From a virus (Duplodnaviria > Heunggongvirae > Uroviricota > Caudoviricetes), in the IMG/VR virus record IMGVR_UViG_3300037461_000469, positions 29,752-93,751 of that record: DNA of 64,000 bases. One strand, 5' to 3'. This document shows positions 1 through 64,000 of this stretch, in pieces. The notes under the pieces were generated by a model. The model did no database searches, was not told the DNA's origin, and was given only the letters and a program-made list of their open reading frames with translations. The stretch's first letter is position 1, and every line of letters starts with the position of its first letter. The position numbers and the translations under genes are program-made.

Positions 1-26
1 ATCGCTTATCGGACACGTTTTTGGTA

Positions 27-212
27 TCATCCTTCACCTTTAAATTTAGCAAGCGTAGCCTTACCATAATGACACAATCGACAAGCCCGTTTCGTTAGAT
101 AAAAACCGTCAATAATCCCATCGGCTTTATACGTTAATCCAAACGTACACCTATTGCTAAATATTACAATAAATTTTTGTTTATTGTTTATTGGACACTT
201 TTTCGGTATCAT
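27..212 (-). CDS. small Cys-rich protein, member 1 of MIPKxCP(L/I)NxKxK(L/F) paralog family (putative zinc ribbon)
   Basis: ORF; N-terminus MIPKKCPINNKQKF is shared with the next three ORFs and with two ORFs elsewhere (34794..35120, 48417..48767); 4-nt start/stop overlaps with the neighbouring gene. Confidence 0.55.
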   Translation of the reverse strand: MIPKKCPINNKQKFIVIFSNRCTFGLTYKADGIIDGFYLTKRACRLCHYGKATLAKFKGEG

Positions 213-420
213 CGTCTTTTAACCCCATCCACGTCAGCCATTGTTTCATTTCCTCTTTAAAATTCGCTGTAGAGTATTTTTGTTGTCTCTTCTTCTCTGC
301 GCTGTAGGGACATTCTTTGCAGAAGGATAATTTCTCGGAAACCTCTTCCAACAGGCACTCGGTTTTGAGTGTTGCTTGGAGTTTGCTCTTATCGTTCAGA
401 GGACAGTCTTTCGGTATCAT
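181..420 (-). CDS. paralog family member 2 (MIPKDCPLNDKSKL; CxxC...CxxC)
   Basis: ORF with conserved N-terminal motif and four Cys. Confidence 0.55.
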   Translation of the reverse strand: MIPKDCPLNDKSKLQATLKTECLLEEVSEKLSFCKECPYSAEKKRQQKYSTANFKEEMKQWLTWMGLKDDDTEKVSNKQ

Positions 421-691
421 AATAGTATGTGGGAATTCCCTGTTGTTTCATCATGTCCCTTTTAAATTCTTCTACCTTCCTCTTTCTTTCTAGTTCCTTT
501 TCTAGTTCCTCTCTCAATCGTGATATTCTTTCTCTCATTACTTCTTTCTCACGCTCCAGTTGCGCATCTTTCCCGTATTGGCAATCCTTGCAATCTTCAG
601 CACCTTTTGAGTACTCTTTAATGGCGCATATGTTTTGGAGCGTGGTTTGCAGTTTGTACTTGTTGTTCAGAGGACAGGTCTTGGGTATCAT
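389..691 (-). CDS. paralog family member 3 (start moved to internal MIPKTCPLNNKYKL)
   Basis: The family motif begins at an internal Met, 27 nt inside the ORF; coiled-coil-like E/R/K-rich C-terminus. Confidence 0.5.
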   Translation of the reverse strand: MIPKTCPLNNKYKLQTTLQNICAIKEYSKGAEDCKDCQYGKDAQLEREKEVMRERISRLREELEKELERKRKVEEFKRDMMKQQGIPTYYYDTERLSSER

Positions 692-891
692 TTCTCGTTC
701 CTGATATGACGGGGGCATTTTTCACAGGGTTTCATCTTGAACTCAAAATAAATAGTGTGATTAACCCCGCCACCAACACTATACATTACATCCCCCAATA
801 ATCTAGGTTTAACACCTTCACAAAAAACCTTGGGATTTAATGCCATTATAAACCTAGCCTTCAGAGGCAGAACGCACTTTCTCGGTATCAT
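688..891 (-). CDS. paralog family member 4 (MIPRKCVLPLKARF; C-terminal CEKCPRH)
   Basis: ORF in tandem with the three above. Confidence 0.5.
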   Translation of the reverse strand: MIPRKCVLPLKARFIMALNPKVFCEGVKPRLLGDVMYSVGGGVNHTIYFEFKMKPCEKCPRHIRNEK

Positions 892-1106
892 TTTCTATTC
901 TTTTTTAGGTGGGCGATTATTCTTTCTTCCACAGCGGGGGTCGTGTAATTTCCTTCTTTTAGGAACTCTCTACAGTTCTTGTAGCGTCCATCATCATCAA
1001 AAAATATGTACGCGCAGATGTTTGTTCCTAGGGATTTACGGCAATACTTACAATGCCATTCGTCAGGGTGCAGGGCTTTCCAAAGCGTGTACTTGTCAGG
1101 CTTCAT
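888..1106 (-). CDS. hypothetical Cys-rich protein
   Basis: ORF translationally coupled to its neighbours; CKYC and NC motifs. Confidence 0.45.
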   Translation of the reverse strand: MKPDKYTLWKALHPDEWHCKYCRKSLGTNICAYIFFDDDGRYKNCREFLKEGNYTTPAVEERIIAHLKKNRK

Positions 1107-1489
1107 CCCTTTGTTTCTGTTTCGATGAACTCGGCCTTGGTGATTTCCTTAAAATCAACATCAAGAGGTTCTTGTATAACAGTTCCTCTGGCGGCTTTCC
1201 CACCAATCCAATACCCCACATTCTTGCTCAGTAAACTATGTCCTTCTTTGATGACAATTGTTTGCCAAGTGGTCTTGTCTTTTTTATAAGCATCTTGTTG
1301 TGTTTTGCGGGAAATTTCCTTCGGGAACCTGAAAATTTTTACTTCCTTCGTTACTGGGTCTTTATGATGGATGTTGTAAAGAATGTAATGGATTTGGTAG
1401 TTAAGCCACAAGTCCCTAGCCTTTTCCAATTTTTCGATACGTTCTTCTTCCGCTTTTCTCTTCTTGGTTTTAAAAAACTCTGATATCAT
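1103..1489 (-). CDS. hypothetical protein
   Basis: ORF, tightly packed. Confidence 0.5.
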   Translation of the reverse strand: MISEFFKTKKRKAEEERIEKLEKARDLWLNYQIHYILYNIHHKDPVTKEVKIFRFPKEISRKTQQDAYKKDKTTWQTIVIKEGHSLLSKNVGYWIGGKAARGTVIQEPLDVDFKEITKAEFIETETKG

Positions 1490-1491
1490 TC

Positions 1492-1809
1492 TTATCTCTC
1501 CATCTTTACGATTGATAATCCTGCCCTGTCTAAGTTGGAAAATTTTCCCACCAAGTATTCCTGTCCGTTGTTCAGGTCTTTCACGATGTAATAGGTGATA
1601 TACCCTGCTTCTCCGACTTCGCTGATGCTGATGCGGTTCGACCTGACCTGTTCCTTGACTTCCTGAACGGGCATTGTGTACCCGTTGCGATTCTCCGCTC
1701 TACCCCTTCCTTTCGGATTTAATACAAACGGGACGAGAAGGGCTATGAGGATGCCAACAATGGCAACACAAATCAAGACCTCAATCAACGTAAATCCTTT
1801 CTTCTTCAT
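1492..1809 (-). CDS. type IV pilin/pseudopilin-like protein (prepilin-type N-terminus)
   Basis: N-terminus MKKKGFTLIEVLICVAIVGILIALL matches the class III signal peptide (G|FTLIE followed by a hydrophobic helix). Confidence 0.6.
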   Translation of the reverse strand: MKKKGFTLIEVLICVAIVGILIALLVPFVLNPKGRGRAENRNGYTMPVQEVKEQVRSNRISISEVGEAGYITYYIVKDLNNGQEYLVGKFSNLDRAGLSIVKMER

Positions 1810-1825
1810 TTTTAAACTCCTTTGT

Positions 1826-2104
1826 CTAATCTTTCTTTTCTTTTTTATTTTCTCGTGTTTTCCTGTACTCTTTGAATGGCGGGAGCAAATCAGGACGGCG
1901 TTCCTTTATCGACATCAGCACCTTGTCGATGCTCAGGTTGATAAGGAAGAACTGTACGGGAAAATTGGAAGTGTCCTTCAGATTTTCTAGGTTGATAAAT
2001 TCGATTTCGGATGCGTGTATCAAGTCCTCTCCGAAGTCGGATACTGCGGTGATGATACAATCACCCAACGATTTCTTTTCTCCCTTGTTTCTGTAAGTTG
2101 CCAT
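1826..2104 (-). CDS. hypothetical protein
   Basis: ORF. Confidence 0.45.
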   Translation of the reverse strand: MATYRNKGEKKSLGDCIITAVSDFGEDLIHASEIEFINLENLKDTSNFPVQFFLINLSIDKVLMSIKERRPDLLPPFKEYRKTRENKKEKKD

Positions 2105-2317
2105 TTATTCCTCTAGGTAAACTGCCACGACTTGTTTTTGGTGGATGTTGTTAGTTGGAATCAATTGCTTGAACTCCTTCTTGATTTCATCGCACCCCTT
2201 CTGAATCCCGATGGTTTTAAATTCCTTTTCGCAAGTGCATTTGTGCTTCATTAGGAAAAACTCGTAGGCATCGTAGTCTTCGATTTCCTCGTACAAAACG
2301 TGCCTGATAACCCTCAT
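2105..2317 (-). CDS. hypothetical protein
   Basis: ORF. Confidence 0.4.
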   Translation of the reverse strand: MRVIRHVLYEEIEDYDAYEFFLMKHKCTCEKEFKTIGIQKGCDEIKKEFKQLIPTNNIHQKQVVAVYLEE

Positions 2318-2320
2318 GTT

Positions 2321-2572
2321 CTATCCTATCACAACCCGTTTGGTTTTCTTCTTTTCCTTTTCCTCGTCAATCATTCTTGCGGCAAACCCAAATTTGGTAG
2401 CGGCGTGTTCGTTCAACTCCCGAATCAGCGTTGCAGGGCAAGTGTCCCCTTTTTGACGGTCTACGATTACCCGAACTTCAGCATTTTGGTTGTAGGTTTT
2501 TAGAACTTTAATTAACGCCTTTATCGTCATTGGCCCCTCCTTAACAATATTTATTCTTTGGGGAGTCGTCAT
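2321..2572 (-). CDS. hypothetical protein
   Basis: ORF. Confidence 0.45.
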   Translation of the reverse strand: MTTPQRINIVKEGPMTIKALIKVLKTYNQNAEVRVIVDRQKGDTCPATLIRELNEHAATKFGFAARMIDEEKEKKKTKRVVIG

Positions 2573-2838
2573 TTGTAAAGAACTTCCTTCTTGAAAGAGG
2601 CCTTCAAGTACTTGACTGTCTGCACGATAAAAACACCTGATACAGCGGCAAGAGCAACGATAATCAGAAGCCTTTTGGTAACTTCAGGAAAAGAATGTAG
2701 AGTGCCGTTGATGAAGCCGATGGATGAGCCGATGAAAAAGATGCGGCCTACGTGTTTCAGGTAGGACATATCTTTCATTCCCTGCGTAGTGTTACGCTTG
2801 ATTTTCCAAATCCGATATCGCCTGATTAATTCGTTCAT
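2569..2838 (-). CDS. small membrane protein
   Basis: ORF with a hydrophobic segment; coupled to the downstream gene. Confidence 0.45.
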   Translation of the reverse strand: MNELIRRYRIWKIKRNTTQGMKDMSYLKHVGRIFFIGSSIGFINGTLHSFPEVTKRLLIIVALAAVSGVFIVQTVKYLKASFKKEVLYK

Positions 2839-3860
2839 TCTTTCTCCTTCAAAAGAAATTCGTTGTTCAGCACCTTGAAACTGATACGGCTACGCATTTT
2901 CTCGGAAAAGTCTCCGTAGGTCGCACGAACCACGATGCCTTCCCTGTCGTTCTGCGTTCCGTTGTATTTACCCTTCGCCATTTCCAAGAGTTGCTCTTGG
3001 TCGTAGTGGAATCCTTCACCCATTTGCACTAACGGGACACGCTCTAGGCCGAACATTGTAACGACCTGAAACATCCTAGGAACGGACAGATACTTTCCAT
3101 CGTCAATGTCGTACACATCGAAAACGAAAAGCGAGTGTTCGGTCAATCCCAACTTGTTCTTTTGGATTCCTGGGCCGCAAATTTCGCCCTGAATGGCGAT
3201 GTTCGCACCCCACTCCCGCATCTTCTTTTCTAAGTCGTACTTACGAGCCATCTGCCAATAGACAGAGCCTTCGCTGTCCTTCTTTTCCATATTGCGTGAG
3301 CAGACCCCGAACTCGCCACGGTTAAAGTAAATCGTGCAACTCGTCCCATCACACTTTGTCGAGATGTAGTAGGACTTGCCACGCAATTCATTAAGAACTT
3401 TGGGGACGTTCTGAATCCGCTCTTCGTCCGTTTTCGGAAACAGCGGCGGGAAATTTCCCTTGGTATCACCTTGGTTAAAGCCGCCAGGAACGGGTTTCTC
3501 GTAGTGAGTAATCCCTAGAGTGCCTGAAACGTCCTGACCGACCTCGTATTCAAGATGGGTCAGCGGCGGCAGAATTGTCAGCGGGAAAACAATCCCCTGT
3601 GAAAGCGTTCCACGAAGTTTAATCGTTTTGATGCGGAACTTTTCCTTCGCAAGAAAGGCAAACTCAGGCTTGTCGGGAACGATGGTGTCGATTTGAATAT
3701 AGACCACCGCATCACCAACTTTAAACTCACCCTTCTTGACTACCACTTGCCACCCAAGCACGTAGGCCTTTTCGATGGCATCAGCGTTTTCAATCGGCTG
3801 AATGTCGATAATTTTTTGAATTGATGCTAACATTTTTAAATCTCCTTGACCTGAATCCAA
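2835..3860 (-). CDS. ATP-dependent RNA ligase-like nucleotidyltransferase with N-terminal OB-like domain
   Basis: KxDG adenylation motif (ISTKCDGTSCTIY) in the middle of the protein; N-terminal region looks like an OB/tRNA-binding fold, as in DraRnl-type ligases. Confidence 0.55.
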   Translation of the reverse strand: MDSGQGDLKMLASIQKIIDIQPIENADAIEKAYVLGWQVVVKKGEFKVGDAVVYIQIDTIVPDKPEFAFLAKEKFRIKTIKLRGTLSQGIVFPLTILPPLTHLEYEVGQDVSGTLGITHYEKPVPGGFNQGDTKGNFPPLFPKTDEERIQNVPKVLNELRGKSYYISTKCDGTSCTIYFNRGEFGVCSRNMEKKDSEGSVYWQMARKYDLEKKMREWGANIAIQGEICGPGIQKNKLGLTEHSLFVFDVYDIDDGKYLSVPRMFQVVTMFGLERVPLVQMGEGFHYDQEQLLEMAKGKYNGTQNDREGIVVRATYGDFSEKMRSRISFKVLNNEFLLKEKE

Positions 3861-4012
3861 AAGCCACCGTAGTAGCCGTTGTGTTCGTTGTGGGTCTCAA
3901 ACACGACAGTTTCATCTTCGGCGTGAATCCGAAGGAACTGAACCTCGTTCCCGCCTAACATTTGAATCATCACACCCAATCCTAATTGTGAACTGCTCAT
4001 TTTATTTCTCCT

Positions 4013-4234
4013 TTAACTTGCTTCCGTCCATTCCTTCAGCGTCTTTGCGAAAGAATGGAGTTGACTTTCAGAACCACGCAGAACAATATGGAAATCGCTT
4101 TCAAGCCATCCCTTGCTCTCGACCCATTCAAGGTCAAGTCCGAAGAGTTTCGCCTTTTCAAATTGACTGCGCACTTGCGGACAAGTCAACCTTCCCACCG
4201 TCAGCGTAGTTTTTAAAGTCCCTACCCGTTCCAT
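4013..4234 (-). CDS. hypothetical protein
   Basis: ORF. Confidence 0.4.
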   Translation of the reverse strand: MERVGTLKTTLTVGRLTCPQVRSQFEKAKLFGLDLEWVESKGWLESDFHIVLRGSESQLHSFAKTLKEWTEAS

Positions 4235-4236
4235 TT

Positions 4237-4488
4237 TTAATACCCCGTAATTCTGCGAATCGCTTCCTTCAGTTTGAAGGCAACCTCGCCCGAAATCTCG
4301 ACAGGCTTCATCAGCGTGGCCTCGCTCACGTAGGGGCGAAGCAACTCTAAGGCTTCATTTGTTTCCTGCAACCTTTCCTTGATATCTTTTTCGTGGCAAG
4401 GCTTGCAGATGATATCGTCCTCGTTGTCAACCGAATGACTGCAACGACTGCACCAAATATCAACATCAACATCGTAACTAATAGGCAT
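4237..4488 (-). CDS. hypothetical Cys-rich protein
   Basis: ORF; CSRCSH...CKPCHEKD. Confidence 0.45.
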   Translation of the reverse strand: MPISYDVDVDIWCSRCSHSVDNEDDIICKPCHEKDIKERLQETNEALELLRPYVSEATLMKPVEISGEVAFKLKEAIRRITGY

Positions 4489-4489
4489 T

Positions 4490-4726
4490 TTATTTCTCCT
4501 TTATTCCTCTAGCTGCCACAATCGTGTCGTACATTTCGTACATCTTGTCCCACAACACGTCAAAGTTTATAGACCTAGGCGCACTATTAGCGACCAAATC
4601 TTCCAACCACTTGTAGGCCTTTTCCCTATCTTCATCAGAAGGGAGCCTATCAGCGAAGGCGTAATACTGCTCGTGGAGAATCCCCACCTTTTTCTTAAAT
4701 AGACGCTTCTTCATTTTCTTAGCCAT
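4490..4726 (-). CDS. hypothetical protein
   Basis: ORF. Confidence 0.45.
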   Translation of the reverse strand: MAKKMKKRLFKKKVGILHEQYYAFADRLPSDEDREKAYKWLEDLVANSAPRSINFDVLWDKMYEMYDTIVAARGIKEK

Positions 4727-4729
4727 TTT

Positions 4730-6016
4730 TTACTCCTCTTCCTTCTCATCATTCCACATAATGATTTTTTCACCGAACGGGAAATCCATTTCCCTATTGC
4801 TCTTCTGCAAGACCCAAAAGGTCTGCCAATTGAACTTGCCCACGGCCTTTTCGATTTGGTTCTGGTCCCCGTAACCGTCCGTGAAATAGAACAGGGCTTT
4901 GATGTCCTTGTCCTTGTTCTTCGCCAAGTCTTCGAAAACGGGGATGAAGGACGTGCCGCCACCACCCGTCAGCACCTTGTTGATGTCGTTGCGGAAATTC
5001 TTCAAGCCCTTGATACGAGCCTTGCCGTGAATCATCGAGTCGCAACCGTACAGCACGACCTCTAGGAACGGCATCATCCTGAGCATCGATTTCAGTTCAC
5101 CGATGAATTCGATGATATCGTCCTGAGAGATTGAGCCTGACGTGTCAAGAGCGAGAGCGACCTTGGCCTTCGAACCCGTCTGCCCTGGCAGATACAGGCC
5201 GTAAGGAAGGTAGGCACGGTTGACCTTGGCGGTAGTGTACTGACCACGCCCGATTTCCTGAATCTTGCGCTTGATGAACCGCTTCCAATCGACATGACCT
5301 TCCAACTCTTCCATGTACTCGTCAATGAGCCTCTGCATTTCGGCGGGAACATCGCCCTTTTCCTTTGCACTCAGACCCGAAGCGGTCTTGAAGATTTTCT
5401 TGTCGATATCGTTCATTTGGTCTTGTAAACTTTTGCCCGTCTTTTTCTTGGTACTGGCAACGCCATCGCCCGTCATTTCCGAACTCGCACCGTGGTTGTC
5501 GAACTGACCGAAATCCCCTGCGTTACCCTGCATCCGCTGATTGGACTTGCTAGGGTTTTTCTTCTGCTCTTCTTTCAGCAGGGCAAGAATTTTCTCGGCG
5601 TTCATGCCCTTGAAGGCTTCATCATACAGGATTCCCTTCGGGAACTCCAACAGGTTGTCCTTGGTAGCCATTTCGTTGATGATGATGGAGTTGATAGCGT
5701 AGTCGAGAGCGAAGTTCAACTGCTTGCGGTCAGCCTCATTCTTGATGCTGTTGTGGATGTTAAAGCGCATAAAATGCTTGAACAGGATGTGCTGAAGTTC
5801 GTGCAGAAGGCACGTCATAACCTGATTCTTGTTTAACTTTTCAACGAAATCCTTGTTGTACATAATTTTTACGTTGTCGGTTGCCATCGTGTCGATGTCA
5901 GGGCGGGTGGTTTCCTCAATCGGGAACTCCAACAGAAGTCCACCGAACAGCCGATGCCGAATCAACAGACGGCACTTGGCGTACTTGATTTTCTCAGCCA
6001 CGGTCATATTAGCCAT
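4730..6016 (-). CDS. HExxH metallopeptidase-like N-domain + von Willebrand factor A (MIDAS) domain protein
   Basis: HELQH zinc-binding motif in the N-terminal part; DTSGSIS MIDAS motif followed by TDGYGD in the C-terminal part; driven by a consensus promoter at 6044..6072. Confidence 0.6.
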   Translation of the reverse strand: MANMTVAEKIKYAKCRLLIRHRLFGGLLLEFPIEETTRPDIDTMATDNVKIMYNKDFVEKLNKNQVMTCLLHELQHILFKHFMRFNIHNSIKNEADRKQLNFALDYAINSIIINEMATKDNLLEFPKGILYDEAFKGMNAEKILALLKEEQKKNPSKSNQRMQGNAGDFGQFDNHGASSEMTGDGVASTKKKTGKSLQDQMNDIDKKIFKTASGLSAKEKGDVPAEMQRLIDEYMEELEGHVDWKRFIKRKIQEIGRGQYTTAKVNRAYLPYGLYLPGQTGSKAKVALALDTSGSISQDDIIEFIGELKSMLRMMPFLEVVLYGCDSMIHGKARIKGLKNFRNDINKVLTGGGGTSFIPVFEDLAKNKDKDIKALFYFTDGYGDQNQIEKAVGKFNWQTFWVLQKSNREMDFPFGEKIIMWNDEKEEE

Positions 6017-6043
6017 TATTTCGTCTCCTTTATCATCATTAAT

Positions 6044-6072
6044 ATTATAGCAAATAAAACCCTATTTGTCAA
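6044..6072 (-). promoter_or_regulatory. sigma70-type promoter, TTGACA-N17-TATAAT
   Basis: The reverse complement reads TTGACAaatagggttttatttgcTATAAT, upstream of the VWA gene. Confidence 0.7.
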
Positions 6073-6116
6073 GGGTTTTTGTACCTAAATTATCCTTTGA
6101 TATCGGCTTTTCTTGC

Positions 6117-6554
6117 TTACTTATCATCTTTTTTCCAAACGAATTTGTCGCAAACCTCAGTAGGCAGGGATTCGTGAAATAATTCGTTAGATTCAAACGT
6201 AATATTTTTCTCGTAGTTTTCGTTGTCGAACGGGCAGGGCTTCGAATCGAGGCGAAGGCCGTCCCAATTGACGCACTTTTCGCACATCGGCAGGTCGTGC
6301 TTTAACTTGGATTGTAAGCGAATTTTTTCCTTCAACGGGAAGAGTTTCCGCTCACGGTCAGCCAACTCTTTAATGTCGTTGTAGATTTCAAGGCCAAACA
6401 TTTCACGGAAACGCTTGACCCCGATTCTGTGCATTTCTTTGATTAGGTCGTTGATTTCCTTGTCCTTGTGAAAGGTCTTTTCCCTGCGCTTTTCCAAGTC
6501 TTCGATATCTTCCGAACCCCAAACTCCGTGCGGATTAAAAATACTGTTAGCCAT
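6117..6554 (-). CDS. hypothetical protein
   Basis: ORF. Confidence 0.5.
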   Translation of the reverse strand: MANSIFNPHGVWGSEDIEDLEKRREKTFHKDKEINDLIKEMHRIGVKRFREMFGLEIYNDIKELADRERKLFPLKEKIRLQSKLKHDLPMCEKCVNWDGLRLDSKPCPFDNENYEKNITFESNELFHESLPTEVCDKFVWKKDDK

Positions 6555-7012
6555 TATTTACTCCTAGGAGCCGATTCGAACCTACGGCAGACGGAATAAC
6601 GCCACCTAGTTCCTGAGCGTCTCAGCACGAGCGTGTCTTTGCACCCTTCGGGCGGGTCAGTCGTGAACGTGCCATCGGGAAGCCATCTGCCACCCTGCCG
6701 AATTTCTTTCCCGTTCGCATCAAGCCTGACCACGTTAAATCTCAGGTAGGCGTGGTAGGGAACTCCTTTGTACTTGAAACAGTACCAACGCCATTTCTCA
6801 GGCGCAGGGGCGGGATTCAGATTACCGCCACTAATAAATTGCTGATGGGTAGGCCTTCCACCCACGATATTTCTCCAACAGAATTTGCAATTGTCGCAAC
6901 TGAGAAAATCCGATTTAAAAGACTTACCCTGTAATTTCAGGGAAAGTTCAATCTTCCTCAATGCTTCTGATTCGCCTAATAATCTTTTACTCATAATTCT
7001 ATGATAGCACAT
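6554..7012 (-). CDS. hypothetical protein
   Basis: ORF. Confidence 0.5.
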   Translation of the reverse strand: MCYHRIMSKRLLGESEALRKIELSLKLQGKSFKSDFLSCDNCKFCWRNIVGGRPTHQQFISGGNLNPAPAPEKWRWYCFKYKGVPYHAYLRFNVVRLDANGKEIRQGGRWLPDGTFTTDPPEGCKDTLVLRRSGTRWRYSVCRRFESAPRSK

Positions 7013-7092
7013 TTTTTCGTGTTTGTCAAGCCCTGTCTATATTATACCACATCTTGAAGCAAAACAATAAATACTAGTAGGAGTTCAGAACT

Positions 7093-7407
7093 ATGTTAAA
7101 AGCAAAGATATTGAGAGAAGCAAATGCCCCTGCACCGGCCGCACCCGCTCAGGCCGCACCCGCCCAACAAGCCCCTGCACAGTCCGCTCCCGCACCCGCC
7201 CAACAAGCCCCTGCACAGGCAGACCCAAAACAGGCACAGGCGATGGTGGATTTAATCGTTAAAATCATAACGCCAATTATCCAAAAGACGATTCAAGATG
7301 CTTTGAAACAGGCACAGCCAAAAGCCCCTGCCGCTCCTGCCAAGCAACCCGCCCCTGCTCAAAAACCCGCTCAGGCTCCTGCACAGAAACAACCCGCCGC
7401 TAAATAA
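7093..7407 (+). CDS. low-complexity Ala/Pro/Gln-repeat protein (APAQ repeats)
   Basis: Plus-strand ORF with RBS AGGAG 6 nt upstream; sequence dominated by repeated APAQ/AQAP units flanking a central helical segment. Confidence 0.5.
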   Translation: MLKAKILREANAPAPAAPAQAAPAQQAPAQSAPAPAQQAPAQADPKQAQAMVDLIVKIITPIIQKTIQDALKQAQPKAPAAPAKQPAPAQKPAQAPAQKQPAAK

Positions 7408-7408
7408 T

Positions 7409-7942
7409 TTACCTTTTAACGACAACTAGTTGTGTTTTGATTTTCGGACTTTCCAACGATTTAACGGCTTCAATATTTCTTTCGCTATCATCGTAAAACC
7501 GCACATCATCGTAATCATCCAATCGGGACAGAATTGCGTTCTTTTTCAGTCTCGCTAGTTCCTCGCCTGTTGCTCCCTTTTTACCCCCCACGATTATCAG
7601 GCGGTCAGGGTCAACCCACTTCGACAGGAACTCGCGCAAGCCGCTTGTGTTCGGCCTAGCGGTTAAAATCATAATATCCGAATCACCGCCCACTATTTTG
7701 CGGAAGGCGGTCTTCAGAAAATTGGTAGGTTTCGGATTAATCAATCCCCCTTGCTCAAAATCAGAAAGGTCGATTTTATCGTCAGGTTCGACTTTGTAAT
7801 CGGCAAATTCCTGTGTCGATAAGGATAGGCCTTTGTTCGGGATTCTGATTTTAGCATCGGTGGTTGCCAGGCAATCATCGAAATCAAATACACGGAGTTT
7901 TCTTTTTATTTTTTTAAATTTCATATTATTAAATCTCTCCAA
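7409..7942 (-). CDS. HAD-superfamily hydrolase (possible polynucleotide phosphatase)
   Basis: HAD motif I VFDFDDCLA (DxD), with later ILTARP and GGDSD motifs. Confidence 0.5.
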   Translation of the reverse strand: MERFNNMKFKKIKRKLRVFDFDDCLATTDAKIRIPNKGLSLSTQEFADYKVEPDDKIDLSDFEQGGLINPKPTNFLKTAFRKIVGGDSDIMILTARPNTSGLREFLSKWVDPDRLIIVGGKKGATGEELARLKKNAILSRLDDYDDVRFYDDSERNIEAVKSLESPKIKTQLVVVKR

Positions 7943-8613
7943 CTTTCATTATTTTTTATTCTGTAAAATTGTTTTTTAGAAATATTAAAATAACTAAAAA
8001 TTTCTTTTCTAGGAATTTTATTTTCGTTTATCAATTTCCTAATTTCGATTACGTTTTCTTTTGTTAGTTTAGCATTGGGATTGGTTTCCCCTTTCAATTT
8101 TTCTTTTACTTTTGGGTATTCTTGTAAAAATATTCTTCTTTTTTCTGATTGTAATTTTTTGGTTTTTTCAAGATGTTTTTTCCCCCAAAAAGGATGTTGT
8201 TTTCCTCTCATTTCTTTAGGGTGTTCTTTTAAATATTTTTTCCTTTTTTCCTTCATTAGATTTTTAGTTTCTTGTGATGGTGTCCAACCTAAACTACCTT
8301 CTCCACCTTCTGTTAAATTCCAACCTATTTTTTGTTTAGGGTCATAAGTATTTCTATTTTTAATTTGAAATTTTTCTCTAAGAAAAAGTAATTTTTCAAA
8401 TTCTTTTTCATTTCCTGTGTTTTTATGAACTTCTAAAATTTTGAAACAATTTTTATCAATTGGGAAATATTTTCTTAATGCATTATGGAAATATTTATTA
8501 GAATTTTTTACATTAAAATGGTCTTTAAATCGTTGTTTTAAATCAAAAGTAATCCCTACATATTCTTTATTACAAATTTTGAAAACATAAATAAATCCCC
8601 AATTAATCATCAC
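7921..8613 (-). CDS. GIY-YIG homing endonuclease
   Basis: GFIYVF...YVGIT...R...H GIY-YIG module; repeated NUMOD3-like basic motifs; AT-rich island. Confidence 0.75.
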   Translation of the reverse strand: MMINWGFIYVFKICNKEYVGITFDLKQRFKDHFNVKNSNKYFHNALRKYFPIDKNCFKILEVHKNTGNEKEFEKLLFLREKFQIKNRNTYDPKQKIGWNLTEGGEGSLGWTPSQETKNLMKEKRKKYLKEHPKEMRGKQHPFWGKKHLEKTKKLQSEKRRIFLQEYPKVKEKLKGETNPNAKLTKENVIEIRKLINENKIPRKEIFSYFNISKKQFYRIKNNESWRDLII

Positions 8614-8622
8614 TTGTATTTA

Positions 8623-9216
8623 TCAGAACGGGTCATCGTACTTATTTTTTTCGGACGGTTCCCAAGTGTTGTAATTGCTTTTTAACTTTTCCTGCCAAGC
8701 CTTGCGTCTCTCCATCAGTTTGTCTTTTAAAGACCACCCAAAGGGTACTTCTTCAGTCTCAGCCTTGTAAATTTCATCCGCAACTTTTTGGGCTTCATCC
8801 AAGTCCTCTTCGATTGTCGCATTAGTGTTGTCTATTTTCCCTTTCATGGCCTCTAAGGATGTTTCGGCCTTGCGCTTGTTTCCGTTCAGCGTCCGTTCCA
8901 ACTTTTCCTTTAAGAACTTGCTCTTGGTTTTCTCCGCTTTCTTGATGGAATCGTCCGTAATCTTTTTAAACGTTTCTTCTAGGACGCTTCGCAGATTGTC
9001 GGTGTTGCGTACCATCTGCTTGTTGTCCACCCTAGTCTGCAATTGCGGTTCGGTCAGCGTGGTAATCACGCCCGTTGTTGCCTGTTTCATTTCGTAGACT
9101 ATCTTGTGGCCTACGGCTGAGGCCAGGATGTTGTTGATAGACCAAACAGTAACGTTTCCCGCCCTGCTGACGGCGTAGAAAACATCGTCTAAGTTAAACT
9201 GCGTTGTCAGTTCCAT
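8623..9216 (-). CDS. hypothetical protein
   Basis: ORF. Confidence 0.5.
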   Translation of the reverse strand: MELTTQFNLDDVFYAVSRAGNVTVWSINNILASAVGHKIVYEMKQATTGVITTLTEPQLQTRVDNKQMVRNTDNLRSVLEETFKKITDDSIKKAEKTKSKFLKEKLERTLNGNKRKAETSLEAMKGKIDNTNATIEEDLDEAQKVADEIYKAETEEVPFGWSLKDKLMERRKAWQEKLKSNYNTWEPSEKNKYDDPF

Positions 9217-9835
9217 CGTCCTTCACTTTCTTGGTCGGCGGGACGAACCGCTTGGGTTGCGGAAGGCCAAGGCGATTGTAAACCTCAGTCTCAATCTCGT
9301 CAATCTTCGCTCTTACGGGCTTGTAGGCCGTCTCTTCGATGTTGTCGAGAGCCTTCTGCATAATGTCGGGAAGGTTGACGCTGAAAGGCTTGCCCTTGTT
9401 CTCAGGAAGGTTGGCAATCTCGTTCAGTTTCTTTTCCAACATTTTCTTGACCGTCCGTTCGTTCGTGAACGGGTCGAGTTTTGTTTTCCACTCCCGCTTC
9501 ATATTCGGGATGATGCCCCTGTCCTTGTCTAGCCAAGAATCCTTGGTCGGCGGGGTCTGCATTTTCTTGACTTGGGTGAGCGTATCGTCCACCCGCTTCA
9601 CGAACCGATTAACGTCCTTAATCTCGTCCGTGTCCTCGTAGGCCTTCCAAAAGTCGTAGGGGACATCAAGGGCTGGCGGGGTCGGACGCAAAGAGAGCGT
9701 TTCGGCAAGTTCCTGCGCTCGTTGTTCTCTCTGCTCAGGCAGGAGGCTGTCGTAATCGAGTTCTTTAAAACTGTTCCACACAGTCCGCTTCTGCTCTTCC
9801 AACTCTTGCTCTATCGTTTTGTCATTTTCGTCCAT
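9194..9835 (-). CDS. hypothetical protein
   Basis: ORF downstream of consensus promoter 9852..9880. Confidence 0.5.
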   Translation of the reverse strand: MDENDKTIEQELEEQKRTVWNSFKELDYDSLLPEQREQRAQELAETLSLRPTPPALDVPYDFWKAYEDTDEIKDVNRFVKRVDDTLTQVKKMQTPPTKDSWLDKDRGIIPNMKREWKTKLDPFTNERTVKKMLEKKLNEIANLPENKGKPFSVNLPDIMQKALDNIEETAYKPVRAKIDEIETEVYNRLGLPQPKRFVPPTKKVKDDGTDNAV

Positions 9836-9851
9836 TTTTTACCTATAGTTT

Positions 9852-9880
9852 AGTATATCATAAAATGATAGACTTGTCAA
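9852..9880 (-). promoter_or_regulatory. sigma70-type promoter, TTGACA-N17-TATACT
   Basis: Reverse complement CTTGACAagtctatcattttatgaTATACT. Confidence 0.6.
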
Positions 9881-10071
9881 GCGTTGTTGGCTTCGCCTTC
9901 GCCAAAAATTTCCTTGGAAAGAAGCGATACTCGCTCCTTTTCGAACGTCCGAATTTCATCGTACAGGGCATCCATATCCCTCTGCGTCCTGTTCTTATCG
10001 GCAAAGAGAGCCTGAACCTTTTTAAGAAGTTCGGTCTGCTTCTCTTCGATTTCCTTCAACGACATTATCAT
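9877..10071 (-). CDS. hypothetical protein
   Basis: ORF. Confidence 0.4.
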   Translation of the reverse strand: MIMSLKEIEEKQTELLKKVQALFADKNRTQRDMDALYDEIRTFEKERVSLLSKEIFGEGEANNA

Positions 10072-10391
10072 TTGCGTCTCCTATTAACTTTTCTTTGCTT
10101 CCTAGCGACCTTCGCCGCCTTCGCCCTCTTCGCCGCTTTCTTTTGGAGTTGCTGATTCCGCAGATTGGCCTTGAAGCGAATCTTCATCACCCTCTCTTCG
10201 TAAAGAGCCTTCATCTTTTCAAGTTGCTCCTTCTGAGCGGGAGACATCTTCGACAGGACGGTTTCTTCGTCTATCGGCTGTTTAACCTTTTCTTTGTTCT
10301 TTTTTTTGGGTACGGTATAGGGGATTATATCCTCTGCAAGTTCTTTAAGTTTTTTTTCTTTCTCTTCGAGAGTTCTAGTATCGTCTTCCAT
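10068..10391 (-). CDS. Lys-rich basic protein
   Basis: ORF; very basic C-terminus. Confidence 0.45.
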   Translation of the reverse strand: MEDDTRTLEEKEKKLKELAEDIIPYTVPKKKNKEKVKQPIDEETVLSKMSPAQKEQLEKMKALYEERVMKIRFKANLRNQQLQKKAAKRAKAAKVARKQRKVNRRRK

Positions 10392-10392
10392 T

Positions 10393-10560
10393 TACTCGTT
10401 CTCCTTGTTCAGTTCTTCCTTGGCCTCTTCGGTGTATTCCTTCACCAAGTCTTTGTACTCCGACTTGGGGCAGTACTTCCATCCCTCAGCTGCCACCATC
10501 TTGACAGCGGCCTTGTCCTTCACTCGCTTGACGTTCTTGCCCTTTTTAACGGTTTTCATT
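10393..10560 (-). CDS. small hypothetical protein (55 aa)
   Basis: Hand-translated ORF MKTVKKGKNVKRVKDK..., below the 60-aa cutoff of the ORF track. Confidence 0.35.
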
Positions 10561-10584
10561 TATTCTTCTCCTGTTCTTATTATA

Positions 10585-11535
10585 TCACACCCCGTAACCG
10601 AAATGCTCTTTCAGCATTTCAACCACTAGGCTATTAACCTCTTCGTAGCGGGGCTTGGAAGGAAGCGGCGATTTCTCGCTCATCTTTTCCACCCACTTTT
10701 CCAATTCCTCTCCGAGTTTCAAAACCTCGTTGAGTTTCCACTTGCCTTCCTTGACCTCTAGGACGAGTTGCCTGTCCTTCAACGGGAATTGCAAATCGCC
10801 CGTTTCAAGCAGTTCCATCCCTTCCATCAGAAGCCGAAGAAAATGCGAAGCGAACTTGGTATCGTAGCCTTTGCTCAGGTAGAGTTCCTTGCGGTTCCCT
10901 ACTTTCTCTAAGCGTTCGCTTATCTTTTTAACAACCCACCTGAGTTGACGGGTCAGTTCGAAGTCCAAGTCTCCGATAGTTACGTGCTTTTGCTTGAACA
11001 TCATAAACGGCAGATTTTTGTCCTTCAACTCCACCATGTAAGTCTCAGGCTTGTTAAACTCCACCATCCAATCAAGAGCATTTTTCAGTTCGTAGAACTT
11101 GTCAGTCCTGATTACCATTTTGTGTTTTTGCGAAAAGCCGTAGCCCAAAAACTTGTGCATCAAGCCCCGATGCAAAAACAGATGGCGGTTGTCCAAAAGT
11201 TTGAGACCCATTTCGTTCAGGAACAACACGTTCGGCTCGTTCACGAACAGTTGCTCCACCACGTTCGGGTTGTTCTCTAGGGACAGCCGCACGAACTTGC
11301 GGAACTCGTAGAGTTTGCGGTCAACAGCGTCAGGGTTGTTCTTGCCGTCCTTGCCCTTCGACACAACGGAAAGGTCAACCTCTTCGACAGCGTTCAGCCC
11401 AAGGTAGTACTCTTCGGGAGCCACGAACACGCCGCTGAAGTCCTCGTCAGAGGTCGGGGTGTTAGTGCCGTACAGATGGGAGCCTACCCTGTATTCAAGG
11501 ATTCTTCCCTTTTCAGCAAAAAGTCTTTCGTTCAT
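10585..11535 (-). CDS. Pol-beta superfamily nucleotidyltransferase (RNA-repair-associated type)
   Basis: N-terminal GS...D.D motif (RVGSHLYGTNTPTSDEDFSGVFV) typical of minimal nucleotidyltransferases. Confidence 0.5.
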   Translation of the reverse strand: MNERLFAEKGRILEYRVGSHLYGTNTPTSDEDFSGVFVAPEEYYLGLNAVEEVDLSVVSKGKDGKNNPDAVDRKLYEFRKFVRLSLENNPNVVEQLFVNEPNVLFLNEMGLKLLDNRHLFLHRGLMHKFLGYGFSQKHKMVIRTDKFYELKNALDWMVEFNKPETYMVELKDKNLPFMMFKQKHVTIGDLDFELTRQLRWVVKKISERLEKVGNRKELYLSKGYDTKFASHFLRLLMEGMELLETGDLQFPLKDRQLVLEVKEGKWKLNEVLKLGEELEKWVEKMSEKSPLPSKPRYEEVNSLVVEMLKEHFGYGV

Positions 11536-11541
11536 GTTTTA

Positions 11542-11570
11542 ATTATATCACAATTTTAGTGATTTGTCAA
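11542..11570 (-). promoter_or_regulatory. sigma70-type promoter, TTGACA-N17-TGtgaTATAAT
   Basis: Consensus -35 and extended -10. Confidence 0.65.
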
Positions 11571-12922
11571 TAGGGGCGGTTGCGGGTTCGATATTCCCAA
11601 CCGTCATAATCATAAGCATTGCCCCACGCCTTTAAACCACAGCCGATTAGGAATCCTAGGATAAGAGCCACCGCAATCCACAGAATTAACAAACCCACCC
11701 TGAAGGTGTTGTGGTTGATTCCGTGCGGGAAATTGCGGTCATACATTTTCTCTGACATCGAAATGATTTCCCGCCGAAGAGAATTTTTGCTACCCTTTCT
11801 ACCTTCTAATACCACGGCGATGTATTCCTCAATCTTGCTTTTCAAAATTGGCAGTTCGCCTCTTGTGGTTTGGAGTGAGAAAACAAGTTGGTTGATGGCC
11901 TGAATGACCCTGTTCGCCAAGTCCCTGATATTCTCAACGGACTGATATTCTTTGGGGCCAGGGTCGCTAGAGGAGCCTGTACTGTAAGAATCATCGTGTG
12001 CCGTGTCCTTGTCCTTTTCCCACACTTTTATCAGCCCGTACATCCCGTTGTAGGCTAGGATATCGTCCCTGAGATTGTTGTAGAGTGAACCCGTGTTCCA
12101 CATCGTTGCAATTTCCATCAGGGAAGCCCTGTCGTGTCGCTCCACTCTGCGGCTCTTGTCGGCGGCGTATTCGCCTTCGGCGTTTGTTCTAGAAGGCCGC
12201 ATTAAATTTCCTGGCCAATCCAAGCGGTAGAAATATTTTAACATCCGTATGCCGCTCTGATAGGCTCTCTCGCCCTGCGGCTTGTGATACCAATAGGAAT
12301 GGTCGGTGTGGTCGTAAACCTGTCGGGTGTGCATTTCGGTGTGCGTATTCCCGTTGGAATCGGTTGATGTCGTGAAATAAATTTCCGTCCTGTACTCATC
12401 ATCGTGTTCTTCGTCCCATGCCTCGCCAAACTGAACCTCTACGCTTCGCAGGGTAGGGGTCAGGGCGATGTACTTTTTCAACGTGGCAAGCACCTTGTCA
12501 ATCGTTGTCGGTAGGGTGTCGAACAGGTCGAACTCGTACTTGTAAATCTTGTTCTTCCTAGCGTCCAATTCCCTAGCGAACGCTTCGTTAGTCCCGATTA
12601 AACCAAAGTCGAGAGAGGTGTTCCAACACTCAAAAACCTTGTTGGTCGCATCGCTCAACTTGGCGTAGTATTCGGTGATGGGGTCAACAGGCTTGTGTTT
12701 GCGCTCCGCATCAAGTTCAATCTGCTCAATTTCGGAAAAGCCGAGCGGAATCAACTTGGCGTGTTTGATTTCCTTCGGGAGAAAGATGAACAGGGTTATC
12801 GTTAGAACTATAACGATTGCCGTTCCCACGACAAACTGTTCGTCCGTGTCCTGAATTAAATCCCTGAACCATTCCTTAGCCTTCAAGAAATATTGCACAA
12901 GTCTTTTGATTACCTGTTCCAT
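11567..12922 (-). CDS. membrane protein (TM segments at both the N- and C-terminus)
   Basis: ORF with hydrophobic segments. Confidence 0.5.
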   Translation of the reverse strand: MEQVIKRLVQYFLKAKEWFRDLIQDTDEQFVVGTAIVIVLTITLFIFLPKEIKHAKLIPLGFSEIEQIELDAERKHKPVDPITEYYAKLSDATNKVFECWNTSLDFGLIGTNEAFARELDARKNKIYKYEFDLFDTLPTTIDKVLATLKKYIALTPTLRSVEVQFGEAWDEEHDDEYRTEIYFTTSTDSNGNTHTEMHTRQVYDHTDHSYWYHKPQGERAYQSGIRMLKYFYRLDWPGNLMRPSRTNAEGEYAADKSRRVERHDRASLMEIATMWNTGSLYNNLRDDILAYNGMYGLIKVWEKDKDTAHDDSYSTGSSSDPGPKEYQSVENIRDLANRVIQAINQLVFSLQTTRGELPILKSKIEEYIAVVLEGRKGSKNSLRREIISMSEKMYDRNFPHGINHNTFRVGLLILWIAVALILGFLIGCGLKAWGNAYDYDGWEYRTRNRPY

Positions 12923-12924
12923 TT

Positions 12925-14145
12925 TTACCTGTCCTCTTTCGTACCCTTGAAAATCGGGAAGCGGAGCGAACTCTTATCGTCCGTAAGCCCCTGATATTTG
13001 ATTTCGGCCTTCAGGCCGACCATCTGCTTGCGATTTCTCCAAAATTCTTCTCTCTGTTCATCGCTGAAGCCTGAGCCGCACTCCGTTTCGACCTTGTGGC
13101 CTTCGACCTTACCCCTGCACAGGAACGCTCCTAGCATCCCCTTGTACTTGCCCGAACCTTCGATAGCGTCCACGATTTCCAAGTCCTCTTCCTTGAAGGA
13201 TTTAAACTTGACAAGCGCATCGCTACGCTTCCAATCGTAAACAACGTCCATCGAACGGAGCATCACGCCTTCGTAGCCTTCAGCCACCCACAGTTTATCC
13301 AAGGCCTTGATTTTCTCAAAGTCGTTTTTGATGATTCGGTACTCCACGAAGCGAAGATATTTGTATTTTTTTGAGTGTTCACGTAAAGCATCAAGTAGGT
13401 TGACCATCGTGGGGGTGTCAATATCACTATCCCCATCGTTGCCAAGGATGGCGAAAATGTTGTAGAAGATTTTCTTTTTGTCCTCTTCCACGACATTTTT
13501 CTTCCGCATCACGTAGCCTTGAATTTCCTGAAACGGAATTTCGGGGCTGTACAGTTCGCCGTCAATCAGGTCATACGTTCCTAGGCTGTTCAGTTCGTCC
13601 ACGATGTGTTCGAAGCCGACAACCTCTTTCCCGTTGCGGGTGTACAGTTTGCCGTTCTTCAGGACGCAACGAAGGCCATCCATCTTGCGGCTAGCCGCCC
13701 ACTTGGTGTTCTTGTACTTTTTCTTGGGGTCGTACTTGTTCGCAAGTTGAACCTTGAACTCCGGTATGAGTTTCGGGAAAACCTTGTTCACGATACTGTC
13801 GCTGACGTTGCAACGCAAATCCCTGAACAGGATGCGCTTGGCAAGGTCTTGGGCTTCGGGGGTACAGATTTCAAACATTCCCACCGTATTGCGGACGGCT
13901 TCGTGGCCTGTGTATTCCCGTTCATTCAGGGCTTGTAACAGGTGCATAATCTGAGGCCACATACATTCAAACTTGCCAATACCCGTTTTCATTTCGGGCA
14001 GTTTCTTGATGTAGTAGTTAAATTCGGGGTTGAGCGTGTAGAACAGGACTTCCTTCAACAGAGCCTTGTTCTTGAACTGTTTGAGCAGTTCCGCTTTCTT
14101 GATGGTGCTACCGTTATTTTCCAAATCTTTTATTAACTTTATCAT
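12925..14145 (-). CDS. ATP-dependent DNA ligase
   Basis: KxDG motif I (SRKMDGLRCVL), EGVMLR, an OB-domain region, and LRFPIF motif VI. Confidence 0.8.
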   Translation of the reverse strand: MIKLIKDLENNGSTIKKAELLKQFKNKALLKEVLFYTLNPEFNYYIKKLPEMKTGIGKFECMWPQIMHLLQALNEREYTGHEAVRNTVGMFEICTPEAQDLAKRILFRDLRCNVSDSIVNKVFPKLIPEFKVQLANKYDPKKKYKNTKWAASRKMDGLRCVLKNGKLYTRNGKEVVGFEHIVDELNSLGTYDLIDGELYSPEIPFQEIQGYVMRKKNVVEEDKKKIFYNIFAILGNDGDSDIDTPTMVNLLDALREHSKKYKYLRFVEYRIIKNDFEKIKALDKLWVAEGYEGVMLRSMDVVYDWKRSDALVKFKSFKEEDLEIVDAIEGSGKYKGMLGAFLCRGKVEGHKVETECGSGFSDEQREEFWRNRKQMVGLKAEIKYQGLTDDKSSLRFPIFKGTKEDR

Positions 14146-14152
14146 ACTCTTA

Positions 14153-14181
14153 TTATACCAAATAAAAAGGGGCTTGTCAAG
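14153..14181 (-). promoter_or_regulatory. sigma70-type promoter, TTGACA-N17-TATAAT
   Basis: Reverse complement CTTGACAagcccctttttatttggTATAAT, upstream of the DNA ligase gene. Confidence 0.7.
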
Positions 14182-14196
14182 GGCTAAAACCCCTGA

Positions 14197-14784
14197 TTAA
14201 TCGGCAACTCCCATGTGCGTACTGCGATATTTGTCAACCTCAGCGGCCTTCTTCACAACTTCGTCCTTGCTCATTACCTTGTATTCGTTGTTCGCACCCG
14301 CAAGATTCTTGACAAAGCGGCTGTAAGAAACCGTGCTAGGCTCGTTGTCGCAATCGCCAAGCACCGCCACTAGGACGTAGCCTTCTTCCTTGCCGAAGAA
14401 TTTCTTCAACTGCCGAGCCTCGTCCTTAGTGAAATCGGGGTCTTTTCTGTAAGCGTCCGTGGTGTACACAACGCAACGCACCCGAACACTCTTCATTTCA
14501 GGATGGCGTTTCAGGTACATTCCGACCTCGCCCCGATACTGCCGAAGCACGTAATCTTTCGGGTCTTTGCTACCACGCTTCCAAGTCCCTGCGGACACCC
14601 AATCGTTGACCTTTTTGGGAAGGTCTATAACGGCCTGTCCTTTGACCAAGCCCGTTGAAAAGTCGTGCTTCTCAATCGCCCCACTCAATTCAAAGAAAAA
14701 TTCCCCTCTGAAATTAAGAAAAACTTTACTGCCGACAGTCTTAGAGTTGAACGCTTCGCAGATATCCGAAACCATTACTTTCAT
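14197..14784 (-). CDS. hypothetical protein
   Basis: ORF downstream of consensus promoter 14804..14832. Confidence 0.5.
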   Translation of the reverse strand: MKVMVSDICEAFNSKTVGSKVFLNFRGEFFFELSGAIEKHDFSTGLVKGQAVIDLPKKVNDWVSAGTWKRGSKDPKDYVLRQYRGEVGMYLKRHPEMKSVRVRCVVYTTDAYRKDPDFTKDEARQLKKFFGKEEGYVLVAVLGDCDNEPSTVSYSRFVKNLAGANNEYKVMSKDEVVKKAAEVDKYRSTHMGVAD

Positions 14785-14803
14785 TCTTACCTCACTACCC
14801 CTT

Positions 14804-14832
14804 ATTATACTCTATTTTTTCGCTTTTGTCAA
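14804..14832 (-). promoter_or_regulatory. sigma70-type promoter, TTGACA-N17-TATAAT
   Basis: Reverse complement CTTGACAaaagcgaaaaaatagagTATAAT. Confidence 0.7.
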
Positions 14833-14927
14833 GTCGGCCAGGCTTCATTTGCCTGTTTTTTCTGCCGCACCTAGGGCATTTTTTGCCAACTGCTACGATG
14901 GCTCCATCACAGCAGTCGCACCACCAC

Positions 14928-15221
14928 TTAGCCCTTTTTAGTGTCTTTAATTTCATCAGGGGTTTCTTGTTCACACCCTATCATTGTGCGGCAAACGTGC
15001 CACAGCCTGAACAGGTTGAAATATCCCGTGGCAAAAATAATCACTAGGATGATGGGGATGAGATTGTTCGTGATGTTGAAAAAGGATACCATCCCCTGCA
15101 CCGAAAGAAGTGTGGCAATTGCCGTGTCAAAAAGGGTGAAGAGGTTAATTTTCACCTTGTCCGAATTGTCGGCCTTTTCGTTAAACTGCTTGACCAAATA
15201 CTGTCCGAAACTCATCATCAT
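14928..15221 (-). CDS. small membrane protein
   Basis: ORF; start moved to internal MMMSFG so that it couples to the upstream gene. Confidence 0.4.
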   Translation of the reverse strand: MMMSFGQYLVKQFNEKADNSDKVKINLFTLFDTAIATLLSVQGMVSFFNITNNLIPIILVIIFATGYFNLFRLWHVCRTMIGCEQETPDEIKDTKKG

Positions 15222-16138
15222 ACGTCCCACCCCTTCACGTGTCCGCACGTAACAACCGAGCCGTTATCGCCATCGTTGAACTCAATCTTGAAATACTCAG
15301 GCGTGTTCTCAATGACCTTGATGTTGGTCGGGTGAAGGCCACGCTCCACGAGTTTCTTGACGTAGCGGTTTAATTCCACCTTCGACAGTTTCGGCGGCTT
15401 GGCAGTCTTGCCGTTCGCAATCCTTTCCTCAATCTCCTGAGCCTTCTTCAAATCATCGACCCTGGCGAAACTCGTAATCTCGCCCTGCTTCTTGTCAACA
15501 AACTCCACCGTCCACATTGTCGGGGTTTTCTCGACAACCTTGAACGTGGACTCTTTCCACGTGTATCCCTTTTCTTTCAGGCCGCTCTTGATTCTATCCA
15601 AGACAGGAACGACAGGGATTTCATCCACGTTCTCTTTCCTGTCCGAAAAGCCGCTGATGCCGACAGGTGGTTGATTCGGCGCAGCCGCAATCGGGCTGTA
15701 CTTGCTGTAGTCGATTCCTTGTCTGCTAGAAACCGATTCACCGTGGGAAGCACCGTTGCCGATGCTGTTCTTGCGCCGCATTTTCTTGTTGATTTTTGCC
15801 ATCGCCATCTCTTCCACCGCCTTCTTATATTTACGCTTTCCGAGTTTCGCAATCTTGTGCATTTTTTCCCGCTTGGTTTCCTTCACGACCTTCTCGACCT
15901 TACGGGGTCTGCCTCTTTTCTTCGGGGCAACAGAGACCTTTTCCTTGCGGGGACGACCCCTCTTGCGCTTCGGTGCTTCGATTTGGGACAGCATTTCCTT
16001 TTCAATTTTTTTCTGAGAGTTAGGAGTGCCGAGCCGTTGCTCATCTTTCCGGGGCCGACCTCTCTTCTTCGGGGCAACCGCAACGAGTTTCTTGGTCTTG
16101 ATTTTCTTGGCTTTCTTAGCCTTTTTAATTTTCTTCAT
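15218..16138 (-). CDS. AT-hook DNA-binding protein (3 x KKRGRPRK)
   Basis: Three canonical AT-hook cores PKKRGRPRK in a Lys-rich N-terminal half. Confidence 0.65.
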   Translation of the reverse strand: MKKIKKAKKAKKIKTKKLVAVAPKKRGRPRKDEQRLGTPNSQKKIEKEMLSQIEAPKRKRGRPRKEKVSVAPKKRGRPRKVEKVVKETKREKMHKIAKLGKRKYKKAVEEMAMAKINKKMRRKNSIGNGASHGESVSSRQGIDYSKYSPIAAAPNQPPVGISGFSDRKENVDEIPVVPVLDRIKSGLKEKGYTWKESTFKVVEKTPTMWTVEFVDKKQGEITSFARVDDLKKAQEIEERIANGKTAKPPKLSKVELNRYVKKLVERGLHPTNIKVIENTPEYFKIEFNDGDNGSVVTCGHVKGWDV

Positions 16139-16158
16139 TGGACACTCCTTGTCCTAGT

Positions 16159-16187
16159 ATCTTATCACATTTTTTCCCAATTGTCAA
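16159..16187 (-). promoter_or_regulatory. sigma70-type promoter, TTGACA-N17-TAAGAT
   Basis: Upstream of the AT-hook gene. Confidence 0.5.
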
Positions 16188-16968
16188 GCCACCAAAGCGT
16201 TTGTAGCATCGACAACGTGGCAATCGGCGGTAATTTCCGTTTAAATTCGGACTTCTTCACACGGTTTAAGACCTTGACGATGGTTGCTCTTGGGAAACTT
16301 CCTACTTCTTCGATTTCGTCTAGCGAAAATCCTTTTTCGTCCCACAGGTGCAAAATCTTGTCTATCTCTTTGTAGGTAACGCCGATTTCGCCTTCGTCCG
16401 TCTGTCCTTCCCAAAGGTCGGCAGAGGGCTTCTTGTTGATAATCACGTCAGGAACACCCAAGTATCGGGCGAACTCAAAGACCTGAGTTTTGTATAGGTC
16501 GGCAATCGGTTCAAAAGCCGCCGCATCGTCCCCGTGCTGAGTGCAATAGCCAATCAGGTACTCGCTCTTGTTGGACGTTCCCGCCACGAGTGCGCTCTTG
16601 CGAACGGAGAAATCGTACAGGACGCTCATCCTTTCTCTTGCGCACTTGTTCGGAATCTGCAAGTGATGTTCGGCGGGGTAGCGGTTAAAGTAAGCGTACA
16701 CCGAAGGCGAAATGTCGATGGTTTCGTGTGCAATCCCTAGAGTCTCGCAAACCAACTTGCCGTGTTCAAGGCTTTCAGGAGAAGAGGTACGGAAAGGCAT
16801 CATCAGACTGTAGACGTGTTCAGCCCCTAGCGCACGGACGCACAAGGTTGCAACCACGGCTGAATCCAAACCGCCTGAAACCCCGATAACCACGTTCTTG
16901 AACCCGCTCTGATAAACGTAGTTCTTGATGAATGTAGTCGTGTATTTTTCAACTAATTCCCAATTCAT
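16165..16968 (-). CDS. nadE: NH3-dependent NAD+ synthetase
   Basis: PP-loop SGGLDS motif and overall NadE-like length and sequence. Confidence 0.75.
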   Translation of the reverse strand: MNWELVEKYTTTFIKNYVYQSGFKNVVIGVSGGLDSAVVATLCVRALGAEHVYSLMMPFRTSSPESLEHGKLVCETLGIAHETIDISPSVYAYFNRYPAEHHLQIPNKCARERMSVLYDFSVRKSALVAGTSNKSEYLIGYCTQHGDDAAAFEPIADLYKTQVFEFARYLGVPDVIINKKPSADLWEGQTDEGEIGVTYKEIDKILHLWDEKGFSLDEIEEVGSFPRATIVKVLNRVKKSEFKRKLPPIATLSMLQTLWWLDNWEKM

Positions 16969-17183
16969 TTTTTATCTCCCTTTAATTGCATACTGATGAT
17001 TTTGATGGCATCGTCCCAAGTGGGGGCTTTAAAAGGCCTGACCACGGTTATCACGAACGGGTTGCCCTCGCAATCACGTGTGTAATCATCGTGGTCTCCG
17101 AGCCACCGCTTCAGTTGAATCGTCCCGTTGCTGTGGAGATAACCCCACCACCACGTTCCTTGTAAATTCTTTTCAATGTTCAT
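16965..17183 (-). CDS. hypothetical protein
   Basis: ORF coupled to nadE. Confidence 0.4.
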   Translation of the reverse strand: MNIEKNLQGTWWWGYLHSNGTIQLKRWLGDHDDYTRDCEGNPFVITVVRPFKAPTWDDAIKIISMQLKGDKK

Positions 17184-17332
17184 TTGTTCTCCTTTTTGAT
17201 AGTTTTTCCTTTTTCAAAAACTTCTTGTAAAATGGCGATAATATCTCTTTCACACCAAAAATTAGTACACATTGGTTTAAAAACTTCGTAAACTTTTTTG
17301 GCTTTATTTTTGATATATCTTTTTTCGTTCAT

Positions 17333-18499
17333 TTATCCTCTCCTGATGATGCTCTTCAGCATCTTCAAATAGTTTTCGTCCTCGCACATCCCCTTGCCGC
17401 TGTTGTCCGAAATCTTCGCAACGGGCTGGCCGTTACAATGCGTCATTTTGATGACGATGTTCAGCGGCTCACGCTCCAAGTCGTTCGTCAGGTTCGTGCC
17501 GATGCCGAACGAAACCTTGATGCGCTTGTGGAAATACTCGTACAGGCCAATGGCCTTGATGATGTCAAGACTGTCGCTGAAAACGATGGTTTTGGTCTTG
17601 GGGTCGATGTGGAGTTTCTCGTAGTGCTTGATGATTTTCTCACCCGCTTCGATAGGGTCGCCGCTGTCGTGGCGAACGCCGTCAAACAACTTGGCAAAGT
17701 AACTGTCGAAATCCCGAAGGAAAACGTCAAGTCCTAGCGTGTCGCTCAGGGCAATCCCCAACTCGCCCCTGTATTCGTCTGCCCATTTCTGAAGCATGAA
17801 TTTCTGACTGTCCTTGATGTTGGTCAAGGCCTGACCCGCCTGAATCCACTCGTGCGCCATCGTGCCGATTGGCTTGATGCCGTGCTTGTAGGCAAAGTAC
17901 ACGTTGGAAGTCCCGACAAAGTTCTGCGGCAACTCCCCTTTCAGCGTCCCGACAACGGTGTTCTGCCAACTGCGGGAAAATCTGCGCCGTGCGCCGAAAT
18001 CGCTGAATTTGAAATCGGGGTCTCCGAAGGATAATACCGAATGGATTTTCTTGTACAACTTATTGGAACCCGTGATGGTCTCCGATAAAGTGTCCTTGTC
18101 GGTCAGGTTGAAATAGACCTCGTTCACAATCGAAAGCACAGGCGTTTCGAACAGAATCGTGTGAACCCACGGCCCTTTGATGGTGATATCCAACACGCCA
18201 TCGACGAGGCCGATTTTAATGTACTCTTTGCGCAACCTGAAATTACGCAAAAAGTCGATGTAGTCGGGCTTCAAAAAGTAAATCGTGCTGAGGTACTTTA
18301 ACTCTTCGGTATCGAAATGGAGTTCGCAAAGGTGCAAAATCTGCCGATTAATCTCGTCAAACTGTTCCTTCGTGAATTTAACTCCCTCGTTGCGGCACTT
18401 GAACTTGAACCTAGCATCCGTGCTAGGGAACTGATGGAGTACGGCCTGTTGCTGAGAAAATTTGTATAAATCCGTGTCCAATAATGATTCAATAATCAT
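17333..18499 (-). CDS. pncB: nicotinate phosphoribosyltransferase
   Basis: N-terminus LLDTDLYKFSQQQA matches the conserved NAPRTase start; length ~390 aa. Confidence 0.75.
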   Translation of the reverse strand: MIIESLLDTDLYKFSQQQAVLHQFPSTDARFKFKCRNEGVKFTKEQFDEINRQILHLCELHFDTEELKYLSTIYFLKPDYIDFLRNFRLRKEYIKIGLVDGVLDITIKGPWVHTILFETPVLSIVNEVYFNLTDKDTLSETITGSNKLYKKIHSVLSFGDPDFKFSDFGARRRFSRSWQNTVVGTLKGELPQNFVGTSNVYFAYKHGIKPIGTMAHEWIQAGQALTNIKDSQKFMLQKWADEYRGELGIALSDTLGLDVFLRDFDSYFAKLFDGVRHDSGDPIEAGEKIIKHYEKLHIDPKTKTIVFSDSLDIIKAIGLYEYFHKRIKVSFGIGTNLTNDLEREPLNIVIKMTHCNGQPVAKISDNSGKGMCEDENYLKMLKSIIRRG

Positions 18500-19137
18500 T
18501 CTTCTCTCCTTATTTTATATCCTTTAGTATTATCTCGTTCTTTCCTTAAAACTTTATATAAATTTCCGTGTTGAATATCGTGTTCTCGGCAAAATTGGCT
18601 AATATTATCAGTATGATATTCCATTCCATTTGGGTCAATAATAATATATTTGACATATTTTCTATTTTTACCCAACATAGATTTTCTCATTTTTTCTAAT
18701 GTTTCGGGTTTTGTTATTCTTTTTTTTCTAGCAATACTCAAATTCTTTTTGTGTTTTTTAGTGAATTTCATTCCTATTCTTGATTTACTAATTTTATTTC
18801 TACATTCTAATGTTCTCTTTTGACCTATATGTTTTTGTCTGATTTTTTCTATAGTTTCGGGTGTTATTCCCGAAAACCCATCACCACCATAAGAACGATT
18901 ATAACCAATATTTTTATCAGTAGAATTATTAACCTCAATCCAATATTTTTCCCTCTCGTTTAGAGTTTGGTAATCGGAACAATTTTCTAAAATTTCCTTT
19001 TTGAAGTTTTCTTTGCCGTACTTTTTGATTGCCTGTCTAATAACTATTCCTGACCCGTAATATCTTTTTCTGTTTTTCGTGTCTTTCCCCACGTATATCT
19101 TGCCGTTAATCAGGTTAGTTATTTTGTAGATGTTCAT
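18496..19137 (-). CDS. GIY-YIG homing endonuclease inserted between pncB and pncA
   Basis: NIYKITNLINGKIYVGKD...YYGSG GIY-YIG module (start at internal Met); NUMOD3-like repeats; AT-rich. Confidence 0.7.
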   Translation of the reverse strand: MNIYKITNLINGKIYVGKDTKNRKRYYGSGIVIRQAIKKYGKENFKKEILENCSDYQTLNEREKYWIEVNNSTDKNIGYNRSYGGDGFSGITPETIEKIRQKHIGQKRTLECRNKISKSRIGMKFTKKHKKNLSIARKKRITKPETLEKMRKSMLGKNRKYVKYIIIDPNGMEYHTDNISQFCREHDIQHGNLYKVLRKERDNTKGYKIRREE

Positions 19138-19175
19138 ACCTTTATTTATCGTTTTTGTATAAGTCAGTATCCAAA

Positions 19176-19847
19176 TTACGCTCCTAACATCTTGGCAAAG
19201 TTTTTCAGGTCTCTCAGCCAACTTTCGACAGAAGCCGTCCCGCCGTAAATCGTGCGGATGCCCAACTTGCTCATTTCCACGTCAGCCACCATCTGAGTTT
19301 CGGTGCTGATGGCACGGGTGGCGATGTCGTTGACAACAACGATGAATCCCGCCTTGCGCAACTGAATTGCCGTGGTCTTGACGCAGTAATCGTAGGCGAG
19401 ACCGCCGACAATCACCACCTTGACATCCTTGCTCTTCAGCCACTCAATCACGCCCGTGGAGAGTGTATCTCCCATATCGTGATAGCAAGCCCCGTAAGGG
19501 TGAAGGTCAGGCTCAATTCCCTTGAAAACGAAGTAGTCGTAGTCAACTACCTTCGGCAGACCGTCAAGCAGTTCGTTTCCCTTCGTGCCGACAACACAAT
19601 GGGCGTTCCAATGAATGTCCACGTTTGTGCCGCCGTCCTTCACAGGGGTGAACTGAGGATGCTCCGCATCGGCAGTCCACAACGCCTTCGGCGGGTGGCA
19701 ATCCTTCGACCCCACTCTGTAGTCAGCGAGAGCGGCCTGAGCGTTCAGTTCCCCGACAATCTCATCCCCACCCTTCACGGGCAGTTCATCAGGACGCAGG
19801 GGCGTAAAACCCTTCTGTGCGTCCACATCAAAACTTGCAATCTTCAT
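19176..19847 (-). CDS. pncA: nicotinamidase/isochorismatase-family hydrolase
   Basis: FDVDAQKGF motif; catalytic Cys in VIVGGLAYDYCV. Confidence 0.7.
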   Translation of the reverse strand: MKIASFDVDAQKGFTPLRPDELPVKGGDEIVGELNAQAALADYRVGSKDCHPPKALWTADAEHPQFTPVKDGGTNVDIHWNAHCVVGTKGNELLDGLPKVVDYDYFVFKGIEPDLHPYGACYHDMGDTLSTGVIEWLKSKDVKVVIVGGLAYDYCVKTTAIQLRKAGFIVVVNDIATRAISTETQMVADVEMSKLGIRTIYGGTASVESWLRDLKNFAKMLGA

Positions 19848-19850
19848 TTT

Positions 19851-20102
19851 TTATCTCCTTTCAAAACAGGTATAGACTTCAAAAATTCGTCCAATCCCTG
19901 TTCGTTTGTCAATCTGATTAAACCTGATAATTTGGCTATGGTCAACCTCTTCCTGCCCTGAGAAGCGAGTATAAAACCCACCTTTCCCACGGCAAGCGTA
20001 ATTGTTGCAATTGGTGCAGTAATATTTTTCAACTTCGGATTCATCGATGTTAGGGTGGATTTTCCTGATGAATTTTAGGCGGTTAATTTCTCTAGGGGTC
20101 AT
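19851..20102 (-). CDS. hypothetical Cys-rich protein
   Basis: ORF with 4-nt overlaps on both sides; CTNCNNYAC. Confidence 0.45.
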   Translation of the reverse strand: MTPREINRLKFIRKIHPNIDESEVEKYYCTNCNNYACRGKGGFYTRFSGQEEVDHSQIIRFNQIDKRTGIGRIFEVYTCFERR

Positions 20103-20368
20103 TTGATATCGCCTGTGTCCCTGAGCATATCAATGTGCTTGCAAGAGTGGCTTCTCCACGACCATTTTTGGTAAGAAGGGCAAGTACAAGTCCAAATTTT
20201 GTACGTTTTGCCCGATTTTTTGAATAAAACGTCCTTTTTTGCTACGATATAGGCCAATTTCCTCTCAAAATTGAAGATTTTAAAGGCAAACTCGCCTATT
20301 TTGGTAATTTTATAAGTCGGGAGTAAGAAAAATTTATTTTTTTTCTTATTTAATTCTTTCATATTCAT
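20099..20368 (-). CDS. SWIM-type zinc-finger protein
   Basis: CxCx(n)CxH signature (WTCTCPSYQ...SHSCKHI). Confidence 0.5.
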   Translation of the reverse strand: MNMKELNKKKNKFFLLPTYKITKIGEFAFKIFNFERKLAYIVAKKDVLFKKSGKTYKIWTCTCPSYQKWSWRSHSCKHIDMLRDTGDIK

Positions 20369-20397
20369 ATTTTAACATATTTTTTAGTGTTTGTCAA
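20369..20397 (-). promoter_or_regulatory. sigma70-type promoter, TTGACA-N17-TAAAAT
   Basis: Upstream of the SWIM protein gene. Confidence 0.5.
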
Positions 20398-20917
20398 TAG
20401 ATTGTCGCAAATAAAATAAAGCAAGATTGTTTAATCTTTTATTTTCTAATTCCTTTTGTTTTTTTCTTCTTTTATGACTTATTTTTAATTTTTTAGCGTG
20501 AATTTCTTTCGCTTGGGGATTATTTTGAAAGTAATTTTTTATTGTTCTTTTGATTTTCTCTTTGTGTTCTTCTGAGAGGGGTTTACCCAATAACGCTTTT
20601 TTTATTTTTTGCTTTGTCAATTCGTGAACTGTTTTATTCGTTTCTCCTCCGCTGTTTAAATTATATCCGTAAGGCACTAAAGTATTTAATTCTTTAATTA
20701 AAAAATTTTCAGCCCAATCTAAATTTTCTACAGGATAATCAAAATGAATCCATTTGAAATTCATAATCCCATATTTTTCTATGGCTCTATGAAAATACTT
20801 ACAACCATTACATCTAATATGTGCGCTTTTTCTTTTGTTTAGTGGTTGAATAGTTTGACCGATATATTGTTTTTTATTAATTAGATTGGTAGCAATATAA
20901 ATTATTCCTTTCTCCAT
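20384..20917 (-). CDS. GIY-YIG homing endonuclease
   Basis: GIIYIATNLINKKQYIGQT...R...H GIY-YIG module, NUMOD3-like motifs; AT-rich; start assumed at internal Met. Confidence 0.65.
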   Translation of the reverse strand: MEKGIIYIATNLINKKQYIGQTIQPLNKRKSAHIRCNGCKYFHRAIEKYGIMNFKWIHFDYPVENLDWAENFLIKELNTLVPYGYNLNSGGETNKTVHELTKQKIKKALLGKPLSEEHKEKIKRTIKNYFQNNPQAKEIHAKKLKISHKRRKKQKELENKRLNNLALFYLRQSIDKH

Positions 20918-20948
20918 CTCCCTTATTATACCACACTTTGTAACGAAA

Positions 20949-21659
20949 TTATCTTTTTTTTCTTGCGGAGCCGCCTTCATCCTTTTTTACGGGCGGCGGC
21001 GGTGTTAAATGGCGGTAAGGGGTAATTGTGGGTCTGTGGGGGACCACTGTACCCTGATATTCCCGTCTAGAAGGGTTAAAACTGCGTGGGAAATCGCTTC
21101 TAGGCACGAATTTGCGCTCATTTCGGGGAATCACCCTCATCCCGTCCCTGCGTGGCTGTACGGGCATCTGACGGCGATACCCGTCAGGCCGTTTCAGGCT
21201 ATCCCTGCGGATGATAAAAGGCCGATTTTGTCCGCTGTTCCTGTGCTGATAGTAGTAATCAAAGTGCGGCCTCCAATGCGGACGATAGTGCCGATGATAC
21301 CAATGGCTCCACAGGCTGTTGTAGTAGCCGTATCCCCAAGAATTGCAGAACCAATCGTAGGAACGCCAAATAATGCGCCCTCTGAATCGTGGTACGATGT
21401 AGTGGTAAAAATAGTCGTAGGGGATGATGTAAATGCGGTTGCCGAGAATCACTAGGAACACCCTGTCGCTGTCGTAATAACTGTAGAGGATGTCGTAGTC
21501 AGCGACAGACCAATCTACCTGAGCGTAGTTGTCTAAGTATGCGTAGTCTTCGCTGTATTCCTCTTCGTAGTCGTACTGCGGTTGGGCGAACATCATCGAG
21601 CATCCTGTTGTCAGTAGTGCCGTTAATACAAGCACAATTGTGAAAAGAATCTTTTTCAT
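20949..21659 (-). CDS. secreted/lipoprotein-like Tyr/Trp/His/Arg-rich protein
   Basis: Signal peptide ending LLTTGCS (lipobox-like); extreme Y/W/H/R/P composition. Confidence 0.5.
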   Translation of the reverse strand: MKKILFTIVLVLTALLTTGCSMMFAQPQYDYEEEYSEDYAYLDNYAQVDWSVADYDILYSYYDSDRVFLVILGNRIYIIPYDYFYHYIVPRFRGRIIWRSYDWFCNSWGYGYYNSLWSHWYHRHYRPHWRPHFDYYYQHRNSGQNRPFIIRRDSLKRPDGYRRQMPVQPRRDGMRVIPRNERKFVPRSDFPRSFNPSRREYQGTVVPHRPTITPYRHLTPPPPVKKDEGGSARKKR

Positions 21660-21711
21660 CTTTCGCCTCCTACAAATATATAAGCAAGTTGAATGCCAAG
21701 ATTTTTAAGGG

Positions 21712-21873
21712 TTAAATGTCCTGATTCTTGGATAAATTTTGTTTTTCATACTTGCGGCGGTAGTCTTTCTTGGTATTGGGTTTGACTTTTTGAACCATTT
21801 TGACGTTGTATTTGTAGAGGCGTGGAGTGCGTTTGATTACAATATTTCTGGTTAATGTTTGGTGTTTTGCCAT
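21712..21873 (-). CDS. small basic protein
   Basis: ORF; start moved so that it does not run through the promoter motif. Confidence 0.35.
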   Translation of the reverse strand: MAKHQTLTRNIVIKRTPRLYKYNVKMVQKVKPNTKKDYRRKYEKQNLSKNQDI

Positions 21874-21940
21874 AATCCCTCTATATTTATTATACCACAA
21901 GTTATAATAACAATAAATATGTGTAGGAGTGGTCTGAAAA

Positions 21941-23491
21941 ATGTTTCAAAGCCTATTTGAATATTCCAACAACGGGATTGTGATTACAACCCCTGTTGAT
22001 AACGGAAATAACTTTGTTATCAAAGACATCAACCCCGAAGCCGAAAAAATAGAAAAAATAAAGAAGGAAGATGCTGTCGGTAAACTGATAACAGAGATTT
22101 GGCCCGGAATAGAAAGTTTTAGTCTGCTTACCACGATGCGAAATGTGTACAAAACGGGGAAGGGTGAACAACACCCTACTTCATTTTATCAGGACGAACG
22201 CATTTCAGGCTGGCGTGAGAACTTTGTTTACAAGGCCAAGACAGGCGAAATCGTCAATATCTATTATGACCGCACGGAAGAGAAAACGATAGAGATTAAA
22301 AACGCTTCCATCATCAAGGCACTTCCTGATTTATTTTTCAGATTCAGCGAAGATGGTACATATTTGGATTGTTGGACTAGCAATCCAAAACTTCTTATTC
22401 AACCAAAGGAAGATTTTATCGGCAAGAAACTAGAGGAAGTCCTACCGAAAGATATTGCTGATGGAGCGTATAAATTAATCAGGGAAGTTGTTGAAACAAA
22501 AGAACCTAGAAGTTTTGAGTACGAATTGGTTTTGTATGGCGGCAAGAGATATTTTGAATCACGATTGGTTTTCGATTCCGACCATACGGTGATGGCAATT
22601 GTAAGGGATGTTACCGACAAGATAGAGATGGTCGGTAAGTTGACGGAGAGCGAACAAAAATTCCGAAAGATTTTCAAGACAAGTCCTGATGCCATTCTGC
22701 TCACTTCTGTTGTGGATGGAAAAATTCTTGATGTCAACGAAGCGGGGGTGGCACTCACGGGATATACGTTGGATGAAATGTTAGGAAAGACAACAATTGA
22801 AATGGAATTTTGGTTTGATATAGAAGAAAGAAGTAAATATATTCAAAAATTATTGACAGAAAAACAAATTAATAACTACGAAGCAAAATTCAGGACAAAA
22901 CATGGAATAATTGATACTATGATTTCTGGAGAAATCATGGAAATTAATGGACAAAATTATTTCGTTTCTATTATTCGCAACGTTAGTGATTTGAGAAAAA
23001 TAAACAGGGAACTAAAATTCAGTCAGGAAAAGTTTAAGGATATTGTTGAAAACATTTCTGAAATTGTTGTTGAAATGGATAAAGATTACACGGTTACTTT
23101 TGTGAATAGTGGAATATATCATGTTACAGGATATACACCCGAAGAAATAATTGGTAAAGATTGGACACATTTCTTTACTGAAGAAACTCGTACTAAATGC
23201 CAAAGTCTTCATAAAGAAATGGTAAGAAGGAAAAATAGTTCGATATACAATTGTATTGCCGATTTCATAACAAAGACAGATGAAATTAAAATTTTAAGTG
23301 TCCAATTCAGAATTGCATTTATGAATGGTAGTGGGACAAAGACATATATGGTTGCCCGGGATGTTACCGAAGAGGAGATGGAAAAAAGAGAGAAAAAATT
23401 AGTTGAAGATAAATTGAAAGATGAGTTCCGAGAAACCTTATCCCGCATTGGTGCGGACTTAAAAAATATGACAAGTAGAGGAGAAAGATAA
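21941..23491 (+). CDS. multi-PAS-domain protein (about 4 tandem PAS folds, no output domain)
   Basis: Repeated PAS-like segments; good RBS AGGAG upstream. Confidence 0.6.
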   Translation: MFQSLFEYSNNGIVITTPVDNGNNFVIKDINPEAEKIEKIKKEDAVGKLITEIWPGIESFSLLTTMRNVYKTGKGEQHPTSFYQDERISGWRENFVYKAKTGEIVNIYYDRTEEKTIEIKNASIIKALPDLFFRFSEDGTYLDCWTSNPKLLIQPKEDFIGKKLEEVLPKDIADGAYKLIREVVETKEPRSFEYELVLYGGKRYFESRLVFDSDHTVMAIVRDVTDKIEMVGKLTESEQKFRKIFKTSPDAILLTSVVDGKILDVNEAGVALTGYTLDEMLGKTTIEMEFWFDIEERSKYIQKLLTEKQINNYEAKFRTKHGIIDTMISGEIMEINGQNYFVSIIRNVSDLRKINRELKFSQEKFKDIVENISEIVVEMDKDYTVTFVNSGIYHVTGYTPEEIIGKDWTHFFTEETRTKCQSLHKEMVRRKNSSIYNCIADFITKTDEIKILSVQFRIAFMNGSGTKTYMVARDVTEEEMEKREKKLVEDKLKDEFRETLSRIGADLKNMTSRGER

Positions 23492-23850
23492 TGCCTATCG
23501 TTGACCCTGCAACTGTTGGTACTGCCACGCAAGCCGTCCAAACTATGAATTGGCCTGGACTTATCTTTTTAGCCTCCATTATCATCGCAGGATTTGGATT
23601 GATTTGGCTTTGGTTAAGAAAAGAAAGTAAAAAGGAACCTGAGCCTGTAAAGATTGAACTTCCATTTGATAAGGAAACCTTTGAAGATATTCAAAGAAAA
23701 ATAAGTCAATGTAAAACGTCATTGGAAGAATTAAAATCCGAAATGCTGACGGTTAAGGCCACAGAAGCAAGAATAGAGGCCGATATGGTCAGAGTTTCCA
23801 ATCACTTGCGAGACCTTGTTGATAAGATGTCTTATTTTGCTATCAAGTAG
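23491..23850 (+). CDS. membrane protein with coiled-coil C-terminus
   Basis: ORF with a TM segment (LIFLASIIIAGFGLIWLWL). Confidence 0.5.
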   Translation: MPIVDPATVGTATQAVQTMNWPGLIFLASIIIAGFGLIWLWLRKESKKEPEPVKIELPFDKETFEDIQRKISQCKTSLEELKSEMLTVKATEARIEADMVRVSNHLRDLVDKMSYFAIK

Positions 23851-23858
23851 GAGACACA

Positions 23859-24560
23859 ATGCCTTTTGAAAACCGTCCTGATTCGTTCGACACCGAGAAG
23901 CCGTTAGATATGGATTATTTCCATATCAACGAAAATGTCGATACGAAAACCATGATTAGTTTTCTCCAAGAGTACAATAAAATCGGCGGTCTCTTCGTTT
24001 ATTGGTACAGGCTCCAAGACGCTGAAATGGGAATGGACCCTGTTTTCTTGGAGAAGGCAAACAAGAAGTGGTGCAGACCTATCGCAATCAAGGCCGTGTT
24101 CCAATACCTAGAGGAAATGATTGAGAACCAAAGATACGGTACTCAAATCATCGATGAAGTCAACCTGATTATCGAGAAGACGTATTGGAAGGATACTACG
24201 AAAACTCTATCCCCTTCCATCGGAGACCTCTTCTACATCGAACACGTCAAGTTGATGTTCGAAGTTGTGAACCTCGTTGACAGCGATGCAAACTTTTGGG
24301 GCAACAAGTTGACTTGGAAATTGACGGCAAAGATTTGGCAAGACAGCGGCGAAGACGAGAGAGTTACGGAAGATATCACCGAGCCTGGCTGGGCTCCTGA
24401 CGAGCAGGGCTTGCCCGTACAGGCCATCCCGGGCGAACCGAATCCGCCAGGTGCAACTGATGCTAACGGCAATCCTGCGGGTATAACTGCGGGTATCGAA
24501 CAGAAGTGTGAGGAACAACACACCTACACTCCGGGCGATAACCCATTCGGAAATTACTAA
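23859..24560 (+). CDS. hypothetical protein
   Basis: ORF. Confidence 0.5.
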   Translation: MPFENRPDSFDTEKPLDMDYFHINENVDTKTMISFLQEYNKIGGLFVYWYRLQDAEMGMDPVFLEKANKKWCRPIAIKAVFQYLEEMIENQRYGTQIIDEVNLIIEKTYWKDTTKTLSPSIGDLFYIEHVKLMFEVVNLVDSDANFWGNKLTWKLTAKIWQDSGEDERVTEDITEPGWAPDEQGLPVQAIPGEPNPPGATDANGNPAGITAGIEQKCEEQHTYTPGDNPFGNY

Positions 24561-24561
24561 G

Positions 24562-24696
24562 ATGAAGAAACTAAACATCCACATCGGAGACTTACGTTGT
24601 CAGATTAGCGTAGGAACGATAATCTTTTACGTTCTACTTTTTGCAGGCTTGGGGACTTTGTTGTACTTCAGCGTGTGGGAAGCCATGCATCATTAA
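24562..24696 (+). CDS. small membrane protein (44 aa)
   Basis: Hand-adjusted start MKKLNIHIG; single TM segment. Confidence 0.35.
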   Translation: MKKLNIHIGDLRCQISVGTIIFYVLLFAGLGTLLYFSVWEAMHH

Positions 24697-24706
24697 GGAG
24701 AGGGAA

Positions 24707-25099
24707 ATGAAATTCACACTAACAGAAAAAGAAATCAAACAGGATAATGTTTACGAAGACCCGCAATCTTCAGGTACGGAAAGTTATCATCGTGTCTCTG
24801 CGCTATTCAGAACCTTCGTAGCCACAGACGGCGTTGCGGAGATGTGCCAAAAGTTAAAATGCTTTTGGGTGATGGACGTTGTTGCATCGTATCTTCCTAG
24901 ACTGAGGAATAGGGATTCCTTCTTCACCGTCAAGGTTACAAGAGACGAGAAAGGTGGCTGTCAATTCACAATCGATAACGGCAGCGGCAAAATTTACGTT
25001 ACCCAAGATATCCCCTATACGGATTTGACCTACGACCTAAAACTTTTCCTGTCTTACGATGGTGAATTGTGGGTGATTATGTTACCGAGTGAATATTAG
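24707..25099 (+). CDS. hypothetical protein
   Basis: Start at MKFTLTEK with RBS GGAGAGGG. Confidence 0.5.
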   Translation: MKFTLTEKEIKQDNVYEDPQSSGTESYHRVSALFRTFVATDGVAEMCQKLKCFWVMDVVASYLPRLRNRDSFFTVKVTRDEKGGCQFTIDNGSGKIYVTQDIPYTDLTYDLKLFLSYDGELWVIMLPSEY

Positions 25100-25108
25100 G
25101 AGACTAAA

Positions 25109-25492
25109 ATGAAATTTAAAATTGCTGAAGATTTATCCACGTTCAACTTTGGGAATGACTTTGCCAACGCAGGGCGTTCCTACGAAAAGAAGGTAACGGA
25201 AAAAGACGTAGATGCCGAACAGTTGGAAATGGGAATCAACACGGAAATGGAACACACGGTGAACAAGGATATTGCCAAGAAGATTGCTCTTGACCACCTT
25301 GCCGAAATCAAGGACTACTACACCCGCCTGAAGAAAATGGAAGACAAGGCCAAAAAGGACGGTGAAAAGGATGCCGAAGATAGCAAAGAGGAAAAAGAAG
25401 AAGAGGGCGATGAAAAGGATGAAAAGGAAGATAAGGACGAAGAAAAAGACGAAGACGAAAAGGAAGATAAAGAAGAATCTATGAAGGTGTAA
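25109..25492 (+). CDS. acidic-tailed hypothetical protein
   Basis: ORF with RBS; poly-E/D/K C-terminus. Confidence 0.5.
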   Translation: MKFKIAEDLSTFNFGNDFANAGRSYEKKVTEKDVDAEQLEMGINTEMEHTVNKDIAKKIALDHLAEIKDYYTRLKKMEDKAKKDGEKDAEDSKEEKEEEGDEKDEKEDKDEEKDEDEKEDKEESMKV

Positions 25493-25493
25493 A

Positions 25494-25829
25494 ATGAAAT
25501 CAGTTCAGGAAAAGATTGACGAGAAACGAAAAACGCTAGACGAGATAAACGACACCCTTACCAAGTCGATGACGTTGTACGACATCACCACGTCTGAGTT
25601 CGGGGCGTTGTTTAAGGCTAACAATGGGAAAATAGATGGCAAGCAGACCCTTTCAGGAATTGCCCAACTGCTCTCCAAAATCAACGAGATGCTCACGACC
25701 CGTAACATGATTGAAAACGAAATTAACTCCCTGTTGGAATTGGAAGACGAGCAGAACAATACAAAGACAGACCAGTTCAAGGGGTCGAAAGAATCAATCC
25801 TTAAATTGTTGGAAGGGGCTAAGAAGTGA
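25494..25829 (+). CDS. hypothetical protein
   Basis: ORF. Confidence 0.5.
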   Translation: MKSVQEKIDEKRKTLDEINDTLTKSMTLYDITTSEFGALFKANNGKIDGKQTLSGIAQLLSKINEMLTTRNMIENEINSLLELEDEQNNTKTDQFKGSKESILKLLEGAKK

Positions 25830-26569
25830 AATTCACAGTAGTAGAAGATGCCGAACAGGATAAGTCCTTTCGCCAAGAGGCTCTTAATATTTGGCATAAA
25901 ATCTTGGCCGCCCCTAGAACCAAATGGGGACACTATTCTGATGGAAAGGGTTTAGAACTTGGAAAAATAGATAAAAAATATTCAGATTTGGCTTTATTAG
26001 TTGTAGAAGCGGAAAATGAGGAACAAGAAGAAACAGGTTCTTTTGGATTTGACTTGGATAATCCTAAAGATAATGGTATCGAAATTTATCTTAAAAAATC
26101 CGACTTGCCAAAAGCACTATCCCTGCTAAAGAGAAAAAAGAATTTAGAAACTACGTTTATTCACGAGTTCATACATTACTTAGATAGAGTAAGATACAAA
26201 GACCAAGAAGCATATAAAAAAATAAGAATGAGTTATGATACAGCCACAGGTGATTATGTAAAATATTTTAACGGCCCCCTAGAATTTAATGCATACGCCC
26301 AACAATTCATAAAAGAAATAGAAGATTGGTTGGATGGGCAACGGAAGATATATGATAAAATGGGTCGAAAAGAAAAATTCGCTAAGGATGTTCTAGAAAA
26401 TATATTATCATCCTTTGATAGATTTTGGAAATCTTTCCCGTACATCGCCGCGCCCAATTTTTTATTCTTTTTTAAACATTTATCTCCGAAAAATAAAAAG
26501 AAAATACAACGCCGTATGTACGGTTTCTATCTAAAATTAAAAAGCGATTTAGAAAAGGAAGTCGAATAA
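25826..26569 (+). CDS. putative HExxH metallopeptidase-like protein
   Basis: HEFIHYLD motif. Confidence 0.4.
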   Translation: MKFTVVEDAEQDKSFRQEALNIWHKILAAPRTKWGHYSDGKGLELGKIDKKYSDLALLVVEAENEEQEETGSFGFDLDNPKDNGIEIYLKKSDLPKALSLLKRKKNLETTFIHEFIHYLDRVRYKDQEAYKKIRMSYDTATGDYVKYFNGPLEFNAYAQQFIKEIEDWLDGQRKIYDKMGRKEKFAKDVLENILSSFDRFWKSFPYIAAPNFLFFFKHLSPKNKKKIQRRMYGFYLKLKSDLEKEVE

Positions 26570-26570
26570 A

Positions 26571-28493
26571 ATGGCTAAAATAGCAACAAAAGTTCGCGCA
26601 CCTTTGCCGACATTGACCGCCGATGAACTGAAAACTTTCTACGAGTGTTCTCAGGACATTTTGAAGTTCATCGAACACGTTAAAATCTACAACCCTGCAA
26701 GGGGAACATTACTCCTGTCCGATGTCATCTACCCGAAGCAGAAAAAGATACTTGTGGACTTGCAGAATAATTGGAAGAACAAGTACGTTGTCTTGCTCTC
26801 CCCTCGTCAGTCTTCGAAGACCACGCTCGTTCTAGTGTTCATCCTGTGGCTCATTACCTTCACGTCCTCATCCAACATCGGCATCCTTGCGAACAAGAAG
26901 GATAACGCAAGAAAGATATTCCGCAGATTCAGCGGGATGTACGAGAAACTTCCTGATATGTTCAGGCTGTCAAGTTCGACAAGCGACAGCAAGTTCGAAT
27001 TGGAGTTGGAAGACGGAACCATCGTGTTCTGCGCCGCAACGAGCAAGTCGGGCTTGCGTTCGGAATCCTTGACGCTCCTGTACTTGGACGAATTTGCGTG
27101 GTTGCCTACGCCTGAATTGCAGAGCGAGTTTTGGACTTCGAACTACCCCATCATGCAATCGATGGACGGCGGCTTGATTGTCAGTTCGACCCCGAACGGC
27201 AAAGAACTCTTCTACGACCTGTGGCGCAAGACGCAGAAAACTCTCAAAGGTGAACCGAATCCGGCCTACGACCCGAAGTGGATTTTGGAGCAGATTCATT
27301 GGAAGGACGTTGACCCTAGAGGCAAGGGTAGGGATGCCAAGTGGAAAGAGCAAACCATCCGAGACCTTGCCGTTGGCGGCAAGAACGGAGAGGAACGCTT
27401 CGCTCAGGAATTTGACAACTCGTTTGAGATTCAGGCGGGTGTTGCCCGATTCTTCAATCCTGACGTAATCGCTAGGTTCCAATACCAACCGCCTCTGTTC
27501 GAATGGGTTCCTAACAAGAACTACACAGGCGAACCGATGAAGATTTACGATACTGTCGGGGACCAGTCGTTTTTGGTCGGCATTGACATTTCCGAAGGCA
27601 AGGGGCTTAACTTTTCTACCGTGATAGGCCTATCCGTGCGCAAGGTAAAACTTCAGGGAGAGACAAGCCTAGAGACGTTCGCAGTTAAGCAAGCATTTCA
27701 GTTTATGCACGCGAACACCTTGCCCGATGACTTCTTTAACTTCCTGTTCATCTTCTTACTGACCCAATTGAATGACAAGTGGTTCCTGATTTTTGAATTG
27801 AACGATGTCGGACGCACGTTCTCAGTCCGTTTCGAAAACTTGATTGAGGAAATCACCACTAACGAGTTTTCCAAGAAGAACGATATGTTCAAGCAGTTCT
27901 TGGTGGATAAGTTTTCAGGGGACAACGAGAAGATGGTCAACTACCTAGTGAGACGGGTATTTCGTTCTCTAGGTGGTGCGAAGAGACGTGGTTATATCCC
28001 GTGGGGATTTAAGTCCGACAGGAAGAACAATATCGACCTAAAGAACAACTTGAAGACAGTTGTAGATAAGGGGATGGTGTCTGTCGTGGACGAGTTCTTG
28101 CTTGAAGAGATGCGGTTGTTTGAAGATAAGAAAGGCAAGGAGAATATCACCCACTCACGCTACGATGGCACGAGCCACTTTGACCTGATTACGGCCTTGA
28201 AGTTCGCAACGTGGATGATGTCGGACAGGAGCCGAATGAAGGATGTCATGGCTATCTCCCCTCTTATCGATTCTAACCAATCTAGGGAACAGCAGTACTT
28301 GGAAGCCGTCCTAGGGGCAAACATTTCCAGGAACGCCCATGAATCCTTCCGTAAGCAGATGCAGAGAGAAAATATGGAACAGTTGAAGACAGAAGGAGAG
28401 GTTCCTCTTTCGTACAACGAAATCAGCATCAAGGATATGGGAGATGTTACTTCGATGTGGAAACCCTTCGGACGCATCACTAGAAAACGATAA
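26571..28493 (+). CDS. terL: terminase large subunit
   Basis: Walker A LLSPRQSSKTT, Walker B LLYLDEFAW, and a C-terminal nuclease-like region. Confidence 0.75.
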   Translation: MAKIATKVRAPLPTLTADELKTFYECSQDILKFIEHVKIYNPARGTLLLSDVIYPKQKKILVDLQNNWKNKYVVLLSPRQSSKTTLVLVFILWLITFTSSSNIGILANKKDNARKIFRRFSGMYEKLPDMFRLSSSTSDSKFELELEDGTIVFCAATSKSGLRSESLTLLYLDEFAWLPTPELQSEFWTSNYPIMQSMDGGLIVSSTPNGKELFYDLWRKTQKTLKGEPNPAYDPKWILEQIHWKDVDPRGKGRDAKWKEQTIRDLAVGGKNGEERFAQEFDNSFEIQAGVARFFNPDVIARFQYQPPLFEWVPNKNYTGEPMKIYDTVGDQSFLVGIDISEGKGLNFSTVIGLSVRKVKLQGETSLETFAVKQAFQFMHANTLPDDFFNFLFIFLLTQLNDKWFLIFELNDVGRTFSVRFENLIEEITTNEFSKKNDMFKQFLVDKFSGDNEKMVNYLVRRVFRSLGGAKRRGYIPWGFKSDRKNNIDLKNNLKTVVDKGMVSVVDEFLLEEMRLFEDKKGKENITHSRYDGTSHFDLITALKFATWMMSDRSRMKDVMAISPLIDSNQSREQQYLEAVLGANISRNAHESFRKQMQRENMEQLKTEGEVPLSYNEISIKDMGDVTSMWKPFGRITRKR

Positions 28494-28499
28494 ATACTA

Positions 28500-29195
28500 G
28501 TGATGAAGTTCAAAATTAGGGATGCTCAGGAAATTCAGGATGATGTCATTAATTTGGCGGCAGACATCTACGAAAAATACAAAATAACGATGTGGATGGA
28601 ATACGATGATTGGGAAAAGCAACTCGTAATCGACAAGATAGAAAAACGGGACAAGCAAAAAGACAGCCGGGGCTATTGGGCTTTGAAGGAAGTCGTGAAA
28701 TTCGCTGACGATAACCACATCAAAATTAACATCATCGCCTCACCATCCTACGGTACTTCGTTGGATAAATTACTAGACTTGTATCAGAGTTTCGGGTTTA
28801 AGAAAGTAGGGGATATCCCTGGCGGTGATGTGTTGATGATAAGGGAGCCGAAAAATATAGTGGAGGGTGTTAATATGAAACTTACTAGAGAAGATATTTA
28901 TAAGTATGGCACGAAAGAAGAAATTCAATTTCTTTTGGAGGCCATTATGCCAGGCAATTTTGTCAAGTCGATGATGAACTTTAAAAATTATTTAGATTCG
29001 CCGCAAGGCAAAGAGGCCAAGGCTCAATATCAGAATTTACTCAATCAGATAATCGAACTACAAAAAAAAGGTAGTACGGGAATCGTGCAATATATCAGGG
29101 ACAACCAAAAGCCTGTAGGGGATTTTATAACCTTTGTCGATTTACTACTGAAGGGGAAAAGACCGCCTGAACCTGTTCTTATCCCTTTACCTTGA
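28500..29195 (+). CDS. hypothetical protein
   Basis: ORF. Confidence 0.5.
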   Translation: MMKFKIRDAQEIQDDVINLAADIYEKYKITMWMEYDDWEKQLVIDKIEKRDKQKDSRGYWALKEVVKFADDNHIKINIIASPSYGTSLDKLLDLYQSFGFKKVGDIPGGDVLMIREPKNIVEGVNMKLTREDIYKYGTKEEIQFLLEAIMPGNFVKSMMNFKNYLDSPQGKEAKAQYQNLLNQIIELQKKGSTGIVQYIRDNQKPVGDFITFVDLLLKGKRPPEPVLIPLP

Positions 29196-29358
29196 ACATA
29201 TCATCGGCTAGTAGATTAGCACCCGCAATAGCCGTTCGGAAAGAGCGGACAATCATCCAATCCTGAATTTTTCTATTTTCAATACGGTTCAGTAAAAATT
29301 CCCAAATTAAGGCCTCGCCCATCAGCGACCAGCCCCAAACAAAATTGATAACTTTCAT
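29188..29358 (-). CDS. small hypothetical protein (56 aa)
   Basis: Hand-translated ORF immediately downstream of consensus promoter 29364..29392. Confidence 0.35.
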
Positions 29359-29363
29359 GTCTT

Positions 29364-29392
29364 AATTATATCACAAAAAACTACATTTGTAA
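29364..29392 (-). promoter_or_regulatory. sigma70-type promoter, TTTACA-N17-TGtgaTATAAT
   Basis: Embedded in the 3' end of the radical SAM gene. Confidence 0.55.
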
Positions 29393-30556
29393 AGCCCTTG
29401 GCGGTGGGCAATTTTTCTTCTCTAGTCGGAACTTTTTAACGGTTGCAAACTTTCTTGCGTTGTCTAGAAATTCTTCCTTGGTGTGTCCAATCCAATTAAA
29501 AATGTTGTGGCTCGTGGTTACAGGCAGAAAGCCGTGCATGAAGGTGTAGAGGCGCACCATTCCCGTTACCAAGTCCTTGTCCCACTTTGACCCGATGTAG
29601 TTGTTACGGGTCAGAGCATCTAGCGGTTCGAACCTCTGCGGGAACAGGAATATCGTGCGCCCTACCTTGTCCGTCATTTCCTGAGCCATCACAATACGCT
29701 TCCAAAAATCATCAGGGCTGTCAACCCAATTGAAAAGCATATAACAGAAGAATCCCGCCTTGATTTGGTGCTTCTCAGCGAGTTTCAAAGCCCTCAGAAT
29801 GTGTGCCTGATATCCCACGAAATCGAACGAAAATCTCATGTAGGCCGTTCCTGCCTCGTGCTGTGCGCCCCACTTCAATCGGGCGAACCTTTCGGCCTGA
29901 TGGTCGGTGAAGGATGAAACGTGAAGGCCGTGAATGTCAATCGGCAAGCCGTACTCTTCCAATTCATCGCAGATTTTGTCGAAGTACTGATGCTCCGTGA
30001 AGTTGTTGTCGTAGAGGACAATGCCTGACGGGTCTTTGATTTCCTTCAATCCGTTGTCGAGCATCGGCCTGATGGACGGGAACGAGCGCATACACCCCTC
30101 TAGTTTTGAAACGGCGCAGTACTTGCAAGCGTTCGTGCAACCACGGCTTGCGTAGCCGACAATCTTCTTCGACCACGGTGCGATGGAGTACTTCAGCGGC
30201 AAGTCTTCAATTTCGGGATAGATGCCCTCGTGGATTTCGGCAAAAGATAAATTCTCCTTGAACCACTGGGGATTCAGGGTTGGAAATGCGCCGCCTACTA
30301 GGAACCGAGCCTTGGGAAAAAGGTTCTTGTAGTGAACTAGGGTTTCCCGATACTCCTTGCTGTAGAACGAGAAAATGCAACTCATTACAACAAGGTCGGG
30401 AGTTATTTTCGGATTAATCCGCTTGCCGTTTTCGTCCTTCCATCCCGTGATGTACCTGAAGGTGTGATGATGCTTCTCAGCCCATGTAGCGAACTTTAAC
30501 ATCGCTAGATTCGGGGCGATACGCTTCACATCGGCTTCAACTAGTAGAATGTGCAT
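29381..30556 (-). CDS. radical SAM domain protein
   Basis: CxxxCxxC motif GCTNACKYCA. Confidence 0.6.
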   Translation of the reverse strand: MHILLVEADVKRIAPNLAMLKFATWAEKHHHTFRYITGWKDENGKRINPKITPDLVVMSCIFSFYSKEYRETLVHYKNLFPKARFLVGGAFPTLNPQWFKENLSFAEIHEGIYPEIEDLPLKYSIAPWSKKIVGYASRGCTNACKYCAVSKLEGCMRSFPSIRPMLDNGLKEIKDPSGIVLYDNNFTEHQYFDKICDELEEYGLPIDIHGLHVSSFTDHQAERFARLKWGAQHEAGTAYMRFSFDFVGYQAHILRALKLAEKHQIKAGFFCYMLFNWVDSPDDFWKRIVMAQEMTDKVGRTIFLFPQRFEPLDALTRNNYIGSKWDKDLVTGMVRLYTFMHGFLPVTTSHNIFNWIGHTKEEFLDNARKFATVKKFRLEKKNCPPPRALQM

Positions 30557-30578
30557 ACCTTAATTATACCACAGTTCG

Positions 30579-31124
30579 TTACTGATTCGTGGCTGACCAA
30601 ATCTTAGCGAGTGAGACGAATTTATCTCCCCACGCATTATTAGGGATGATGAAGTGAAAAAGGTCATTCCTGTTGACGTTGCCGTTGCAAGCCGTCCTTT
30701 TCTTCTGACCACCCGCCCAAATGATTTGCTTGGGATGTTGTGAAGCGAACGACATGAAATCTTTCTTGGAAATCTGCCGAATATCGATGTATTCGGGATA
30801 GATGCAGACAAACACTAAGGTGTCGTAGTCTTGTGTTTGGCGAATTTGGAAGAACGTCAGCGAGAAATTTCCCTGCTTGTTCTTGTTCGTCCTTGTTGCC
30901 ATCTTGACTTCGACCCGTTGCCTTCCGACCTTGACATCGTAATCGGTAGAGTCCGATTTTTGATGTTTGATACCTTGGTCATCTAGGAAGGCGATGTAGG
31001 TTCTCTCTCCGAACACCCCTTTTTTCTTCGGGGTCATTGTCCGCACAGGGAGAAATTCCGACTTCGCCCAATCGCCGCCGAGTTTGCTCAACCCATCCAT
31101 AATTTCCATTATTTTTTCTTTCAT
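30579..31124 (-). CDS. hypothetical protein (possible PD-(D/E)xK nuclease fold)
   Basis: D...EVK arrangement (DYDVKVGRQRVEVKMA); weak call. Confidence 0.35.
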   Translation of the reverse strand: MKEKIMEIMDGLSKLGGDWAKSEFLPVRTMTPKKKGVFGERTYIAFLDDQGIKHQKSDSTDYDVKVGRQRVEVKMATRTNKNKQGNFSLTFFQIRQTQDYDTLVFVCIYPEYIDIRQISKKDFMSFASQHPKQIIWAGGQKKRTACNGNVNRNDLFHFIIPNNAWGDKFVSLAKIWSATNQ

Positions 31125-31130
31125 GCTTGT

Positions 31131-31159
31131 CTTATACCATAAAAATTTTCATTTGTCAA
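31131..31159 (-). promoter_or_regulatory. sigma70-type promoter, TTGACA-N17-TATAAG
   Basis: Consensus -35 and near-consensus -10. Confidence 0.55.
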
Positions 31160-31460
31160 GTGTTTCTAATTTATCGGGGTACATCCAACCAAAACAAACG
31201 TAAGGATGAATTGACGGTAAAACAAATTCACTTTGACACCATACTTCAGTTGCCCCTGTTTGTTTACACAAATGGTGATTTTTACACTTCAAGTAAACAC
31301 AGGATTTATTTTTAATTTCTTCTTCGATATCTTCATTGTGCAACGTTGCCCACAATGTAACCTTGCGCAAAAGTTTGTCCCTCTGCGCATCTGTTAGGGG
31401 TTTAAAAAGCAAAGGGGCTTCCGAATTGGAAGCCCCCTGCGAAATCTTTTTTTGGCTCAC
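31149..31460 (-). CDS. hypothetical protein
   Basis: ORF. Confidence 0.45.
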   Translation of the reverse strand: MSQKKISQGASNSEAPLLFKPLTDAQRDKLLRKVTLWATLHNEDIEEEIKNKSCVYLKCKNHHLCKQTGATEVWCQSEFVLPSIHPYVCFGWMYPDKLETLDK

Positions 31461-31463
31461 GCC

Positions 31464-32426
31464 TTACTTCTGAAAATCCTTCAACGAATAAACCATCGGC
31501 ATCCCGACTTGACTTGAACTTGTCGGCACGAAGACGAAGGTGGAGTTCTTGGAGTGAGCAACGTCCTTCATCATCTGAATGGCCTCAAACTGCAAGTACT
31601 GCGGGGTCAAGGTCTGATGAATAATGTCCTGAGCCTTCGCAATACCTTCGGCGTTCTTAATACGAATCTTGGCATCCATTTCGGACTTTTTCAACTCGTA
31701 CTCCTTGGCCTGAAGTTGCTGTTGCTGTTCAAGTTTCATACCGATAGCGGCAGTAACCCTTTGGTCTTCGGGAACTACGTTCCGAATCATAACCGTGTCG
31801 ATGACTACACCCTTGTCGTGTGTCAGTTTAATCAGGATTTCGTCAATCTTTTTTGTCAATTCGGTACGACCTTTTACAGACGTAATCTCTTCAAAGGTGT
31901 AATAAACCGAAGCGTCCCTGACGGCTGAACGAATTGCGGGGAACGTAATCATATCGTCAATATCGCTCTCCGTTGCGGAAATATCACGCCGAATCATCTT
32001 CACTTGATTTTTAAGAATCTTCCACCAAATCGTAGCGTCAACCTTGACCGCCAACTTGTCGGAAGTCAATGCCTGAAGATAGTTGCCGTCCTTAATATCC
32101 ATCGTGGTCTCCCGCAACTGCACATTGTACGTAACGGTGGACGCAAACGGACTCTTAAAGTTGATACCCTCTGTCAGCACATTATCGAGTACCTTACCGA
32201 ACATGATTTGGACTTTAACCTCACTCGCATCGACTGTAGTGATACAGCGAGACAGAAAACCAAGCCCAAATACAATGAGCATACACAGACCAACGAAAGA
32301 CCCTATGCGTCCCGCATTGGCTGATTCCTCATCATGCCCCTTGATTGCCACGGCGCGAACGCCCTTGCCAATCCACATAACAACAAGACCTATGACCGCT
32401 AAGGCCAATACAACAATACCGCCCAT
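31464..32426 (-). CDS. SPFH/Band-7 (prohibitin/HflC-like) membrane protein
   Basis: N-terminal TM segment, SPFH core, and a coiled-coil (QQQQLQAKEYELKK...). Confidence 0.6.
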   Translation of the reverse strand: MGGIVVLALAVIGLVVMWIGKGVRAVAIKGHDEESANAGRIGSFVGLCMLIVFGLGFLSRCITTVDASEVKVQIMFGKVLDNVLTEGINFKSPFASTVTYNVQLRETTMDIKDGNYLQALTSDKLAVKVDATIWWKILKNQVKMIRRDISATESDIDDMITFPAIRSAVRDASVYYTFEEITSVKGRTELTKKIDEILIKLTHDKGVVIDTVMIRNVVPEDQRVTAAIGMKLEQQQQLQAKEYELKKSEMDAKIRIKNAEGIAKAQDIIHQTLTPQYLQFEAIQMMKDVAHSKNSTFVFVPTSSSQVGMPMVYSLKDFQK

Positions 32427-32502
32427 TCTTTGAGCCTCCTTCGCTCTTACTTTAATTATACCACAGGGTGTTGCATTTTTGGTTTTGTGGCACGAAAAAC
32501 AA

Positions 32503-32578
32503 TGGCGGGCCAGGAGGGAGTTGAACCCCCAGTCTCAGATTTGGAGTCTGATGGTTTATCCAATTAACCGACTGACCC
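32503..32578 (-). tRNA. tRNA-Trp(CCA)
   Basis: Hand-folded cloverleaf: acceptor GGGTCAG/CTGGCCC, anticodon loop CTCCAAA, T-loop TTCAACT, CCA encoded. Confidence 0.75.
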
Positions 32579-32579
32579 G

Positions 32580-32666
32580 TGGTGCTAAGGGTGGGATTCG
32601 AACCCACAATCCGTTGCCGGCTACGGCTTTTGAGACCGCATTGAATACCAGTTCCAGCACCTTAGC
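32580..32666 (-). tRNA. tRNA-Leu(CAA), type II
   Basis: Acceptor GCTAAGG/CCTTAGC, AC loop CTCAAAA, long variable arm, T-loop TTCGAAT, CCA encoded. Confidence 0.75.
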
Positions 32667-32667
32667 A

Positions 32668-33450
32668 TTATTTCATTTCAGCAGTAGCCTGTATCACACA
32701 ATTATTAAGAAACTCTCTATCTTGGGTAAAAGTAGGAGCGTGTGCAGTTGCCCATTTGCTACGGCTTACATCATTGATAAGGGTGTGAACTTTGATAATC
32801 ATTCTACCCCTCTTGTACTTGGGGGCGTAGTCGTTCCAATTCTGCCCCTTCTGAAAAATCATTTCCTGAAGTTCTGTCGTGTTCTTGCCGTTCATTTCCT
32901 TGTGCGAGTAGAGAGATTGTGCAACCGAAAGGATACTGTTGCGAACACAGTCCTGTTGTCTCCAAATGAAGTAGTTTTGTACCTCGTCCCACTCAGGGAT
33001 TTGAAATACCCTGCTGTCGAACTCACCCCACTTCATGTTACGAGTGCAGGACTCAATTGTGTGTGGGCCTTCCTCGTAAGCAAACCTTTTCAGCCTAGCC
33101 TCATTGAATGCCCTCGTTGCCATACTTGCCGACACGCTTGCCATCTTCTGAATGTTGTTGTCGAACCAAGCATCCGTTGTGAGTTTGTCGAAGTCCATGA
33201 GAAGAATAGAAATCTCATCGGACTGCACGTAGGCGAACTTGGCTCCCTGAATGTTCTTGCAGAGGTCGGCCGCAGTTGCGTCCATGTCCTCAATAAATCC
33301 ATCATCGAACGGACGAGTCAGCCCACGCGTGTACGTGTGGAAAGCCTTCCCGTCAATTCGGATAATGGTGTGCGTTCTACGGGGCAGACAAATTCGTGTT
33401 CTGTCCTCGTAGTTCGATTTCATCCTATTTCCGATGTCATCTTTCTTCAT
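32668..33450 (-). CDS. Thg1-like protein (tRNA-His guanylyltransferase family 3'-5' polymerase)
   Basis: IIRIDGKAFH...AYVQSDEISILL and WRQQDC motifs match the Thg1/TLP family; the gene sits between two tRNA-Leu genes. Confidence 0.7.
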   Translation of the reverse strand: MKKDDIGNRMKSNYEDRTRICLPRRTHTIIRIDGKAFHTYTRGLTRPFDDGFIEDMDATAADLCKNIQGAKFAYVQSDEISILLMDFDKLTTDAWFDNNIQKMASVSASMATRAFNEARLKRFAYEEGPHTIESCTRNMKWGEFDSRVFQIPEWDEVQNYFIWRQQDCVRNSILSVAQSLYSHKEMNGKNTTELQEMIFQKGQNWNDYAPKYKRGRMIIKVHTLINDVSRSKWATAHAPTFTQDREFLNNCVIQATAEMK

Positions 33451-33495
33451 TTTATCCTCACTAAAATTAAATACTTGGTGCTAGCGAAGGGATTC

Positions 33496-33582
33496 GAACC
33501 CCCAATCCTTTTCAGGCCGTGCGTTCTAAGCGCACGATGAATACCAGTTCCAACACGCTAGCAAATGGGGTGAATGGAGAGA
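33496..33582 (-). tRNA. tRNA-Leu(TAG), type II
   Basis: Acceptor GCTAGCG, AC stem GTGCG/CGCAC with loop CTTAGAA, CCA encoded. Confidence 0.75.
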
Positions 33583-33585
33583 TTC

Positions 33586-33663
33586 GAACTCTCGACTAGT
33601 GCGTTCACAGCGCACCGCCTTTGGCCTCTAGGCGACATCCACCATAAAAGTTAAAAATTGGGT
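33586..33663 (-). tRNA. tRNA-His(GTG) with genomically encoded G-1
   Basis: AC loop CTGTGAA; extra 5' G pairing with C73; CCA encoded. Confidence 0.75.
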
Positions 33664-33677
33664 GAGCGGGACTTGCA

Positions 33678-33749
33678 CCCGCAACTCGTAGTTTCCGATA
33701 CTACGCGTCTTCTATTGACTTACCACCCACTACAATTCAATGGTTGGGA
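33678..33749 (-). tRNA. tRNA-Pro(CGG), non-canonical subfamily (U1:A72, D-loop AATAGAA, T-loop TGCAAGT)
   Basis: AC stem GTAGT/ACTAC with loop ATCGGAA; T-stem GCGGG/CCCGC. Confidence 0.5.
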
Positions 33750-33760
33750 ATGGGAGATTC

Positions 33761-33836
33761 GAACTCCCAAATTCTTGCGTCCAAGGCAAGCGACTTAACC
33801 GTTAGTCTAATTCCCAATACAGCCGTTGATGGTACT
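33761..33836 (-). tRNA. tRNA-Pro(TGG) (U1:A72)
   Basis: AC CTTGC-CTTGGAC-GCAAG; T-loop TTCGAAT; CCA encoded. Confidence 0.7.
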
Positions 33837-33839
33837 GCC

Positions 33840-33910
33840 CCACCGCCTCACGGTTCAGAGCCGTGTGTAATGCTATTTTACTAAACGGCTAAAAGCACCC
33901 CTGAGAGGAA
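33840..33910 (-). tRNA. tRNA-Gln(CTG), compact non-canonical subfamily (T-loop GGCAGTA)
   Basis: AGCCGTT|TA|GTAA-AATAGCA-TTAC|A|CACGG-CTCTGAA-CCGTG|AGGC|GGTGG-GGCAGTA-CCATC|AACGGCT. Confidence 0.5.
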
Positions 33911-33915
33911 TTGAA

Positions 33916-33987
33916 CCTCTACTGTAGGTTTAGGAAACCTGTGCGCTATCCGTTACACCACAGGGGCTTAAAAACGACAGGTCATAC
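33916..33987 (-). tRNA. tRNA-Arg(CCT) (G1:U72, no CCA)
   Basis: AC CAGGT-TTCCTAA-ACCTA, T-loop TTCAATT. Confidence 0.65.
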
Positions 33988-33992
33988 GACAA

Positions 33993-34108
33993 GGTGAGAA
34001 CACTTCGGGTGCGACCCGACCATCGTAAAGTCTTTAAACTAACCACGTGAACTCGCATCTCACCATTAGGGGAAATTGCGTGTCTAGTTCCACGCCGCTG
34101 TCGTTAAA
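33993..34108 (-). ncRNA. structured RNA element S1 (tRNA-like 5' domain plus expanded body; unknown function)
   Basis: Termini AACGACAG / CTGTCGTT are complementary; the internal conserved block CCACGCCGCTG is shared with S2 and S3. Confidence 0.45.
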
Positions 34109-34116
34109 TAGTGCAG

Positions 34117-34186
34117 GGCTGCTCCGATTCGAACAGAGATAAATGGGTTCAAAGCCCATCACCCTAACCATTGGGTTACAGCCCTA
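34117..34186 (-). tRNA. tRNA-Gln(TTG) (A1:U72)
   Basis: D-stem ACCC/GGGT, AC ATGGG-CTTTGAA-CCCAT, T-loop TTCGAAT; short variable loop. Confidence 0.6.
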
Positions 34187-34190
34187 TACG

Positions 34191-34262
34191 CATCCCCGAA
34201 GGGAATTGAACCCCTACTAAGGGTTTAGAAGACCCTTGCGCTATCCGTTACACCACGGGGAC
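34191..34262 (-). tRNA. tRNA-Arg(TCT)
   Basis: AC AGGGT-CTTCTAA-ACCCT; paralog of the Arg(CCT) gene. Confidence 0.7.
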
Positions 34263-34300
34263 ATAAAATTGCTTGTAGAAGAAGGGAGCCTTTCGGCCCC

Positions 34301-34645
34301 CTATTCAACACCTAGAACGTTTTTCAGCCTTGCCTTGTTGATGAATAAACTGTAGTCGTGCCAATTTGCGAAAATGGTTGCTTCCTCTAACATCACCGCT
34401 TCCACCTCTCCGTCTGATAACCCTCTGTCTTCCCATTCATCGCAACCACTACAACTCCCGTAGGAGTAGTTGTAACTGAACACCCGGCCGTCCCCCAACA
34501 ATACGTCTACGTCTACGTGGCCTTGGTAGTCATCCTCGTAGTCTGCCCTCAACAATTTCATGGCTCCCAGTTTGTCCAACACACTTTGCAAGTTGTCTGC
34601 GTAACGTCCCATGTGGCTTACTTCTACTTTGTTTTGTTCTGACAT
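34301..34645 (-). CDS. hypothetical acidic protein
   Basis: ORF within the tRNA island. Confidence 0.45.
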   Translation of the reverse strand: MSEQNKVEVSHMGRYADNLQSVLDKLGAMKLLRADYEDDYQGHVDVDVLLGDGRVFSYNYSYGSCSGCDEWEDRGLSDGEVEAVMLEEATIFANWHDYSLFINKARLKNVLGVE

Positions 34646-34705
34646 TTTGCACCTCCAAATGCCTTAGTGATGCTTCTTCGTATCAGAACATTAAAATTGC
34701 TAAAT

Positions 34706-34793
34706 TGGCGATGGGTGAAGGAGTTGAACCTCCGCTACTGTTACGTAGGCTTCGGTTTAGCAAACCGACACATTACCGCTCTGTCAACCCACC
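34706..34793 (-). tRNA. tRNA-Ser(GCT), type II
   Basis: AC TCGGT-TTGCTAA-ACCGA; long variable arm; CCA encoded. Confidence 0.7.
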
Positions 34794-35120
34794 CTATTTT
34801 TTCTTAGTCCACACGAACCCTAAAAGCAAACGATGTATTTTCCTATGAAACCAATTGGGAATTTTTCCATTCGGGGGTTCAACAGTTATACAACCACCAA
34901 ATAAAGAACAATGCCAATCCCCTGGCGAAGTGGTTACTGTATAAATGGGCATATAAGGGGAGTTCAAGATTTTTTCATCAGAGGACTTGGTAAAATGACA
35001 CCCCTTACAACAATCAAAAACTTCTTGGTTAGAAAAATGAATATCATATTCGGGACAACTTGAATGTAAAATATTTTTCAATTTTGTTTTTTTAGTAAGA
35101 GGACACTTTTTACTAATCAT
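34794..35120 (-). CDS. MIPKxCPL paralog family member 5
   Basis: MISKKCPLTKKTKLKNILHSSC N-terminus; its stop abuts the 5' end of tRNA-Ser. Confidence 0.5.
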   Translation of the reverse strand: MISKKCPLTKKTKLKNILHSSCPEYDIHFSNQEVFDCCKGCHFTKSSDEKILNSPYMPIYTVTTSPGDWHCSLFGGCITVEPPNGKIPNWFHRKIHRLLLGFVWTKKK

Positions 35121-35158
35121 TTATTATCCTGTTTATATTATATCATATTTTGTTTTTT

Positions 35159-35241
35159 CGGAAAGAGCAAGATTCGAACTTGCGGGTCTTTCGACCTTCC
35201 GCTTTCCAAGCGGATGCAATAGACCGCTCTGCCATCTCTCC
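35159..35241 (-). tRNA. tRNA-Ser(GGA), type II
   Basis: AC TCCGC-TTGGAAA-GCGGA; T-arm GCAAG-TTCGAAT-CTTGC. Confidence 0.7.
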
Positions 35242-35244
35242 ATT

Positions 35245-35339
35245 TGGCGGGAAGAAAGGGATTCGAACCCCTGAAGGATGGTATTAGCACCCTTGTCTGC
35301 TTTCAAGGCAGATGCATTAAACCGCTCTGCCATCTTCCC
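35245..35339 (-). tRNA. tRNA-Ser(TGA), type II with very long variable arm
   Basis: AC TCTGC-CTTGAAA-GCAGA; CCA encoded. Confidence 0.65.
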
Positions 35340-35349
35340 GTAATAAAAA

Positions 35350-35420
35350 TGCCCAATGATGGTTACGCTCCACCGCCTCGTCTTTGTAGGAGACATATTC
35401 TACTATTAAACTAATCGGGC
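35350..35420 (-). tRNA. tRNA-Val(TAC), compact non-canonical subfamily (C33; T-loop AGCGTAA)
   Basis: GCCCGAT|TA|GTTT-AATAGTA-GAAT|A|TGTCT-CCTACAA-AGACG|AGGC|GGTGG-AGCGTAA-CCATC|ATTGGGC. Confidence 0.45.
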
Positions 35421-35427
35421 ATACAAG

Positions 35428-35499
35428 TACCCCCCAAGGGAATCGAACCCCTGTCTCCTCGTTCGTAGCAAGGTGTTCTATCCGTTGAACTAGGAGGGC
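35428..35499 (-). tRNA. tRNA-Arg(ACG)
   Basis: AC CCTTG-CTACGAA-CGAGG; G1:U72; T-loop TTCGATT. Confidence 0.7.
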
Positions 35500-36147
35500 T
35501 TATTTTTCGTAAAACATAGGACTAGGATAATGATGCAACATGAACTGATTCTGCACAGTCGAATGTGTCGGATAGTTGTAGCATATATGGGGGTTGATAC
35601 AATACACGTTCATTCCCTTTTGTAAGTCCCTGAGTAATGCATCGAACGGGGCAGGGAACCTGTCATACATAACGATAATTCTGTCGTAAATTCTCTTGTT
35701 GATGATTACGCCGTGTACGCCGAAAGCGGATATTACTTTGTACACGTTCTTACAGATTCGTACAGGCCTGTAGCCGTCTTGGTCTGTATGCGCACCCGCA
35801 AGATACAACATATCCCAATCCTTCGGAACTGCTTCTAGAAAGCCTTCCAAATGCTCGTTGAAATCATCCACGAGAATCAAATCATCTTCAAACAAGGCAA
35901 CTGCTCTAGAGTGATAATACTTGCGTATAATTCGCTTGTATGATTCCAAACACCCGAAGGCATTTAGGCCGTGGCGGGTGATGTCTTCGGCGGGATACAT
36001 ATGTTCTACGTCTTTCCCCGCAATTGCGGGAAAAAGTTCAGCCGTGATTCCCAACTTGTTAAATTGGATGTTCATATGATTTGTCTTGAACTCGTTTAGG
36101 CTGAGTAGAACAACGTTATCAACGATTGTGTGTAAAATGCTTTTCAT
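35500..36147 (-). CDS. glycosyltransferase family 25-like protein
   Basis: N-terminus VLLSLNEFKTNHMNIQFNKLGITAELFPAIAGKD resembles the GT25 start. Confidence 0.45.
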   Translation of the reverse strand: MKSILHTIVDNVVLLSLNEFKTNHMNIQFNKLGITAELFPAIAGKDVEHMYPAEDITRHGLNAFGCLESYKRIIRKYYHSRAVALFEDDLILVDDFNEHLEGFLEAVPKDWDMLYLAGAHTDQDGYRPVRICKNVYKVISAFGVHGVIINKRIYDRIIVMYDRFPAPFDALLRDLQKGMNVYCINPHICYNYPTHSTVQNQFMLHHYPSPMFYEK

Positions 36148-36176
36148 TCTTGCTCCCCTATTATTTAGGGGAAAAG

Positions 36177-36247
36177 TGGGTCTAGAGGGAATCGAACCCC
36201 CATCTTCAGGTTAAAGGCCTGCTCGTCTACCGTTGACATATAAACCC
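36177..36247 (-). tRNA. tRNA-Lys(TTT)-like with C32-C33 anticodon loop (CCTTTAA)
   Basis: Canonical D and T arms; AC stem CAGG/CCTG with a 27:43 mismatch. Confidence 0.5.
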
Positions 36248-36254
36248 ATAAAAG

Positions 36255-36325
36255 TGAAGCCGGAGGGAATCGAACCCACATAGATTGATTAAGAGTCAAC
36301 TATTCTTCCGTTGAATTACGGCTCC
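36255..36325 (-). tRNA. tRNA-Lys(CTT)
   Basis: AC GTTGA-CTCTTAA-TCAAT. Confidence 0.65.
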
Positions 36326-36329
36326 ATAA

Positions 36330-36480
36330 AACCGACAGGTTGAAATTTATATTTCAACTTTCCTACTTTTCCATCGTATCTTTACCTTCTAGATTAGGTG
36401 TAGGAATCGTCTATCTGTCTAGTATTCCTCTAGAAAACACGCAAACGATAGTGTGTACTCTATCCACACCGCTGTCGGTT
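36330..36480 (-). ncRNA. structured RNA element S2 (paralog of S1)
   Basis: Termini ACCGACAG / CTGTCGGT are complementary; conserved internal block; internal 8-bp hairpin GTTGAAAT/ATTTCAAC. Confidence 0.45.
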
Positions 36481-36494
36481 AAAATTGCAAAAAA

Positions 36495-36568
36495 TGGTGA
36501 GGCCGAGAAGAATCGAACTTCTATAGATTGATTAAAAGTCAACTATTCTGCCGTTGAATTACGACCCC
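36495..36568 (-). tRNA. tRNA-Lys(TTT)
   Basis: AC GTTGA-CTTTTAA-TCAAT; CCA encoded. Confidence 0.7.
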
Positions 36569-36575
36569 ACAAAAC

Positions 36576-36657
36576 TGCCTAGGGTGGGATTTGAACCCAC
36601 ATGAGCCGAAGCCCAACGGATTTTAAGTCCGCACGGTATACATTCCACCACCTAGGC
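36576..36657 (-). tRNA. tRNA-Leu(TAA), type II
   Basis: Acceptor GCCTAGG/CCTAGGC; AC GCGGA-CTTAAAA-TCCGT. Confidence 0.7.
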
Positions 36658-36670
36658 GTAATAATTCAAA

Positions 36671-36746
36671 TGGTGGCAAGGGGAGGAATCGAACCTCCAT
36701 TTCCCGCTCTTCAGGCGGGTGCTATGACCACGTAAGCGACCTTGCC
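36671..36746 (-). tRNA. tRNA-Phe(GAA)
   Basis: AC CCCGC-CTGAAGA-GCGGG; CCA encoded. Confidence 0.75.
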
Positions 36747-36748
36747 TT

Positions 36749-36834
36749 TGGTGTTGCTGAAAGGCATCGAACCTTCACCCCTTACGGGACAGGACTCTCA
36801 TTCCTGCGTGTCTACCAAGTTACACCACAGCAAC
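36749..36834 (-). tRNA. tRNA-Leu(GAG), type II
   Basis: AC CAGGA-ATGAGAG-TCCTG; CCA encoded. Confidence 0.65.
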
Positions 36835-36842
36835 ATAAAAAA

Positions 36843-36921
36843 TGGCGGGGGCGAAGAGATTCGAACTCCTAACTCACAGGGGTTAACGGCCCCCGGTTCT
36901 ACCGATTAGAACTACACCCCC
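36843..36921 (-). tRNA. tRNA-Asn(GTT) with C33 (loop CCGTTAA)
   Basis: AC GGGGG-CCGTTAA-CCCCT; CCA encoded; 7-nt variable region. Confidence 0.6.
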
Positions 36922-37176
36922 ACTCTAACATCATGCATATTGATGATGATTATTCTTCGTAAAAGTCCGAAGTCAAAATAAATTTCAAATCTGCGATTGT
37001 TTTTAGCAAAGGTCAAATGGGAGCCTAATTCAATACAGCCGTCAAAAGCCTTTGCCCAAGTAAAGTAAATTTTTTTGTGTCTAAAAAGTCTAAACTCTTT
37101 CTCCACTAAAAAAGGACTTCTGTTGTACTCACAATCATGTTCATCTTCTTTTTTCATTTTTACCTCTTGTTAATTT

Positions 37177-37250
37177 TGGAGCGGGTAGAGGTAGTCGAAA
37201 CCTCATCCTTTGGTTGGAAGCCAAATATTCTACCGTTGAACTACACCCGC
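37177..37250 (-). tRNA. tRNA-Gly(TCC) (U73)
   Basis: AC TTTGG-CTTCCAA-CCAAA; T-loop TTCGACT; CCA encoded. Confidence 0.75.
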
Positions 37251-37310
37251 AAGCGGACGAAAATATTAGAAATTTGAAATTCGAATTTCACAAAAACACT
37301 AAATATATGT

Positions 37311-37931
37311 ATGGGATTAATAAAAGGACATTGTAGCCATTGTGGAAAAAATTTTTCAAAAAAAGGGTCTATTGAAAACTATAACCGATGGAAAACTCAT
37401 TTTTGTTCGAAAGACTGTCAAGATAAATATAAAATGACAAAAATAAAAGTGATTTGTAAAAACTGCAATAAAGAATTTGAAAAACAACTGAAACGAATAG
37501 TAACTAATAATTTCTGTTCTTCTTCTTGTGCCGCTATTTATAATAACACTCACAAAACAAAAGGAACCCGAACATCAAAGTTAGAGGTTTGGCTTCAGGA
37601 ACAACTACGAACTCTGTATCCAAAAGAAGAAATTCTTTTCAACGATAAGACCGCTATTAACTCAGAGTTGGATATTTACTTCCCTCGTCTAAAATTAGCC
37701 TTTGAATTGAACGGTATTTTTCATTACGAACCAATTTACGGGAAAGAAAAACTTGAACAAATTCAAAACAACGACCAAAGAAAATTTCTTCTTTGTCAAC
37801 AAAAAGGAATCTCGCTTTGCGTGATTGATGCTTCGAAAGAAAATTATTTCAAAGAAGAACGAAGCAAAAAATATTTAGATATTGTTATTGATATTTTTCA
37901 AAAGGCGGCGAAGGGAGTCGCACCCATTTAG
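37311..37931 (+). CDS. putative homing endonuclease, Zn-ribbon + Vsr-like (DUF559/PD-(D/E)xK) nuclease domain, paralog 1
   Basis: N-terminal CxxC pairs; C-terminal LDIYFPRLKLAFELNGIFHY matches the Vsr core D-I-x-F-P..KLA...G.F.H; AT-rich; the 3' end overlaps tRNA-Cys. Confidence 0.5.
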   Translation: MGLIKGHCSHCGKNFSKKGSIENYNRWKTHFCSKDCQDKYKMTKIKVICKNCNKEFEKQLKRIVTNNFCSSSCAAIYNNTHKTKGTRTSKLEVWLQEQLRTLYPKEEILFNDKTAINSELDIYFPRLKLAFELNGIFHYEPIYGKEKLEQIQNNDQRKFLLCQQKGISLCVIDASKENYFKEERSKKYLDIVIDIFQKAAKGVAPI

Positions 37932-37973
37932 ACGGTTTTGCAGACCGCTGCCTAACTGTTCGGCCACGCCGTC
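37903..37973 (-). tRNA. tRNA-Cys(GCA)-like, non-canonical T-loop TGCGACT
   Basis: AC GCGGT-CTGCAAA-ACCGT; acceptor has one A:C mismatch; overlaps the 3' end of Vsr-like paralog 1. Confidence 0.4.
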
Positions 37974-37978
37974 CTACA

Positions 37979-38061
37979 CGGAGAGAGCAAGATTCGAACT
38001 TGCGCCCCTTTCGGGGAACGGCTTTCGAAACCGCCACGATAGACCACTCTGACATCTCTCC
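37979..38061 (-). tRNA. tRNA-Ser(CGA), type II
   Basis: AC GCGGT-TTCGAAA-GCCGT; paralog of the Ser(GGA) gene. Confidence 0.7.
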
Positions 38062-38065
38062 ACAA

Positions 38066-38136
38066 AGCGGATTATCGGCTCTGCCCCGATACTCCAACGT
38101 TGGCAACGTTGGGTGCTACTATTACACCAAACCCGC
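38066..38136 (-). tRNA. tRNA-Gly(GCC), compact non-canonical subfamily (U73; T-loop GGCAGAG)
   Basis: GCGGGTT|TG|GTGT-AATAGTA-GCAC|C|CAACG-TTGCCAA-CGTTG|GAGT|ATCGG-GGCAGAG-CCGAT|AATCCGC. Confidence 0.5.
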
Positions 38137-38145
38137 AGAAATTCG

Positions 38146-38217
38146 CACCCCTACTAGGATTCGAACCCAGTCTCAATCGTTCGAAGCGATTGTTGCTTTC
38201 CATTACATCATAGGGGC
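38146..38217 (-). tRNA. tRNA-Arg(TCG)
   Basis: AC AATCG-CTTCGAA-CGATT; G1:U72. Confidence 0.65.
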
Positions 38218-38222
38218 ATAAT

Positions 38223-38376
38223 ACCGCTAGGCGGGGCTTGATTCCCGCTGACCGTTATCTAGCCATTGTAGTTTAACCGTATCACTTGCCACCCTGGTCT
38301 TTCGGGCTACGGGTTCTGTCCAATTGAGGACATAGGCGTTCGCTACAATGCGGTGTCCTTCCACGCCGCTAGCGGT
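38223..38376 (-). ncRNA. structured RNA element S3 (paralog of S1/S2)
   Basis: Termini ACCGCTAG / CTAGCGGT pair; the two changed positions on one strand are matched by the complementary changes on the other (covariation relative to S1/S2); T-arm-like hairpin GCGGG...CCCGC next to the 3' strand. Confidence 0.45.
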
Positions 38377-38455
38377 TATCAGAAAGGACAACGCAAAGCG
38401 ATGTCCCAACTCTTTCTACACTTGATTACCACGGTAGATGAGATAGATGAAATTA

Positions 38456-38529
38456 TGGAGCCGCTGAATGGAATTGCACCAATATTTCTTGTTTACCGAA
38501 CAAGCGGTCTGCTATTGAACTACAGCGGC
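38456..38529 (-). tRNA. tRNA-Thr(GGT), non-canonical subfamily (D-loop AATAGCA, T-loop TGCAATT, C33)
   Basis: AC CTTGT-TCGGTAA-ACAAG; CCA encoded. Confidence 0.5.
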
Positions 38530-38701
38530 ATTTACGTAATGAAGCGTTGGATGCTACGATATGAAAACGGTTCAAAGCCACCTGACGAGAACGATTCGCC
38601 AAAACCCGCTTACGAAACGGGTATTTTGCCAATTAAATTAAGGTGGCATAAAAAAGAGCCATAAAAGAGATTCGAAAATGAGATTTTCACTAAATAGTAG
38701 T

Positions 38702-39364
38702 ATGAGTATAGAAAAAGATATTTTGTATTGTAATTATTGTCATAAAAAACTTGAAAGGGTTTGGGTGCGATATGGAAAAAGAGCAACCCAAAATCACTAT
38801 TGCTCTGCTGACTGTTTACATCAATTTAGAAATAAAGCACAATTAGTTTCTTGTAAAAATTGCGGAAAAGAATTTATGAAAAGATTAGACCAAATTAAAA
38901 AATTCCCTAATAATTTTTGTTCCCAATCTTGCGCCGCCATTTATAATAATGCTCACAAAACAAAAGGAACCCGAACTTCAAAACTTGAAGTTTGGTTACA
39001 GGGGCGATTACGAACCCTTTACCCTAACGAAGAAATTCTTTTCAACGATAAAACTGCTATCAACTCCGAATTAGATATTTACTTTCCTCGTTTGAAGTTG
39101 GCTTTTGAGTTGAATGGTATCTTCCATTACGAACCTATATACGGAAAAGAAAAACTTACACAAATTCAAAACAACGACCAAAGAAAGTTTTTACTTTGCC
39201 ATCAAAAAGGAATTTCGCTTTGTGTAATTGACACATCGAAACAGAAATACTTTAAAAAAGAACAAAGTGAAAAATATTTAAAAATCATAACAGATATAAT
39301 TCAGCCGCCGGAGGAAATTGCATCCCCAACATCCGCATTACAGGTGCGGCACTCTGCTAATTGA
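38702..39364 (+). CDS. Vsr-like homing endonuclease paralog 2
   Basis: About 75% identical to paralog 1 over the nuclease domain; start set at the MSIEKDILYC shared with paralog 3; C-terminal read-through into the tRNA-Thr gene. Confidence 0.5.
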   Translation: MSIEKDILYCNYCHKKLERVWVRYGKRATQNHYCSADCLHQFRNKAQLVSCKNCGKEFMKRLDQIKKFPNNFCSQSCAAIYNNAHKTKGTRTSKLEVWLQGRLRTLYPNEEILFNDKTAINSELDIYFPRLKLAFELNGIFHYEPIYGKEKLTQIQNNDQRKFLLCHQKGISLCVIDTSKQKYFKKEQSEKYLKIITDIIQPPEEIASPTSALQVRHSAN

Positions 39365-39375
39365 GTTACGGCGGC
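39303..39375 (-). tRNA. tRNA-Thr(TGT), non-canonical subfamily (T-loop TGCAATT, C33)
   Basis: Acceptor GCCGCCG/CGGCGGC; AC CCGCA-CCTGTAA-TGCGG; overlaps the 3' end of Vsr-like paralog 2. Confidence 0.5.
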
Positions 39376-39403
39376 ATCAAATATATTTAATTTAAAACCG
39401 AAA

Positions 39404-39476
39404 AATTTCTACGGGGAGTCGAACCCCGATTTTCTGGTTGCAGGCCAGATGTACGCCCGTTATACTATAGCCCCAT
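39404..39476 (-). tRNA. tRNA-Ala(TGC)-like with mismatched 5' acceptor strand (possible 5'-editing substrate or pseudogene)
   Basis: Canonical D, AC (TCTGG-CCTGCAA-CCAGA) and T arms, but 5' GGGGCTA against 3' TAGAAAT leaves G:A mismatches at positions 2-4. Confidence 0.35.
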
Positions 39477-39577
39477 AATAAAGGGTATGGTATTAAAGAA
39501 ATATTGCAAAATAACAGAGAGGGGAAATAATTCAAAACCTTATCTTGTCTAGAATGATAAGATTCTTTTTCTTTCAC

Positions 39578-39653
39578 GTGTGCCGTTGGGATTTGAACCC
39601 AAGCCTCCCGCCTTCTGCGGCGGGTGTGCTATCCAGCCTACACCATTAGCACA
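39578..39653 (-). tRNA. tRNA of undetermined specificity (palindromic anticodon arm CCCGCC-GCAGAA-GGCGGG)
   Basis: Canonical D-loop AGGCTGGATA and T-loop TTCAAAT; anticodon loop is 6 or 8 nt long, not 7. Confidence 0.4.
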
Positions 39654-39681
39654 ACTCCTCTCCGAACTTATAAGTTCAATG

Positions 39682-39753
39682 TTGTCGTGGGTGGGGTCGA
39701 ACCACCATTGAGCGATTATAAGTCGCCTCGCCTGCCAATTGGCGGACACGACA
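39682..39753 (-). tRNA. tRNA-Ile(TAT) (U1:A72)
   Basis: AC GGCGA-CTTATAA-TCGCT; T-loop TTCGACC. Confidence 0.65.
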
Positions 39754-39759
39754 ATATTC

Positions 39760-39799
39760 AAAATAAAATTAAATACTGCGGGGCGGGTGGTCCCGCCCC
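39760..39799 (-). terminator. intrinsic terminator (minus-strand direction)
   Basis: 8-bp GC stem GGGGCGGG/CCCGCCCC followed, in the minus sense, by a U-rich tract. Confidence 0.5.
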
Positions 39800-40387
39800 A
39801 AAAAGTTATAATGGATGACCGCCGACAGAGACTTGACGCATGAAGGCGGTACTTAGGCAGATGTAGGCTCGTATGATTGGCCCACTTCGCCTTAACCTAA
39901 GTCAATCTTGGTGCGGGGCTATTGGTAACACCGTGGTCAAACAGCATTACCAACAGCCTGACCTTCCGCACACTTTCCAAACACTCTAATTTGAACCTAC
40001 AGAAATCCACGAATGTCGCACCACCAACGAATTTCTGACGATTCTCTTTTACCATAATTACTGACCGCTAATGGAATTGTTCCGAATCTCTGTGCGATTG
40101 AGAATGGTTCCGCTAACTGTATTAAAAGCACCACCCCTGTCCCATCATAATCCAAAATCTAAATGATTTCGCAGGGTGGCTGACTTAAAATCGAATCTTA
40201 CTCAGGGGCTAACAGGTTCCACGACAACCCGTTGCCTCTGAGTTCCGTCTAATCTTTTTAATTTTAATTATGTCCGCTGACCTAAATCTCAGGCCTTGGT
40301 CGTGGAAAGGTCAAAGATTTATTTCTGCCAACGGATTCAAAGGTGGTGTCCTTATAAGGGACAACCTTCCAACCTAAGAACAAAATG

Positions 40388-40472
40388 TGCCGCGGGGTAG
40401 AATTGCACTACCAACGCCTTGCGGCGAACGGTTTTACAGACCGCTAGGCTCACTACGCTGCCCAACCACGGC
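40388..40472 (-). tRNA. tRNA-Tyr(GTA), type II, T-loop TGCAATT
   Basis: AC GCGGT-CTGTAAA-ACCGT; variable arm hairpin CGCC-GCAA-GGCG. Confidence 0.55.
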
Positions 40473-40478
40473 ATAAAG

Positions 40479-40549
40479 TCCCCAATGACGGTACTGCCCC
40501 GCCGTCTGACGATTATCGGTCGCCGGTTCTGCTATTGAACTAAATGGGG
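40479..40549 (-). tRNA. tRNA-Ile(GAT), compact non-canonical subfamily (C33; T-loop GGCAGTA)
   Basis: CCCCATT|TA|GTTC-AATAGCA-GAAC|C|GGCGA-CCGATAA-TCGTC|AGAC|GGCGG-GGCAGTA-CCGTC|ATTGGGG. Confidence 0.45.
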
Positions 40550-40612
40550 ATGTATTGCTGACGGGGATTGAAAATTTTATTCCGATTTCTTTCAAAAACA
40601 CTAAATAATAGT

Positions 40613-41224
40613 ATGAGTATTAGCAAAGAAATTTTGTATTGTGATTATTGCCACAAAAACTTCAATGGATGGGTTCGTAATAAAAATAGGGAAAAAGAAA
40701 AACACTACTGTTCCCGATATTGTTATCGTCAAGCCAAAATCACAAAACAAACCGTTTCCTGTAAAAATTGCGGAAAAGAATTTGAAAAAACATTAGGTGA
40801 AATTAAAAAATATTCAAATCATTTTTGTTCTCACTCTTGTCGTGCCATTTATCAAAACACCCACAAAACAAAAGGAACCCGAATATCGAAGTTGGAAATT
40901 TGGCTTCGGGAACAATTACGAACTCTTTACCCTGACGAAGAAATTCTTTTCAACGATAAAACCACCATCAACTCTGAATTGGATATTTATTTTCCAAACC
41001 GCAAATTGGCCTTCGAACTAAATGGAATTTTCCATTACGAACCAATTTACGGAAAAGAAAAACTTACACAAATTCAAAACAATGACCAACGTAAGTTTTT
41101 ACTTTGCCAACAAAAAAATATTTCTCTTTGTGTGATTGATGCTTCAAAAGAAAATTACTTTAAAGAAGAACGAAGTAAAAAATATTTGAATATTATTATC
41201 AATATTATTAATAATCAAAAGTAG
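40613..41224 (+). CDS. Vsr-like homing endonuclease paralog 3
   Basis: Same domain layout; its stop overlaps the 3' end of tRNA-Glu. Confidence 0.5.
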   Translation: MSISKEILYCDYCHKNFNGWVRNKNREKEKHYCSRYCYRQAKITKQTVSCKNCGKEFEKTLGEIKKYSNHFCSHSCRAIYQNTHKTKGTRISKLEIWLREQLRTLYPDEEILFNDKTTINSELDIYFPNRKLAFELNGIFHYEPIYGKEKLTQIQNNDQRKFLLCQQKNISLCVIDASKENYFKEERSKKYLNIIINIINNQK

Positions 41225-41293
41225 CCCTGCGGGTAATCGAAACCCGACCTAAAGATTGAGGGTCTTTCATCCTGACCGTTAGACGACAGGGCC
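41222..41293 (-). tRNA. tRNA-Glu(CTC) with C33 (loop CCCTCAA)
   Basis: AC AAAGA-CCCTCAA-TCTTT; T-loop TTCGATT. Confidence 0.6.
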
Positions 41294-41319
41294 AATTACT
41301 CTACAGTAACAAAAAATCT

Positions 41320-41390
41320 CCACCCTGTGATACTCAGGGATTGGCGGCAGATACGCCGCTGTCCTATTATGTTAGACGATGGAGAAAATA
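41320..41390 (-). pseudogene. degenerate tRNA-like element
   Basis: Has an acceptor-like stem and T-like hairpin CCCTG-AGTATCA-CAGGG, but the anticodon hairpin has a 6-nt loop. Confidence 0.25.
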
Positions 41391-41394
41391 TTTC

Positions 41395-41469
41395 TTGGTA
41401 GCCCCACGGAGAATTGAACTCCGACTCCGAGATTGAAAATCTCGTGTCCTGACCATTAGACGATGGAGC
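41395..41469 (-). tRNA. tRNA-Glu(TTC)
   Basis: AC CGAGA-TTTTCAA-TCTCG; T-loop TTCAATT; CCA encoded. Confidence 0.75.
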
Positions 41470-41481
41470 CATAAAATTGCT

Positions 41482-41557
41482 TTGGTCGCAGAGGAAAGAT
41501 TCGAACTTTCGGCTACAAGTTTATGAAACTCGTTCCTTAGCCACTAGGATACTCTGC
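41482..41557 (-). tRNA. tRNA-Met(CAT), elongator (or Ile2)
   Basis: Acceptor CGCAGAG/CTCTGCG fully paired; AC CGAGT-TTCATAA-ACTTG. Confidence 0.7.
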
Positions 41558-41562
41558 GAAAA

Positions 41563-41638
41563 ATGGTAGCGGGTCAGGGAATCGAACCCTGCTCAGGGGT
41601 GGTTATGAGCCACCTGAAACACCTTGCCTCCCACCCGC
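41563..41638 (-). tRNA. tRNA-Met(CAT), initiator-like (1:72 mismatch, A11:U24)
   Basis: U1:U72 mismatch; D-stem GAGG/TTTC gives A11:U24; AC GGTGG-CTCATAA-CCACC. Confidence 0.55.
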
Positions 41639-42281
41639 AATAAAAATACAAATGGAATAACCTTTGGTTACTTGATTTACATAAATCTAAACTTTCCACT
41701 TATCACTAAAAATGGTGATGAGTGGAAATAATAAAATATTTCACGCCGCAAGCAAGGCCACATCCAAGTACTCGTTGCCGAAATACAAAAATGGGGGCAA
41801 CCCCTGCTCCACGGCACTATTGCTAACCTCTTGTGGTTTTTTGAGTATAGGAACTAGGATACGACTTCCGAGTACCACTCCCCACGGCTCACCACTAACC
41901 TCAATAAAAATCTTTCTGACCGCCGAATTTCACGGGATACTTTGGGTCATACTAGATTTAAAATTGCTACTTCTTTTTTTACATCTTGGTGAAAAAGAAT
42001 ACGAAGAAAAAACACCATCTTATAAAAGTGCTAGAAGTCAGCCACCACTACGGAAGAGCGTTTTATACACGTCTGCGAACTGCCTTTAAACTTCAGCCGC
42101 CATTCGTCAATGGCGAACTCGTAGATACAGGGACGATATGCCCTGCGGTGGCTGACTTCAAAATTGCAAGAGTCGAACTAGCCCTCTACGGCGTGAACGC
42201 TGAACCCGCACGTCTGCAAGGCTACTCGTAGAGTGGAATGACGGCTCTCTGCCGTTGGCTAATCCGACTCATAAAAAAGCA

Positions 42282-42357
42282 TGGCGGGACCGACGGGTAC
42301 TGCCCCCGCATATTCCACGCTGACAACGTGGCGCGCCTACTTGTGTGCCACGGCCCC
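42282..42357 (-). tRNA. tRNA-Asp(GTC), non-canonical T-loop GGCAGTA (G73, CCA encoded)
   Basis: AC CCACG-TTGTCAG-CGTGG; acceptor GGGGCCG/CGGTCCC. Confidence 0.5.
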
Positions 42358-42519
42358 ATTAATTAAAAGGATATAATATTGCTTACAAAAACAAAAAGAA
42401 AGAAGCGGGGTTCCCCTCGCCGATTCGAAAATCGTCAAGAGGAACGCCCACTTCAAAAAGCCACAAAACCAAAAATGTCAAACACCCTAAGACTCATAGC
42501 CTACGAGTCAATACAACCC

Positions 42520-42548
42520 ATTATAACACAGGTTGTTGTATCTGTCAA
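42520..42548 (-). promoter_or_regulatory. sigma70-type promoter, TTGACA-N17-TGtgtTATAAT, directed into the non-coding region and tRNA-Asp
   Basis: Perfect consensus hexamers with 17-nt spacer. Confidence 0.65.
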
Positions 42549-42593
42549 GCCCTTTTGGAATTTTTTTTCAAAATCCAAAACAGTCTTACATTC

Positions 42594-42669
42594 TGGTCGG
42601 GGTGAGAGGGTTCGAACCTCCAACTTCTTGCTCCCAAAGCAAGCACGCTGCCAATTGCGCCACACCCCG
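42594..42669 (-). tRNA. tRNA-Pro(TGG) (G37, C1:G72)
   Basis: AC CTTGC-TTTGGGA-GCAAG; T-loop TTCGAAC; CCA encoded; driven by promoter 42687..42715. Confidence 0.7.
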
Positions 42670-42686
42670 AAAACTGATTCCAAATA

Positions 42687-42715
42687 ATTATATCACACCA
42701 CGTAACGTTTGTCAA
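42687..42715 (-). promoter_or_regulatory. sigma70-type promoter, TTGACA-N17-TGtgaTATAAT, driving tRNA-Pro and the tRNA island
   Basis: Consensus hexamers about 18 nt upstream of the 5' end of tRNA-Pro. Confidence 0.7.
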
Positions 42716-42764
42716 ATTTTTGTGTTCGTTCTTTCTTTCGTACTGCTATTTATGATTTTCCCGA

Positions 42765-43226
42765 TTAGGGCTTATTAAAATTCAATTTTACGAAGTAGTA
42801 CAGGTCGATTGCTCTGCGAATCCACCCACGCAGGAACTTAATATTGTTGCCTACGTTGGCAATTTCCGTGTACCGCTTGATGCGCTCGATGATGGCGGTG
42901 CAGGGGTCGTATCCTTTTAACTTCTCAGCAAAGATATGTCCCATGTTCACGCAAGTGTCCATCACGATTGCGTCTGTGCCTTTCTGTATTTGGTCGCAGT
43001 CGCACCTATTCCAATAATCCCGATGAAAAATCTTTTTGGCATATTCCTGTGAATCCTCTTTGGTCATGTTCCACATCAGTTCCACATCTTCGGGGTAATA
43101 TTTTTCTGCGATACCCCAAACTGTTCTGCCACCCGCATCATCAGGGTCATCGGACTTCCAACCTTCCCACTTAAACACAAACTCCATTATCTTGTCGAAA
43201 TTTTCGGTCATGGTAGTTACCCCCAC
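42765..43226 (-). CDS. glycoside hydrolase family 108 lysozyme-like protein (with PG-binding domain)
   Basis: FVFKWEGWKSDDPDDAGGRTVWGI matches the GH108 N-terminal signature. Confidence 0.6.
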   Translation of the reverse strand: MGVTTMTENFDKIMEFVFKWEGWKSDDPDDAGGRTVWGIAEKYYPEDVELMWNMTKEDSQEYAKKIFHRDYWNRCDCDQIQKGTDAIVMDTCVNMGHIFAEKLKGYDPCTAIIERIKRYTEIANVGNNIKFLRGWIRRAIDLYYFVKLNFNKP

Positions 43227-43228
43227 AA

Positions 43229-44752
43229 TTACTTGAACATCTTTAAAATCATTTCGGCTTCTTCATCCGACATATTTTTAATTCTGTCTGAATTTATAGC
43301 CTTACCAAAACCAAGCGGGTCTTTTTTGGAAAAATCGGGCTTCTTCAATTCCATTTCTTTTTTGACCTTGCGTAGTCTGTTCAAATATCTTTGATACAGT
43401 TTCCTTCTTTCCTTTTTTTCTTCACGATGCTTGCTAGGAATTGTCCACTTCTGAATGTACCACGTTACTCCATCCCTAGCCGATTGAAATTCAAATGTGG
43501 CATCTTTGATTTCCCGTGGAGACATTTTAGCAATCATTTTCTTCCATTCTTCCACATCACCATTACTTGCTTTGATAAAGTTCATGGCTCTTTGGTCAGC
43601 AACAGATTCTTTCAAAGATTTTTTTTCGATACTTTCTTCCCACGGCAAAAAACTATCTTTAGCAAAAGGCCGTTTCTTCATTTCTTGGGCAATCATATGA
43701 ACTTCATCCCAATAATACCCTGCATTATTTGGCACACCTTCTTTTTCCATTTGGTCATGTATTTTTGCAGTTTCGTATGCATCTTTTCGAGCAAACTCTA
43801 ATTCGGAGTATGTCATACTTTTTAGTTTTTTCTTATATGCCTCAAAATCCATATGCTTTTCACCAACCCATTCCTTCAGGAATTCTTTTTCATTATCAGT
43901 TGCAAATTTATCAATATCATCACCCCAAGGGTATCTATTCTTCCACGGCATTTCTGATAATTTATCGCTGACATAGCGATTGATGTCTTGGTAAAGGGTT
44001 TCTGTTTCACGGACAGCGGCAACTTCATCGTAGAGTTCAGGCCAATCATCAACGTTGAACCAAAGACTTCCACGCTTGATATCGTGATAATGCTCTTCGA
44101 TGAATCTATCTATAATTTTTTTCTGCTTGATGTAAAGGGGGATATATCCTCTTCGGCGTTCGGATAATTCCTTGGATTCTTTTACTTTGTGATATTCTTC
44201 GGGGTTAACACCACCTGAAATTAATGGGTTCGCATCCCATGCGGCTATAGGGGTATTATATCCCAATCTTTTTGCCAAATTATACATCGCATCATACGAT
44301 TCAAATTCATCAAAACTTGAATATACTTTTTGTAATCTTGCCGTCCATTTTTCCATCAATTGTTTTGATTCTTTTCTTAAAGAATTAGGCCCAGGTAAAT
44401 CTTCTTGTCCTTCGTAATTAACTGCCCAAGTCCAAAAGTCTTTAAGGAGTTCAGCCATTTTTCTTTCAATATTATGACCGCTGTACACCAAATCGTTCAT
44501 TTTCCATTTATCTTCCAAAGCACCAATAAGTTTATCAGCCCAATTACTCACACCCATCTCGTGCGCACCGTAACGCTTGTGGTGGGCGATGATTTTCTTT
44601 TTGGCTTTGGTAATATCCTGTTGTAATGCTTGTAGCCGATTTAATCCTTGTCTATCAATTGGGGTAGAACGAATTGGTATATCGTCTTCTTTTAAAATTT
44701 TCTTCTCGTCTTCCGTTGCGAATTTTTGGATATCTTCTTTGGATAGTTTCAT
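43229..44752 (-). CDS. hypothetical protein (507 aa)
   Basis: ORF. Confidence 0.55.
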   Translation of the reverse strand: MKLSKEDIQKFATEDEKKILKEDDIPIRSTPIDRQGLNRLQALQQDITKAKKKIIAHHKRYGAHEMGVSNWADKLIGALEDKWKMNDLVYSGHNIERKMAELLKDFWTWAVNYEGQEDLPGPNSLRKESKQLMEKWTARLQKVYSSFDEFESYDAMYNLAKRLGYNTPIAAWDANPLISGGVNPEEYHKVKESKELSERRRGYIPLYIKQKKIIDRFIEEHYHDIKRGSLWFNVDDWPELYDEVAAVRETETLYQDINRYVSDKLSEMPWKNRYPWGDDIDKFATDNEKEFLKEWVGEKHMDFEAYKKKLKSMTYSELEFARKDAYETAKIHDQMEKEGVPNNAGYYWDEVHMIAQEMKKRPFAKDSFLPWEESIEKKSLKESVADQRAMNFIKASNGDVEEWKKMIAKMSPREIKDATFEFQSARDGVTWYIQKWTIPSKHREEKKERRKLYQRYLNRLRKVKKEMELKKPDFSKKDPLGFGKAINSDRIKNMSDEEAEMILKMFK

Positions 44753-44795
44753 AGGCCACCTCTATGATTATTTATTGTTTTGTGGCTATGAAAAG

Positions 44796-45200
44796 TTATT
44801 TATTGAGTTGCTCCCAGAAACGTTTAGGTAAGTGAATATTCGAAATATCCTTTGCCTTTTCGAATAAAGGGGCAATTTGTTTGGGGGAGAACCTAGCCAA
44901 TCCACAACCGATTTCCGTAACAAGGAAAGTGAGTTGTGGGTTTTCTTTGGCACAAATAATGAACTTGCGAACATGGTGTTCAATTTCAGGGATACTCAAC
45001 ACATCCATATTACGCCCTTTAGTTGGAATTCCGTAAGATTTCCCTTGCAGTCCTGCCGCTTGCCCCCATTTAGCACCGAACTTGTGCAAGGCAGTCTTTG
45101 CCGCACCTTTGCCGTGTTTGCCGCTGAGATTACTACCAAATACGAACACTTCATTTTCATTCAAAGACACAATCTTCTCTGAAGTTGTTCTACCGTCCAT
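44796..45200 (-). CDS. Rossmann-fold SLOG/DprA-LOG-like nucleotide-binding protein
   Basis: VFVFGSNLSGKHGKGAAK...SYGIP motif. Confidence 0.4.
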   Translation of the reverse strand: MDGRTTSEKIVSLNENEVFVFGSNLSGKHGKGAAKTALHKFGAKWGQAAGLQGKSYGIPTKGRNMDVLSIPEIEHHVRKFIICAKENPQLTFLVTEIGCGLARFSPKQIAPLFEKAKDISNIHLPKRFWEQLNK

Positions 45201-45206
45201 TATTTT

Positions 45207-45443
45207 TTATTTCTCCTTTTTGGGCATTTCCAATCTTGCCCAATGTGTTATTTTACTTAAATCAAATGAAAAATTACGAAGAATCGAACCCCTAGTATAA
45301 CCCCAAATTAAACAGCCTGTGGGTTTTGTGTCAAGATAATATTCATCGACCAATGCGCAAAATTCGTAGTGCTTTCCGTCTGTAACTAGAACTTCTTCGT
45401 GTTTATTTGGTCTGTGTTTGTAATCGTACTTAATCCACTTCAT
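45207..45443 (-). CDS. hypothetical protein
   Basis: ORF. Confidence 0.45.
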   Translation of the reverse strand: MKWIKYDYKHRPNKHEEVLVTDGKHYEFCALVDEYYLDTKPTGCLIWGYTRGSILRNFSFDLSKITHWARLEMPKKEK

Positions 45444-45471
45444 TCTTTACTCCTACCTATATTATACCACA

Positions 45472-45972
45472 TTATGAGGGAATTGTTTGTACCTCATCGA
45501 ACTGTTTATCAATGTTTTGCAATCCGTTTTTAAACTGAGTGAGTTGTCGTGCGATTACTTCTTTCGGTACTGCGCTTCTGTCTTTGCCACTTGTTAAATC
45601 ACCCTGCACTCTGCCGTAGAGTTTGTCCACGATTTCCTCGTCTGTGCCTTGCGGCTGAAAGACGATGGCTACCTTGTGGACTCCTGCGGGAACGTTCTTC
45701 AGAAATTGGTTGCGTAGGGATGATTTGGTGTTGGTGGCATCCAAGACAGCCAAACCCATTTTATCAAGGTTGGCCTGTATTCTTTCTGCTGTTATTTTCC
45801 ACACCATAAAATCTCTGCTTTGGTCGCTGACCGAACCTGTGAGTTCCTTACGGATGGCATCAGGTTCCACGATTACTTCCCGTTCGAACACTTTGTCGAG
45901 AATGGTGGATTTGCCTGAACCACTAAGGCCGATTGCCATATAAAACGTAGGATGCATCACTTTAAATCTCAT
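45472..45972 (-). CDS. P-loop kinase (polynucleotide kinase-like)
   Basis: Walker A GLSGSGKST; short kinase-domain length; sits among RNA-repair genes. Confidence 0.55.
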   Translation of the reverse strand: MRFKVMHPTFYMAIGLSGSGKSTILDKVFEREVIVEPDAIRKELTGSVSDQSRDFMVWKITAERIQANLDKMGLAVLDATNTKSSLRNQFLKNVPAGVHKVAIVFQPQGTDEEIVDKLYGRVQGDLTSGKDRSAVPKEVIARQLTQFKNGLQNIDKQFDEVQTIPS

Positions 45973-47358
45973 CTACTTCTTATTTATTTCCTTTTCAATA
46001 CGCTTCCAATTATTTTGCGCCCAACGTTTCAGGAACTCCTTCTTGTTCTTCTCAGGGTTCATTATTACTAAATCAAGTAACCCTTTTAAAACTTTTCCTA
46101 TTATAATACCTGGCGGAATTCCAATTGATATTAAATCATCGCCATTAATAGCCAAATGAGAGATTTCATAGGGTTCTTTCTTGGCTAGGATATCGTCAAT
46201 CTGTGCGGCTCTAGACCCGTACTTCTCCATCCCCGCCTCAATCTTCTCAGGCTTATGCGCCCTGATATCTGCTAGCCGCATCGCCTTCCAATCTTCCAAG
46301 TAGTCTACGCCCAAGTTTCTGATGAAGTGCTTGATTTTGTTGCGCTTCTCAGGTTCGGCTTGGTGCAGGAAAATCAACCTGACGATTTTCGTGATTGCTT
46401 CGTTTTTGAATTTCAAACGGCGCAGAATAGGCTCTGCCAACTCTGCCGAAATCTTGTCGTGTCCGATGAACCTATCTCGTCCCGTTTCATCCCTGACCCT
46501 AGCCTTCTCCTTGCCGATATCGTGGAGCAGGGTTGCCCAACGAACGTCTAGACGTGCGGGCGCGCCGTCAATCACGTCCATCGTGTGTCCGAAGACGTTC
46601 TTGTGATGCCACGGGCTTTGCTGTGGAACGCTGTCGAGAACATCTACTTCGGGCAGAATGATTTTGAGCAGTCCAAGGTCGTGAAGCATTTGGATTCCTA
46701 CAGACGGCTTTGGGGTCAACAGGATTCCGTCAAGTTCGTCCTTGATTCTTTCAGACGAAACGTAGCGTAATCTTTCGGCGTTGCGTTTGATTGCCTTTTC
46801 CGTGTCAGTATCTAGTTTAAACCCGTAGCGGCTTGCAAAGCGAACCACTCGCATCAATCTGAGTGCGTCCTCGTGGAAGCGTTCTTCAGGACGGCCTACT
46901 GCTTTCAACGTGCCGCTTTCCAAATCTTCCTGACCGCCAAAGGGGTCAACAAGTTCACCTGTCAGCGGGTCGAAGGCCATTGAATTGATTGTCAAGTCCC
47001 TACGAGCCAAATCTTCCTTGATGTCTTTGGAGAACGATACGGCTTTCGGCCTACGGGCATCGGAGTAGTCTGCCTCTAGCCTGTAGGTGGTGATTTCAAA
47101 CTCTTCATCGTCTACGATAGCCGCCCACGTTCCATATTCTGCCCCCTTGTCGTAATTTTTTATCCCTGCATCAGTTAGAATTTTTTCTGTTTCTTTCGGA
47201 AGGGCATCAGTTGTGAAGTCCCAATCCTTCGGCTGTCTACCTAGCATGATGTCCCTGACACAACCACCTACAAGGTAGGCTTCGTGTCCTGCGTCATTAA
47301 AGAGTTGTGCAATTTCAAGGGCTTGCGGCGGGATGTCTCCAAAGTTTTTAAATTCCAT
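45973..47358 (-). CDS. cca: CCA-adding tRNA nucleotidyltransferase with HD domain
   Basis: AYLVGGCVRDIMLG...DWDF and RDLTINSMA motifs of class II tRNA nucleotidyltransferases; HD motif HTMDV...LLHDIGK. Confidence 0.8.
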   Translation of the reverse strand: MEFKNFGDIPPQALEIAQLFNDAGHEAYLVGGCVRDIMLGRQPKDWDFTTDALPKETEKILTDAGIKNYDKGAEYGTWAAIVDDEEFEITTYRLEADYSDARRPKAVSFSKDIKEDLARRDLTINSMAFDPLTGELVDPFGGQEDLESGTLKAVGRPEERFHEDALRLMRVVRFASRYGFKLDTDTEKAIKRNAERLRYVSSERIKDELDGILLTPKPSVGIQMLHDLGLLKIILPEVDVLDSVPQQSPWHHKNVFGHTMDVIDGAPARLDVRWATLLHDIGKEKARVRDETGRDRFIGHDKISAELAEPILRRLKFKNEAITKIVRLIFLHQAEPEKRNKIKHFIRNLGVDYLEDWKAMRLADIRAHKPEKIEAGMEKYGSRAAQIDDILAKKEPYEISHLAINGDDLISIGIPPGIIIGKVLKGLLDLVIMNPEKNKKEFLKRWAQNNWKRIEKEINKK

Positions 47359-47767
47359 TTCGTACCTTCTTCCAAAGATTAATCAATTCTTTTTCCGTGT
47401 AAATATTTTTGTTATCAAAAAGCATATAGTCGTTGTGTTCCCCTGCGGGAAGTTTGACCCCATCGTATCCCATCTGTATCAATTGGACTATCATGTATTT
47501 GTCGTACTCATTCCACCCTGCCCAATTTTTCCCTGTGAGATATCTCTCCATTATGTATTTCGTTCCCTGTGCGCCTGATTCGCCTCTGATGATTGTGTCC
47601 TTATCATCCGTGAACCAAATGGTTCCCTGCGCACCCTTCTTCGGGTTGAACTTTCGAAATTCGGTATTTGTGCCGTGATAGACTTTCGGAAAACTTTTTA
47701 CGAAGTCTTCAGGCGTATCAAATTGCAAGGCTTCCTGTTCCAAAGATTCCACGATTCTAAGTTTCAT
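47348..47767 (-). CDS. hypothetical protein with YHGT motif (possible Tpt1/ADP-ribosyltransferase-like fold)
   Basis: KVYHGTNTEF resembles the KptA/ART YHGT region; weak call. Confidence 0.3.
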   Translation of the reverse strand: MKLRIVESLEQEALQFDTPEDFVKSFPKVYHGTNTEFRKFNPKKGAQGTIWFTDDKDTIIRGESGAQGTKYIMERYLTGKNWAGWNEYDKYMIVQLIQMGYDGVKLPAGEHNDYMLFDNKNIYTEKELINLWKKVRNGI

Positions 47768-47774
47768 TCTACCT

Positions 47775-48041
47775 CTATTTATTATCCTTATTTAAAAATT
47801 CAATACAACTTCCAAAGTATATAAATTTAGGTTTGTGGGTTTCATCGTATACCCCATCGATTGTTCCTATTGTTTTACCACCATCGTGAGATTGATAATA
47901 AAAATATCTTCGGTATCCTTTAAAAAGGCATCGACCAAATTGAAAATGACGACAAGAGGTTTTTTGACAATCTGCTATAGTTCTGTTTCCGTGTAAAATG
48001 CTGTATAGTTTTAATTTCTTCAGCAATTTTTCATTTGTCAT
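47775..48041 (-). CDS. hypothetical protein
   Basis: ORF. Confidence 0.4.
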   Translation of the reverse strand: MTNEKLLKKLKLYSILHGNRTIADCQKTSCRHFQFGRCLFKGYRRYFYYQSHDGGKTIGTIDGVYDETHKPKFIYFGSCIEFLNKDNK

Positions 48042-48049
48042 CTGTTATC

Positions 48050-48082
48050 TTTAAAAAAGGGGGCGTCATTGGCAGACGCCCC
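48050..48082 (-). terminator. rho-independent terminator (minus-strand direction)
   Basis: 9-bp stem GGGGGCGTC/GACGCCCCC with a 7-nt loop, followed in the minus sense by UUUUUUAA. Confidence 0.75.
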
Positions 48083-48106
48083 CAGACCCAACCTAGGCTG
48101 TGAAGA

Positions 48107-48370
48107 TTACTGATTCTTCTTCAGCCACTTCACGAACTGCGGGTCAATCAGATACCTGTTGTCCTTCAGTTCGTAGGCAACTCCAGGATAATCCTGTGCC
48201 TTCTCACGAAGTCTGCGGGTGGCAGAATCTTCGGACTTCGAAAGGCCTAGAATCTCTGAGTGGTCAAGCACGTGCATCGTTCTGCGATTGACCTTTGCCT
48301 TCGGTGCGTTGACGATGGCCTCAACCACCTTGCTCGTAATCGTTTTTGTCATTTTTCTTTTACCCTCCAA
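48107..48370 (-). CDS. hypothetical protein
   Basis: ORF followed by a strong intrinsic terminator. Confidence 0.5.
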   Translation of the reverse strand: MEGKRKMTKTITSKVVEAIVNAPKAKVNRRTMHVLDHSEILGLSKSEDSATRRLREKAQDYPGVAYELKDNRYLIDPQFVKWLKKNQ

Positions 48371-48416
48371 GATAAAATTTACTTACACTAATATTATACC
48401 ACACGGCGTTTGTTTT

Positions 48417-48767
48417 TTAAAACACACGGCGCATATATCGCACCCAATTCTTGAATTTGTCAAGAACATTGGGCTTGCGATAGGCTTCCGCTGTACGGCC
48501 TGAATATCCTGACCAGCCTGAATATCCTGACCAGCCCGAATATCCCCACATCACATTCAAAGTACAATTTTTACAATCGGGAAAATTAAAATATTCTGAA
48601 TTGGGGTCTTTGTAATCCCAATTTTGGTTTACTTTAATTAAAGAAGTCGTTTTTTGAGTGTCGTTGTCATCCAACTGACTGCACATTTCGGCGTGTAAGA
48701 CAAGATACAGTTTGCGCTTGTTCGAAAGAGGGCAACCCTTGTGAAACATAAAATTCTTCTTTTCCAT
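48417..48767 (-). CDS. MIPKxCPL paralog family member 6 with GYSGWS tandem repeats
   Basis: FHKGCPLSNKRKLYLVLHAEMC N-terminus; three 15-nt tandem repeats encode (GYSGWS)n. Confidence 0.5.
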   Translation of the reverse strand: MEKKNFMFHKGCPLSNKRKLYLVLHAEMCSQLDDNDTQKTTSLIKVNQNWDYKDPNSEYFNFPDCKNCTLNVMWGYSGWSGYSGWSGYSGRTAEAYRKPNVLDKFKNWVRYMRRVF

Positions 48768-48931
48768 TTATTTCTCCTTTAAATGAATTATAGCACGATT
48801 TGCTACAGAATTGATATAGTGGAGGGGGTAGGGATAAAAACGCCACCACGGGCCTGAAAACCGCCAAAAAACCACCTTCTAGGGGTCAATCGCAGAGCGA
48901 TGAGCAGGATTATAGTTGGTAAGAAAAATCA

Positions 48932-50044
48932 TCACAAAGGTTGGTCTGTAAAACGATAAATTTTATTGTTCCAATTTTTAAAGATATATTCGTTGTTTTC
49001 TACCTTCTCAATATAAGTAGGTAGTAATGGTGTCTTCCCTCCACCATTCGGTAAGTCGCACACAAAATGAGGAATTGCGTAACCAGATATTTTCCCAATC
49101 AACTCCTTCATTATTTCTAAAGTTTTTAAAACAGGAACTCTAAAATGTGAACCACCTGGAACAAAATCCATATTGTATAAGTAGTAGGGTTTAACCCCCA
49201 CAGTTAAAAGTTGCTTGAACAACGTTCCCAGCACTTCGGGGCTGTCGTTTACGCCGTTTAAACAAACCGTCTGACTCCCTAGGAAAGCGTGGCCTTCGTG
49301 CGTGAGCATCCTACAGGCCTGTCTCGTCTCCACGGTCAGTTCGGCGGGGTGCGTAAAGTGGATGCTGATGTAGAGGGGGCTGTACCTAGACAGGATATCG
49401 ACAAGCCGTTTCGTGATTCTTTGCGGAAGCACGACAGGAACCTTCGTCCCAATCCTGACCATTTCCACGTGCTTGATTTCGTAGAGTTTTTCCAAAAGGT
49501 AAGTGAGTTGCGAATCGTTCAGGAGCAAGGGGTCGCCGCCTGAAAGCAGAACGTCCCTGATTTCGGGGTGGTTCTTGATGTACTCCAAACTCTCGCCCCA
49601 AGAGTGGCTGATGGAGTGGTCGCTGTTCTCTACAAGCCGACTGCGGGTGCAGTAGCGGCAGTTGCTAGCGCAGATGTTGGTAGTGAGGAAGAGAACCCTG
49701 TCGGGGTAGCGGTGGATGATGTGTTCAGTTTTTCTGTCCCTTTCTTCAGCCAAGGAGTCCTCTTGTTCGCAAAGGGAAATTTCCAATTCCCTTGCAGTCG
49801 GCACGATGCACTTTCGGATTGCGGGATTTAAAAGCAGTCGTGCGTAGTAAGGCGTGATTCGGAGTGGAAGATTACCTGACTTTCTTTCTTCGTCCGTCAG
49901 GGTAATATATTTTTCTAACTCTTCAAGAGTTGTTATAGAGTTCTTGATTTGCCAAGTCCAATCGTTCCAATCTTTAACAAGCGGCGGCTCGTCATCATTG
50001 ACGCAGCCCTCCTTCGTTTGTAGTGTGGTACTAAAAGTGTTCAA
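48932..50044 (-). CDS. KamA-family radical SAM aminomutase (lysine 2,3-aminomutase/EpmB-like)
   Basis: RITPYYA signature and CASNCRYC radical-SAM cluster motif. Confidence 0.65.
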   Translation of the reverse strand: MNTFSTTLQTKEGCVNDDEPPLVKDWNDWTWQIKNSITTLEELEKYITLTDEERKSGNLPLRITPYYARLLLNPAIRKCIVPTARELEISLCEQEDSLAEERDRKTEHIIHRYPDRVLFLTTNICASNCRYCTRSRLVENSDHSISHSWGESLEYIKNHPEIRDVLLSGGDPLLLNDSQLTYLLEKLYEIKHVEMVRIGTKVPVVLPQRITKRLVDILSRYSPLYISIHFTHPAELTVETRQACRMLTHEGHAFLGSQTVCLNGVNDSPEVLGTLFKQLLTVGVKPYYLYNMDFVPGGSHFRVPVLKTLEIMKELIGKISGYAIPHFVCDLPNGGGKTPLLPTYIEKVENNEYIFKNWNNKIYRFTDQPL

Positions 50045-50199
50045 TTTGAGTTTCTCCTTCGAAGTCTATTTATGATTTTCTATTTTATTTCTTTTTTTCG
50101 TCTTTATCAATTTTTTTATTTTCTCATCTGCAACTTTTTTGCCATATCTTTCCACCATCGAAGAGTACAGAATTTTGTAATCTGCTAGAGTTTTGGATT

Positions 50200-50499
50200 T
50201 CATTGTACAAAAATAAAAGGTAATGTATTATCAACAGCATATGCTCGATATTCAAAATCTTTTTTATAAATTTTTCCGTCTGGTTTTGATATGGGATGTA
50301 ATGTATATGACTGATGGGTATTTGGGTGATTATCTGGAAGATAATAACACCAATGAACCGAGGTGATGATATAATATCTTTCGTTTTTAAAACCATCACG
50401 ATTTCGTTCGGTTTCACCAATATATTGTAATATAGTCCCCTTTGTATATTTCGGTATATATTGTTTGTTATCTTTTTGTTCTACTATTTGGAATTTCAT
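50200..50499 (-). CDS. hypothetical protein
   Basis: ORF coupled to its neighbour. Confidence 0.45.
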   Translation of the reverse strand: MKFQIVEQKDNKQYIPKYTKGTILQYIGETERNRDGFKNERYYIITSVHWCYYLPDNHPNTHQSYTLHPISKPDGKIYKKDFEYRAYAVDNTLPFIFVQ

Positions 50500-50828
50500 T
50501 TTCCGTAAAGTGCCTCAACATCTTTAATAGTTTCAATAAATTGGCGTTCATCGGCATGAGACGAAAACCCACCAAAATCAATACCAAAATAAATTAAAGA
50601 TTGTCTCGGTTCAAACCCTGTCCAATATTCATACTCACCGCTTCCTGATTTTAGAGATATTGCCTCATTCCAAGTATCTAATTCAAGAAATTTCTCTCCT
50701 TCTAAATTTAATTTAACCCATTCCCCGTGTTTCTTTCTATAATGTTCGCCATATTTTAGAATTAATCTAACTAAACGGTCATGGTATTTTTTTAAATTTT
50801 CTTTTTCTTCAATAATTTTTAGTTTCAT
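50496..50828 (-). CDS. hypothetical protein
   Basis: ORF. Confidence 0.5.
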   Translation of the reverse strand: MKLKIIEEKENLKKYHDRLVRLILKYGEHYRKKHGEWVKLNLEGEKFLELDTWNEAISLKSGSGEYEYWTGFEPRQSLIYFGIDFGGFSSHADERQFIETIKDVEALYGK

Positions 50829-51082
50829 CTTGCCATCTCCTCTATCGCCCGAATTGCCCTGAGAAAAATAATGAGAGCATCAAAATCCATGATGGGAAAC
50901 TTGTTGCTTCCCCTGATTTTCCCGCCGTTTTTGGTTTCTGCGCTAAACCAATATAGAAAACTAGCGGTAGCCCATACAAATTCATCATAATCTTTTTCAA
51001 CCTTAGTCCATTTGTCATTATCTTCATTGTAAGAGAATCCAAGTGCTTGCAAACGCTTCTGTTTGTCAGGGGTCCAGACCAC
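50825..51082 (-). CDS. hypothetical protein
   Basis: ORF. Confidence 0.45.
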   Translation of the reverse strand: MVWTPDKQKRLQALGFSYNEDNDKWTKVEKDYDEFVWATASFLYWFSAETKNGGKIRGSNKFPIMDFDALIIFLRAIRAIEEMAR

Positions 51083-51096
51083 CTACCGCCCTCCAT

Positions 51097-52323
51097 TTAC
51101 CACTCTCCCTTTCCAATCCCTATCGCAGAGAGTAGCCTATCAGTTTGAGTTTCCATTACGTACTTGTAAATGAACTTGTCAATCTCTCTTTCACCTCTTG
51201 TAAATGCATCTAAGGCCTTGAACATCGCTCCTGAGTTTGTCGTTTTCTTTGCGACCTCTGCGAACTCCTTTCGGGATTTAAAATCAGGGCCGAAAGCAGA
51301 GTACAAATCTTTCCAATCTTCTTGAATGGCTTTGATGTACTCGTTAATTTTGGTGCGTAATTCTTCTACTCTTTCCGTGTACTCAGGGAACGCCGACAGG
51401 AACTCGTCCGTCTCGTTCGCCTGTATCATTTCGACAAACTTTTTAGGCCCAGTATCGCCGTTGCCTTTCAAATAATGCATCTTTAGATAGAGCGACCCTT
51501 TGACCTTCACCCTCTTAAACTCAGGGTCTCTGACAACGTAGCCCTCTTCGTTCGCACCTAAAATTTCAGCCGCCGCCAGCATATCCTCTTGTGAGGAAAA
51601 AGAAAAGGTTTTTGGCCTGTTGATTCCTAGCGAAGTGATTTTCTTAACCTCTTTGTTGCTTTCGTCAAACGTGTCGATTTCCCTCATCGTCTTGTTCTCA
51701 CGGATGCCGATTAAATACACGCCAGGCTTCTCGTATTTGACAACTACACGAGTGATGGGGTGAACGAGTTCGAAGATGTAGGTCAGGCCCGGGGTTAGAT
51801 TTGCGGTCAGTTCGGGAAAGGTTACTCCCTGCTCTTCCAAGCCTTCGTGGAACAGGTCGTAAAAGTTGTGCTTCTTTCCCGTCAACGGGTCGGTGGCTTC
51901 AGCATCCTTTGCGTCTATCGTTCCGTTCGTGGCGATTCGCCATGCTTTCTCGTAGTAGTAAACCTTGATGATGGAGCCGTCCACCTTCTCCTGAATTGAA
52001 GACGTTGCGAAGTCCACTTTTTCGGCGTGAGTTTCCTGAATGTTGAAGAACTTATTAAATCCATATGCTATTGTCTTATTTGTGTCCTTTTCTAAAATAA
52101 TCCCCCTACATTGCCTAACTATTTTATATGAGAAATCTGAGTCTATTTGACTATATTTTAAAATATATAGATTCCCTTTGTCTTGGGCTTTTATATTGAA
52201 CGGGTCTTTTGATAATTTTTCTTTTATGAAATCATAGGAATTACCATCAAGGAAATCGAATAAATCGGTATCTTTTTCAATGGGAATATCTATGGTTTCA
52301 ATAATATTAAACCTCATACTCAT
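51097..52323 (-). CDS. RNA ligase, T4 Rnl1 (RnlA) family
   Basis: CRGII...KFFNI...EKVDGS aligns with T4 Rnl1 ECRGIMF...KFFNL...KEDGS motif I. Confidence 0.7.
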   Translation of the reverse strand: MSMRFNIIETIDIPIEKDTDLFDFLDGNSYDFIKEKLSKDPFNIKAQDKGNLYILKYSQIDSDFSYKIVRQCRGIILEKDTNKTIAYGFNKFFNIQETHAEKVDFATSSIQEKVDGSIIKVYYYEKAWRIATNGTIDAKDAEATDPLTGKKHNFYDLFHEGLEEQGVTFPELTANLTPGLTYIFELVHPITRVVVKYEKPGVYLIGIRENKTMREIDTFDESNKEVKKITSLGINRPKTFSFSSQEDMLAAAEILGANEEGYVVRDPEFKRVKVKGSLYLKMHYLKGNGDTGPKKFVEMIQANETDEFLSAFPEYTERVEELRTKINEYIKAIQEDWKDLYSAFGPDFKSRKEFAEVAKKTTNSGAMFKALDAFTRGEREIDKFIYKYVMETQTDRLLSAIGIGKGEW

Positions 52324-52325
52324 AT

Positions 52326-53015
52326 TTATTTATCTCCATATGTTTTCAGATAGGTTTTAAAAATTTTATATTTTTTTCCTTTATAAACTTCATTTTGGTA
52401 TAACATTTTCCCAAATTTGACTGCGTTTTTCCCCACCCAACGCATTTGAAATCCTTTTTTTTGTTTATAAAATTTACAATCAATGCCTAAATTTTTTATT
52501 GATTTTGCTACGATGGTTGTTATGAATTTTTCATTGCCATATAAGGTGATTAAAAGTCTAGGTTTATTTTTATGTCCTATATAATAAGACCCCACACAAC
52601 CATCCCCATCAATATATCCCCTTAAAAAATCTAAAAAAAATTCATCAGGTAAAATTTCAGGATAAGAATATGAAAAACTTTTGTTTTGTGTGATATTATA
52701 TTTTTCGAAATCTTTTGCCATAGGGGTAGAAGTCCAATCGAAACTATATACAATTCTACCAAATGGTTTTCCATTTTTCATTGGTTGGGTTGAACGAATA
52801 ATACCGTTACTACTAATTAATTTTTTAGTATAATTTATAAGTCTTCTCCCCTCATTTCCCGATTGAGATATATGGATATATGATTTTTTTATATATCCAT
52901 CAGCCGCCATCAATCCCAAAAACCACGCCTTTGTGGGGTCTAATTTTTTTAGAAAGTCATCATTAAGGATGTACTTCCGTTCAAATTGCCCATTTTCTTT
53001 ATTTCTCTTTTCCAT
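52326..53015 (-). CDS. LAGLIDADG homing endonuclease
   Basis: Two LAGLIDADG motifs (FLGLMAADGYI, LRGYIDGDGCV); AT-rich; immediately upstream of the rnl1-like gene. Confidence 0.7.
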   Translation of the reverse strand: MEKRNKENGQFERKYILNDDFLKKLDPTKAWFLGLMAADGYIKKSYIHISQSGNEGRRLINYTKKLISSNGIIRSTQPMKNGKPFGRIVYSFDWTSTPMAKDFEKYNITQNKSFSYSYPEILPDEFFLDFLRGYIDGDGCVGSYYIGHKNKPRLLITLYGNEKFITTIVAKSIKNLGIDCKFYKQKKGFQMRWVGKNAVKFGKMLYQNEVYKGKKYKIFKTYLKTYGDK

Positions 53016-53064
53016 ATTTATATTTATTGTTTTTCAAAAAAGTTGTATTCGTTTTTGAATGGGT

Positions 53065-53769
53065 TTATTCTTCTTCAGGAATTCCGTTTTTATCGTTGTA
53101 CCACTTGATGAAACTCTTTTTCCTCTGCATATAGCGAAGGCGGTCAGGGAGAGTAAGATTCTCAATTTCACGGGCATTAGCCTGTTCCTTATAGAAGTAC
53201 TCTTTGTCCTCTCCTTCAACTTCCTGACGAAGAAGGCTGTCTACCAAGTCCCATTGTTTCTTGCTCAGGTAGCCTTTCGAACGGAACTGATTCAGGACGG
53301 ACGGGATGAAGGTCTTTTTGAAATTGGAACGCCACGTGTCCTTCTTCTTGTCGTAAACTCTGCTCAGGGCGTGAATCATCTGCAACTGCTGTGCGTACTT
53401 GCGGCCTACGGCGTCCCAAATCCGACCACGCAGGGTTATCTTGACCGTGAGCGGGTCGCTAGGAAGAAAGACCTGTTTGAACATCTTCTTGTACTCGTTG
53501 AACTGTCCTTCGGTGATGGTGGTCTTGTCTGACTTTTCGTACTCAGAGGTGAAACGAAAATCGAAATCGTGCATCCCGAAGCGGTCTCGCTGTTCTTCAG
53601 GAAGGCCGTTCTGCGTATCCTGATAATACTTAGTCCAACAATGGTAGTCGGAGTGAATGATGATGTCCTTTTTGACTACCACGACTGAGGAAGTTTTGAT
53701 AAACTTCCTATCGCAGACGGGGCAGACCACGGCGGGAATCGCCAACTTTTTAATTATAACAGTTTTCAT
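53065..53769 (-). CDS. hypothetical protein
   Basis: ORF; N-terminal CPVC. Confidence 0.5.
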   Translation of the reverse strand: MKTVIIKKLAIPAVVCPVCDRKFIKTSSVVVVKKDIIIHSDYHCWTKYYQDTQNGLPEEQRDRFGMHDFDFRFTSEYEKSDKTTITEGQFNEYKKMFKQVFLPSDPLTVKITLRGRIWDAVGRKYAQQLQMIHALSRVYDKKKDTWRSNFKKTFIPSVLNQFRSKGYLSKKQWDLVDSLLRQEVEGEDKEYFYKEQANAREIENLTLPDRLRYMQRKKSFIKWYNDKNGIPEEE

Positions 53770-54140
53770 TATTTTCCTCCACTCAGAACATCGGACAATT
53801 TTTCCTTGTTGACCTCTTTCACGACTTTTTGGAAAGAGTCCGTATACAAGAACAGCAAACTTTCCAAAAGTTTGGTCAAGAAATGATGAAGCGTTTGTAA
53901 TTCTTCTTCAGTTCTATCAATTGACCGCTTGATGATTTTATTATCCCCTTTGGAATATTCCATCGTGGTGTAAACTATTTGCTTTCTATCGATTGAGATT
54001 TTAGTAATGACGGCTACGGTGGGAACCTGAGTGAAGATTCCTACAGTATCACGTTCGCCGTTGTCGAATACTATTTCGGTGTGGGGTAAACTATACGACA
54101 TAAAAAACGTATCACCAATCTTAAACTTCGGTTCCCTCAT
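53769..54140 (-). CDS. hypothetical protein
   Basis: ORF downstream of promoter 54157..54186. Confidence 0.5.
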   Translation of the reverse strand: MREPKFKIGDTFFMSYSLPHTEIVFDNGERDTVGIFTQVPTVAVITKISIDRKQIVYTTMEYSKGDNKIIKRSIDRTEEELQTLHHFLTKLLESLLFLYTDSFQKVVKEVNKEKLSDVLSGGK

Positions 54141-54156
54141 TATTTCCTCACAATAG

Positions 54157-54186
54157 TATTATACCACAATTGGGAGTGGTTTGTCA
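54157..54186 (-). promoter_or_regulatory. sigma70-type promoter, TTGACA-N18-TGtggTATAAT
   Basis: Consensus hexamers. Confidence 0.55.
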
Positions 54187-54201
54187 AGGATTGGAAAAGG
54201 C

Positions 54202-54921
54202 CTATACGTGAGGCTTATCTGCCCCGTAAGGTTTGCCTTTGTAGTGATATTCGTCCTGAGCCTTTACGGTTTGCCTGTAGGACTTGCCTTTTTGCATCGC
54301 TAGGTCGCTGTCAGGGATTGATTTTTGCACCTTCGGGGCTTTGGGTTTGCGGCGTTTCTTCCAATCGTAGGAAGGGTTGGTCAGGACTTTAAACTTGGTA
54401 GATTCCATCGACAATTGAGGCCATCCCCACGCACTTTTAACTTGGGGTTCGACCCCTGCGATGTGCCTCTCGTAGCGGTACTCGTCCACGGGGCTGATAT
54501 CTGCGGAGCGCATCAAGGCCTTGATAACGTTTGTGTTCAGGCGGTTGCCGCCGATTTTCTTCCACATTCTTTCCAAGCGGGGAGAAATCTCAATCCACGC
54601 CCTGCGGAGTTTTGGGTTTTGGTCTTCAGCCATTATCCCCATCAGGGCTTCGATACCGATGAAAGTTCCGTTCGAACCTAGGCCTACGCACTTGCGTCCG
54701 AACTTATCCCGATACACCGCAGCCGCTACAATCTCTCCATTTTTCTTTGCAAGTTTCCAAACGCTCGTGAGTTGAATCAACTCTTCAGGGTTTTTATGCG
54801 TCCAAAAGCCACCGATATCCTTGTAGGATTTTTGCAGAATATCCCACACGACATCTTTGTACTTTTCTTTCTGGTCGGGAGCAATCAAAGTAATGTAGCG
54901 TTCTACCAAGAGGAACTTCAT
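54202..54921 (-). CDS. hypothetical protein
   Basis: ORF. Confidence 0.5.
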   Translation of the reverse strand: MKFLLVERYITLIAPDQKEKYKDVVWDILQKSYKDIGGFWTHKNPEELIQLTSVWKLAKKNGEIVAAAVYRDKFGRKCVGLGSNGTFIGIEALMGIMAEDQNPKLRRAWIEISPRLERMWKKIGGNRLNTNVIKALMRSADISPVDEYRYERHIAGVEPQVKSAWGWPQLSMESTKFKVLTNPSYDWKKRRKPKAPKVQKSIPDSDLAMQKGKSYRQTVKAQDEYHYKGKPYGADKPHV

Positions 54922-54925
54922 ACTA

Positions 54926-55510
54926 TTATTTAGTTAAAAGTTCTTTTAGATTTGTGATTACAATGACGGCATTTCCGTGAGGGTAAGGCTGTCCGTATTT
55001 AAAGTCAAATTTTCTAGGATTCGTAACTTTCCAATTGTTGTGGTCATCTCGGTTGAGAGTAAGAATATTTTTGTCGTTTAATCTTGTAACCACGGTGGTA
55101 GCGTAGTGGTCAAGAAGCAAATTATAGCCGATAGGCCAAGTAATCAGGTACGTCTTTGCCTCTAGCATCTTATTCAGGGTTGTGATTGCCCGATAAGGCG
55201 AAGTGGCACGAAGGCCGTATTCTGCTTTGCCGATGTGTTCAATCGTTGAAACCGACATCACGTTCTTGCCAACGTAATCCAAATTTTCGGCAAACTCTTT
55301 TGTTGCCGCATCATCCGTGGGGTCGAAAATTTGATGATAGGTCAGCAAGTACTTACAAGATACCGCCCCTACCTCAATAAATTCCTCTTTGTCGGTGCGT
55401 TGGATGAAATGGGCTAACAGGGGAACTTCGAACCGCCTTTCCGTGCTAGGGTCAGGCTCCAAGTAATTCAGTTCCATCCCACCAATTTTGAAAGTCTTAT
55501 TTTGGGGCAT
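54926..55510 (-). CDS. hypothetical protein
   Basis: ORF. Confidence 0.5.
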   Translation of the reverse strand: MPQNKTFKIGGMELNYLEPDPSTERRFEVPLLAHFIQRTDKEEFIEVGAVSCKYLLTYHQIFDPTDDAATKEFAENLDYVGKNVMSVSTIEHIGKAEYGLRATSPYRAITTLNKMLEAKTYLITWPIGYNLLLDHYATTVVTRLNDKNILTLNRDDHNNWKVTNPRKFDFKYGQPYPHGNAVIVITNLKELLTK

Positions 55511-56564
55511 CTAAAATCCTCTTGTAAAGATTGAAGAAAAACTCGTTGTGCCATTTTTGAAAGTCGAGCATTTCCACGGCAATTTCACGGCTACGATTAG
55601 CCATTTTTTGTCTGATTTTTTCGTTGTTTAAAAGGTAAAGGACTACGAGTTTGAACTCGCCCTCGCTGTCCACTAAAAATGCATTTTCGCCGTCAAGCAC
55701 GAAATTGGATTTTTGAAACGTCTTGTTGAACCCGACAATCGGCAAGCCACAAGCAACGGCTTCTGCGACTGAGCGGTTTGTCAGGGTGATTGGGTTCTCG
55801 TAGGATTCGTGCGCCCCCCACAGGAAGATTTTGGCCTTGTTGTAAATCAGCGGCAGTTCTGTCGGGTGTACGAAATCCACAAAGTCCACAGTCAACTTGT
55901 CTTTTGTCTGTTCGTAAAGTTGCTTGGTGTATAGGTACTCGTCCGTGTAAATTCCTTCGTTGGACTTTTGCGCCCCGATGAACAGGAGACGCACAGGTTC
56001 TTTTGCGAAGGTTCTCACGAGTACGTCTTGCCCCTTGCGACAGTAAAAGCCGCCGACCTGAACGCCATCGTAGACTTTTTCCACTTCGGGCATCGGCCTG
56101 TAGATATTCAGGTCAGAGCAAATTCTAGCAACTACTCTTTTTTCGGGCGGGATGTGTTGAAAGGCGGGGACGTGAACATCGTCAATCACAACGTAGTCCA
56201 CGAAGTCTCCACCGTATCCGTCAGGGTAAGCCCCTGCGTAACGTTGGATAATCTTGCATCGTCCGTGGAAATCTTGGACGAATCGCCTTGCCTCTCCAAG
56301 AAACAAAGGTCCGAAAAGTTGGATGATATCGGGGCTGAATCTTTCGATTTCGCCCCGCATCTCCTCATACGGCGTGTTCCTGTTAAACGCCTTGATACTA
56401 AACCCCGCTCGCTTCTTGACGAAGGTGGGGCTTAACGTCTTGACGATAAACAGGATGTCGAAGTACTCACTAAGCCAATCCTTGTTGTGGACGTGGCACA
56501 TTTGTTCAAGTGCCAAATCATCGTAGATATGGTCTATCAGATAAACAAGTTTTGGCTTTTGCAA
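55497..56564 (-). CDS. GT4-family (group 1) glycosyltransferase
   Basis: C-terminal domain carries the E-x7-E-like sugar-donor motif (ESYENPITLTNRSVAEAVACGLPIV). Confidence 0.55.
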   Translation of the reverse strand: MQKPKLVYLIDHIYDDLALEQMCHVHNKDWLSEYFDILFIVKTLSPTFVKKRAGFSIKAFNRNTPYEEMRGEIERFSPDIIQLFGPLFLGEARRFVQDFHGRCKIIQRYAGAYPDGYGGDFVDYVVIDDVHVPAFQHIPPEKRVVARICSDLNIYRPMPEVEKVYDGVQVGGFYCRKGQDVLVRTFAKEPVRLLFIGAQKSNEGIYTDEYLYTKQLYEQTKDKLTVDFVDFVHPTELPLIYNKAKIFLWGAHESYENPITLTNRSVAEAVACGLPIVGFNKTFQKSNFVLDGENAFLVDSEGEFKLVVLYLLNNEKIRQKMANRSREIAVEMLDFQKWHNEFFFNLYKRILDAPK

Positions 56565-56566
56565 GT

Positions 56567-56944
56567 TTACTTTTTACCGAAGAGTTTTCTCGGAATGATT
56601 TCGTGTGTGAAATCACTCAAAAGGTGAGAAACGATTTTCTTCTCGTACTCAGGCGTAAGGTCTTTTACAACCTCACCAATGTCCACGAGCATGAACGGCT
56701 TTTCGTTTCCAAGGTGGCGAAGAACTTCCTCACGACCTTCCTTACGGCTGAACCTGTCCAACTTCGGGTGAGTGATTGCCACTTCGAAACGGGCAACCTT
56801 CTTCACCTTGTCGTAGTACACTAGTGTAGTGTACTCTCTCATTTCTGAGCAGTTCGCAATACAACCGTACTTCTTCTGAAGTTTTTGTTTTGATACGTGG
56901 ATAAGTTTCTGGAAAAATTCCACGTTGTCGGTGTAGATATTCAT
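56567..56944 (-). CDS. hypothetical protein
   Basis: ORF. Confidence 0.45.
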   Translation of the reverse strand: MNIYTDNVEFFQKLIHVSKQKLQKKYGCIANCSEMREYTTLVYYDKVKKVARFEVAITHPKLDRFSRKEGREEVLRHLGNEKPFMLVDIGEVVKDLTPEYEKKIVSHLLSDFTHEIIPRKLFGKK

Positions 56945-57004
56945 TTTCTTTCCTCCAATATCTATTATAACACAAGGTGTTACAAAAACTATTTATGGTT
57001 TTGC

Positions 57005-58027
57005 CTACAGGAAGTTTTCGTGTTCTATTTTCTTCGTCAGGACATCCAACAGGATATTGTAGTTTTCGTAGTAGCAAACCTCGCAAGCAGAGCCGTCAAA
57101 ATGCTTCTGTTTATCGATGATGGCGGGAAGGTTTGTGAAGTGTCCCATGCTCATGTAATCGGGCAAGTCTAGTGGCTGTTCCAACTTGGCATACTGCGCC
57201 CCACAGCAAGGATATACGATTCCGTCTGCTCCAATCACAGGCTTCAACAGGCTGATGAGGCAATTCTTCCGACCCCTATTGTACTGCTGACGGTCTTGGT
57301 AAATCATTAGTGAGTCGTTGATTCCCGCCTCGACCATTACCCTGCGCACGTCTTCCATCGGGTAGGCGTTCGGGATATCGATTAAGTCGGATACAGCACG
57401 GACGTGGGTGAAACCGTGAGCATTGGCAAACTTAACATATTTGATGAAATTATCGGCGTTGAAGTCTTTACTCACTACATAACTGAACGCCCAATCAATA
57501 CCTTCCTCGGATTTATTAAGCGCATCCAATAGAACACCCTGAGCATCGTTGTCGAAATCTCTTGTGTCGCTAGCAGAGACTCTGCACCAAGTCAACCGCC
57601 TCAATGCGCTAGGGTATAATTCGTTCAGCAAGAGGCCATTGGTAACTAGGCCGATATCGATGCTCATGCGTTTCGTCTCGTAAAGCATCTCGTTGATATC
57701 GGGATGGAGCAGGGGTTCGCCCCCGCCCGTGATGGTGTATGCTTTACACCCTAATTGGGTACTGATTTCCAACAGGTGCTTGTAGTCAAAGATACTCATT
57801 TCTGTCTGTTTATTTCTAGCCTTGCAGGAGCAGAAAGAGCAATCTAGATTGCATCGATTTGTAGGAATCACCTGAATGTGAATAGGTAGAATCTTTTTAG
57901 TCTCTTTCACACTTTCCATAAAATCCGAATGGAAACACACTTTCAGCGGCATCGAACTTGCCGAAGTATAACTGATGGCTTTACTTTTGTTCATTCTTCT
58001 TCCCCACGAACCAACAATCTGGCCCAA
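57005..58027 (-). CDS. radical SAM protein
   Basis: IPTNRCNLDCSFCS CxxxCxxC motif; GGGEPLL; start is probably an internal Met near 57994. Confidence 0.6.
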   Translation of the reverse strand: MGQIVGSWGRRMNKSKAISYTSASSMPLKVCFHSDFMESVKETKKILPIHIQVIPTNRCNLDCSFCSCKARNKQTEMSIFDYKHLLEISTQLGCKAYTITGGGEPLLHPDINEMLYETKRMSIDIGLVTNGLLLNELYPSALRRLTWCRVSASDTRDFDNDAQGVLLDALNKSEEGIDWAFSYVVSKDFNADNFIKYVKFANAHGFTHVRAVSDLIDIPNAYPMEDVRRVMVEAGINDSLMIYQDRQQYNRGRKNCLISLLKPVIGADGIVYPCCGAQYAKLEQPLDLPDYMSMGHFTNLPAIIDKQKHFDGSACEVCYYENYNILLDVLTKKIEHENFL

Positions 58028-58475
58028 CTAGGTAGGACGTGATACAGGTAACGAGAGGCTCAGGGAAGAGCAGTTTCATCCCGTCAGGAAGGAATCGCCA
58101 ACAGTCGATAGGGTAGCGATGTTCGTGGACGCTGAAGGGAGCGGTGATAAAAAGCAATCCTTCGGGCTTGGCTATCCTGATGATTTCGGCGGCTAGTTTG
58201 AAGGGGTTGGTACAATGCTCTAGGCATTGTCCGCTCAGGACGATATCGGCGGTGTTGTCAGGTAGTCCTGTGTCGAACTCCCCTGGCATTATCGCATCCA
58301 CATTCTTTCCCGCCTGAACATCAAAGCCGTTATAACGCCACCGTGGTTCAACGATTGGTTTGTAACTGCCGTTGATATCCTGTGAGCCTATGTCGGCTAC
58401 GTAAGACCCAAGTGGCACGTTGGAAGCATACTTGTTCAAATTATGAATCATATTTTCCATACTTAGTGGATGCAT
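57981..58475 (-). CDS. class I SAM-dependent methyltransferase
   Basis: VADIGSQ motif I, LEHCTNP, PEGLLFIT. Confidence 0.55.
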   Translation of the reverse strand: MHPLSMENMIHNLNKYASNVPLGSYVADIGSQDINGSYKPIVEPRWRYNGFDVQAGKNVDAIMPGEFDTGLPDNTADIVLSGQCLEHCTNPFKLAAEIIRIAKPEGLLFITAPFSVHEHRYPIDCWRFLPDGMKLLFPEPLVTCITSYLVGPDCWFVGKKNEQK

Positions 58476-59840
58476 TTATACCTCTTTATTCCAGCCAAAA
58501 CTTCTGTTCAAATATTCTTCTAGGGCTTCATTATGGGGTTTGTAAAATTTGTAAAGCCATTCCTCAATATCTTTTGGAATCGGGGGATACCCCACTTTAT
58601 CTTTGATTTCTTTCCACGGGTCTCGTTTTGATATTTCCATAGGCGGTTCATAATCCACACCAAGAAACTTATCAACCGTTTTAATCGTGTCTAGTTCATT
58701 TGCAAAATAATCTTCACTTCGGATGATTAGTAAATTTTCCTTTGGAAAATATTCATGCCACTTTTTTATTTGATACAAATAAATTCCTCTATTGATGACG
58801 GATGAATTTGGGTCTGTTAAAATAGAAAGTGGATAATTGTAAGGTGGTAAAGCATATCGAGGGACATAATGGCTCCACGCTCTTGTTACGGGATTTCTTA
58901 ACATCAAAATTGCTTTTATATCTGGAATTAAACCTTTGATTCTTTCATGGCAAGGTGCAAATATGGTAAGGGTTGAACCCTCAAATCTCAAATTTTCTTT
59001 GGGTGTATCTTTCCACAAGTTAATGTACCAATTGATACCGATTCTATAATGGCGTTGTCCTGCAAAAAAGTTTGGTTCTTTCAGAGATGCTAAAGAGAGT
59101 TTAGAGTGTTGGTCTAAATTATCGCATAAACTAGTCGTGCCACACTTGGCTGCTCCTATTATAAGAAATTTTGGAAGTGCATTTATTATTTCTTGGGTCA
59201 GGGTTTCCCTGTTAATCTTACAGGGAAACTGTCGGCTTAAATTTGGTCTTGATAACATAATAAACTCCTTTACTAATATCGCTATGGGTTCTTTGTCGAT
59301 GATGTGTACGGTATCATCTGTTTTATCCAAAGGTAACATTCCTTCTTCGTCAACGTAATAGGAATATATATCTAGATAGAGCCATTTCCTCGTTTCACAT
59401 TCTCTCTTCAAATATTGATTCATTGTTTTGGTGTACAATGCCCGTTCTTTTCCACTCCCGCCTACAGGCCACTTGAATGAGCCGGGTTTCACTTTTCTGC
59501 TCGGCGGCACGATGCTCATTATTACTATCCCTGCATTATTCAAATCAAGAAGCGAAATACGGTGGCAATAATTCTTTGCCCAAGTTTCTAACAAGCCATC
59601 TAAAGTGATAGACTTTCTGTGTTCTACTGTTGGTTTGACATAACACCTGATATCAATTTCACCGAAACAAAAAATGACAAAATCATCTTTGGTCAATTTC
59701 ATCTTTTTGATAATTGGAGGAATGACCGTATCTTCTACTTGACTAGCCCTGCCTAGCGTGAGTTGGTTGGTACTCCACATTCGGCAATTTGGTACTTTTT
59801 CGAAAGACCCCGCATGGCTATCCCCGATGGCGTGTATCAT
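58476..59840 (-). CDS. sulfotransferase-domain protein with N-terminal extra domain
   Basis: 5'-PSB-like KCGTTSL and 3'-PB-like RNPVTRAWS motifs in the C-terminal half. Confidence 0.5.
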   Translation of the reverse strand: MIHAIGDSHAGSFEKVPNCRMWSTNQLTLGRASQVEDTVIPPIIKKMKLTKDDFVIFCFGEIDIRCYVKPTVEHRKSITLDGLLETWAKNYCHRISLLDLNNAGIVIMSIVPPSRKVKPGSFKWPVGGSGKERALYTKTMNQYLKRECETRKWLYLDIYSYYVDEEGMLPLDKTDDTVHIIDKEPIAILVKEFIMLSRPNLSRQFPCKINRETLTQEIINALPKFLIIGAAKCGTTSLCDNLDQHSKLSLASLKEPNFFAGQRHYRIGINWYINLWKDTPKENLRFEGSTLTIFAPCHERIKGLIPDIKAILMLRNPVTRAWSHYVPRYALPPYNYPLSILTDPNSSVINRGIYLYQIKKWHEYFPKENLLIIRSEDYFANELDTIKTVDKFLGVDYEPPMEISKRDPWKEIKDKVGYPPIPKDIEEWLYKFYKPHNEALEEYLNRSFGWNKEV

Positions 59841-60379
59841 TTGGTTATTGTGATGTAGAAAAATATACCTTTAGATATTACTTCTCTATTATATTTTGCG
59901 AAAAGGTCATAAAGAGATTCCAAGGTGTGAAGTCGGAGATGGCCGGGGTCGCCTACCTCTTTGTTGGGGGTGGTGAATATCACTTTTTGTTTTGCAATTT
60001 CGATAACCTTTTCGATGAATAGTCTATCATCAGGAATGTGTTCAATTACCTCAGAACACACTACGGAATCATACTGCCCTACCATCTCTTTGTAGTTATA
60101 ATCGGGGGAGTAGTAAAAATGGATATCGGGAAAATTCTGCTTGGCTTTCTCAATAACGGGTTCGTAAAAATCCAAACCCGACCATTCCCCATCCTTGAAT
60201 TGTTTAAGCATATTTGTGGAATGACCGCAGGCGCAGCCTACGTCTATAAATTTTGTACCCACTAAACTGCTAGCACAATTCTTAAACCTTTCGTAGTGGT
60301 GGTTTTTGTTGTTGACATTGTAATCGTAAATCTGTGGCTTTTTGAGCCAATGACCTTCTAAATATTCTTCTGCTGTCAT
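59837..60379 (-). CDS. SAM-dependent methyltransferase
   Basis: IDVGCACGHS motif I; acidic motif II VVCSEVIEHIPDD. Confidence 0.55.
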   Translation of the reverse strand: MTAEEYLEGHWLKKPQIYDYNVNNKNHHYERFKNCASSLVGTKFIDVGCACGHSTNMLKQFKDGEWSGLDFYEPVIEKAKQNFPDIHFYYSPDYNYKEMVGQYDSVVCSEVIEHIPDDRLFIEKVIEIAKQKVIFTTPNKEVGDPGHLRLHTLESLYDLFAKYNREVISKGIFFYITITK

Positions 60380-60380
60380 T

Positions 60381-61316
60381 TTATTCTCCTGATTCTATTT
60401 CTTTAACCAAATATTTTACTCGTTCGGCGTAGGTGTGTTCTGTAAGGGTTCTTATTCTGCCTGCTAATCCTATCGAATTGCGCAACTCAGGGGATGCAAG
60501 TAATCTCCTGACACAATCCATTAACTCATCATCGGAATTGTAAAAGAGGACTTCCTTATTGTTTTCAAAATGTTTTTCTAATCCCTTGACATATCCGACT
60601 ACACATGGCGTCCCTGTTGCGGTTGCCACGTAGACCCTATTCGACCAATAATTATTTGACATTTCTGCTGATGGAGCAGGAACAAATCCTATTTTTGCCT
60701 TTTGATATGCTTCAAAAAAATTACGACCATATACACGAGTACTTGCTGGTATACCATATACGTCTACTGAAAAGTTTAATTTCAAAAGTTCTAACTGTCT
60801 CATTCTTTCTAGGAATTTGTGATTAAATGCTCCTGTAAATACTACTTCACTTTTTCTAAGTTCAGCAGGCTGAATATCGTAATCAAAATCATTGGGTTCA
60901 ACTCCCTGCATTAAATGTCGATAGTTTTGGATGTGGTTTTCCCAAGGATAAGAATGGTCTGTTGTAAAAAGCCAATCCACATACGGCAACGACCTTTTTA
61001 TGGTTTCAAATTTTCTAGAATCGTAGTTCGGATTACACAAGTCAAAATACCACAAGGCTAAGTGGGAATTAACGGATTTATTATCAAATAGTATTTTTGC
61101 TTGTTGAAGATTGGTAGGAGCGAATAACGTAGCAAAGGAAAGTATCAGGTCAAAATTTTTAATTGGCTCAACAGCAAACTCGGAGTGATTCATAAAAGTG
61201 GCTTCATATCCTAGGAATTGAAATGCTTTATAAATACGGAAAGCGTTGGGAATTTCTCTTCGTTTTCTAGATTTTAGTTCCGATAAAATCAATACTTTAT
61301 TTACTTTCATATCCAA
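60381..61316 (-). CDS. hypothetical protein (possible glycosyltransferase-like)
   Basis: ORF. Confidence 0.4.
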   Translation of the reverse strand: MDMKVNKVLILSELKSRKRREIPNAFRIYKAFQFLGYEATFMNHSEFAVEPIKNFDLILSFATLFAPTNLQQAKILFDNKSVNSHLALWYFDLCNPNYDSRKFETIKRSLPYVDWLFTTDHSYPWENHIQNYRHLMQGVEPNDFDYDIQPAELRKSEVVFTGAFNHKFLERMRQLELLKLNFSVDVYGIPASTRVYGRNFFEAYQKAKIGFVPAPSAEMSNNYWSNRVYVATATGTPCVVGYVKGLEKHFENNKEVLFYNSDDELMDCVRRLLASPELRNSIGLAGRIRTLTEHTYAERVKYLVKEIESGE

Positions 61317-62025
61317 ATCTCTCTTTCAAAATATTCACGTCCTTTTCTTCTTTTCTTAGAATATATCTCATCCCAATACGGCTTGATGTATTGATATCGT
61401 GAATCGAAACACAGAAATTATTATCAGGTAATTGTTGTGGTTTAAAGTTGATGACAGCGGGATGTGTAGGATGGCGTTTTTCCCTGTCAAAATGCTTCAT
61501 ATTTTTGGGGTCAAAGCGATGGGCGAAAAATGGCCCAGAGCCTATCGTGTCGTAGCCATATAATTTTTTGTTTAGGATATCGTAGGCATATCCGTATTTA
61601 AAATACATCCATTCACTATTATTTTCAGCCATCATTATTTCGCCGGCATCGATGGAGTACATATCATCTGAATCGATTAAGGCATAGATGATTTCATCAT
61701 ATGATTTCAGTTTATCCAATGCTTCGCCGTCTTCGTACACGTAGAGGACACGGGAATCCTCTTTCGGCATCAACCCGTCAACCTTTTCTTTCGATTTCGG
61801 GTCCATTAGGATAATGTAAAGAAAATCATCGTACTTCTGCTGTAGGATACTTGGTAAGTTGAACCGTTTAAACAGGGCAATTCGGGAATTAATCCAAATA
61901 TCTGTTGTACAGGGATGCGGAGTTCCTTCGGGTTTCCCTCGTAAAAGTTTTGAGGATTGGTATGAGTTAAACGCTGTCCAAAAGACTAATTTCCTGTTCA
62001 TTTTTTGTAGAACCTCTCGTAACAT
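61297..62025 (-). CDS. hypothetical protein
   Basis: ORF. Confidence 0.45.
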   Translation of the reverse strand: MLREVLQKMNRKLVFWTAFNSYQSSKLLRGKPEGTPHPCTTDIWINSRIALFKRFNLPSILQQKYDDFLYIILMDPKSKEKVDGLMPKEDSRVLYVYEDGEALDKLKSYDEIIYALIDSDDMYSIDAGEIMMAENNSEWMYFKYGYAYDILNKKLYGYDTIGSGPFFAHRFDPKNMKHFDREKRHPTHPAVINFKPQQLPDNNFCVSIHDINTSSRIGMRYILRKEEKDVNILKERFGYESK

Positions 62026-62657
62026 TTTTTGTAAAACGCTCTTCGAACTACACGAGCCTCTGGATTACCGCAAAGCCGTTGCGGGTCTTTGCTCGACTGT
62101 AATTTGGTGTACTTGGTGGTCGAGATGATATATTTCGCCGCAGTTGGGTATGCCCAATTGTGCCAAAACAAATCTTCCACAGGAGACTCACATCCTTTCA
62201 AATCCATCGCCAAATATTTGCGTGGGGTACAGGTGATGATGCCTAGAAAATCAACTCGGATAGGTGGTTGGCCAGGAAGAGGGCGATGAACCAATTTGGT
62301 TTGCCTGTAATAATCCTCGCCGTTGAACATTCGTGCGTGGATGCCTGTAATGCCGTCAACTTGCTGATGGGCTTGGATAAAGTCAGCGACAATCCCTGGC
62401 TGTGGGACGATATCATCATCTGCTTTGATAACCAAGTCCCCGTCAGTCATCATCGCAACGGCGTGTCGGATTTTACTCCCTGGGTCGGGGATTGCCCTGA
62501 TGATTTTTACGGGAAGGTTCGTCTTGAATCCTTCCTTGCTACAGTCGCAAAGCCACACATCAGGAGTTTCCTTTAGCCAACTGCTAAGAATCAATTCCAT
62601 GTCTTGCAAGCGGCGATATGTTACAACGACTACTGATACGTTCATTTTGTCTCCCAT
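61998..62657 (-). CDS. GT2-family glycosyltransferase (GT-A fold)
   Basis: VSVVVVTYRR N-terminus and DDD motif (KADDDIVP). Confidence 0.55.
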   Translation of the reverse strand: MGDKMNVSVVVVTYRRLQDMELILSSWLKETPDVWLCDCSKEGFKTNLPVKIIRAIPDPGSKIRHAVAMMTDGDLVIKADDDIVPQPGIVADFIQAHQQVDGITGIHARMFNGEDYYRQTKLVHRPLPGQPPIRVDFLGIITCTPRKYLAMDLKGCESPVEDLFWHNWAYPTAAKYIISTTKYTKLQSSKDPQRLCGNPEARVVRRAFYKKCYERFYKK

Positions 62658-63985
62658 CTCAGAGTCGTGCCAAATCCCACTTCCTTGCGGAAGCGTCTCG
62701 ATGCCTGAAAATGCTCGATTATCGGTTTTTTTTTTGTGGGGTAGGAGTAGTCGAAAACATAAGTGTATTCAAATGGCATCCGACAAATCCTTACTTCAGT
62801 CCCGCTGTCTTGCAGTTGCTCTATTGCCATTCTCAGGCATTGTTGGTGTCTAATGTCTTCTCTCTGTAAGCCAACTTCGTGCCATTTCCTAACTAGATTT
62901 CTTCCCCGTTCGTTGTTAGGGAACCACAACGTCCCCGACAGTAATTCGTTGGCATCCCCTGAACGTGGTGAGTATTTTCGGAACGATGCGGCTACGTCAA
63001 AATATTTTTGGCGGGAAAGGACATCGAACAGGATTGGATACTGCCGCATAATTCCATCCGCATCAATGAAAACGATATCCTGATTTGGGAACATATCGAA
63101 GGCCTTCAGAATACATTTTGATTTGTAGTTCAGATTTTTTCGCCACGTTCCCTGCGGGGTGGATGGGAAGAAGTGGTAGTCCACTCCGAACTCTTCCAAG
63201 GATTCTCTTAACTTTTCGATTTCCTGTTCGTAACTTGTCCCCTTCGTATAAAACGAGACAACGACCCATTTTTTCGTGTACTCGTTTTTGTTAAGTTCGG
63301 GAAGGTCCCCGAACTCAAAACACTCTAGAGCGGAGTCTTTGTTTAAGTTGATGATTTGGATGCCTCTTTCCTTTGCCTGTTTTGCCAAGTCGGGAAATTT
63401 TTTTGCGAACATTTCAAGTTGCTTCTCGACTTGGGGCTTGGGATAGCCGCCGTGGAAATGGGAGTTTCCTTCCTTGTCGTGCTTCATGTCGTATCCCAAA
63501 AGATAAATCGGGTTTGCTCCTAGAGTAATGGCAAGATTGATTGCGGCATAACCTGAATTGGAGCCGTCAAAAACTCCTTCTTCTAAAGACTGACTGATTC
63601 CTTCGTGGCCGGCCAGGTTGACGAACTCAATATCGCTTTGGTAAATCTCTCCAGGGACTTTGAGCCACACTTTGTGTCCTTCGAACTCAGGCCACATTTT
63701 CTGAGCCTCTTCCATTACTGGCCCACCCTTATCAGGATTTGTTACCCAATCTTGGAACTGCCTATCGATGGCAAAGGCTATTTCGGCAAAGGGAGCGGCT
63801 ACGAAAGACTTGTTGATGGCGATGACTTTCTCGTAGTGGAGTTGTGAAAAATCGAAACCTGTCAGGGATGGCCCTCCACCGATAATGAAACATCGTTGGC
63901 CTTTCCAACTCCCTGTAGGCATAGATTCCTGTAGAAATCGTTCTGAAAAGAATTGGGGCATTTGCCTTATCATTTCCCTGCGCAC
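62642..63985 (-). CDS. Maf/DUF115 (MptE-like) family protein
   Basis: IIGGGPSL...LGYDMK core resembles motility-associated-factor glycosyltransferases. Confidence 0.4.
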   Translation of the reverse strand: MRREMIRQMPQFFSERFLQESMPTGSWKGQRCFIIGGGPSLTGFDFSQLHYEKVIAINKSFVAAPFAEIAFAIDRQFQDWVTNPDKGGPVMEEAQKMWPEFEGHKVWLKVPGEIYQSDIEFVNLAGHEGISQSLEEGVFDGSNSGYAAINLAITLGANPIYLLGYDMKHDKEGNSHFHGGYPKPQVEKQLEMFAKKFPDLAKQAKERGIQIINLNKDSALECFEFGDLPELNKNEYTKKWVVVSFYTKGTSYEQEIEKLRESLEEFGVDYHFFPSTPQGTWRKNLNYKSKCILKAFDMFPNQDIVFIDADGIMRQYPILFDVLSRQKYFDVAASFRKYSPRSGDANELLSGTLWFPNNERGRNLVRKWHEVGLQREDIRHQQCLRMAIEQLQDSGTEVRICRMPFEYTYVFDYSYPTKKKPIIEHFQASRRFRKEVGFGTTLRWETK

Positions 63986-64000
63986 GAGGTCATCGATACT

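Follow-up and report, generated by a model that had tools for sequence, protein, structure and literature searches.

A dense phage tRNA island with an A18/G55 tRNA class and nearby predicted tRNA repair enzymes

Organisation of the tRNA island

Positions 32503-42669 of the window (the whole 64-kb stretch of viral DNA analysed here) are occupied by a dense tRNA island of about 10 kb. Every tRNA locus lies on the minus strand, so both the span and the co-orientation given in the preliminary description are borne out. The large terminase encoded at 26571-28493 is 24-26% identical to T4-like terminases and, judging by sequence, the source is apparently an uncultured, distantly T4-like large phage. 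Syntenic islands are present in viral contigs of 223 kb and 239 kb; the closest relative is referred to below as L002.

The union of ARAGORN, Rfam, a geometry-only cloverleaf scan and a custom covariance model comprises 42 loci: 39 cloverleaf tRNAs, where about 41 had been counted before, and the same three atypical tRNA-like loci. Together they carry 37 anticodons, including the Ala-like TGC. The earlier isoacceptor counts were slightly off for Ser (four, not five), Leu (four, not five) and Thr (three, not two). ARAGORN, the check initially proposed, made 35 calls in the island at default settings and Rfam RF00005 made 38. The sequence-agnostic cloverleaf scan found 33 island matches with at most one mismatch in 21 pairs and no match of this quality on either strand of the rest of the window. 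The covariance model, trained on the atypical (G55) class described below and run with filters off, recovered 40 island loci and no match beyond the island.

tRNA genes (CCA, encoded CCA; A, ARAGORN; R, Rfam; S, cloverleaf scan; M, covariance model; T-loops of G55-class tRNAs in brackets):
42594..42669, -, tRNA-Pro(TGG): canonical elbow, CCA; A/R/S
42282..42357, -, tRNA-Asp(GTC): G55 class (GGCAGTA), G73, CCA; S/M, not called by A or R; 100% identical in L002
41564..41639, -, tRNA(CAT), initiator-like: CCA; A only
41483..41558, -, tRNA(CAT), elongator Met or Ile2: CCA; A/R/S
41396..41470, -, tRNA-Glu(TTC): canonical, CCA; A/R/S
41221..41293, -, tRNA-Glu(CTC): canonical, no CCA; A/R/S
40479..40549, -, tRNA-Ile(GAT): G55 class (GGCAGTA), no CCA; S/M, not called by A or R
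40387..40472, -, tRNA-Tyr(GTA): long variable arm, G55 class (TGCAATT), no CCA; A/S
39681..39753, -, tRNA-Ile(TAT): canonical, no CCA; A/R/S
39303..39375, -, tRNA-Thr(TGT): G55 class (TGCAATT), no CCA; A/R/S
38576..38647, -, tRNA-Thr(CGT): U55 with A54/U58 swap (T-loop ATCGTTC), no CCA; A/R/S
38456..38529, -, tRNA-Thr(GGT): G55 class (TGCAATT), CCA; A/R/S
38145..38217, -, tRNA-Arg(TCG): canonical, no CCA; L002 orthologue TCA; A/R/S
38066..38136, -, tRNA-Gly(GCC): G55 class (GGCAGAG), U73, no CCA; R/S/M, not called by A
37978..38062, -, tRNA-Ser(CGA): no CCA; A/R
37902..37974, -, tRNA-Cys(GCA): G55 class (TGCGACT), U73, no CCA; A/R
37177..37250, -, tRNA-Gly(TCC): canonical, CCA; L002 allele of G55 class; A/R/S
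36843..36921, -, tRNA-Asn(GTT): CCA; A/R
36749..36834, -, tRNA-Leu(GAG): CCA; A/R/S
36671..36746, -, tRNA-Phe(GAA): CCA; A/R/S
36576..36657, -, tRNA-Leu(TAA): no CCA; A/R
36495..36568, -, tRNA-Lys(TTT): CCA; A/R/S
36254..36325, -, tRNA-Lys(CTT): no CCA; A/R/S
36176..36247, -, tRNA-Lys(TTT), second copy: no CCA; A/R/S
35427..35499, -, tRNA-Arg(ACG): no CCA; A/R/S
35350..35420, -, tRNA-Val(TAC): G55 class (AGCGTAA), no CCA; R/S/M, not called by default A
35245..35339, -, tRNA-Ser(TGA): CCA; A/R/S
35158..35242, -, tRNA-Ser(GGA): no CCA; A/R/S
34706..34793, -, tRNA-Ser(GCT): CCA; A/R/S
34190..34262, -, tRNA-Arg(TCT): no CCA; A/R/S
34113..34185, -, tRNA-Gln(TTG): no CCA; A/R/S
33895..33967, -, tRNA-Arg(CCT): no CCA; A/R/S
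33820..33890, -, tRNA-Gln(CTG): G55 class (GGCAGTA), G73, no CCA; R/S/M, not called by A
33741..33816, -, tRNA-Pro(TGG), second copy: CCA; A/R/S
33658..33729, -, tRNA-Pro(CGG): G55 class (TGCAAGT), no CCA; A/R/S
33566..33642, -, tRNA-His(GTG): encoded G-1 and C73, CCA; A/R
33476..33562, -, tRNA-Leu(TAG): CCA; A/R/S
32580..32666, -, tRNA-Leu(CAA): CCA; A/R/S
32503..32578, -, tRNA-Trp(CCA): CCA; A/R/S

The initiator-like tRNA has a U1xU72 mismatch, A11:U24 and a 6-nt variable loop, and its minimum free energy structure is a cloverleaf. CCA is encoded by 18 of the 39 cloverleaf tRNAs and missing from 21, matching the earlier estimate of roughly half; the Arg, Lys-CTT and Gln examples were also right. 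Spacing is less tight than the 0-10 nt first reported: just 22 of 41 gaps measure 13 nt or less, and spacers of 143-642 nt are also present. The Thg1-like, GT25-like and three endonuclease genes had been correctly recognised as interruptions, but there are three small ORFs (114, 108 and 81 aa) instead of one, besides about 2.5 kb of non-coding spacers.

The atypical loci are as follows:
39405..39474, -, Ala(TGC)-like locus: D, anticodon and T arms intact; Rfam match to model 5-66 only
39578..39653, -, atypical tRNA-like locus ("caga"), identity not assigned: ARAGORN; Rfam 29.2 bits
41317..41385, -, atypical Glu-like tRNA: cloverleaf arms intact, T-loop AGTATCA; covariance model

In the Ala-like locus the 3' acceptor strand TAGAAAT cannot pair with the 5' strand GGGGCTA, and there is no cloverleaf fold. 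The anticodon loop of "caga" has 8 nt (or 6 nt), against 7 nt in its L002 orthologue, where the anticodon is TCA; that of the Glu-like locus has 6 nt here and 8 nt in L002. Competent-looking tRNAs are available for 19 amino acids only, Ala being the exception. The reported 20-amino-acid set was overstated, as it holds only if the Ala-like locus is counted, and for Asp, Val, Tyr and Cys the only tRNAs are of the non-canonical G55 class.

The A18/G55 elbow class

The elbow contact between G18 and U55 is near-universal in tRNAs. In ten of the 39 island tRNAs this contact is replaced: the T-loop has G55 and the D-loop A18. In this class A18 goes with G55, G19:C56 is kept and 54:58 is U:A, A:U or G:G. 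The class is the unexpected part of the island, and we found no description of it in phages in the literature.

Across 242 tRNAs from related loci the co-variation of positions 55 and 18 is essentially perfect: G55 accompanies an AG D-loop in 39/39 cases and U55 a GG D-loop in 184/188 (p about 1e-41). All 21 cloverleaf pairs co-vary as well, with 95.7% paired compared to 53% after shuffling and about 40% after sliding. Dozens of unrelated viral and MAG contigs carry G55-class tRNAs, 180 distinct ones in total, of which ARAGORN recovers only half. The class is also present in many other uncultured phages and is often overlooked by standard tRNA finders.

Promoters and structured spacers

Two predicted promoters perfectly matching the sigma-70 consensus are located at the head of the island on the tRNA strand, and several of the spacers are strongly structured:
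42687..42715, -, first promoter-like site: 12/12 match (TTGACA-17-TATAAT with TG), immediately 5' of the leading tRNA gene
42520..42548, -, second such site: also 12/12, again with TG
42386..42454, -, terminator-like long GC-rich hairpin and T-run: conserved in L002
41990..42285, -, spacer, non-coding and structured: a pair of long-range helices (z -4.5), conserved in part in L002
39754..40386, -, unclassified structured RNA of about 600 nt: z -8.5, ends in hairpin 39780-39799
38218..38455, -, spacer element C: closing stem ACCGCTAG/CTAGCGGT, CGGCGTGGA hairpin
36326..36494, -, spacer element B: closing stem AACCGACAG/CTGTCGGTT, CGGTGTGGA hairpin, z -4.3, conserved in L002
33968..34112, -, spacer element A: closing stem AACGACAG/CTGTCGTT, CGGCGTGGA hairpin

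The second promoter and the terminator-like hairpin delimit a candidate small RNA of about 130 nt. The structured RNA at 39754..40386 has no Rfam match; compared with L002, its 179 pairs include five compensatory changes and none is broken. In element C the 3' hairpin is stacked on the closing stem. Terminator-like hairpins within the island imply several transcription units; no promoters were found for the internal ones.

Homing endonucleases and other ORFs

Protein-coding genes of unassigned or weakly assigned family and the endonuclease genes are:
40568..41224, +, homing endonuclease paralogue 3 (218 aa): antisense to tRNAs, absent in L002
38678..39364, +, homing endonuclease paralogue 2 (228 aa): absent in L002
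37311..37931, +, homing endonuclease paralogue 1 (206 aa): absent in L002
36912..37157, -, ORF (81 aa): no family, DNA conserved in L002
35500..36147, -, glycosyltransferase family 25-like ORF (215 aa): weak match, 8e-6, 26.3 bits against a cutoff of 24
34794..35120, -, ORF (108 aa): no family, no L002 counterpart
34301..34645, -, ORF (114 aa): no family, DNA conserved in L002

The endonuclease paralogues are 67-73% identical and opposite in strand to the tRNAs; the C-terminal tail of paralogue 2 extends antisense into tRNA-Thr. Their original "Vsr-like" label has a sequence motif as its sole basis and finds no Pfam support even at E<=10. L002 is endonuclease-free, the tRNA alleles flanking the endonucleases differ or are replaced relative to it, and the three free-standing genes are shown to be recent insertions between tRNA genes. 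Judging from these two genomes, the endonucleases would drive tRNA allele exchange during co-infection by relatives; this would account for the mosaic of canonical and G55 alleles.

tRNA maturation and repair enzymes

A predicted tRNA repair kit is encoded in and near the island:
51097..52323, -, T4 Rnl1-type RNA ligase (408 aa): sequence match
45973..47358, -, class II CCA-adding enzyme carrying an HD domain (461 aa): matched in Pfam, NCBIfam and PDB
45472..45972, -, P-loop kinase (166 aa): matches kinase module of bacterial Pnkp
32668..33450, -, Thg1-like protein, bacterial TLP type (260 aa): Pfam 2.6e-28, PDB 4KGK 6e-61
2835..3860, -, second RNA ligase: PF09414 and PHA02142 OB domain

The best PDB match of the Thg1-like protein is the B. 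thuringiensis TLP 4KGK, with the RIDG and SDEIS motifs aligned. The kinase has no recognisable phosphatase partner. The cca gene had been identified correctly; it encodes a class II CCA tRNA nucleotidyltransferase, and its proposed pairing with CCA-less tRNAs is consistent with 21 of 39 tRNAs needing CCA addition. The kinase, both ligases and the bacterial type of the Thg1-like protein were absent from the preliminary list, and as predicted from homology this toolkit lends indirect support to the suggestion made there of a defence against tRNA-cleaving immunity.

Function of the island

The island and the enzymes probably form a tRNA supply-and-repair module of the phage. Host RNA polymerase would transcribe the island as a few long precursors, from which host RNase P and 3' nucleases would release the tRNAs. 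The phage brings its own CCA-adding enzyme, which would complete the 21 CCA-less tRNAs. The Thg1-like 3'-5' polymerase could rebuild damaged 5' ends, and cut tRNAs could be healed and resealed by the Pnkp-like kinase, the two RNA ligases and the CCA enzyme's HD domain. The G55-class tRNAs would adopt the normal L-shape and be used in translation. If so, phage translation could continue when host tRNAs are depleted or cleaved. A large phage tRNA island beside tRNA-repair enzymes is an already known kind of feature: Xanthomonas phage XacN1 has a comparable island of 56 tRNAs for all 20 amino acids (PMC5852040), also adjoined by Thg1 and an RNA ligase. Phage tRNAs are known to counter tRNA-cleaving defences (PMC10264068, PMC11555353, PMC11464382). 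The Ala gap, the dependence of Asp, Val, Tyr and Cys on G55-class tRNAs, the internal terminator-like hairpins and the missing phosphatase partner of the kinase count against this explanation.

We consider it hardly credible that a large part of the island is degenerating or selfish, made up of endonuclease-shuffled tRNA pseudogenes and fragments of no benefit to the phage. The three structurally defective loci, the mosaicism between relatives and the recent endonuclease insertions speak for such decay. However, 39 of 42 loci either keep a full cloverleaf with at most one mismatch or have an ARAGORN/Rfam call, the stems co-vary, and the island is flanked by consensus promoters and by enzymes dedicated to maturation and repair; decay is largely refuted for the 39 cloverleaf loci. 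Even in the Ala-like locus, the differences from the L002 orthologue are confined to loop positions and one compensatory pair. It is somewhat less improbable, though still quite doubtful, that the G55-class tRNAs act off the ribosome, in another aminoacyl-transfer role or as decoys for host tRNA-binding enzymes or nucleases. The precedent is the non-proteogenic cell-wall tRNA-Gly of S. aureus, which lacks G18-G19 and U55 and is kept out of translation (PMC13443448). Encoded CCA is also much rarer in the G55 class (9/39 vs 129/188), and non-decoding tRNA-like RNAs do exist here, two loci having abnormal anticodon loops of variable length. Yet the staphylococcal exclusion is ascribed to weak EF-Tu determinants and not to the elbow, and G19:C56 is present in the phage class, unlike in the staphylococcal tRNAs. 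Moreover, the G55 class spans 37 anticodons and retains anticodon loops of 7 nt and the usual discriminator bases (Asp G73, Cys U73, Gly U73, Gln G73). Among relatives it swaps with canonical tRNAs of the same anticodon at orthologous positions, and some arrays consist almost entirely of it (no canonical and 13 G55 tRNAs in L157, one and 15 in L214). The S. aureus tRNA-Gly species are the only characterised cellular tRNAs without G18-G19 and U55, which counts against translational use of the class.

Classical codon compensation, the long-standing account of phage tRNAs (PMC10264068), would have them serve codons common in the phage and rare in the host, thus speeding late protein synthesis. 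We regard it as a possible but rather unlikely alternative. Indeed, the phage anticodons include a Watson-Crick partner for 66% of the phage's codons, but the set is non-selective and phage codon usage is balanced (GC3 0.52). tRNA gene numbers track the degeneracy of codon boxes (four each for Leu, Ser and Arg) and not codon frequency: Pro-TGG is doubled, yet its codon CCA makes up just 15% of Pro codons, the lowest share. Since every box but Ala is covered (Ala, at 5% of phage codons, having no competent-looking phage tRNA) and gene numbers follow box structure, the logic of a complete set fits better than selective compensation. Codon compensation and tRNA supply and repair are nevertheless compatible.

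Composition of the tRNA island

The tRNA island occupies positions 32503-42669. Default ARAGORN places 35 tRNAs there, every one of them on the minus strand, and none in the rest of the window. The Rfam tRNA model, which misses a few of the ARAGORN calls, adds four loci. Odd T-loops spotted by eye prompted a custom scanner which scores cloverleaf geometry and base pairing alone. Within the island it found 33 matches in which no more than one of the 21 pairs is mismatched, and outside it (~107 kb over both strands) no cloverleaf of equal quality. A covariance model was also built from the tRNAs carrying A18 and G55 (G55 class below, as distinct from the canonical G18/U55 elbow with its GG D-loop and TTC-type T-loop). 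With filters off it recovered 40 island loci and detected nothing new in the spacers or the rest of the window. Taken together, the methods give 42 loci, which lie on a single strand in a stretch of 10.2 kb, in agreement with the co-oriented cluster reported in the preliminary description. The standard cloverleaf (Rfam RF00005: 7-bp acceptor, 3-4-bp D stem, 5-bp anticodon stem with a 7-nt loop, 5-bp T stem with a 7-nt loop) is satisfied by 39 of these loci and is not satisfied by three atypical ones:

39405-39474, minus strand, Ala-like locus
39578-39653, minus strand, 'caga' locus
41317-41385, minus strand, Glu-like locus

Identities of the 39 cloverleaf tRNAs
Four tRNAs each: Ser, Arg, Leu
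Three tRNAs each: Pro, Lys, Thr
Two tRNAs each: Gln, Gly, Glu, CAT, Ile
Single tRNA each: Trp, His, Phe, Asn, Cys, Tyr, Val, Asp

The isoacceptor totals given earlier are off by one for Ser, Leu and Thr and hold for the other amino acids listed; the extra Ser and Leu tRNAs of that count were looked for in the spacers with a relaxed T-arm motif, which gave no hit. Competent-looking tRNAs exist for 19 amino acids, one short of the full set of 20 that had been claimed, as Ala is represented only by a locus without acceptor pairing. Every codon box except Ala is covered, and tRNA gene numbers track box degeneracy and not the codon usage of the phage, which is balanced. CCA is encoded by 18 of the 39 tRNAs and absent from 21. 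One of the two CAT tRNAs (41564-41639), called by ARAGORN only, folds into a cloverleaf with a U1xU72 mismatch and an A11:U24 pair, so its earlier designation as initiator-like is reasonable. The Thg1-like, GT25-like and endonuclease genes interrupt the tRNA array as previously described, together with three small ORFs instead of the single one noted then.

The window belongs to a phage whose large terminase is 24-26% identical to T4-like terminases. Megablast found no match to the island among deposited phages (n=50,697), and Rfam (E<=1) returned tRNA matches and chance matches only.

tRNAs with an A18/G55 elbow

Ten of the 39 island tRNAs carry A18 and G55 and keep G19 and C56; five of the ten also lack U54. 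The remaining 29 have GG with U55-C56. The elbow conserved in RF00005 (G18, G19, U54, U55, C56) is therefore not upheld across all island tRNAs. D-loops of the G55 class read AATAGYA, as compared to AAYGGYA otherwise, and its T-loops include TGCAATT, GGCAGTA, GGCAGAG and AGCGTAA. Discriminator bases are standard (Asp G73, Cys U73, Gly U73, Gln G73).

tRNAs of the G55 class in the window (all on the minus strand)
42282-42357, tRNA-Asp
40479-40549, tRNA-Ile-GAT
40387-40472, tRNA-Tyr
39303-39375, tRNA-Thr-TGT
38456-38529, tRNA-Thr-GGT
38066-38136, tRNA-Gly-GCC
37902-37974, tRNA-Cys
35350-35420, tRNA-Val
33820-33890, tRNA-Gln-CTG
33658-33729, tRNA-Pro-CGG

The association between the two positions was assessed on the tRNAs of the window together with those of loci linked to Thg1-like genes, 242 distinct sequences in all. 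The AG D-loop is present in 39/39 G55 tRNAs and GG in 184/188 U55 tRNAs (Fisher p = 1e-41). In a MAFFT alignment of 34 G55-class tRNAs the columns U8, A14, A18, G19, G55 and C56 are invariant. Co-variation extends to all 21 cloverleaf pairs, with 95.7% paired versus 53% in shuffled and about 40% in slid controls, a figure which is partly circular because the set was chosen for pairing. In almost all G55-class tRNAs the 54:58 combination is U:A, A:U or G:G, suggesting that the internal pair of the T-loop is preserved in an altered form.

To the side of this pattern stands tRNA-Thr(CGT) at 38576-38647, which keeps G18G19 and U55 but has the 54:58 pair exchanged for A:U in its T-loop, ATCGTTC. 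The orthologous genes in L002 (the closest relative of the island) and in two further loci, L003 and L069, are full members of the G55 class (AGCATAA). Judging by these sequences, it may be an intermediate between the two elbow forms.

The class is not confined to this island. The typical G55-class D-arm was found in 82 IMG/VR stretches from unrelated contigs, and G55 was present in the T-loop at 38 of 39 cloverleaf sites. These loci contributed 140 distinct G55 tRNAs and 303 canonical ones, some arrays being nearly all G55. In 596 Gb of genomes the D-arm pattern occurred in 72 stretches. Sixteen of these represent G55 tRNAs, most of which belong to dense arrays on contigs of metagenome-assembled genomes (MAGs) that resemble binned phages. 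Overall, 180 distinct G55 tRNAs with 37 anticodons were collected from all loci (the window, L001-L003, L066, L068, L069, L135, L142, L144, L147-L226 and L241-L300). Default ARAGORN detects 49% of the 180, none of the 41 with G54 and 99% of the canonical tRNAs. Since only half of the class is found this way, tRNA counts in phage genomics are biased.

Dense G55-rich arrays occur on four MAG-assigned contigs, L263, L295, L242 and L246 (23, 16, 7 and 3 G55 tRNAs), attributed to Chthoniobacterales, Verrucomicrobiota, Saccharibacteria and Melioribacteraceae, respectively. The L246 contig (177,804 nt) is equal in length to one IMG/VR viral contig. Binning of phage contigs into MAGs probably accounts for all four. 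Rare exceptions to the elbow co-variation are seen in a small number of tRNA-Gly(TCC/CCC) genes that appear to be bacterial and come chiefly from Actinomycetota MAGs (L230, L261, L297, L299, L237, L292); they have the AATAGYA D-loop (A18) together with a normal U55 T-loop.

Among deposited phages, blastn found nothing for the G55-class Pro-CGG gene, and the only match to Ile-GAT was T5-like tRNA-Ile, which has the anticodon arm in common and a canonical elbow. The A18/G55 pair is not mentioned in reviews on tRNA elbows, T-loop modification and non-canonical tRNAs, nor did text searches of the literature return it.

Possible role of the A18/G55 class

The nearest precedent is the non-proteogenic tRNA-Gly of S. 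aureus, which is barred from translation and has neither G18-G19 nor U55 (PMC13443448). These are the sole characterised cellular tRNAs we found without U55 and the G18 contact. The staphylococcal tRNAs have also lost G19, have a shortened anticodon loop and serve one amino acid (PMC13443448), whereas the phage tRNAs keep G19:C56 and 7-nt anticodon loops and span 37 anticodons. We therefore rejected assignment of the G55 class to the staphylococcal type.

The G55 tRNAs would be used in translation. It is conceivable, though we consider it rather improbable as a whole, that ordinary translation in large uncultured phages draws on a second tRNA architecture, so far undescribed, in which A18-G55 replaces the near-universal G18-Psi55 (and often T54 as well) and which is independent of, and possibly invisible to, host T-loop readers. 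The factors escaped could possibly include TruB, TrmA/TrmFO and defence or toxin tRNases directed at the T-loop or elbow, or else a phage nuclease clearing host tRNAs. Evasion based on the elbow is a speculation. Phage tRNAs are known to neutralise PARIS, retron and other tRNA-cleaving defences, and the evasion described there acts via changes in the anticodon loop or anticodon arm (PMC11464382, PMC11555353, PMC10264068); the A18/G55 variant is unmentioned in these three works.

In all, 180 distinct phage tRNAs do without the G18-Psi55 contact, with a strictly co-varying change of the partner. If this architecture serves translation, counts of phage tRNA complements are systematically too low, and a whole natural class of decoding tRNAs can do without Psi55. 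Such tRNAs would then offer a natural test of the roles of Psi55, T54 and G18. They might also give phages a way to escape host factors directed at the T-loop, and would supply tRNA engineering with a ready-made alternative scaffold.

Endonuclease genes and proposed tRNA allele exchange

A search with the Thg1-like protein returned 62 viral and 80 metagenomic loci, including two syntenic islands, L002 (223-kb contig) and L003 (239 kb). L002 is collinear with the window at about 88% identity and lacks all three endonuclease genes. These genes lie on the plus strand and encode paralogues (67-73% identical) with N-terminal zinc fingers. Their PHROG matches are to homing/HNH endonuclease families (1e-14 to 3e-17). 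Pfam recognises only the zinc fingers, even at E<=10, and no nuclease family was obtained by PDB sequence search, permissive Pfam or NCBIfam. The motif SKLE..ELDIYFP..AFELNG..H resembles Vsr/DUF559 by eye, and an AlphaFold model from the three paralogues is of poor quality (pLDDT 55). The parts of these genes that encode the C-terminal tails extend into the adjacent tRNA gene, which lies on the other strand.

Behaviour typical of free-standing homing is seen in the comparison with L002, as the genes are polymorphic for presence and the adjoining tRNA alleles are replaced, with changes between the canonical and the G55 class:

37170-37985, endonuclease junction, adjacent tRNA allele(s) replaced
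38560-39385, endonuclease junction, adjacent tRNA allele(s) replaced
40470-41300, endonuclease junction, adjacent tRNA allele(s) replaced

Gly-TCC is canonical in the window and G55-type in L002; the reverse is true for Thr-TGT. As far as two aligned islands can tell, these differences match the pattern expected of co-conversion during homing. The endonucleases would thereby drive tRNA allele exchange, and such swapping of canonical and G55 alleles suggests a route by which the variants spread.

Atypical tRNA-like loci

In the Ala-like locus the D, anticodon (TGC) and T arms are intact. Its acceptor strands, 5' GGGGCTA opposite TAGAAAT, do not pair, which limits the Rfam alignment to model positions 5-66. 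The fold of lowest energy differs from a cloverleaf (z about 0), and G1-G4 favour pairing with an upstream CCC(C). The locus is conserved in L002, including the non-pairing 3' side. As the five differences between the two copies lie in loops or make one compensatory pair, it looks selected rather than decaying. Two search patterns found no further copies in IMG/VR beyond the L002 contig. With two near-identical sequences at hand, three ways of completing the acceptor were considered: the Thg1-like protein might rebuild AUUU opposite AAAU by 5'-editing, tandem G.A pairs might form, or an upstream ATTTCT might pair with AGAAAT.

An insertion of 139 nt (L002 4313-4451) lies just upstream of the Ala-like locus in L002, with a GCAATA(A/T)TT repeat on its flanks. 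It holds another tRNA-like sequence with a T-arm GAGG-TTCAACT-CCTC and non-pairing acceptor strands.

The anticodon loop of the 'caga' locus is 8 nt (or 6 nt) long, compared to 7 nt with a TCA anticodon in its L002 orthologue. The Glu-like locus folds into a cloverleaf with a 6-nt anticodon loop, which is 8 nt in L002. Opal-suppressor type TCA anticodons occur at L002 4166-4241 and 5339-5411, where the window has 'caga' and tRNA-Arg(TCG). Since L002 has two such tRNAs, stop-codon recoding was also considered for the window phage and rejected: its genes read normally under table 11 and a suppressor anticodon is absent. The TCA anticodons hint at stop-codon reassignment or suppression in the L002 phage, not in the window phage.

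Structured spacers and promoters

About 2.5 kb of the island is non-coding spacer. The largest structured element, 633 nt long, is located at 39754-40386 (minus strand) between tRNA-Tyr and tRNA-Ile(TAT) and has a fold z of -8.5. The only homologue found is in L002, where all 179 predicted pairs are kept, with 5 compensatory and 13 wobble-compatible changes. Being a large, highly structured non-coding RNA within a phage tRNA array, it is reminiscent of ROOL and GOLLD, large ornate RNAs often located near phage tRNAs (10.1101/2024.12.08.627333). Assignment to these families was rejected, as no Rfam covariance model, ROOL and GOLLD included, matches it at E<=10. The element has its own terminal hairpin at 39780-39799.

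Other island spacers are structured too, as scored against mononucleotide shuffles. Three minus-strand spacers of ~145-240 nt, A (33968-34112), B (36326-36494) and C (38218-38455), are built alike. Their closing stem is AAC(C)GACAG/CTGTCG(G)TT or ACCGCTAG/CTAGCGGT, and after it comes a CGGYGTGGA hairpin, GYGTG-GAnnnGA-CACRC. At the 3' end of element C a 5-bp hairpin is stacked on the closing stem, similar to a T-arm on an acceptor, with compensatory changes in L003 and in another related locus, L066.

Two perfect sigma-70 consensus promoters are located at the upstream end of the island on the tRNA strand. The island would be transcribed from these two promoters and its tRNAs presumably processed by host enzymes. 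The second promoter opens the stretch 42386-42548 (minus strand); after it come ~130 nt and then a strong terminator-like hairpin, long and GC-rich, with a T-run. From this layout it looks like an independent small RNA gene. The unit sits between tRNA-Pro and tRNA-Asp and is conserved in L002. The spacer at 41990-42285 (minus strand) has a z of -4.5 and two long-range helices, and its motif AAGTCAGCCACC recurs in the 633-nt RNA at about 40195. A plus-strand ORF (41712-42089, 125 aa, no family match) overlaps the neighbouring spacer.

Putative tRNA repair genes and similarity to other phages

The Thg1-like protein (PF04446, 2.6e-28) matches the B. thuringiensis TLP 4KGK at 6e-61, compared to 1e-12 or weaker for Thg1 enzymes. 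The RIDG and SDEIS motifs, the catalytic (metal-binding carboxylate) motifs of the Thg1 domain, align between it and 4KGK. By these matches it is of the bacterial TLP type, nearer to TLPs than to eukaryotic Thg1. The biochemical hallmark of this type is templated 3'-5' nucleotide addition to 5'-truncated tRNA. As the tRNA-His gene already encodes its own G-1, a role in repair would fit the protein better than G-1 addition. The CCA-adding enzyme encoded next to the island is class II, with a PolyA_pol head, an RNA-binding neck and an HD domain (PF01743 1.4e-40, PF12627 1.4e-19, HD 2.5e-7). It is closer to CCA enzymes than to poly(A) polymerases in PDB (1e-53 versus 1e-31) and to CCA equivalogs than to PcnB in NCBIfam (1e-86 versus 8e-48, all below curated cutoffs). 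A T4 Rnl1-type ligase (PF09511, 2.1e-22) and a second RNA ligase are also encoded near the island. The kinase matches only the kinase module of bacterial Pnkp (1.6e-11); no phosphatase domain was detected as its partner, and the HD domain that belongs to the CCA enzyme is only a candidate. The phage enzymes would add CCA and repair tRNAs, and evasion of tRNA-cleaving defence would fit both these genes and recent work (PMC10264068, PMC11555353, PMC11464382, PMC13056530).

The island is a further member of the known phage tRNA-cluster theme exemplified by XacN1 (PMC5852040) and the T4 and T5 clusters; its novelty relative to them lies in the elbow class. The latter outweighs in importance the island itself, which adds one more large phage with a tRNA set and tRNA repair enzymes. 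XacN1 (AP018399) is likewise a large phage with dozens of clustered tRNAs for all or nearly all amino acids, complete coverage of the 20 having been claimed for it (PMC5852040). It has a Thg1-like gene (52% identical to that of the window) and an RNA ligase beside its tRNAs, and small ORFs and an HNH endonuclease among them. Unlike the window, with 10/39 G55 tRNAs and 21/39 lacking CCA, all 20 XacN1 tRNAs recovered by our scan are canonical (TTC/GG) and encode CCA. The XacN1 tRNAs are located in terminal repeats and include suppressors, and no nucleotide similarity to the island exists.

T4 has a co-transcribed tRNA cluster with the homing endonuclease SegB and the stable RNAs C and D, and its Pnkp/Rnl1 repair pathway counters the anticodon nuclease PrrC. 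The window phage shares with T4 the terminase lineage, a tRNA cluster with free-standing homing endonucleases and non-tRNA RNAs, and genes for an Rnl1-type ligase and a polynucleotide kinase located away from the cluster. It differs in having 39 plus 3 tRNA loci instead of 8 tRNAs, endonucleases that match no GIY-YIG Seg proteins, a stand-alone kinase without a phosphatase domain, and the additional Thg1-like protein and CCA enzyme. T5-like phages also have large co-oriented tRNA blocks with small ORFs between, and share with defence-evading tRNAs the logic of replacing or outlasting cleaved host tRNAs; in contrast to the window, all 19 annotated tRNAs of a T5-like phage have canonical TTC-type T-loops.

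Several other genes lie in this part of the window. An ART-PolyVal ADP-ribosyltransferase is encoded at 47348-47767, and a LAGLIDADG endonuclease (52326-53015) adjoins the Rnl1 gene. Two radical SAM proteins are present, a B12-binding one (29381-30556) and a lysine-2,3-aminomutase-like one (48932-50044), the latter from a family which includes the EF-P modification enzyme.

Follow-up and report, generated by a model that had tools for sequence, protein, structure and literature searches.

An island of about forty tRNA genes in a jumbo phage contains ten tRNAs, about a quarter of the total, that have a variant elbow. The ten loci are real tRNA genes and most probably working ones, in which the D-loop and the T-loop were rebuilt in a coordinated manner, with T-loops of the UGNRA, AGCRU or GGNRG type. 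The island lies in the window, the 64,000-nucleotide stretch of viral DNA analyzed here; about 30 of its tRNAs are canonical, and all ten variant tRNAs are on the minus strand (Table 1). A close relative of the source phage, which is uncultivated, was not found in GenBank.

Sequence and structure of the variant tRNAs

In all ten tRNAs, the D-loop has A18-G19 instead of the canonical G18-G19, and the T-loop has N54-G55-C56-R57-N58 instead of T54-T55-C56. G18 and T54-Ψ55 are near-universal nucleotides of the tRNA elbow. The first-pass annotation of this DNA had described a common D-loop, AATAG(C/T)A, lacking the G18-G19 pair, but the exact form AATAG[ACT]A occurs in six of the ten, and G18 alone is replaced; G19 stays paired with C56, and purine 57 and G53:C61 are likewise retained. 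The contact between the two loops is re-paired, not lost, and an A18·G55 geometry is suggested by analogy with known loops. The T-loops were those already listed, with G55 for U55 in every case (GGCAGTA and TGCAATT in three tRNAs each), and TGCGACT of tRNA-Cys is added to them. T54 (U54) is kept by five tRNAs. The combinations at positions 54/58 were never mixed (T/A 13, G/G 13, A/T 7, A/A 1 and C/C 1). This covariation is independent of that at 18/55, because tRNA-Thr(CGT) is a half-variant (Table 1); its orthologues in the related contigs L002 and L003 are full variants with the loops AATCAG[CT]A / AGCATAA. The TA at positions 8-9, regarded earlier as a peculiarity of these tRNAs, is found in six of them and is equally frequent among the canonical ones. 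The T-arm cassette GGTGG-GGCAGTA-CCAYC is common to Gln, Ile and Thr tRNAs, and GGTGG-AGCGTWA-CCATC to Val and Ile tRNAs.

A cloverleaf with the standard stem lengths (7/4/5/5 bp) fits all ten loci, as had been proposed, although the starts given as 33678 and 33840 were each 20 nt off. Mismatches per 21 pairs numbered zero or one in eight tRNAs, two in Thr-GGT, and two or three in Cys-GCA. The anticodon loops are intact 7-nt loops throughout, and C33 is present in three of them instead of U33, a near-universal tRNA residue. An extra loop had been described as absent from the class, but tRNA-Tyr carries a long variable arm. Single-sequence folding gave poor support for the loci; the minimum-energy fold was the cloverleaf in about six of the ten and another structure in Gln-CTG, Val, Cys and Thr-GGT. 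The z-scores were modest, between +0.5 and -2.9. The weakest of the ten is tRNA-Cys (z = +0.5), whose stems are identical to those of its L002 counterpart and whose D-loop differs from it at one position.

All ten anticodons, not just most of them, are missing among the canonical tRNAs. As annotated, the identity elements are conserved, with U73 in tRNA-Gly, G73 in tRNA-Asp and A1:U72 in tRNA-Gln, and we also found U73 in tRNA-Cys and A73 with the long arm in tRNA-Tyr. An intact tRNA-Ala was not found in the island, where the sole candidate is the defective element at 39404-39471, and therefore the set covers 19 amino acids and not the complete 20 that had been claimed. Without the variant tRNAs, the island would lose Asp, Tyr, Cys, Val and Thr. 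Another tRNA-like element, at 41315-41386, is clearly defective.

The expectation that tRNA finders under-call the variants was borne out. ARAGORN called five of the ten, and Rfam RF00005 detected six at the gathering score (42-55 bits) and seven when the sensitive mode added Gln-CTG (46 bits). Even at E ≤ 10, RF00005 gave no match for Tyr, Ile-GAT and Asp, and Ile-GAT and Asp-GTC were found by neither ARAGORN nor Rfam. R1, a covariance model built from 39 variant tRNAs with the window sequences left out, recovered all ten (16.7-77.1 bits, E 1e-3 to 8e-23); the sequences behind R1, and one set of pair counts, had been pre-selected for cloverleaf fit.

Table 1. Features of the tRNA island and its surroundings. 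tRNA spans include the discriminator base and, where encoded, CCA; MFE, minimum-energy fold.
Feature	Position (strand)	D-loop	T-loop	Other features	Basis	Orthologues
tRNA-Pro(CGG)	33658..33729 (-)	AATAGAA	TGCAAGT	T54/A58; no encoded CCA	ARAGORN; RF00005 43.3 bits; cloverleaf, 1 mismatch; R1 38 bits	8 compensatory pair positions (L001, L002, L003)
tRNA-Gln(CTG)	33820..33890 (-)	AATAGCA	GGCAGTA	G54/G58; A1:U72; G73	Perfect cloverleaf; RF00005 46.1 bits in sensitive mode; R1 77.1 bits, E 8e-23; no call by ARAGORN or by Rfam with default filters	8 compensatory pairs (L002, L003)
tRNA-Val(TAC)	35350..35420 (-)	AATAGTA	AGCGTAA	A54/T58; C33	RF00005 44.7 bits; perfect cloverleaf; R1 63.9 bits; no ARAGORN call	
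tRNA-Cys(GCA)	37903..37973 (-)	AACAGTT	TGCGACT	U73; A2.C71 and U50.U64 mismatches	ARAGORN; RF00005 44.5 bits; R1 35.2 bits	
tRNA-Gly(GCC)	38066..38136 (-)	AATAGTA	GGCAGAG	G54/G58; U73	RF00005 41.9 bits; R1 66.6 bits; perfect cloverleaf = MFE, z -2.9; no ARAGORN call	6 compensatory pairs
tRNA-Thr(GGT)	38456..38529 (-)	AATAGCA	TGCAATT	CCA encoded	ARAGORN; RF00005 53.4 bits; R1 59.9 bits	
tRNA-Thr(TGT)	39303..39375 (-)	AATTAGCA	TGCAATT	C33	ARAGORN; RF00005 55.3 bits; perfect cloverleaf = MFE	
tRNA-Tyr(GTA)	40388..40472 (-)	AGCGTAGTGA	TGCAATT	Class II; 15-nt variable arm; A73	ARAGORN; perfect cloverleaf = MFE	8 compensatory pairs (L002, L003)
tRNA-Ile(GAT)	40479..40549 (-)	AATAGCA	GGCAGTA	C33; A73; U6.U67 mismatch	Cloverleaf, 1 mismatch, = MFE; R1 74.4 bits, E 6e-22	
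tRNA-Asp(GTC)	42282..42357 (-)	ACAAGTAG	GGCAGTA	G73; CCA encoded	Cloverleaf, 1 mismatch (A12.C23); R1 41.9 bits, E 1e-11	Identical copy in L002, 2038-2109
tRNA-Thr(CGT)	38576..38647 (-)		ATCGTTC	Half-variant; G18G19 / U55C56 canonical; A54/T58	ARAGORN; RF00005 46.4 bits; perfect cloverleaf	
tRNA-like element	39404-39471			TGC at anticodon position; 3' acceptor strand broken		
tRNA-like element	41315-41386			Anticodon loop of 6 nt		
Thg1-like tRNA 3'-5' nucleotidyltransferase	32668..33450 (-)			Within island	Pfam PF04446, E 2.6e-28	
Candidate sigma-70 promoter	42687..42715 (-)			Head of tRNA island; TG extension	Consensus match only, 12/12	
Second sigma-70 match	42520-42548 (-)				Consensus match	
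CCA-adding enzyme	45973..47358 (-)				Pfam PolyA_pol, PolyA_pol_RNAbd, tRNA_NucTran2_2, HD	

Conservation in related phages and class switching

The Thg1-like gene was used as an anchor for finding relatives, which gave 62 related IMG/VR loci, and the same variant class is present on three related jumbo-phage contigs (L001, L002 and L003). Alignment with these contigs showed conserved stems: in 17 syntenic orthologue groups from the window and L001-L003, we counted 151 compensatory changes on both sides of a stem and 24 one-side changes that are still paired, and an unpaired member was present at 12 positions. These results showed that purifying selection acts on the stems of the variant tRNAs. 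Together with the 18/55 covariation described below and the recovery by an independent model, they strongly support the earlier proposal that the variants are functional tRNAs, which is the most likely reading of these sequences.

The D- and T-loops changed together, as had also been proposed. In the window and the 62 related loci, a D-loop GG was combined with TC at 55-56 in 136 cases and AG with GC in 35, and the mixed combinations GG with GC and AG with TC occurred zero times and once, respectively (Fisher p = 9e-36, phylogeny not corrected for). Six syntenic genes (Val-TAC, Thr-TGT, Thr-GGT, Ile-TAT, Arg-TCG and Ser-GCT) move between the classes while their backbone is conserved, and positions 18 and 55 always change together in them. 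In the L001 orthologue of Val-TAC (1325-1394), the acceptor and T stems are identical and the loops are the canonical AACGGTA / TTCGATT, the changes in this switch being C16T, G18A, T54A, T55G, A58T, T59A and T60A. The anticodon arm is identical in the L003 orthologue of Thr-GGT (3497-3566; canonical AATGGCA / TTCGATT), and the acceptor and variable region in the L002 orthologue of Thr-TGT (4585-4656; AATTGGCA / TTCGATG). The variant class is a structural state that syntenic genes enter or leave, and not a gene lineage, as the word subfamily had implied. Overall, the observations of the first-pass annotation were confirmed in part, and its interpretation was supported in part, the central reading strongly so.

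Across IMG/VR, 29 of the 101 hits to the A18+G55 pattern, which ignores stems, were true cloverleaves; the numbers for the single-change forms were 0 of 56 (G18+G55) and 2 of 89 (A18+U55). We found the design on about 27 unrelated viral contigs, and CCA is encoded in most cases. Its density was about 0.4 per Gb in IMG/VR versus about 0.02 per Gb in cellular sequence (596 Gb), with database sizes calibrated on chance hits, and most of the cellular matches belonged to phage-like tRNA arrays or to contigs shared with IMG/VR. These results showed that the A18+G55 elbow recurs in many phages and is rare in cellular genomes.

In eight of the ten variant tRNAs, CCA is not encoded; for the window and L001-L003 together, it is encoded in 33 of 64 canonical and 6 of 32 variant tRNAs. 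Also encoded in the window are two RNA ligases, one of them Rnl1-like, together with RlaP and an AAA_33 domain protein that may act as a kinase. Three paralogous homing-endonuclease-like ORFs (phrog_559, 3339 and 9084) occupy the opposite strand of the island.

A proposed structure of the variant elbow

The ten loci are probably elongator tRNA genes, co-transcribed with the about 30 canonical tRNAs. A18, in the place of G18, would be the intercalating D-loop base, and N54-G55-C56-R57-N58 takes over from T54-Ψ55-C56-R57-A58, with 54/58 co-varying as U/A, G/G, A/U, A/A or C/C. The outer G19:C56 pair, which is the stacking surface for the ribosome, RNase P and other partners, stays. Judged by analogy, the variant T-loops UGCAA, UGCGA, AGCGU and GGCAG fall within the known sequence space of T-loops and lone-pair triloops. 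In riboswitch T-loops, the consensus is UGNRA or CGNRA and the intercalating base is an adenosine, and an rRNA T-loop of sequence GGAAG exists (bioRxiv 10.1101/2022.12.26.521914). An A-G-C-R-U loop of a cobalamin riboswitch superposes on the tRNA T-loop at 0.55 Å; in this loop, the position-2 G enforces the turn, and C-A, C-C, U-U and A-A are tolerated as the closing pair (PMC6158498). In the T-loops of FMN and cobalamin riboswitches and rRNA, a position-2 G enforces the turn, position 3 pairs distantly, and the intercalating base of the FMN/Cbl terminal-loop receptors is nearly always adenosine, like A18 of the phage variants. From this likeness, the fold of the elbow was probably kept despite its new sequence. 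Three-dimensional equivalence may be expected by the same analogy, and aminoacylation and translational use of the variants would be expected as well.

Possible benefit and alternative explanations

Our leading, tentative idea for a selective benefit is that the variants evade factors which recognize or cleave the UUC/T-Ψ-C motif of the T-loop. A variant tRNA lacking this motif would be invisible to defence nucleases that cleave the T-loop (Schlafen/Cash type), and would also be independent of TrmA, TruB and TrmH. CbCash cuts the tRNA T-loop 5' of U55 at the UUC motif, and a single mutation of U54 or U55 abolishes the cleavage; its authors left it open whether phage tRNAs are targets (PMC13462974). 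The idea fits the large tRNA-repair kit of the phage, and protection from a broad T-loop nuclease would be partial, because only about a quarter of the island tRNAs are variant. It is also possible, if rather doubtful, that near-neutral compensatory drift produced the class, G18/U55 and A18/G55 being roughly equivalent and the two sides kept matched with no adaptive benefit, under a relaxed constraint on phage tRNAs (no dependence on TrmA, TruB and TrmH, short life, high expression). Class switches are indeed common in both directions between close relatives, both elbow classes are present in one operon-like island, and in-vitro screens show a broad T-loop sequence space; A19:U56 replacing G19:C56, a second tertiary covariation seen in other clades, suggests a generally loose elbow sequence in phage tRNAs. 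However, each switch takes at least two and usually 4-7 coordinated changes, in Val-TAC on unchanged acceptor and T stems, and intermediates are nearly absent collection-wide (0 and 2 versus 29 cloverleaves), which argues for a fitness valley rarely crossed by drift alone. Per base, the variant is about 20-fold rarer in cellular genomes, also against drift.

We consider it unlikely that the benefit is independence from modification or folding helpers, by which variant tRNAs, whose UGNRA-type T-loops would be stable in bare transcripts, would mature rapidly in infected cells without the host m5U54 methyltransferase, Ψ55 synthase and Gm18 methyltransferase. By the established specificities of these enzymes, G55 and A18 deprive TruB and TrmH of their substrates, and non-U54 does the same to TrmA in five of the ten; riboswitches use the same loop types unmodified. 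Nevertheless, U54 is kept by the other five, the majority of the tRNAs of the same phage are canonical, and unmodified canonical transcripts usually work in vitro. Selection at the DNA level is improbable: the canonical T-arm (GGTTCGAATCC), the most conserved DNA word of the array, would be a likely target of homing endonucleases or recombination, variant T-loops would be alleles immune to cleavage that gene conversion driven by the endonucleases had spread or fixed, and the D-loop change would be a later compensation at the RNA level. Each of the three homing-endonuclease-like ORFs adjoins a tRNA with a non-canonical T-loop, and T-arm cassettes common to different isoacceptors are typical of patchy gene conversion, but this adjacency lacks statistical significance (3-4 of 6 flanks versus a base rate of 27%), and variant tRNAs are on many contigs, with endonuclease presence examined in the window island. 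A reading of the loci as pseudogenes in decay, or as tRNA-like decoys, primers or processing signals outside translation, is very improbable. The low or absent scores from standard tools, the defective elements in the island and the three C33 residues would fit such a reading; it is opposed by the 151 compensatory changes in the stems, compared with 12 positions that have an unpaired member, by intact anticodon loops, kept identity elements and non-redundant anticodons, by the five amino acids otherwise missing from the 19-amino-acid island, and by the recurrence of the design on unrelated viral contigs, where most of the variant tRNAs have an encoded CCA. A18 with G55 would represent an alternative design of the tRNA corner, one that removes the T-loop sequence cut by some bacterial defence nucleases.

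Ten tRNA genes with a variant elbow

The tRNA island was surveyed with ARAGORN, with Rfam RF00005 and by a stem-geometry scan, in which 7/4/5/5-bp stems in tRNA geometry were required and the loop sequence was disregarded. ARAGORN reported 35 tRNA genes, and RF00005 also gave 35 at gathering score, in a set partly different from that of ARAGORN; Gln-CTG was gained by the sensitive Rfam pass. The first-pass annotation had listed ten loci as structurally non-canonical tRNAs. All ten were recovered by the stem-geometry scan, as cloverleaves with 0–3 mismatches in 21 pairs, two of them displaced by 20 nt from the positions first listed, and almost no matches were found elsewhere in the 64 kb. The island therefore contains about 40 tRNA genes, together with two or three defective tRNA-like elements.

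The ten genes carry a changed elbow, i.e., the corner of the L-shape where the D-loop contacts the T-loop. G18 is gone, as had been noticed, and A18 stands in its place in 10/10 D-loops, but G19, the partner of C56, was wrongly thought to be lost and is present in 10/10. The T-loop is 7 nt throughout, and the D-loop is 7–8 nt in the class I variant members. The T-loop sequences agreed with those first listed, with TGCGACT in Cys as an addition. All ten read N54-G55-C56-R57-N58 and none has U55, as the reported exchange of U55 for G55 implied, and U54/A58 is found in 5/10, in keeping with the frequent absence of this pair. Two other proposed traits were not borne out: the 'TA' at positions 8–9 occurs in only 6/10 and is equally common in canonical genes, and the lack of an extra loop fails for Tyr, which has the normal long variable arm of bacteria. 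We refer to tRNAs with A18 and G55 as variant, and to those with G18 and U55 as canonical.

All ten anticodons are missing from the canonical set, as originally stated. Judged against the rules of E. coli, the identity elements are kept, both those pointed out before (U73 in Gly, G73 in Asp, A1:U72 in Gln) and further ones (U73 in Cys; A73 in Val, Ile and Tyr; G73 in Gln; the long arm of Tyr). Purine 37 is present in 10/10 and the near-universal U33 in 7/10; in Ile-GAT, Val-TAC and Thr-TGT, position 33 is C. C33 is also seen in one Lys-TTT (36177–36247, −) and in an Ala-like element of the island, and it occurs in both elbow classes (7/64 canonical, 4/32 variant); it may be relevant to the evasion of anticodon nucleases.

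Standard finders under-call these genes, as had been expected: ARAGORN detected 5/10 and Rfam 6/10 (7/10 in sensitive mode). RF00005, with a gathering threshold of 29 bits, gave 41.9–55.3 bits for 7/10, while Tyr, Ile-GAT and Asp were unmatched at E≤10; for Ile-GAT and Asp-GTC there was no match from ARAGORN, nor from Rfam even at this level. Variant genes thus score 41–55 bits or are not matched, whereas the best canonical tRNAs of the island score 55–67 bits. A covariance model, R1, was built on 39 variant tRNAs from other contigs only (alignment A3), with the sequences of the window excluded, and its scores for the ten genes ranged from 16.7 to 77 bits. Single-sequence folding was a poor discriminator; the cloverleaf was the minimum-energy fold in about 6/10, with z-scores from +0.5 to −2.9.

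Features of the tRNA island and its surroundings (R1, covariance model from variant tRNAs outside the window)
Feature	Position	Strand	Evidence or remark
tRNA island	32.5–42.7 kb	−	ARAGORN, Rfam, stem-geometry scan
tRNA Pro-CGG, variant elbow	33658–33729	−	R1 38.0 bits
tRNA Gln-CTG, variant elbow	33820–33890	−	R1 77.1 bits
tRNA Val-TAC, variant elbow	35350–35420	−	R1 63.9 bits
tRNA Cys-GCA, variant elbow	37903–37973	−	R1 35.2 bits
tRNA Gly-GCC, variant elbow	38066–38136	−	R1 66.6 bits
tRNA Thr-GGT, variant elbow	38456–38529	−	R1 59.9 bits
tRNA Thr-TGT, variant elbow	39303–39375	−	R1 44.6 bits
tRNA Tyr-GTA, variant elbow	40388–40472	−	R1 16.7 bits (long arm penalised)
tRNA Ile-GAT, variant elbow	40479–40549	−	R1 74.4 bits
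tRNA Asp-GTC, variant elbow	42282–42357	−	R1 41.9 bits
Ala-like tRNA element, TGC at anticodon, C33, canonical T-loop	39404–39471	−	defective
Odd tRNA, 8-nt anticodon loop	39579–39653	−	ARAGORN anticodon 'caga'; RF00005 29.2 bits
Glu-derived tRNA-like element, between Glu-TTC and Glu-CTC	41315–41386	−	R1 26.7 bits
Unannotated element, three copies between tRNAs	33968–34112, 36326–36494, 38218–38458	−	shared boxes
Sigma-70 consensus promoter, perfect 12/12 with TG extension	42715–42687	−	head of island
Second perfect sigma-70 consensus promoter, TG extension	42548–42520	−	head of island
Three paralogous Cys-rich ORFs	37311–37931, 38678–39364, 40568–41224	+	homing-endonuclease families phrog_559, 3339, 9084
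Thg1-like gene	32668–33450	−	Pfam PF04446, E 2.6e-28
tRNA/RNA repair and maturation kit	2835–3860, 10585–11535, 32668–33450, 45472–47358, 51097–52323	−	annotation
Lysine-2,3-aminomutase-like radical SAM protein	48932–50044		near repair kit

Conservation of the stems in related phages

Using the Thg1-like gene as an anchor, 62 IMG/VR loci were collected. The nearest are on the contigs L001 (43 kb), L002 (223 kb) and L003 (239 kb), with 84%, 82% and 74% identity, respectively; L002 and L003 are from jumbo phages, and all three have syntenic tRNA arrays that include the variant class. Among 50,697 GenBank phages, no usable match was obtained for the island by megablast or for single variant tRNAs by blastn, and the large terminase subunit has only about 25% identity with its counterparts in T4-like phages.

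The first-pass annotation had set stem conservation in related phages as a check, and the stems proved to be conserved. In 17 syntenic orthologue groups, 151 stem positions were changed on both sides with the pair kept, against 12 with an unpaired member; 24 showed one-sided changes that still pair, and 174 were invariant. Because of these compensatory changes, the R1 scores and the identity elements in place, a pseudogene origin of the ten genes is, from comparison of the sequences, excluded for practical purposes. The truly defective elements of the island, i.e., the Ala-like and the Glu-derived ones, look unlike the ten.

The lack of an encoded CCA was considered as a defining trait of the variants and rejected; CCA is encoded in 6/32 variant and 33/64 canonical genes of the clade, and variants from wider IMG/VR are mostly CCA-ended. 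The Xanthomonas phage XacN1 is the nearest cultured phage by Thg1 (52% identity), and it was discarded as a model for the variant class, as every T-loop found in its tRNA region is canonical. In this region (AP018399.1 39053–46067), several tRNAs of normally class I type (Gly, Thr, Cys, Asn) have long variable arms of 14–17 nt, and are thus non-canonical in another way than the variants.

Covariation of the D-loop and the T-loop

A local survey was conducted on both strands of the window and the 62 loci, counting cloverleaves with ≤1 mismatch and ≥9 G–C pairs. Positions 18–19 and 55–56 were strongly associated (Fisher p = 9e-36, uncorrected for phylogeny), and G55, C56 and R57 were invariant in 35/35 variant tRNAs, each of which has A18-G19. 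An IMG/VR-wide test was made with loop patterns blind to the stems, followed by a check of the cloverleaf fit of each match. For A18 with G55, the mismatch counts were cleanly bimodal (0–2 versus 6–17); such bimodal distributions were used in place of a reversed-sequence control of the cloverleaf scan, which was uninformative because reversed tRNAs still pair.

Combinations of D-loop and T-loop nucleotides in the local and the IMG/VR-wide surveys
Survey	D-loop	T-loop	Pattern	Pattern matches	tRNAs
Local	18–19 GG	55–56 TC			136
Local	18–19 AG	55–56 GC			35
Local	18–19 GG	55–56 GC			0
Local	18–19 AG	55–56 TC			1
IMG/VR	A18	G55	AATAGYA...GGGCAGTAC	101	29
IMG/VR	G18	G55	AATGGYA...GGGCAGTAC	56	0
IMG/VR	A18	commonest canonical	AATAGYA...GTTCGAATC	89	2

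The covariation of 18 with 55 is not due to phylogeny, because the class flips within orthologues on a conserved backbone. Val-TAC has AATAGTA and AGCGTAA as its D- and T-loops in the window, versus AACGGTA and TTCGATT in L001, with identical acceptor and T stems. Thr-TGT has AATTAGCA and TGCAATT in the window, versus AATTGGCA and TTCGATG in L002, and Thr-GGT is variant in the window and canonical in L003 with an identical anticodon arm. Class differences between genomes were also found for Ile-TAT, Arg-TCG, Ser-GCT, Gly-TCC, Glu-TTC, Glu-CTC, His and Cys.

A second couple that co-varies consists of positions 54 and 58 (T/A 13, G/G 13, A/T 7, A/A 1, C/C 1; none mixed). This couple is able to change alone, as seen in Thr-CGT of the window, in which a GG D-loop occurs with the T-loop ATCGTTC. 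A third covariation was found in more distant clades, where the D-loop AGTTGAAA occurs with the T-loop TTTGAGC, giving A19:U56 in place of G19:C56. Loci with A19:U56 in Thg1-encoding phages (D-loop ...TTGA.., T-loop TTTGAGY) are L017 2464 and 3220, L040 13386, L043 12601, L055 13439, L058 12612, L060 11010 and L061 12598; in the sister contigs L036, L042 and L044, the Pro-TGG tRNA has A18-G19 with GGCGGGA instead.

These comparisons of stems, covariation and class switches make it well supported that the variants are functional tRNAs whose D- and T-loops changed together, and that standard tools under-detect them. The first-pass annotation was largely correct in this core reading, and erred on G19, the TA at 8–9, the Tyr arm, the 20-amino-acid set and two coordinates.

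Distribution of the variant class

The 29 IMG/VR variants lie on about 27 contigs of 6–446 kb from many samples, cover many isoacceptors and mostly end in CCA. When 596 Gb of bacterial and archaeal genomes were searched with a stricter pattern, only 12 true cloverleaves were found. Two of them are on contigs also present in IMG/VR, and the others are mostly in dense tRNA arrays on metagenome-assembled contigs, e.g., 14 tRNAs in 3 kb. With the database size calibrated from chance matches, viral sequence contains the variant roughly 20 times more often per base. No A18/G55 tRNAs or phage T-loop variants are described in the literature searched, the coverage of which is incomplete; it spans a review of non-canonical tRNAs and a paper on anticodon-loop evasion by phage tRNAs.

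Other elements of the island and neighbouring genes

Variant genes are only 3–15 nt away from canonical ones, as in the runs Gly-GCC/Ser-CGA/Cys and Ile-GAT/Tyr, so that co-transcription of the two classes would be the simplest reading. Together with the two promoters heading the island and the encoded CCA-adding enzyme, this spacing points indirectly to expression and maturation of the variants. About 130 nt after the second promoter, a G+C hairpin with a T-run lies upstream of tRNA-Asp; this region (42385–42548, −) looks like a short independent transcription unit by its sequence, and its promoter region is conserved in L002 (about 1748–1900).

The Ala-like element has a 3' acceptor strand, TAGAAAT, unable to pair with the 5' strand GGGGCTA. 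It is the sole candidate with a TGC anticodon, and therefore no intact tRNA-Ala exists in the window; the tRNAs reach 19 amino acids, one short of the full set of 20 that had been claimed. The element is kept in L002 (4491–4552) with a compensatory change from U:A to A:U in the anticodon stem, and L003 has an intact tRNA-Ala(TGC) with G3:U70 at 2143–2219. The Glu-derived element has a 7-bp acceptor stem, a G-less D-loop AACATAATA, a 6-nt anticodon loop GTATCT and the T-loop AGTATCA; it was called neither by ARAGORN nor by Rfam, and is either a pseudogene or a non-decoding tRNA-like RNA. The L002 orthologue of the odd tRNA with an 8-nt anticodon loop has a 7-nt loop and the anticodon TCA, and L002 also has an Arg-TCG copy mutated to TCA (L002 loci 4166–4241 and 5339–5411). 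The odd tRNA and the TCA tRNAs may be opal-suppressor or frameshift tRNAs of this phage group.

The element present in three copies has a 5' box AAC(C)GnnAGCGG(C/T)GTGGA and a 3' box CCTnnCG(G)T(T)TT. Its terminal helix co-varies (CGACAG...CTGTCG in two copies, CGCTAG...CTAGCG in the third), and no Rfam match was obtained at E≤10. It may represent a family of small structured RNAs of the tRNA island.

The three ORFs of homing-endonuclease families run antisense in the island, each of them adjoining a tRNA whose T-loop is non-canonical, or overlapping its end; the tRNAs concerned are Cys for the first ORF, Thr-CGT and Thr-TGT for the second, and Ile-GAT for the third. These ORFs are possible drivers of the patchy tRNA-arm exchange observed among relatives. 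The repair and maturation kit consists of an RNA ligase with a PHA02142 OB domain, RlaP, the Thg1-like protein, an AAA_33 domain protein with a possible kinase role, a CCA-adding enzyme and a T4 Rnl1-like ligase, which is adjoined by a LAGLIDADG endonuclease. The Thg1-like protein belongs to a type of 3'–5' polymerase by which 5' mismatches are repaired in the mitochondria of protists. The acceptor mismatch A2.C71 of tRNA-Cys is also kept in L002 (5584–5653). Editing of mismatched 5' ends of the variants by the Thg1-like enzyme was rejected as an explanation, since mismatches are not enriched at acceptor positions 1–3, where that of Cys is the only one.

A predicted fold of the variant elbow

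Compared with canonical tRNAs (RF00005; the T4 and T5 clusters), the variants share the 7/4/5/5-bp cloverleaf, U8, A14, G19:C56, R57, G53:C61, the 7-nt anticodon loop and standard identity elements, but have G18 changed to A, U55 changed to G and often a 54/58 couple other than U/A. Because these changes co-vary, the loss of conserved tertiary nucleotides is no argument against tRNA function. The T4 and T5 clusters also resemble this one in being phage tRNA islands with homing endonucleases, a CCA-adding enzyme and RNA ligases.

T-loops are also known outside tRNA. Those of FMN and cobalamin riboswitches have the consensus UGNRA, the base intercalating between positions 4 and 5 in their terminal-loop receptors is almost always adenosine, and a known rRNA T-loop is GGAAG (bioRxiv 10.1101/2022.12.26.521914). 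In the J1/3 loop of a cobalamin riboswitch, A-G-C-R-U superimposes on the tRNA T-loop at 0.55 Å, the turn is imposed by the G of position 2, the C of position 3 has a distant G as its partner, and the closing pair tolerates C-A, C-C, U-U and A-A (PMC6158498). The variant T-loops UGCAA and UGCGA fit UGNRA, AGCGU and AGCAU fit A-G-C-R-U, and GGCAG resembles GGAAG. Thus, the 5-nt types UGCAA, UGCGA, AGCGU and GGCAG are shared with riboswitch and rRNA T-loops (UGNRA, CGNRA, AGCRU, GGAAG), as are G at position 2, the pairing of position 3 with a distant G, the purine at position 4 and a variable closing pair, and at the sequence level the variant loops conform to the T-loop motif, with positions 1 and 5 co-varying. 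The partner strand also agrees, as A18-G19 would supply both the intercalating adenosine, as in the FMN and cobalamin receptors, and the Watson–Crick partner of position 3; the likeness to these receptors is one of sequence. The difference is that here a tRNA carries the motif in its T-arm, where it would dock with the D-loop.

From these analogies, it is plausible that the elbow fold would be kept with its inner layers re-coded from 'UUCRA + G18' to 'NGCRN + A18'. The G19:C56 pair, exposed as a platform for the ribosome, RNase P and other binding partners (PMC4810234), would be kept as well. Metazoan mitochondrial type II tRNAs and tRNA-Pyl also deviate from the G18G19 and T-Psi-C consensus, and in them the D/T contact is either missing or idiosyncratic, with loops of variable size (PMC7609411). 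In contrast, the variants have standard loop sizes including the 7-nt T-loop, invariant G19 and C56, and strict 18/55 covariation; therefore, the D/T-loop interaction appears to be kept, and a mitochondrial-type tRNA devoid of it is ruled out.

Possible reasons for the change and its significance

The re-coding of the elbow removes the UUC/T-Psi-C word and the nucleotides on which TruB and TrmH act, and in half of the cases also the one on which TrmA acts. A CRISPR-associated prokaryotic Schlafen nuclease cuts the tRNA T-loop 5' of U55 at the UUC motif, and a single mutation of U54 or U55 abolishes this cleavage; whether phage tRNAs are targets of Schlafen/Cash was left open by the authors (July 2026, PMC13462974). 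We tentatively suggest, as one possibility, that the A18/G55 elbow is a phage counter-defence, in which the fold is kept and the UUC/T-Psi-C word is deleted, and T-loop-directed nucleases, e.g., prokaryotic Schlafen/Cash enzymes or T-loop-cleaving CDI toxins, would be unable to cut. The repair-rich window fits a phage pressed by tRNA-damaging defences. A broad-spectrum protection role is disfavoured, because the variants are only about a quarter of the island tRNAs. Near-neutral compensatory drift is an equally tentative possibility. Independence from modification and folding helpers, which the loss of enzyme substrate nucleotides brings to mind, is regarded as unlikely, and DNA-level immunity to the three homing-endonuclease-like genes that lie among the tRNAs of the island as quite improbable.

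Other phages have tRNAs that evade anticodon nucleases through mutations in the anticodon loop (PMC10264068), and T5 tRNAs neutralise PARIS or retron defences (PMC11464382). Those tRNAs, too, are phage-encoded and depart from the host consensus where a defence nuclease reads, and those phages likewise have many tRNAs; the present phage has repair enzymes in addition. Here, however, the changed site is the elbow (18, 54, 55 and 58), a site that such a nuclease would read, and not the anticodon loop, and a second loop has to change in compensation. If counter-defence is the reason, codons for Asp, Tyr, Cys, Val, Thr, Ile, Gly, Gln and Pro could still be translated by the phage after destruction of the host tRNAs, an arms race would have left its trace in the repeated class switches (canonical and variant) seen between sister phages, and the variant elbow would be the T-loop counterpart of anticodon-loop evasion by T5-like phages.

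G18, T54 and Psi55 belong to the most highly conserved nucleotides known and are deemed invariant except in organelles and in a small number of special tRNAs. Here, dozens of phage tRNAs have them replaced, by rule and reversibly, so that nature supplies a double-mutant cycle of the tRNA elbow that includes isogenic pairs, e.g., Val-TAC. Since tRNA finders under-count phage sets, with Asp and Ile-GAT invisible to both tools, analyses of phage codon coverage are biased. The variant scaffolds should escape TrmA, TruB, TrmH and nucleases that read T-Psi-C, and may be of use in orthogonal translation. The question raised with the Schlafen/Cash nucleases, whether phage-encoded tRNAs are a response to T-loop cleavage, becomes directly testable.
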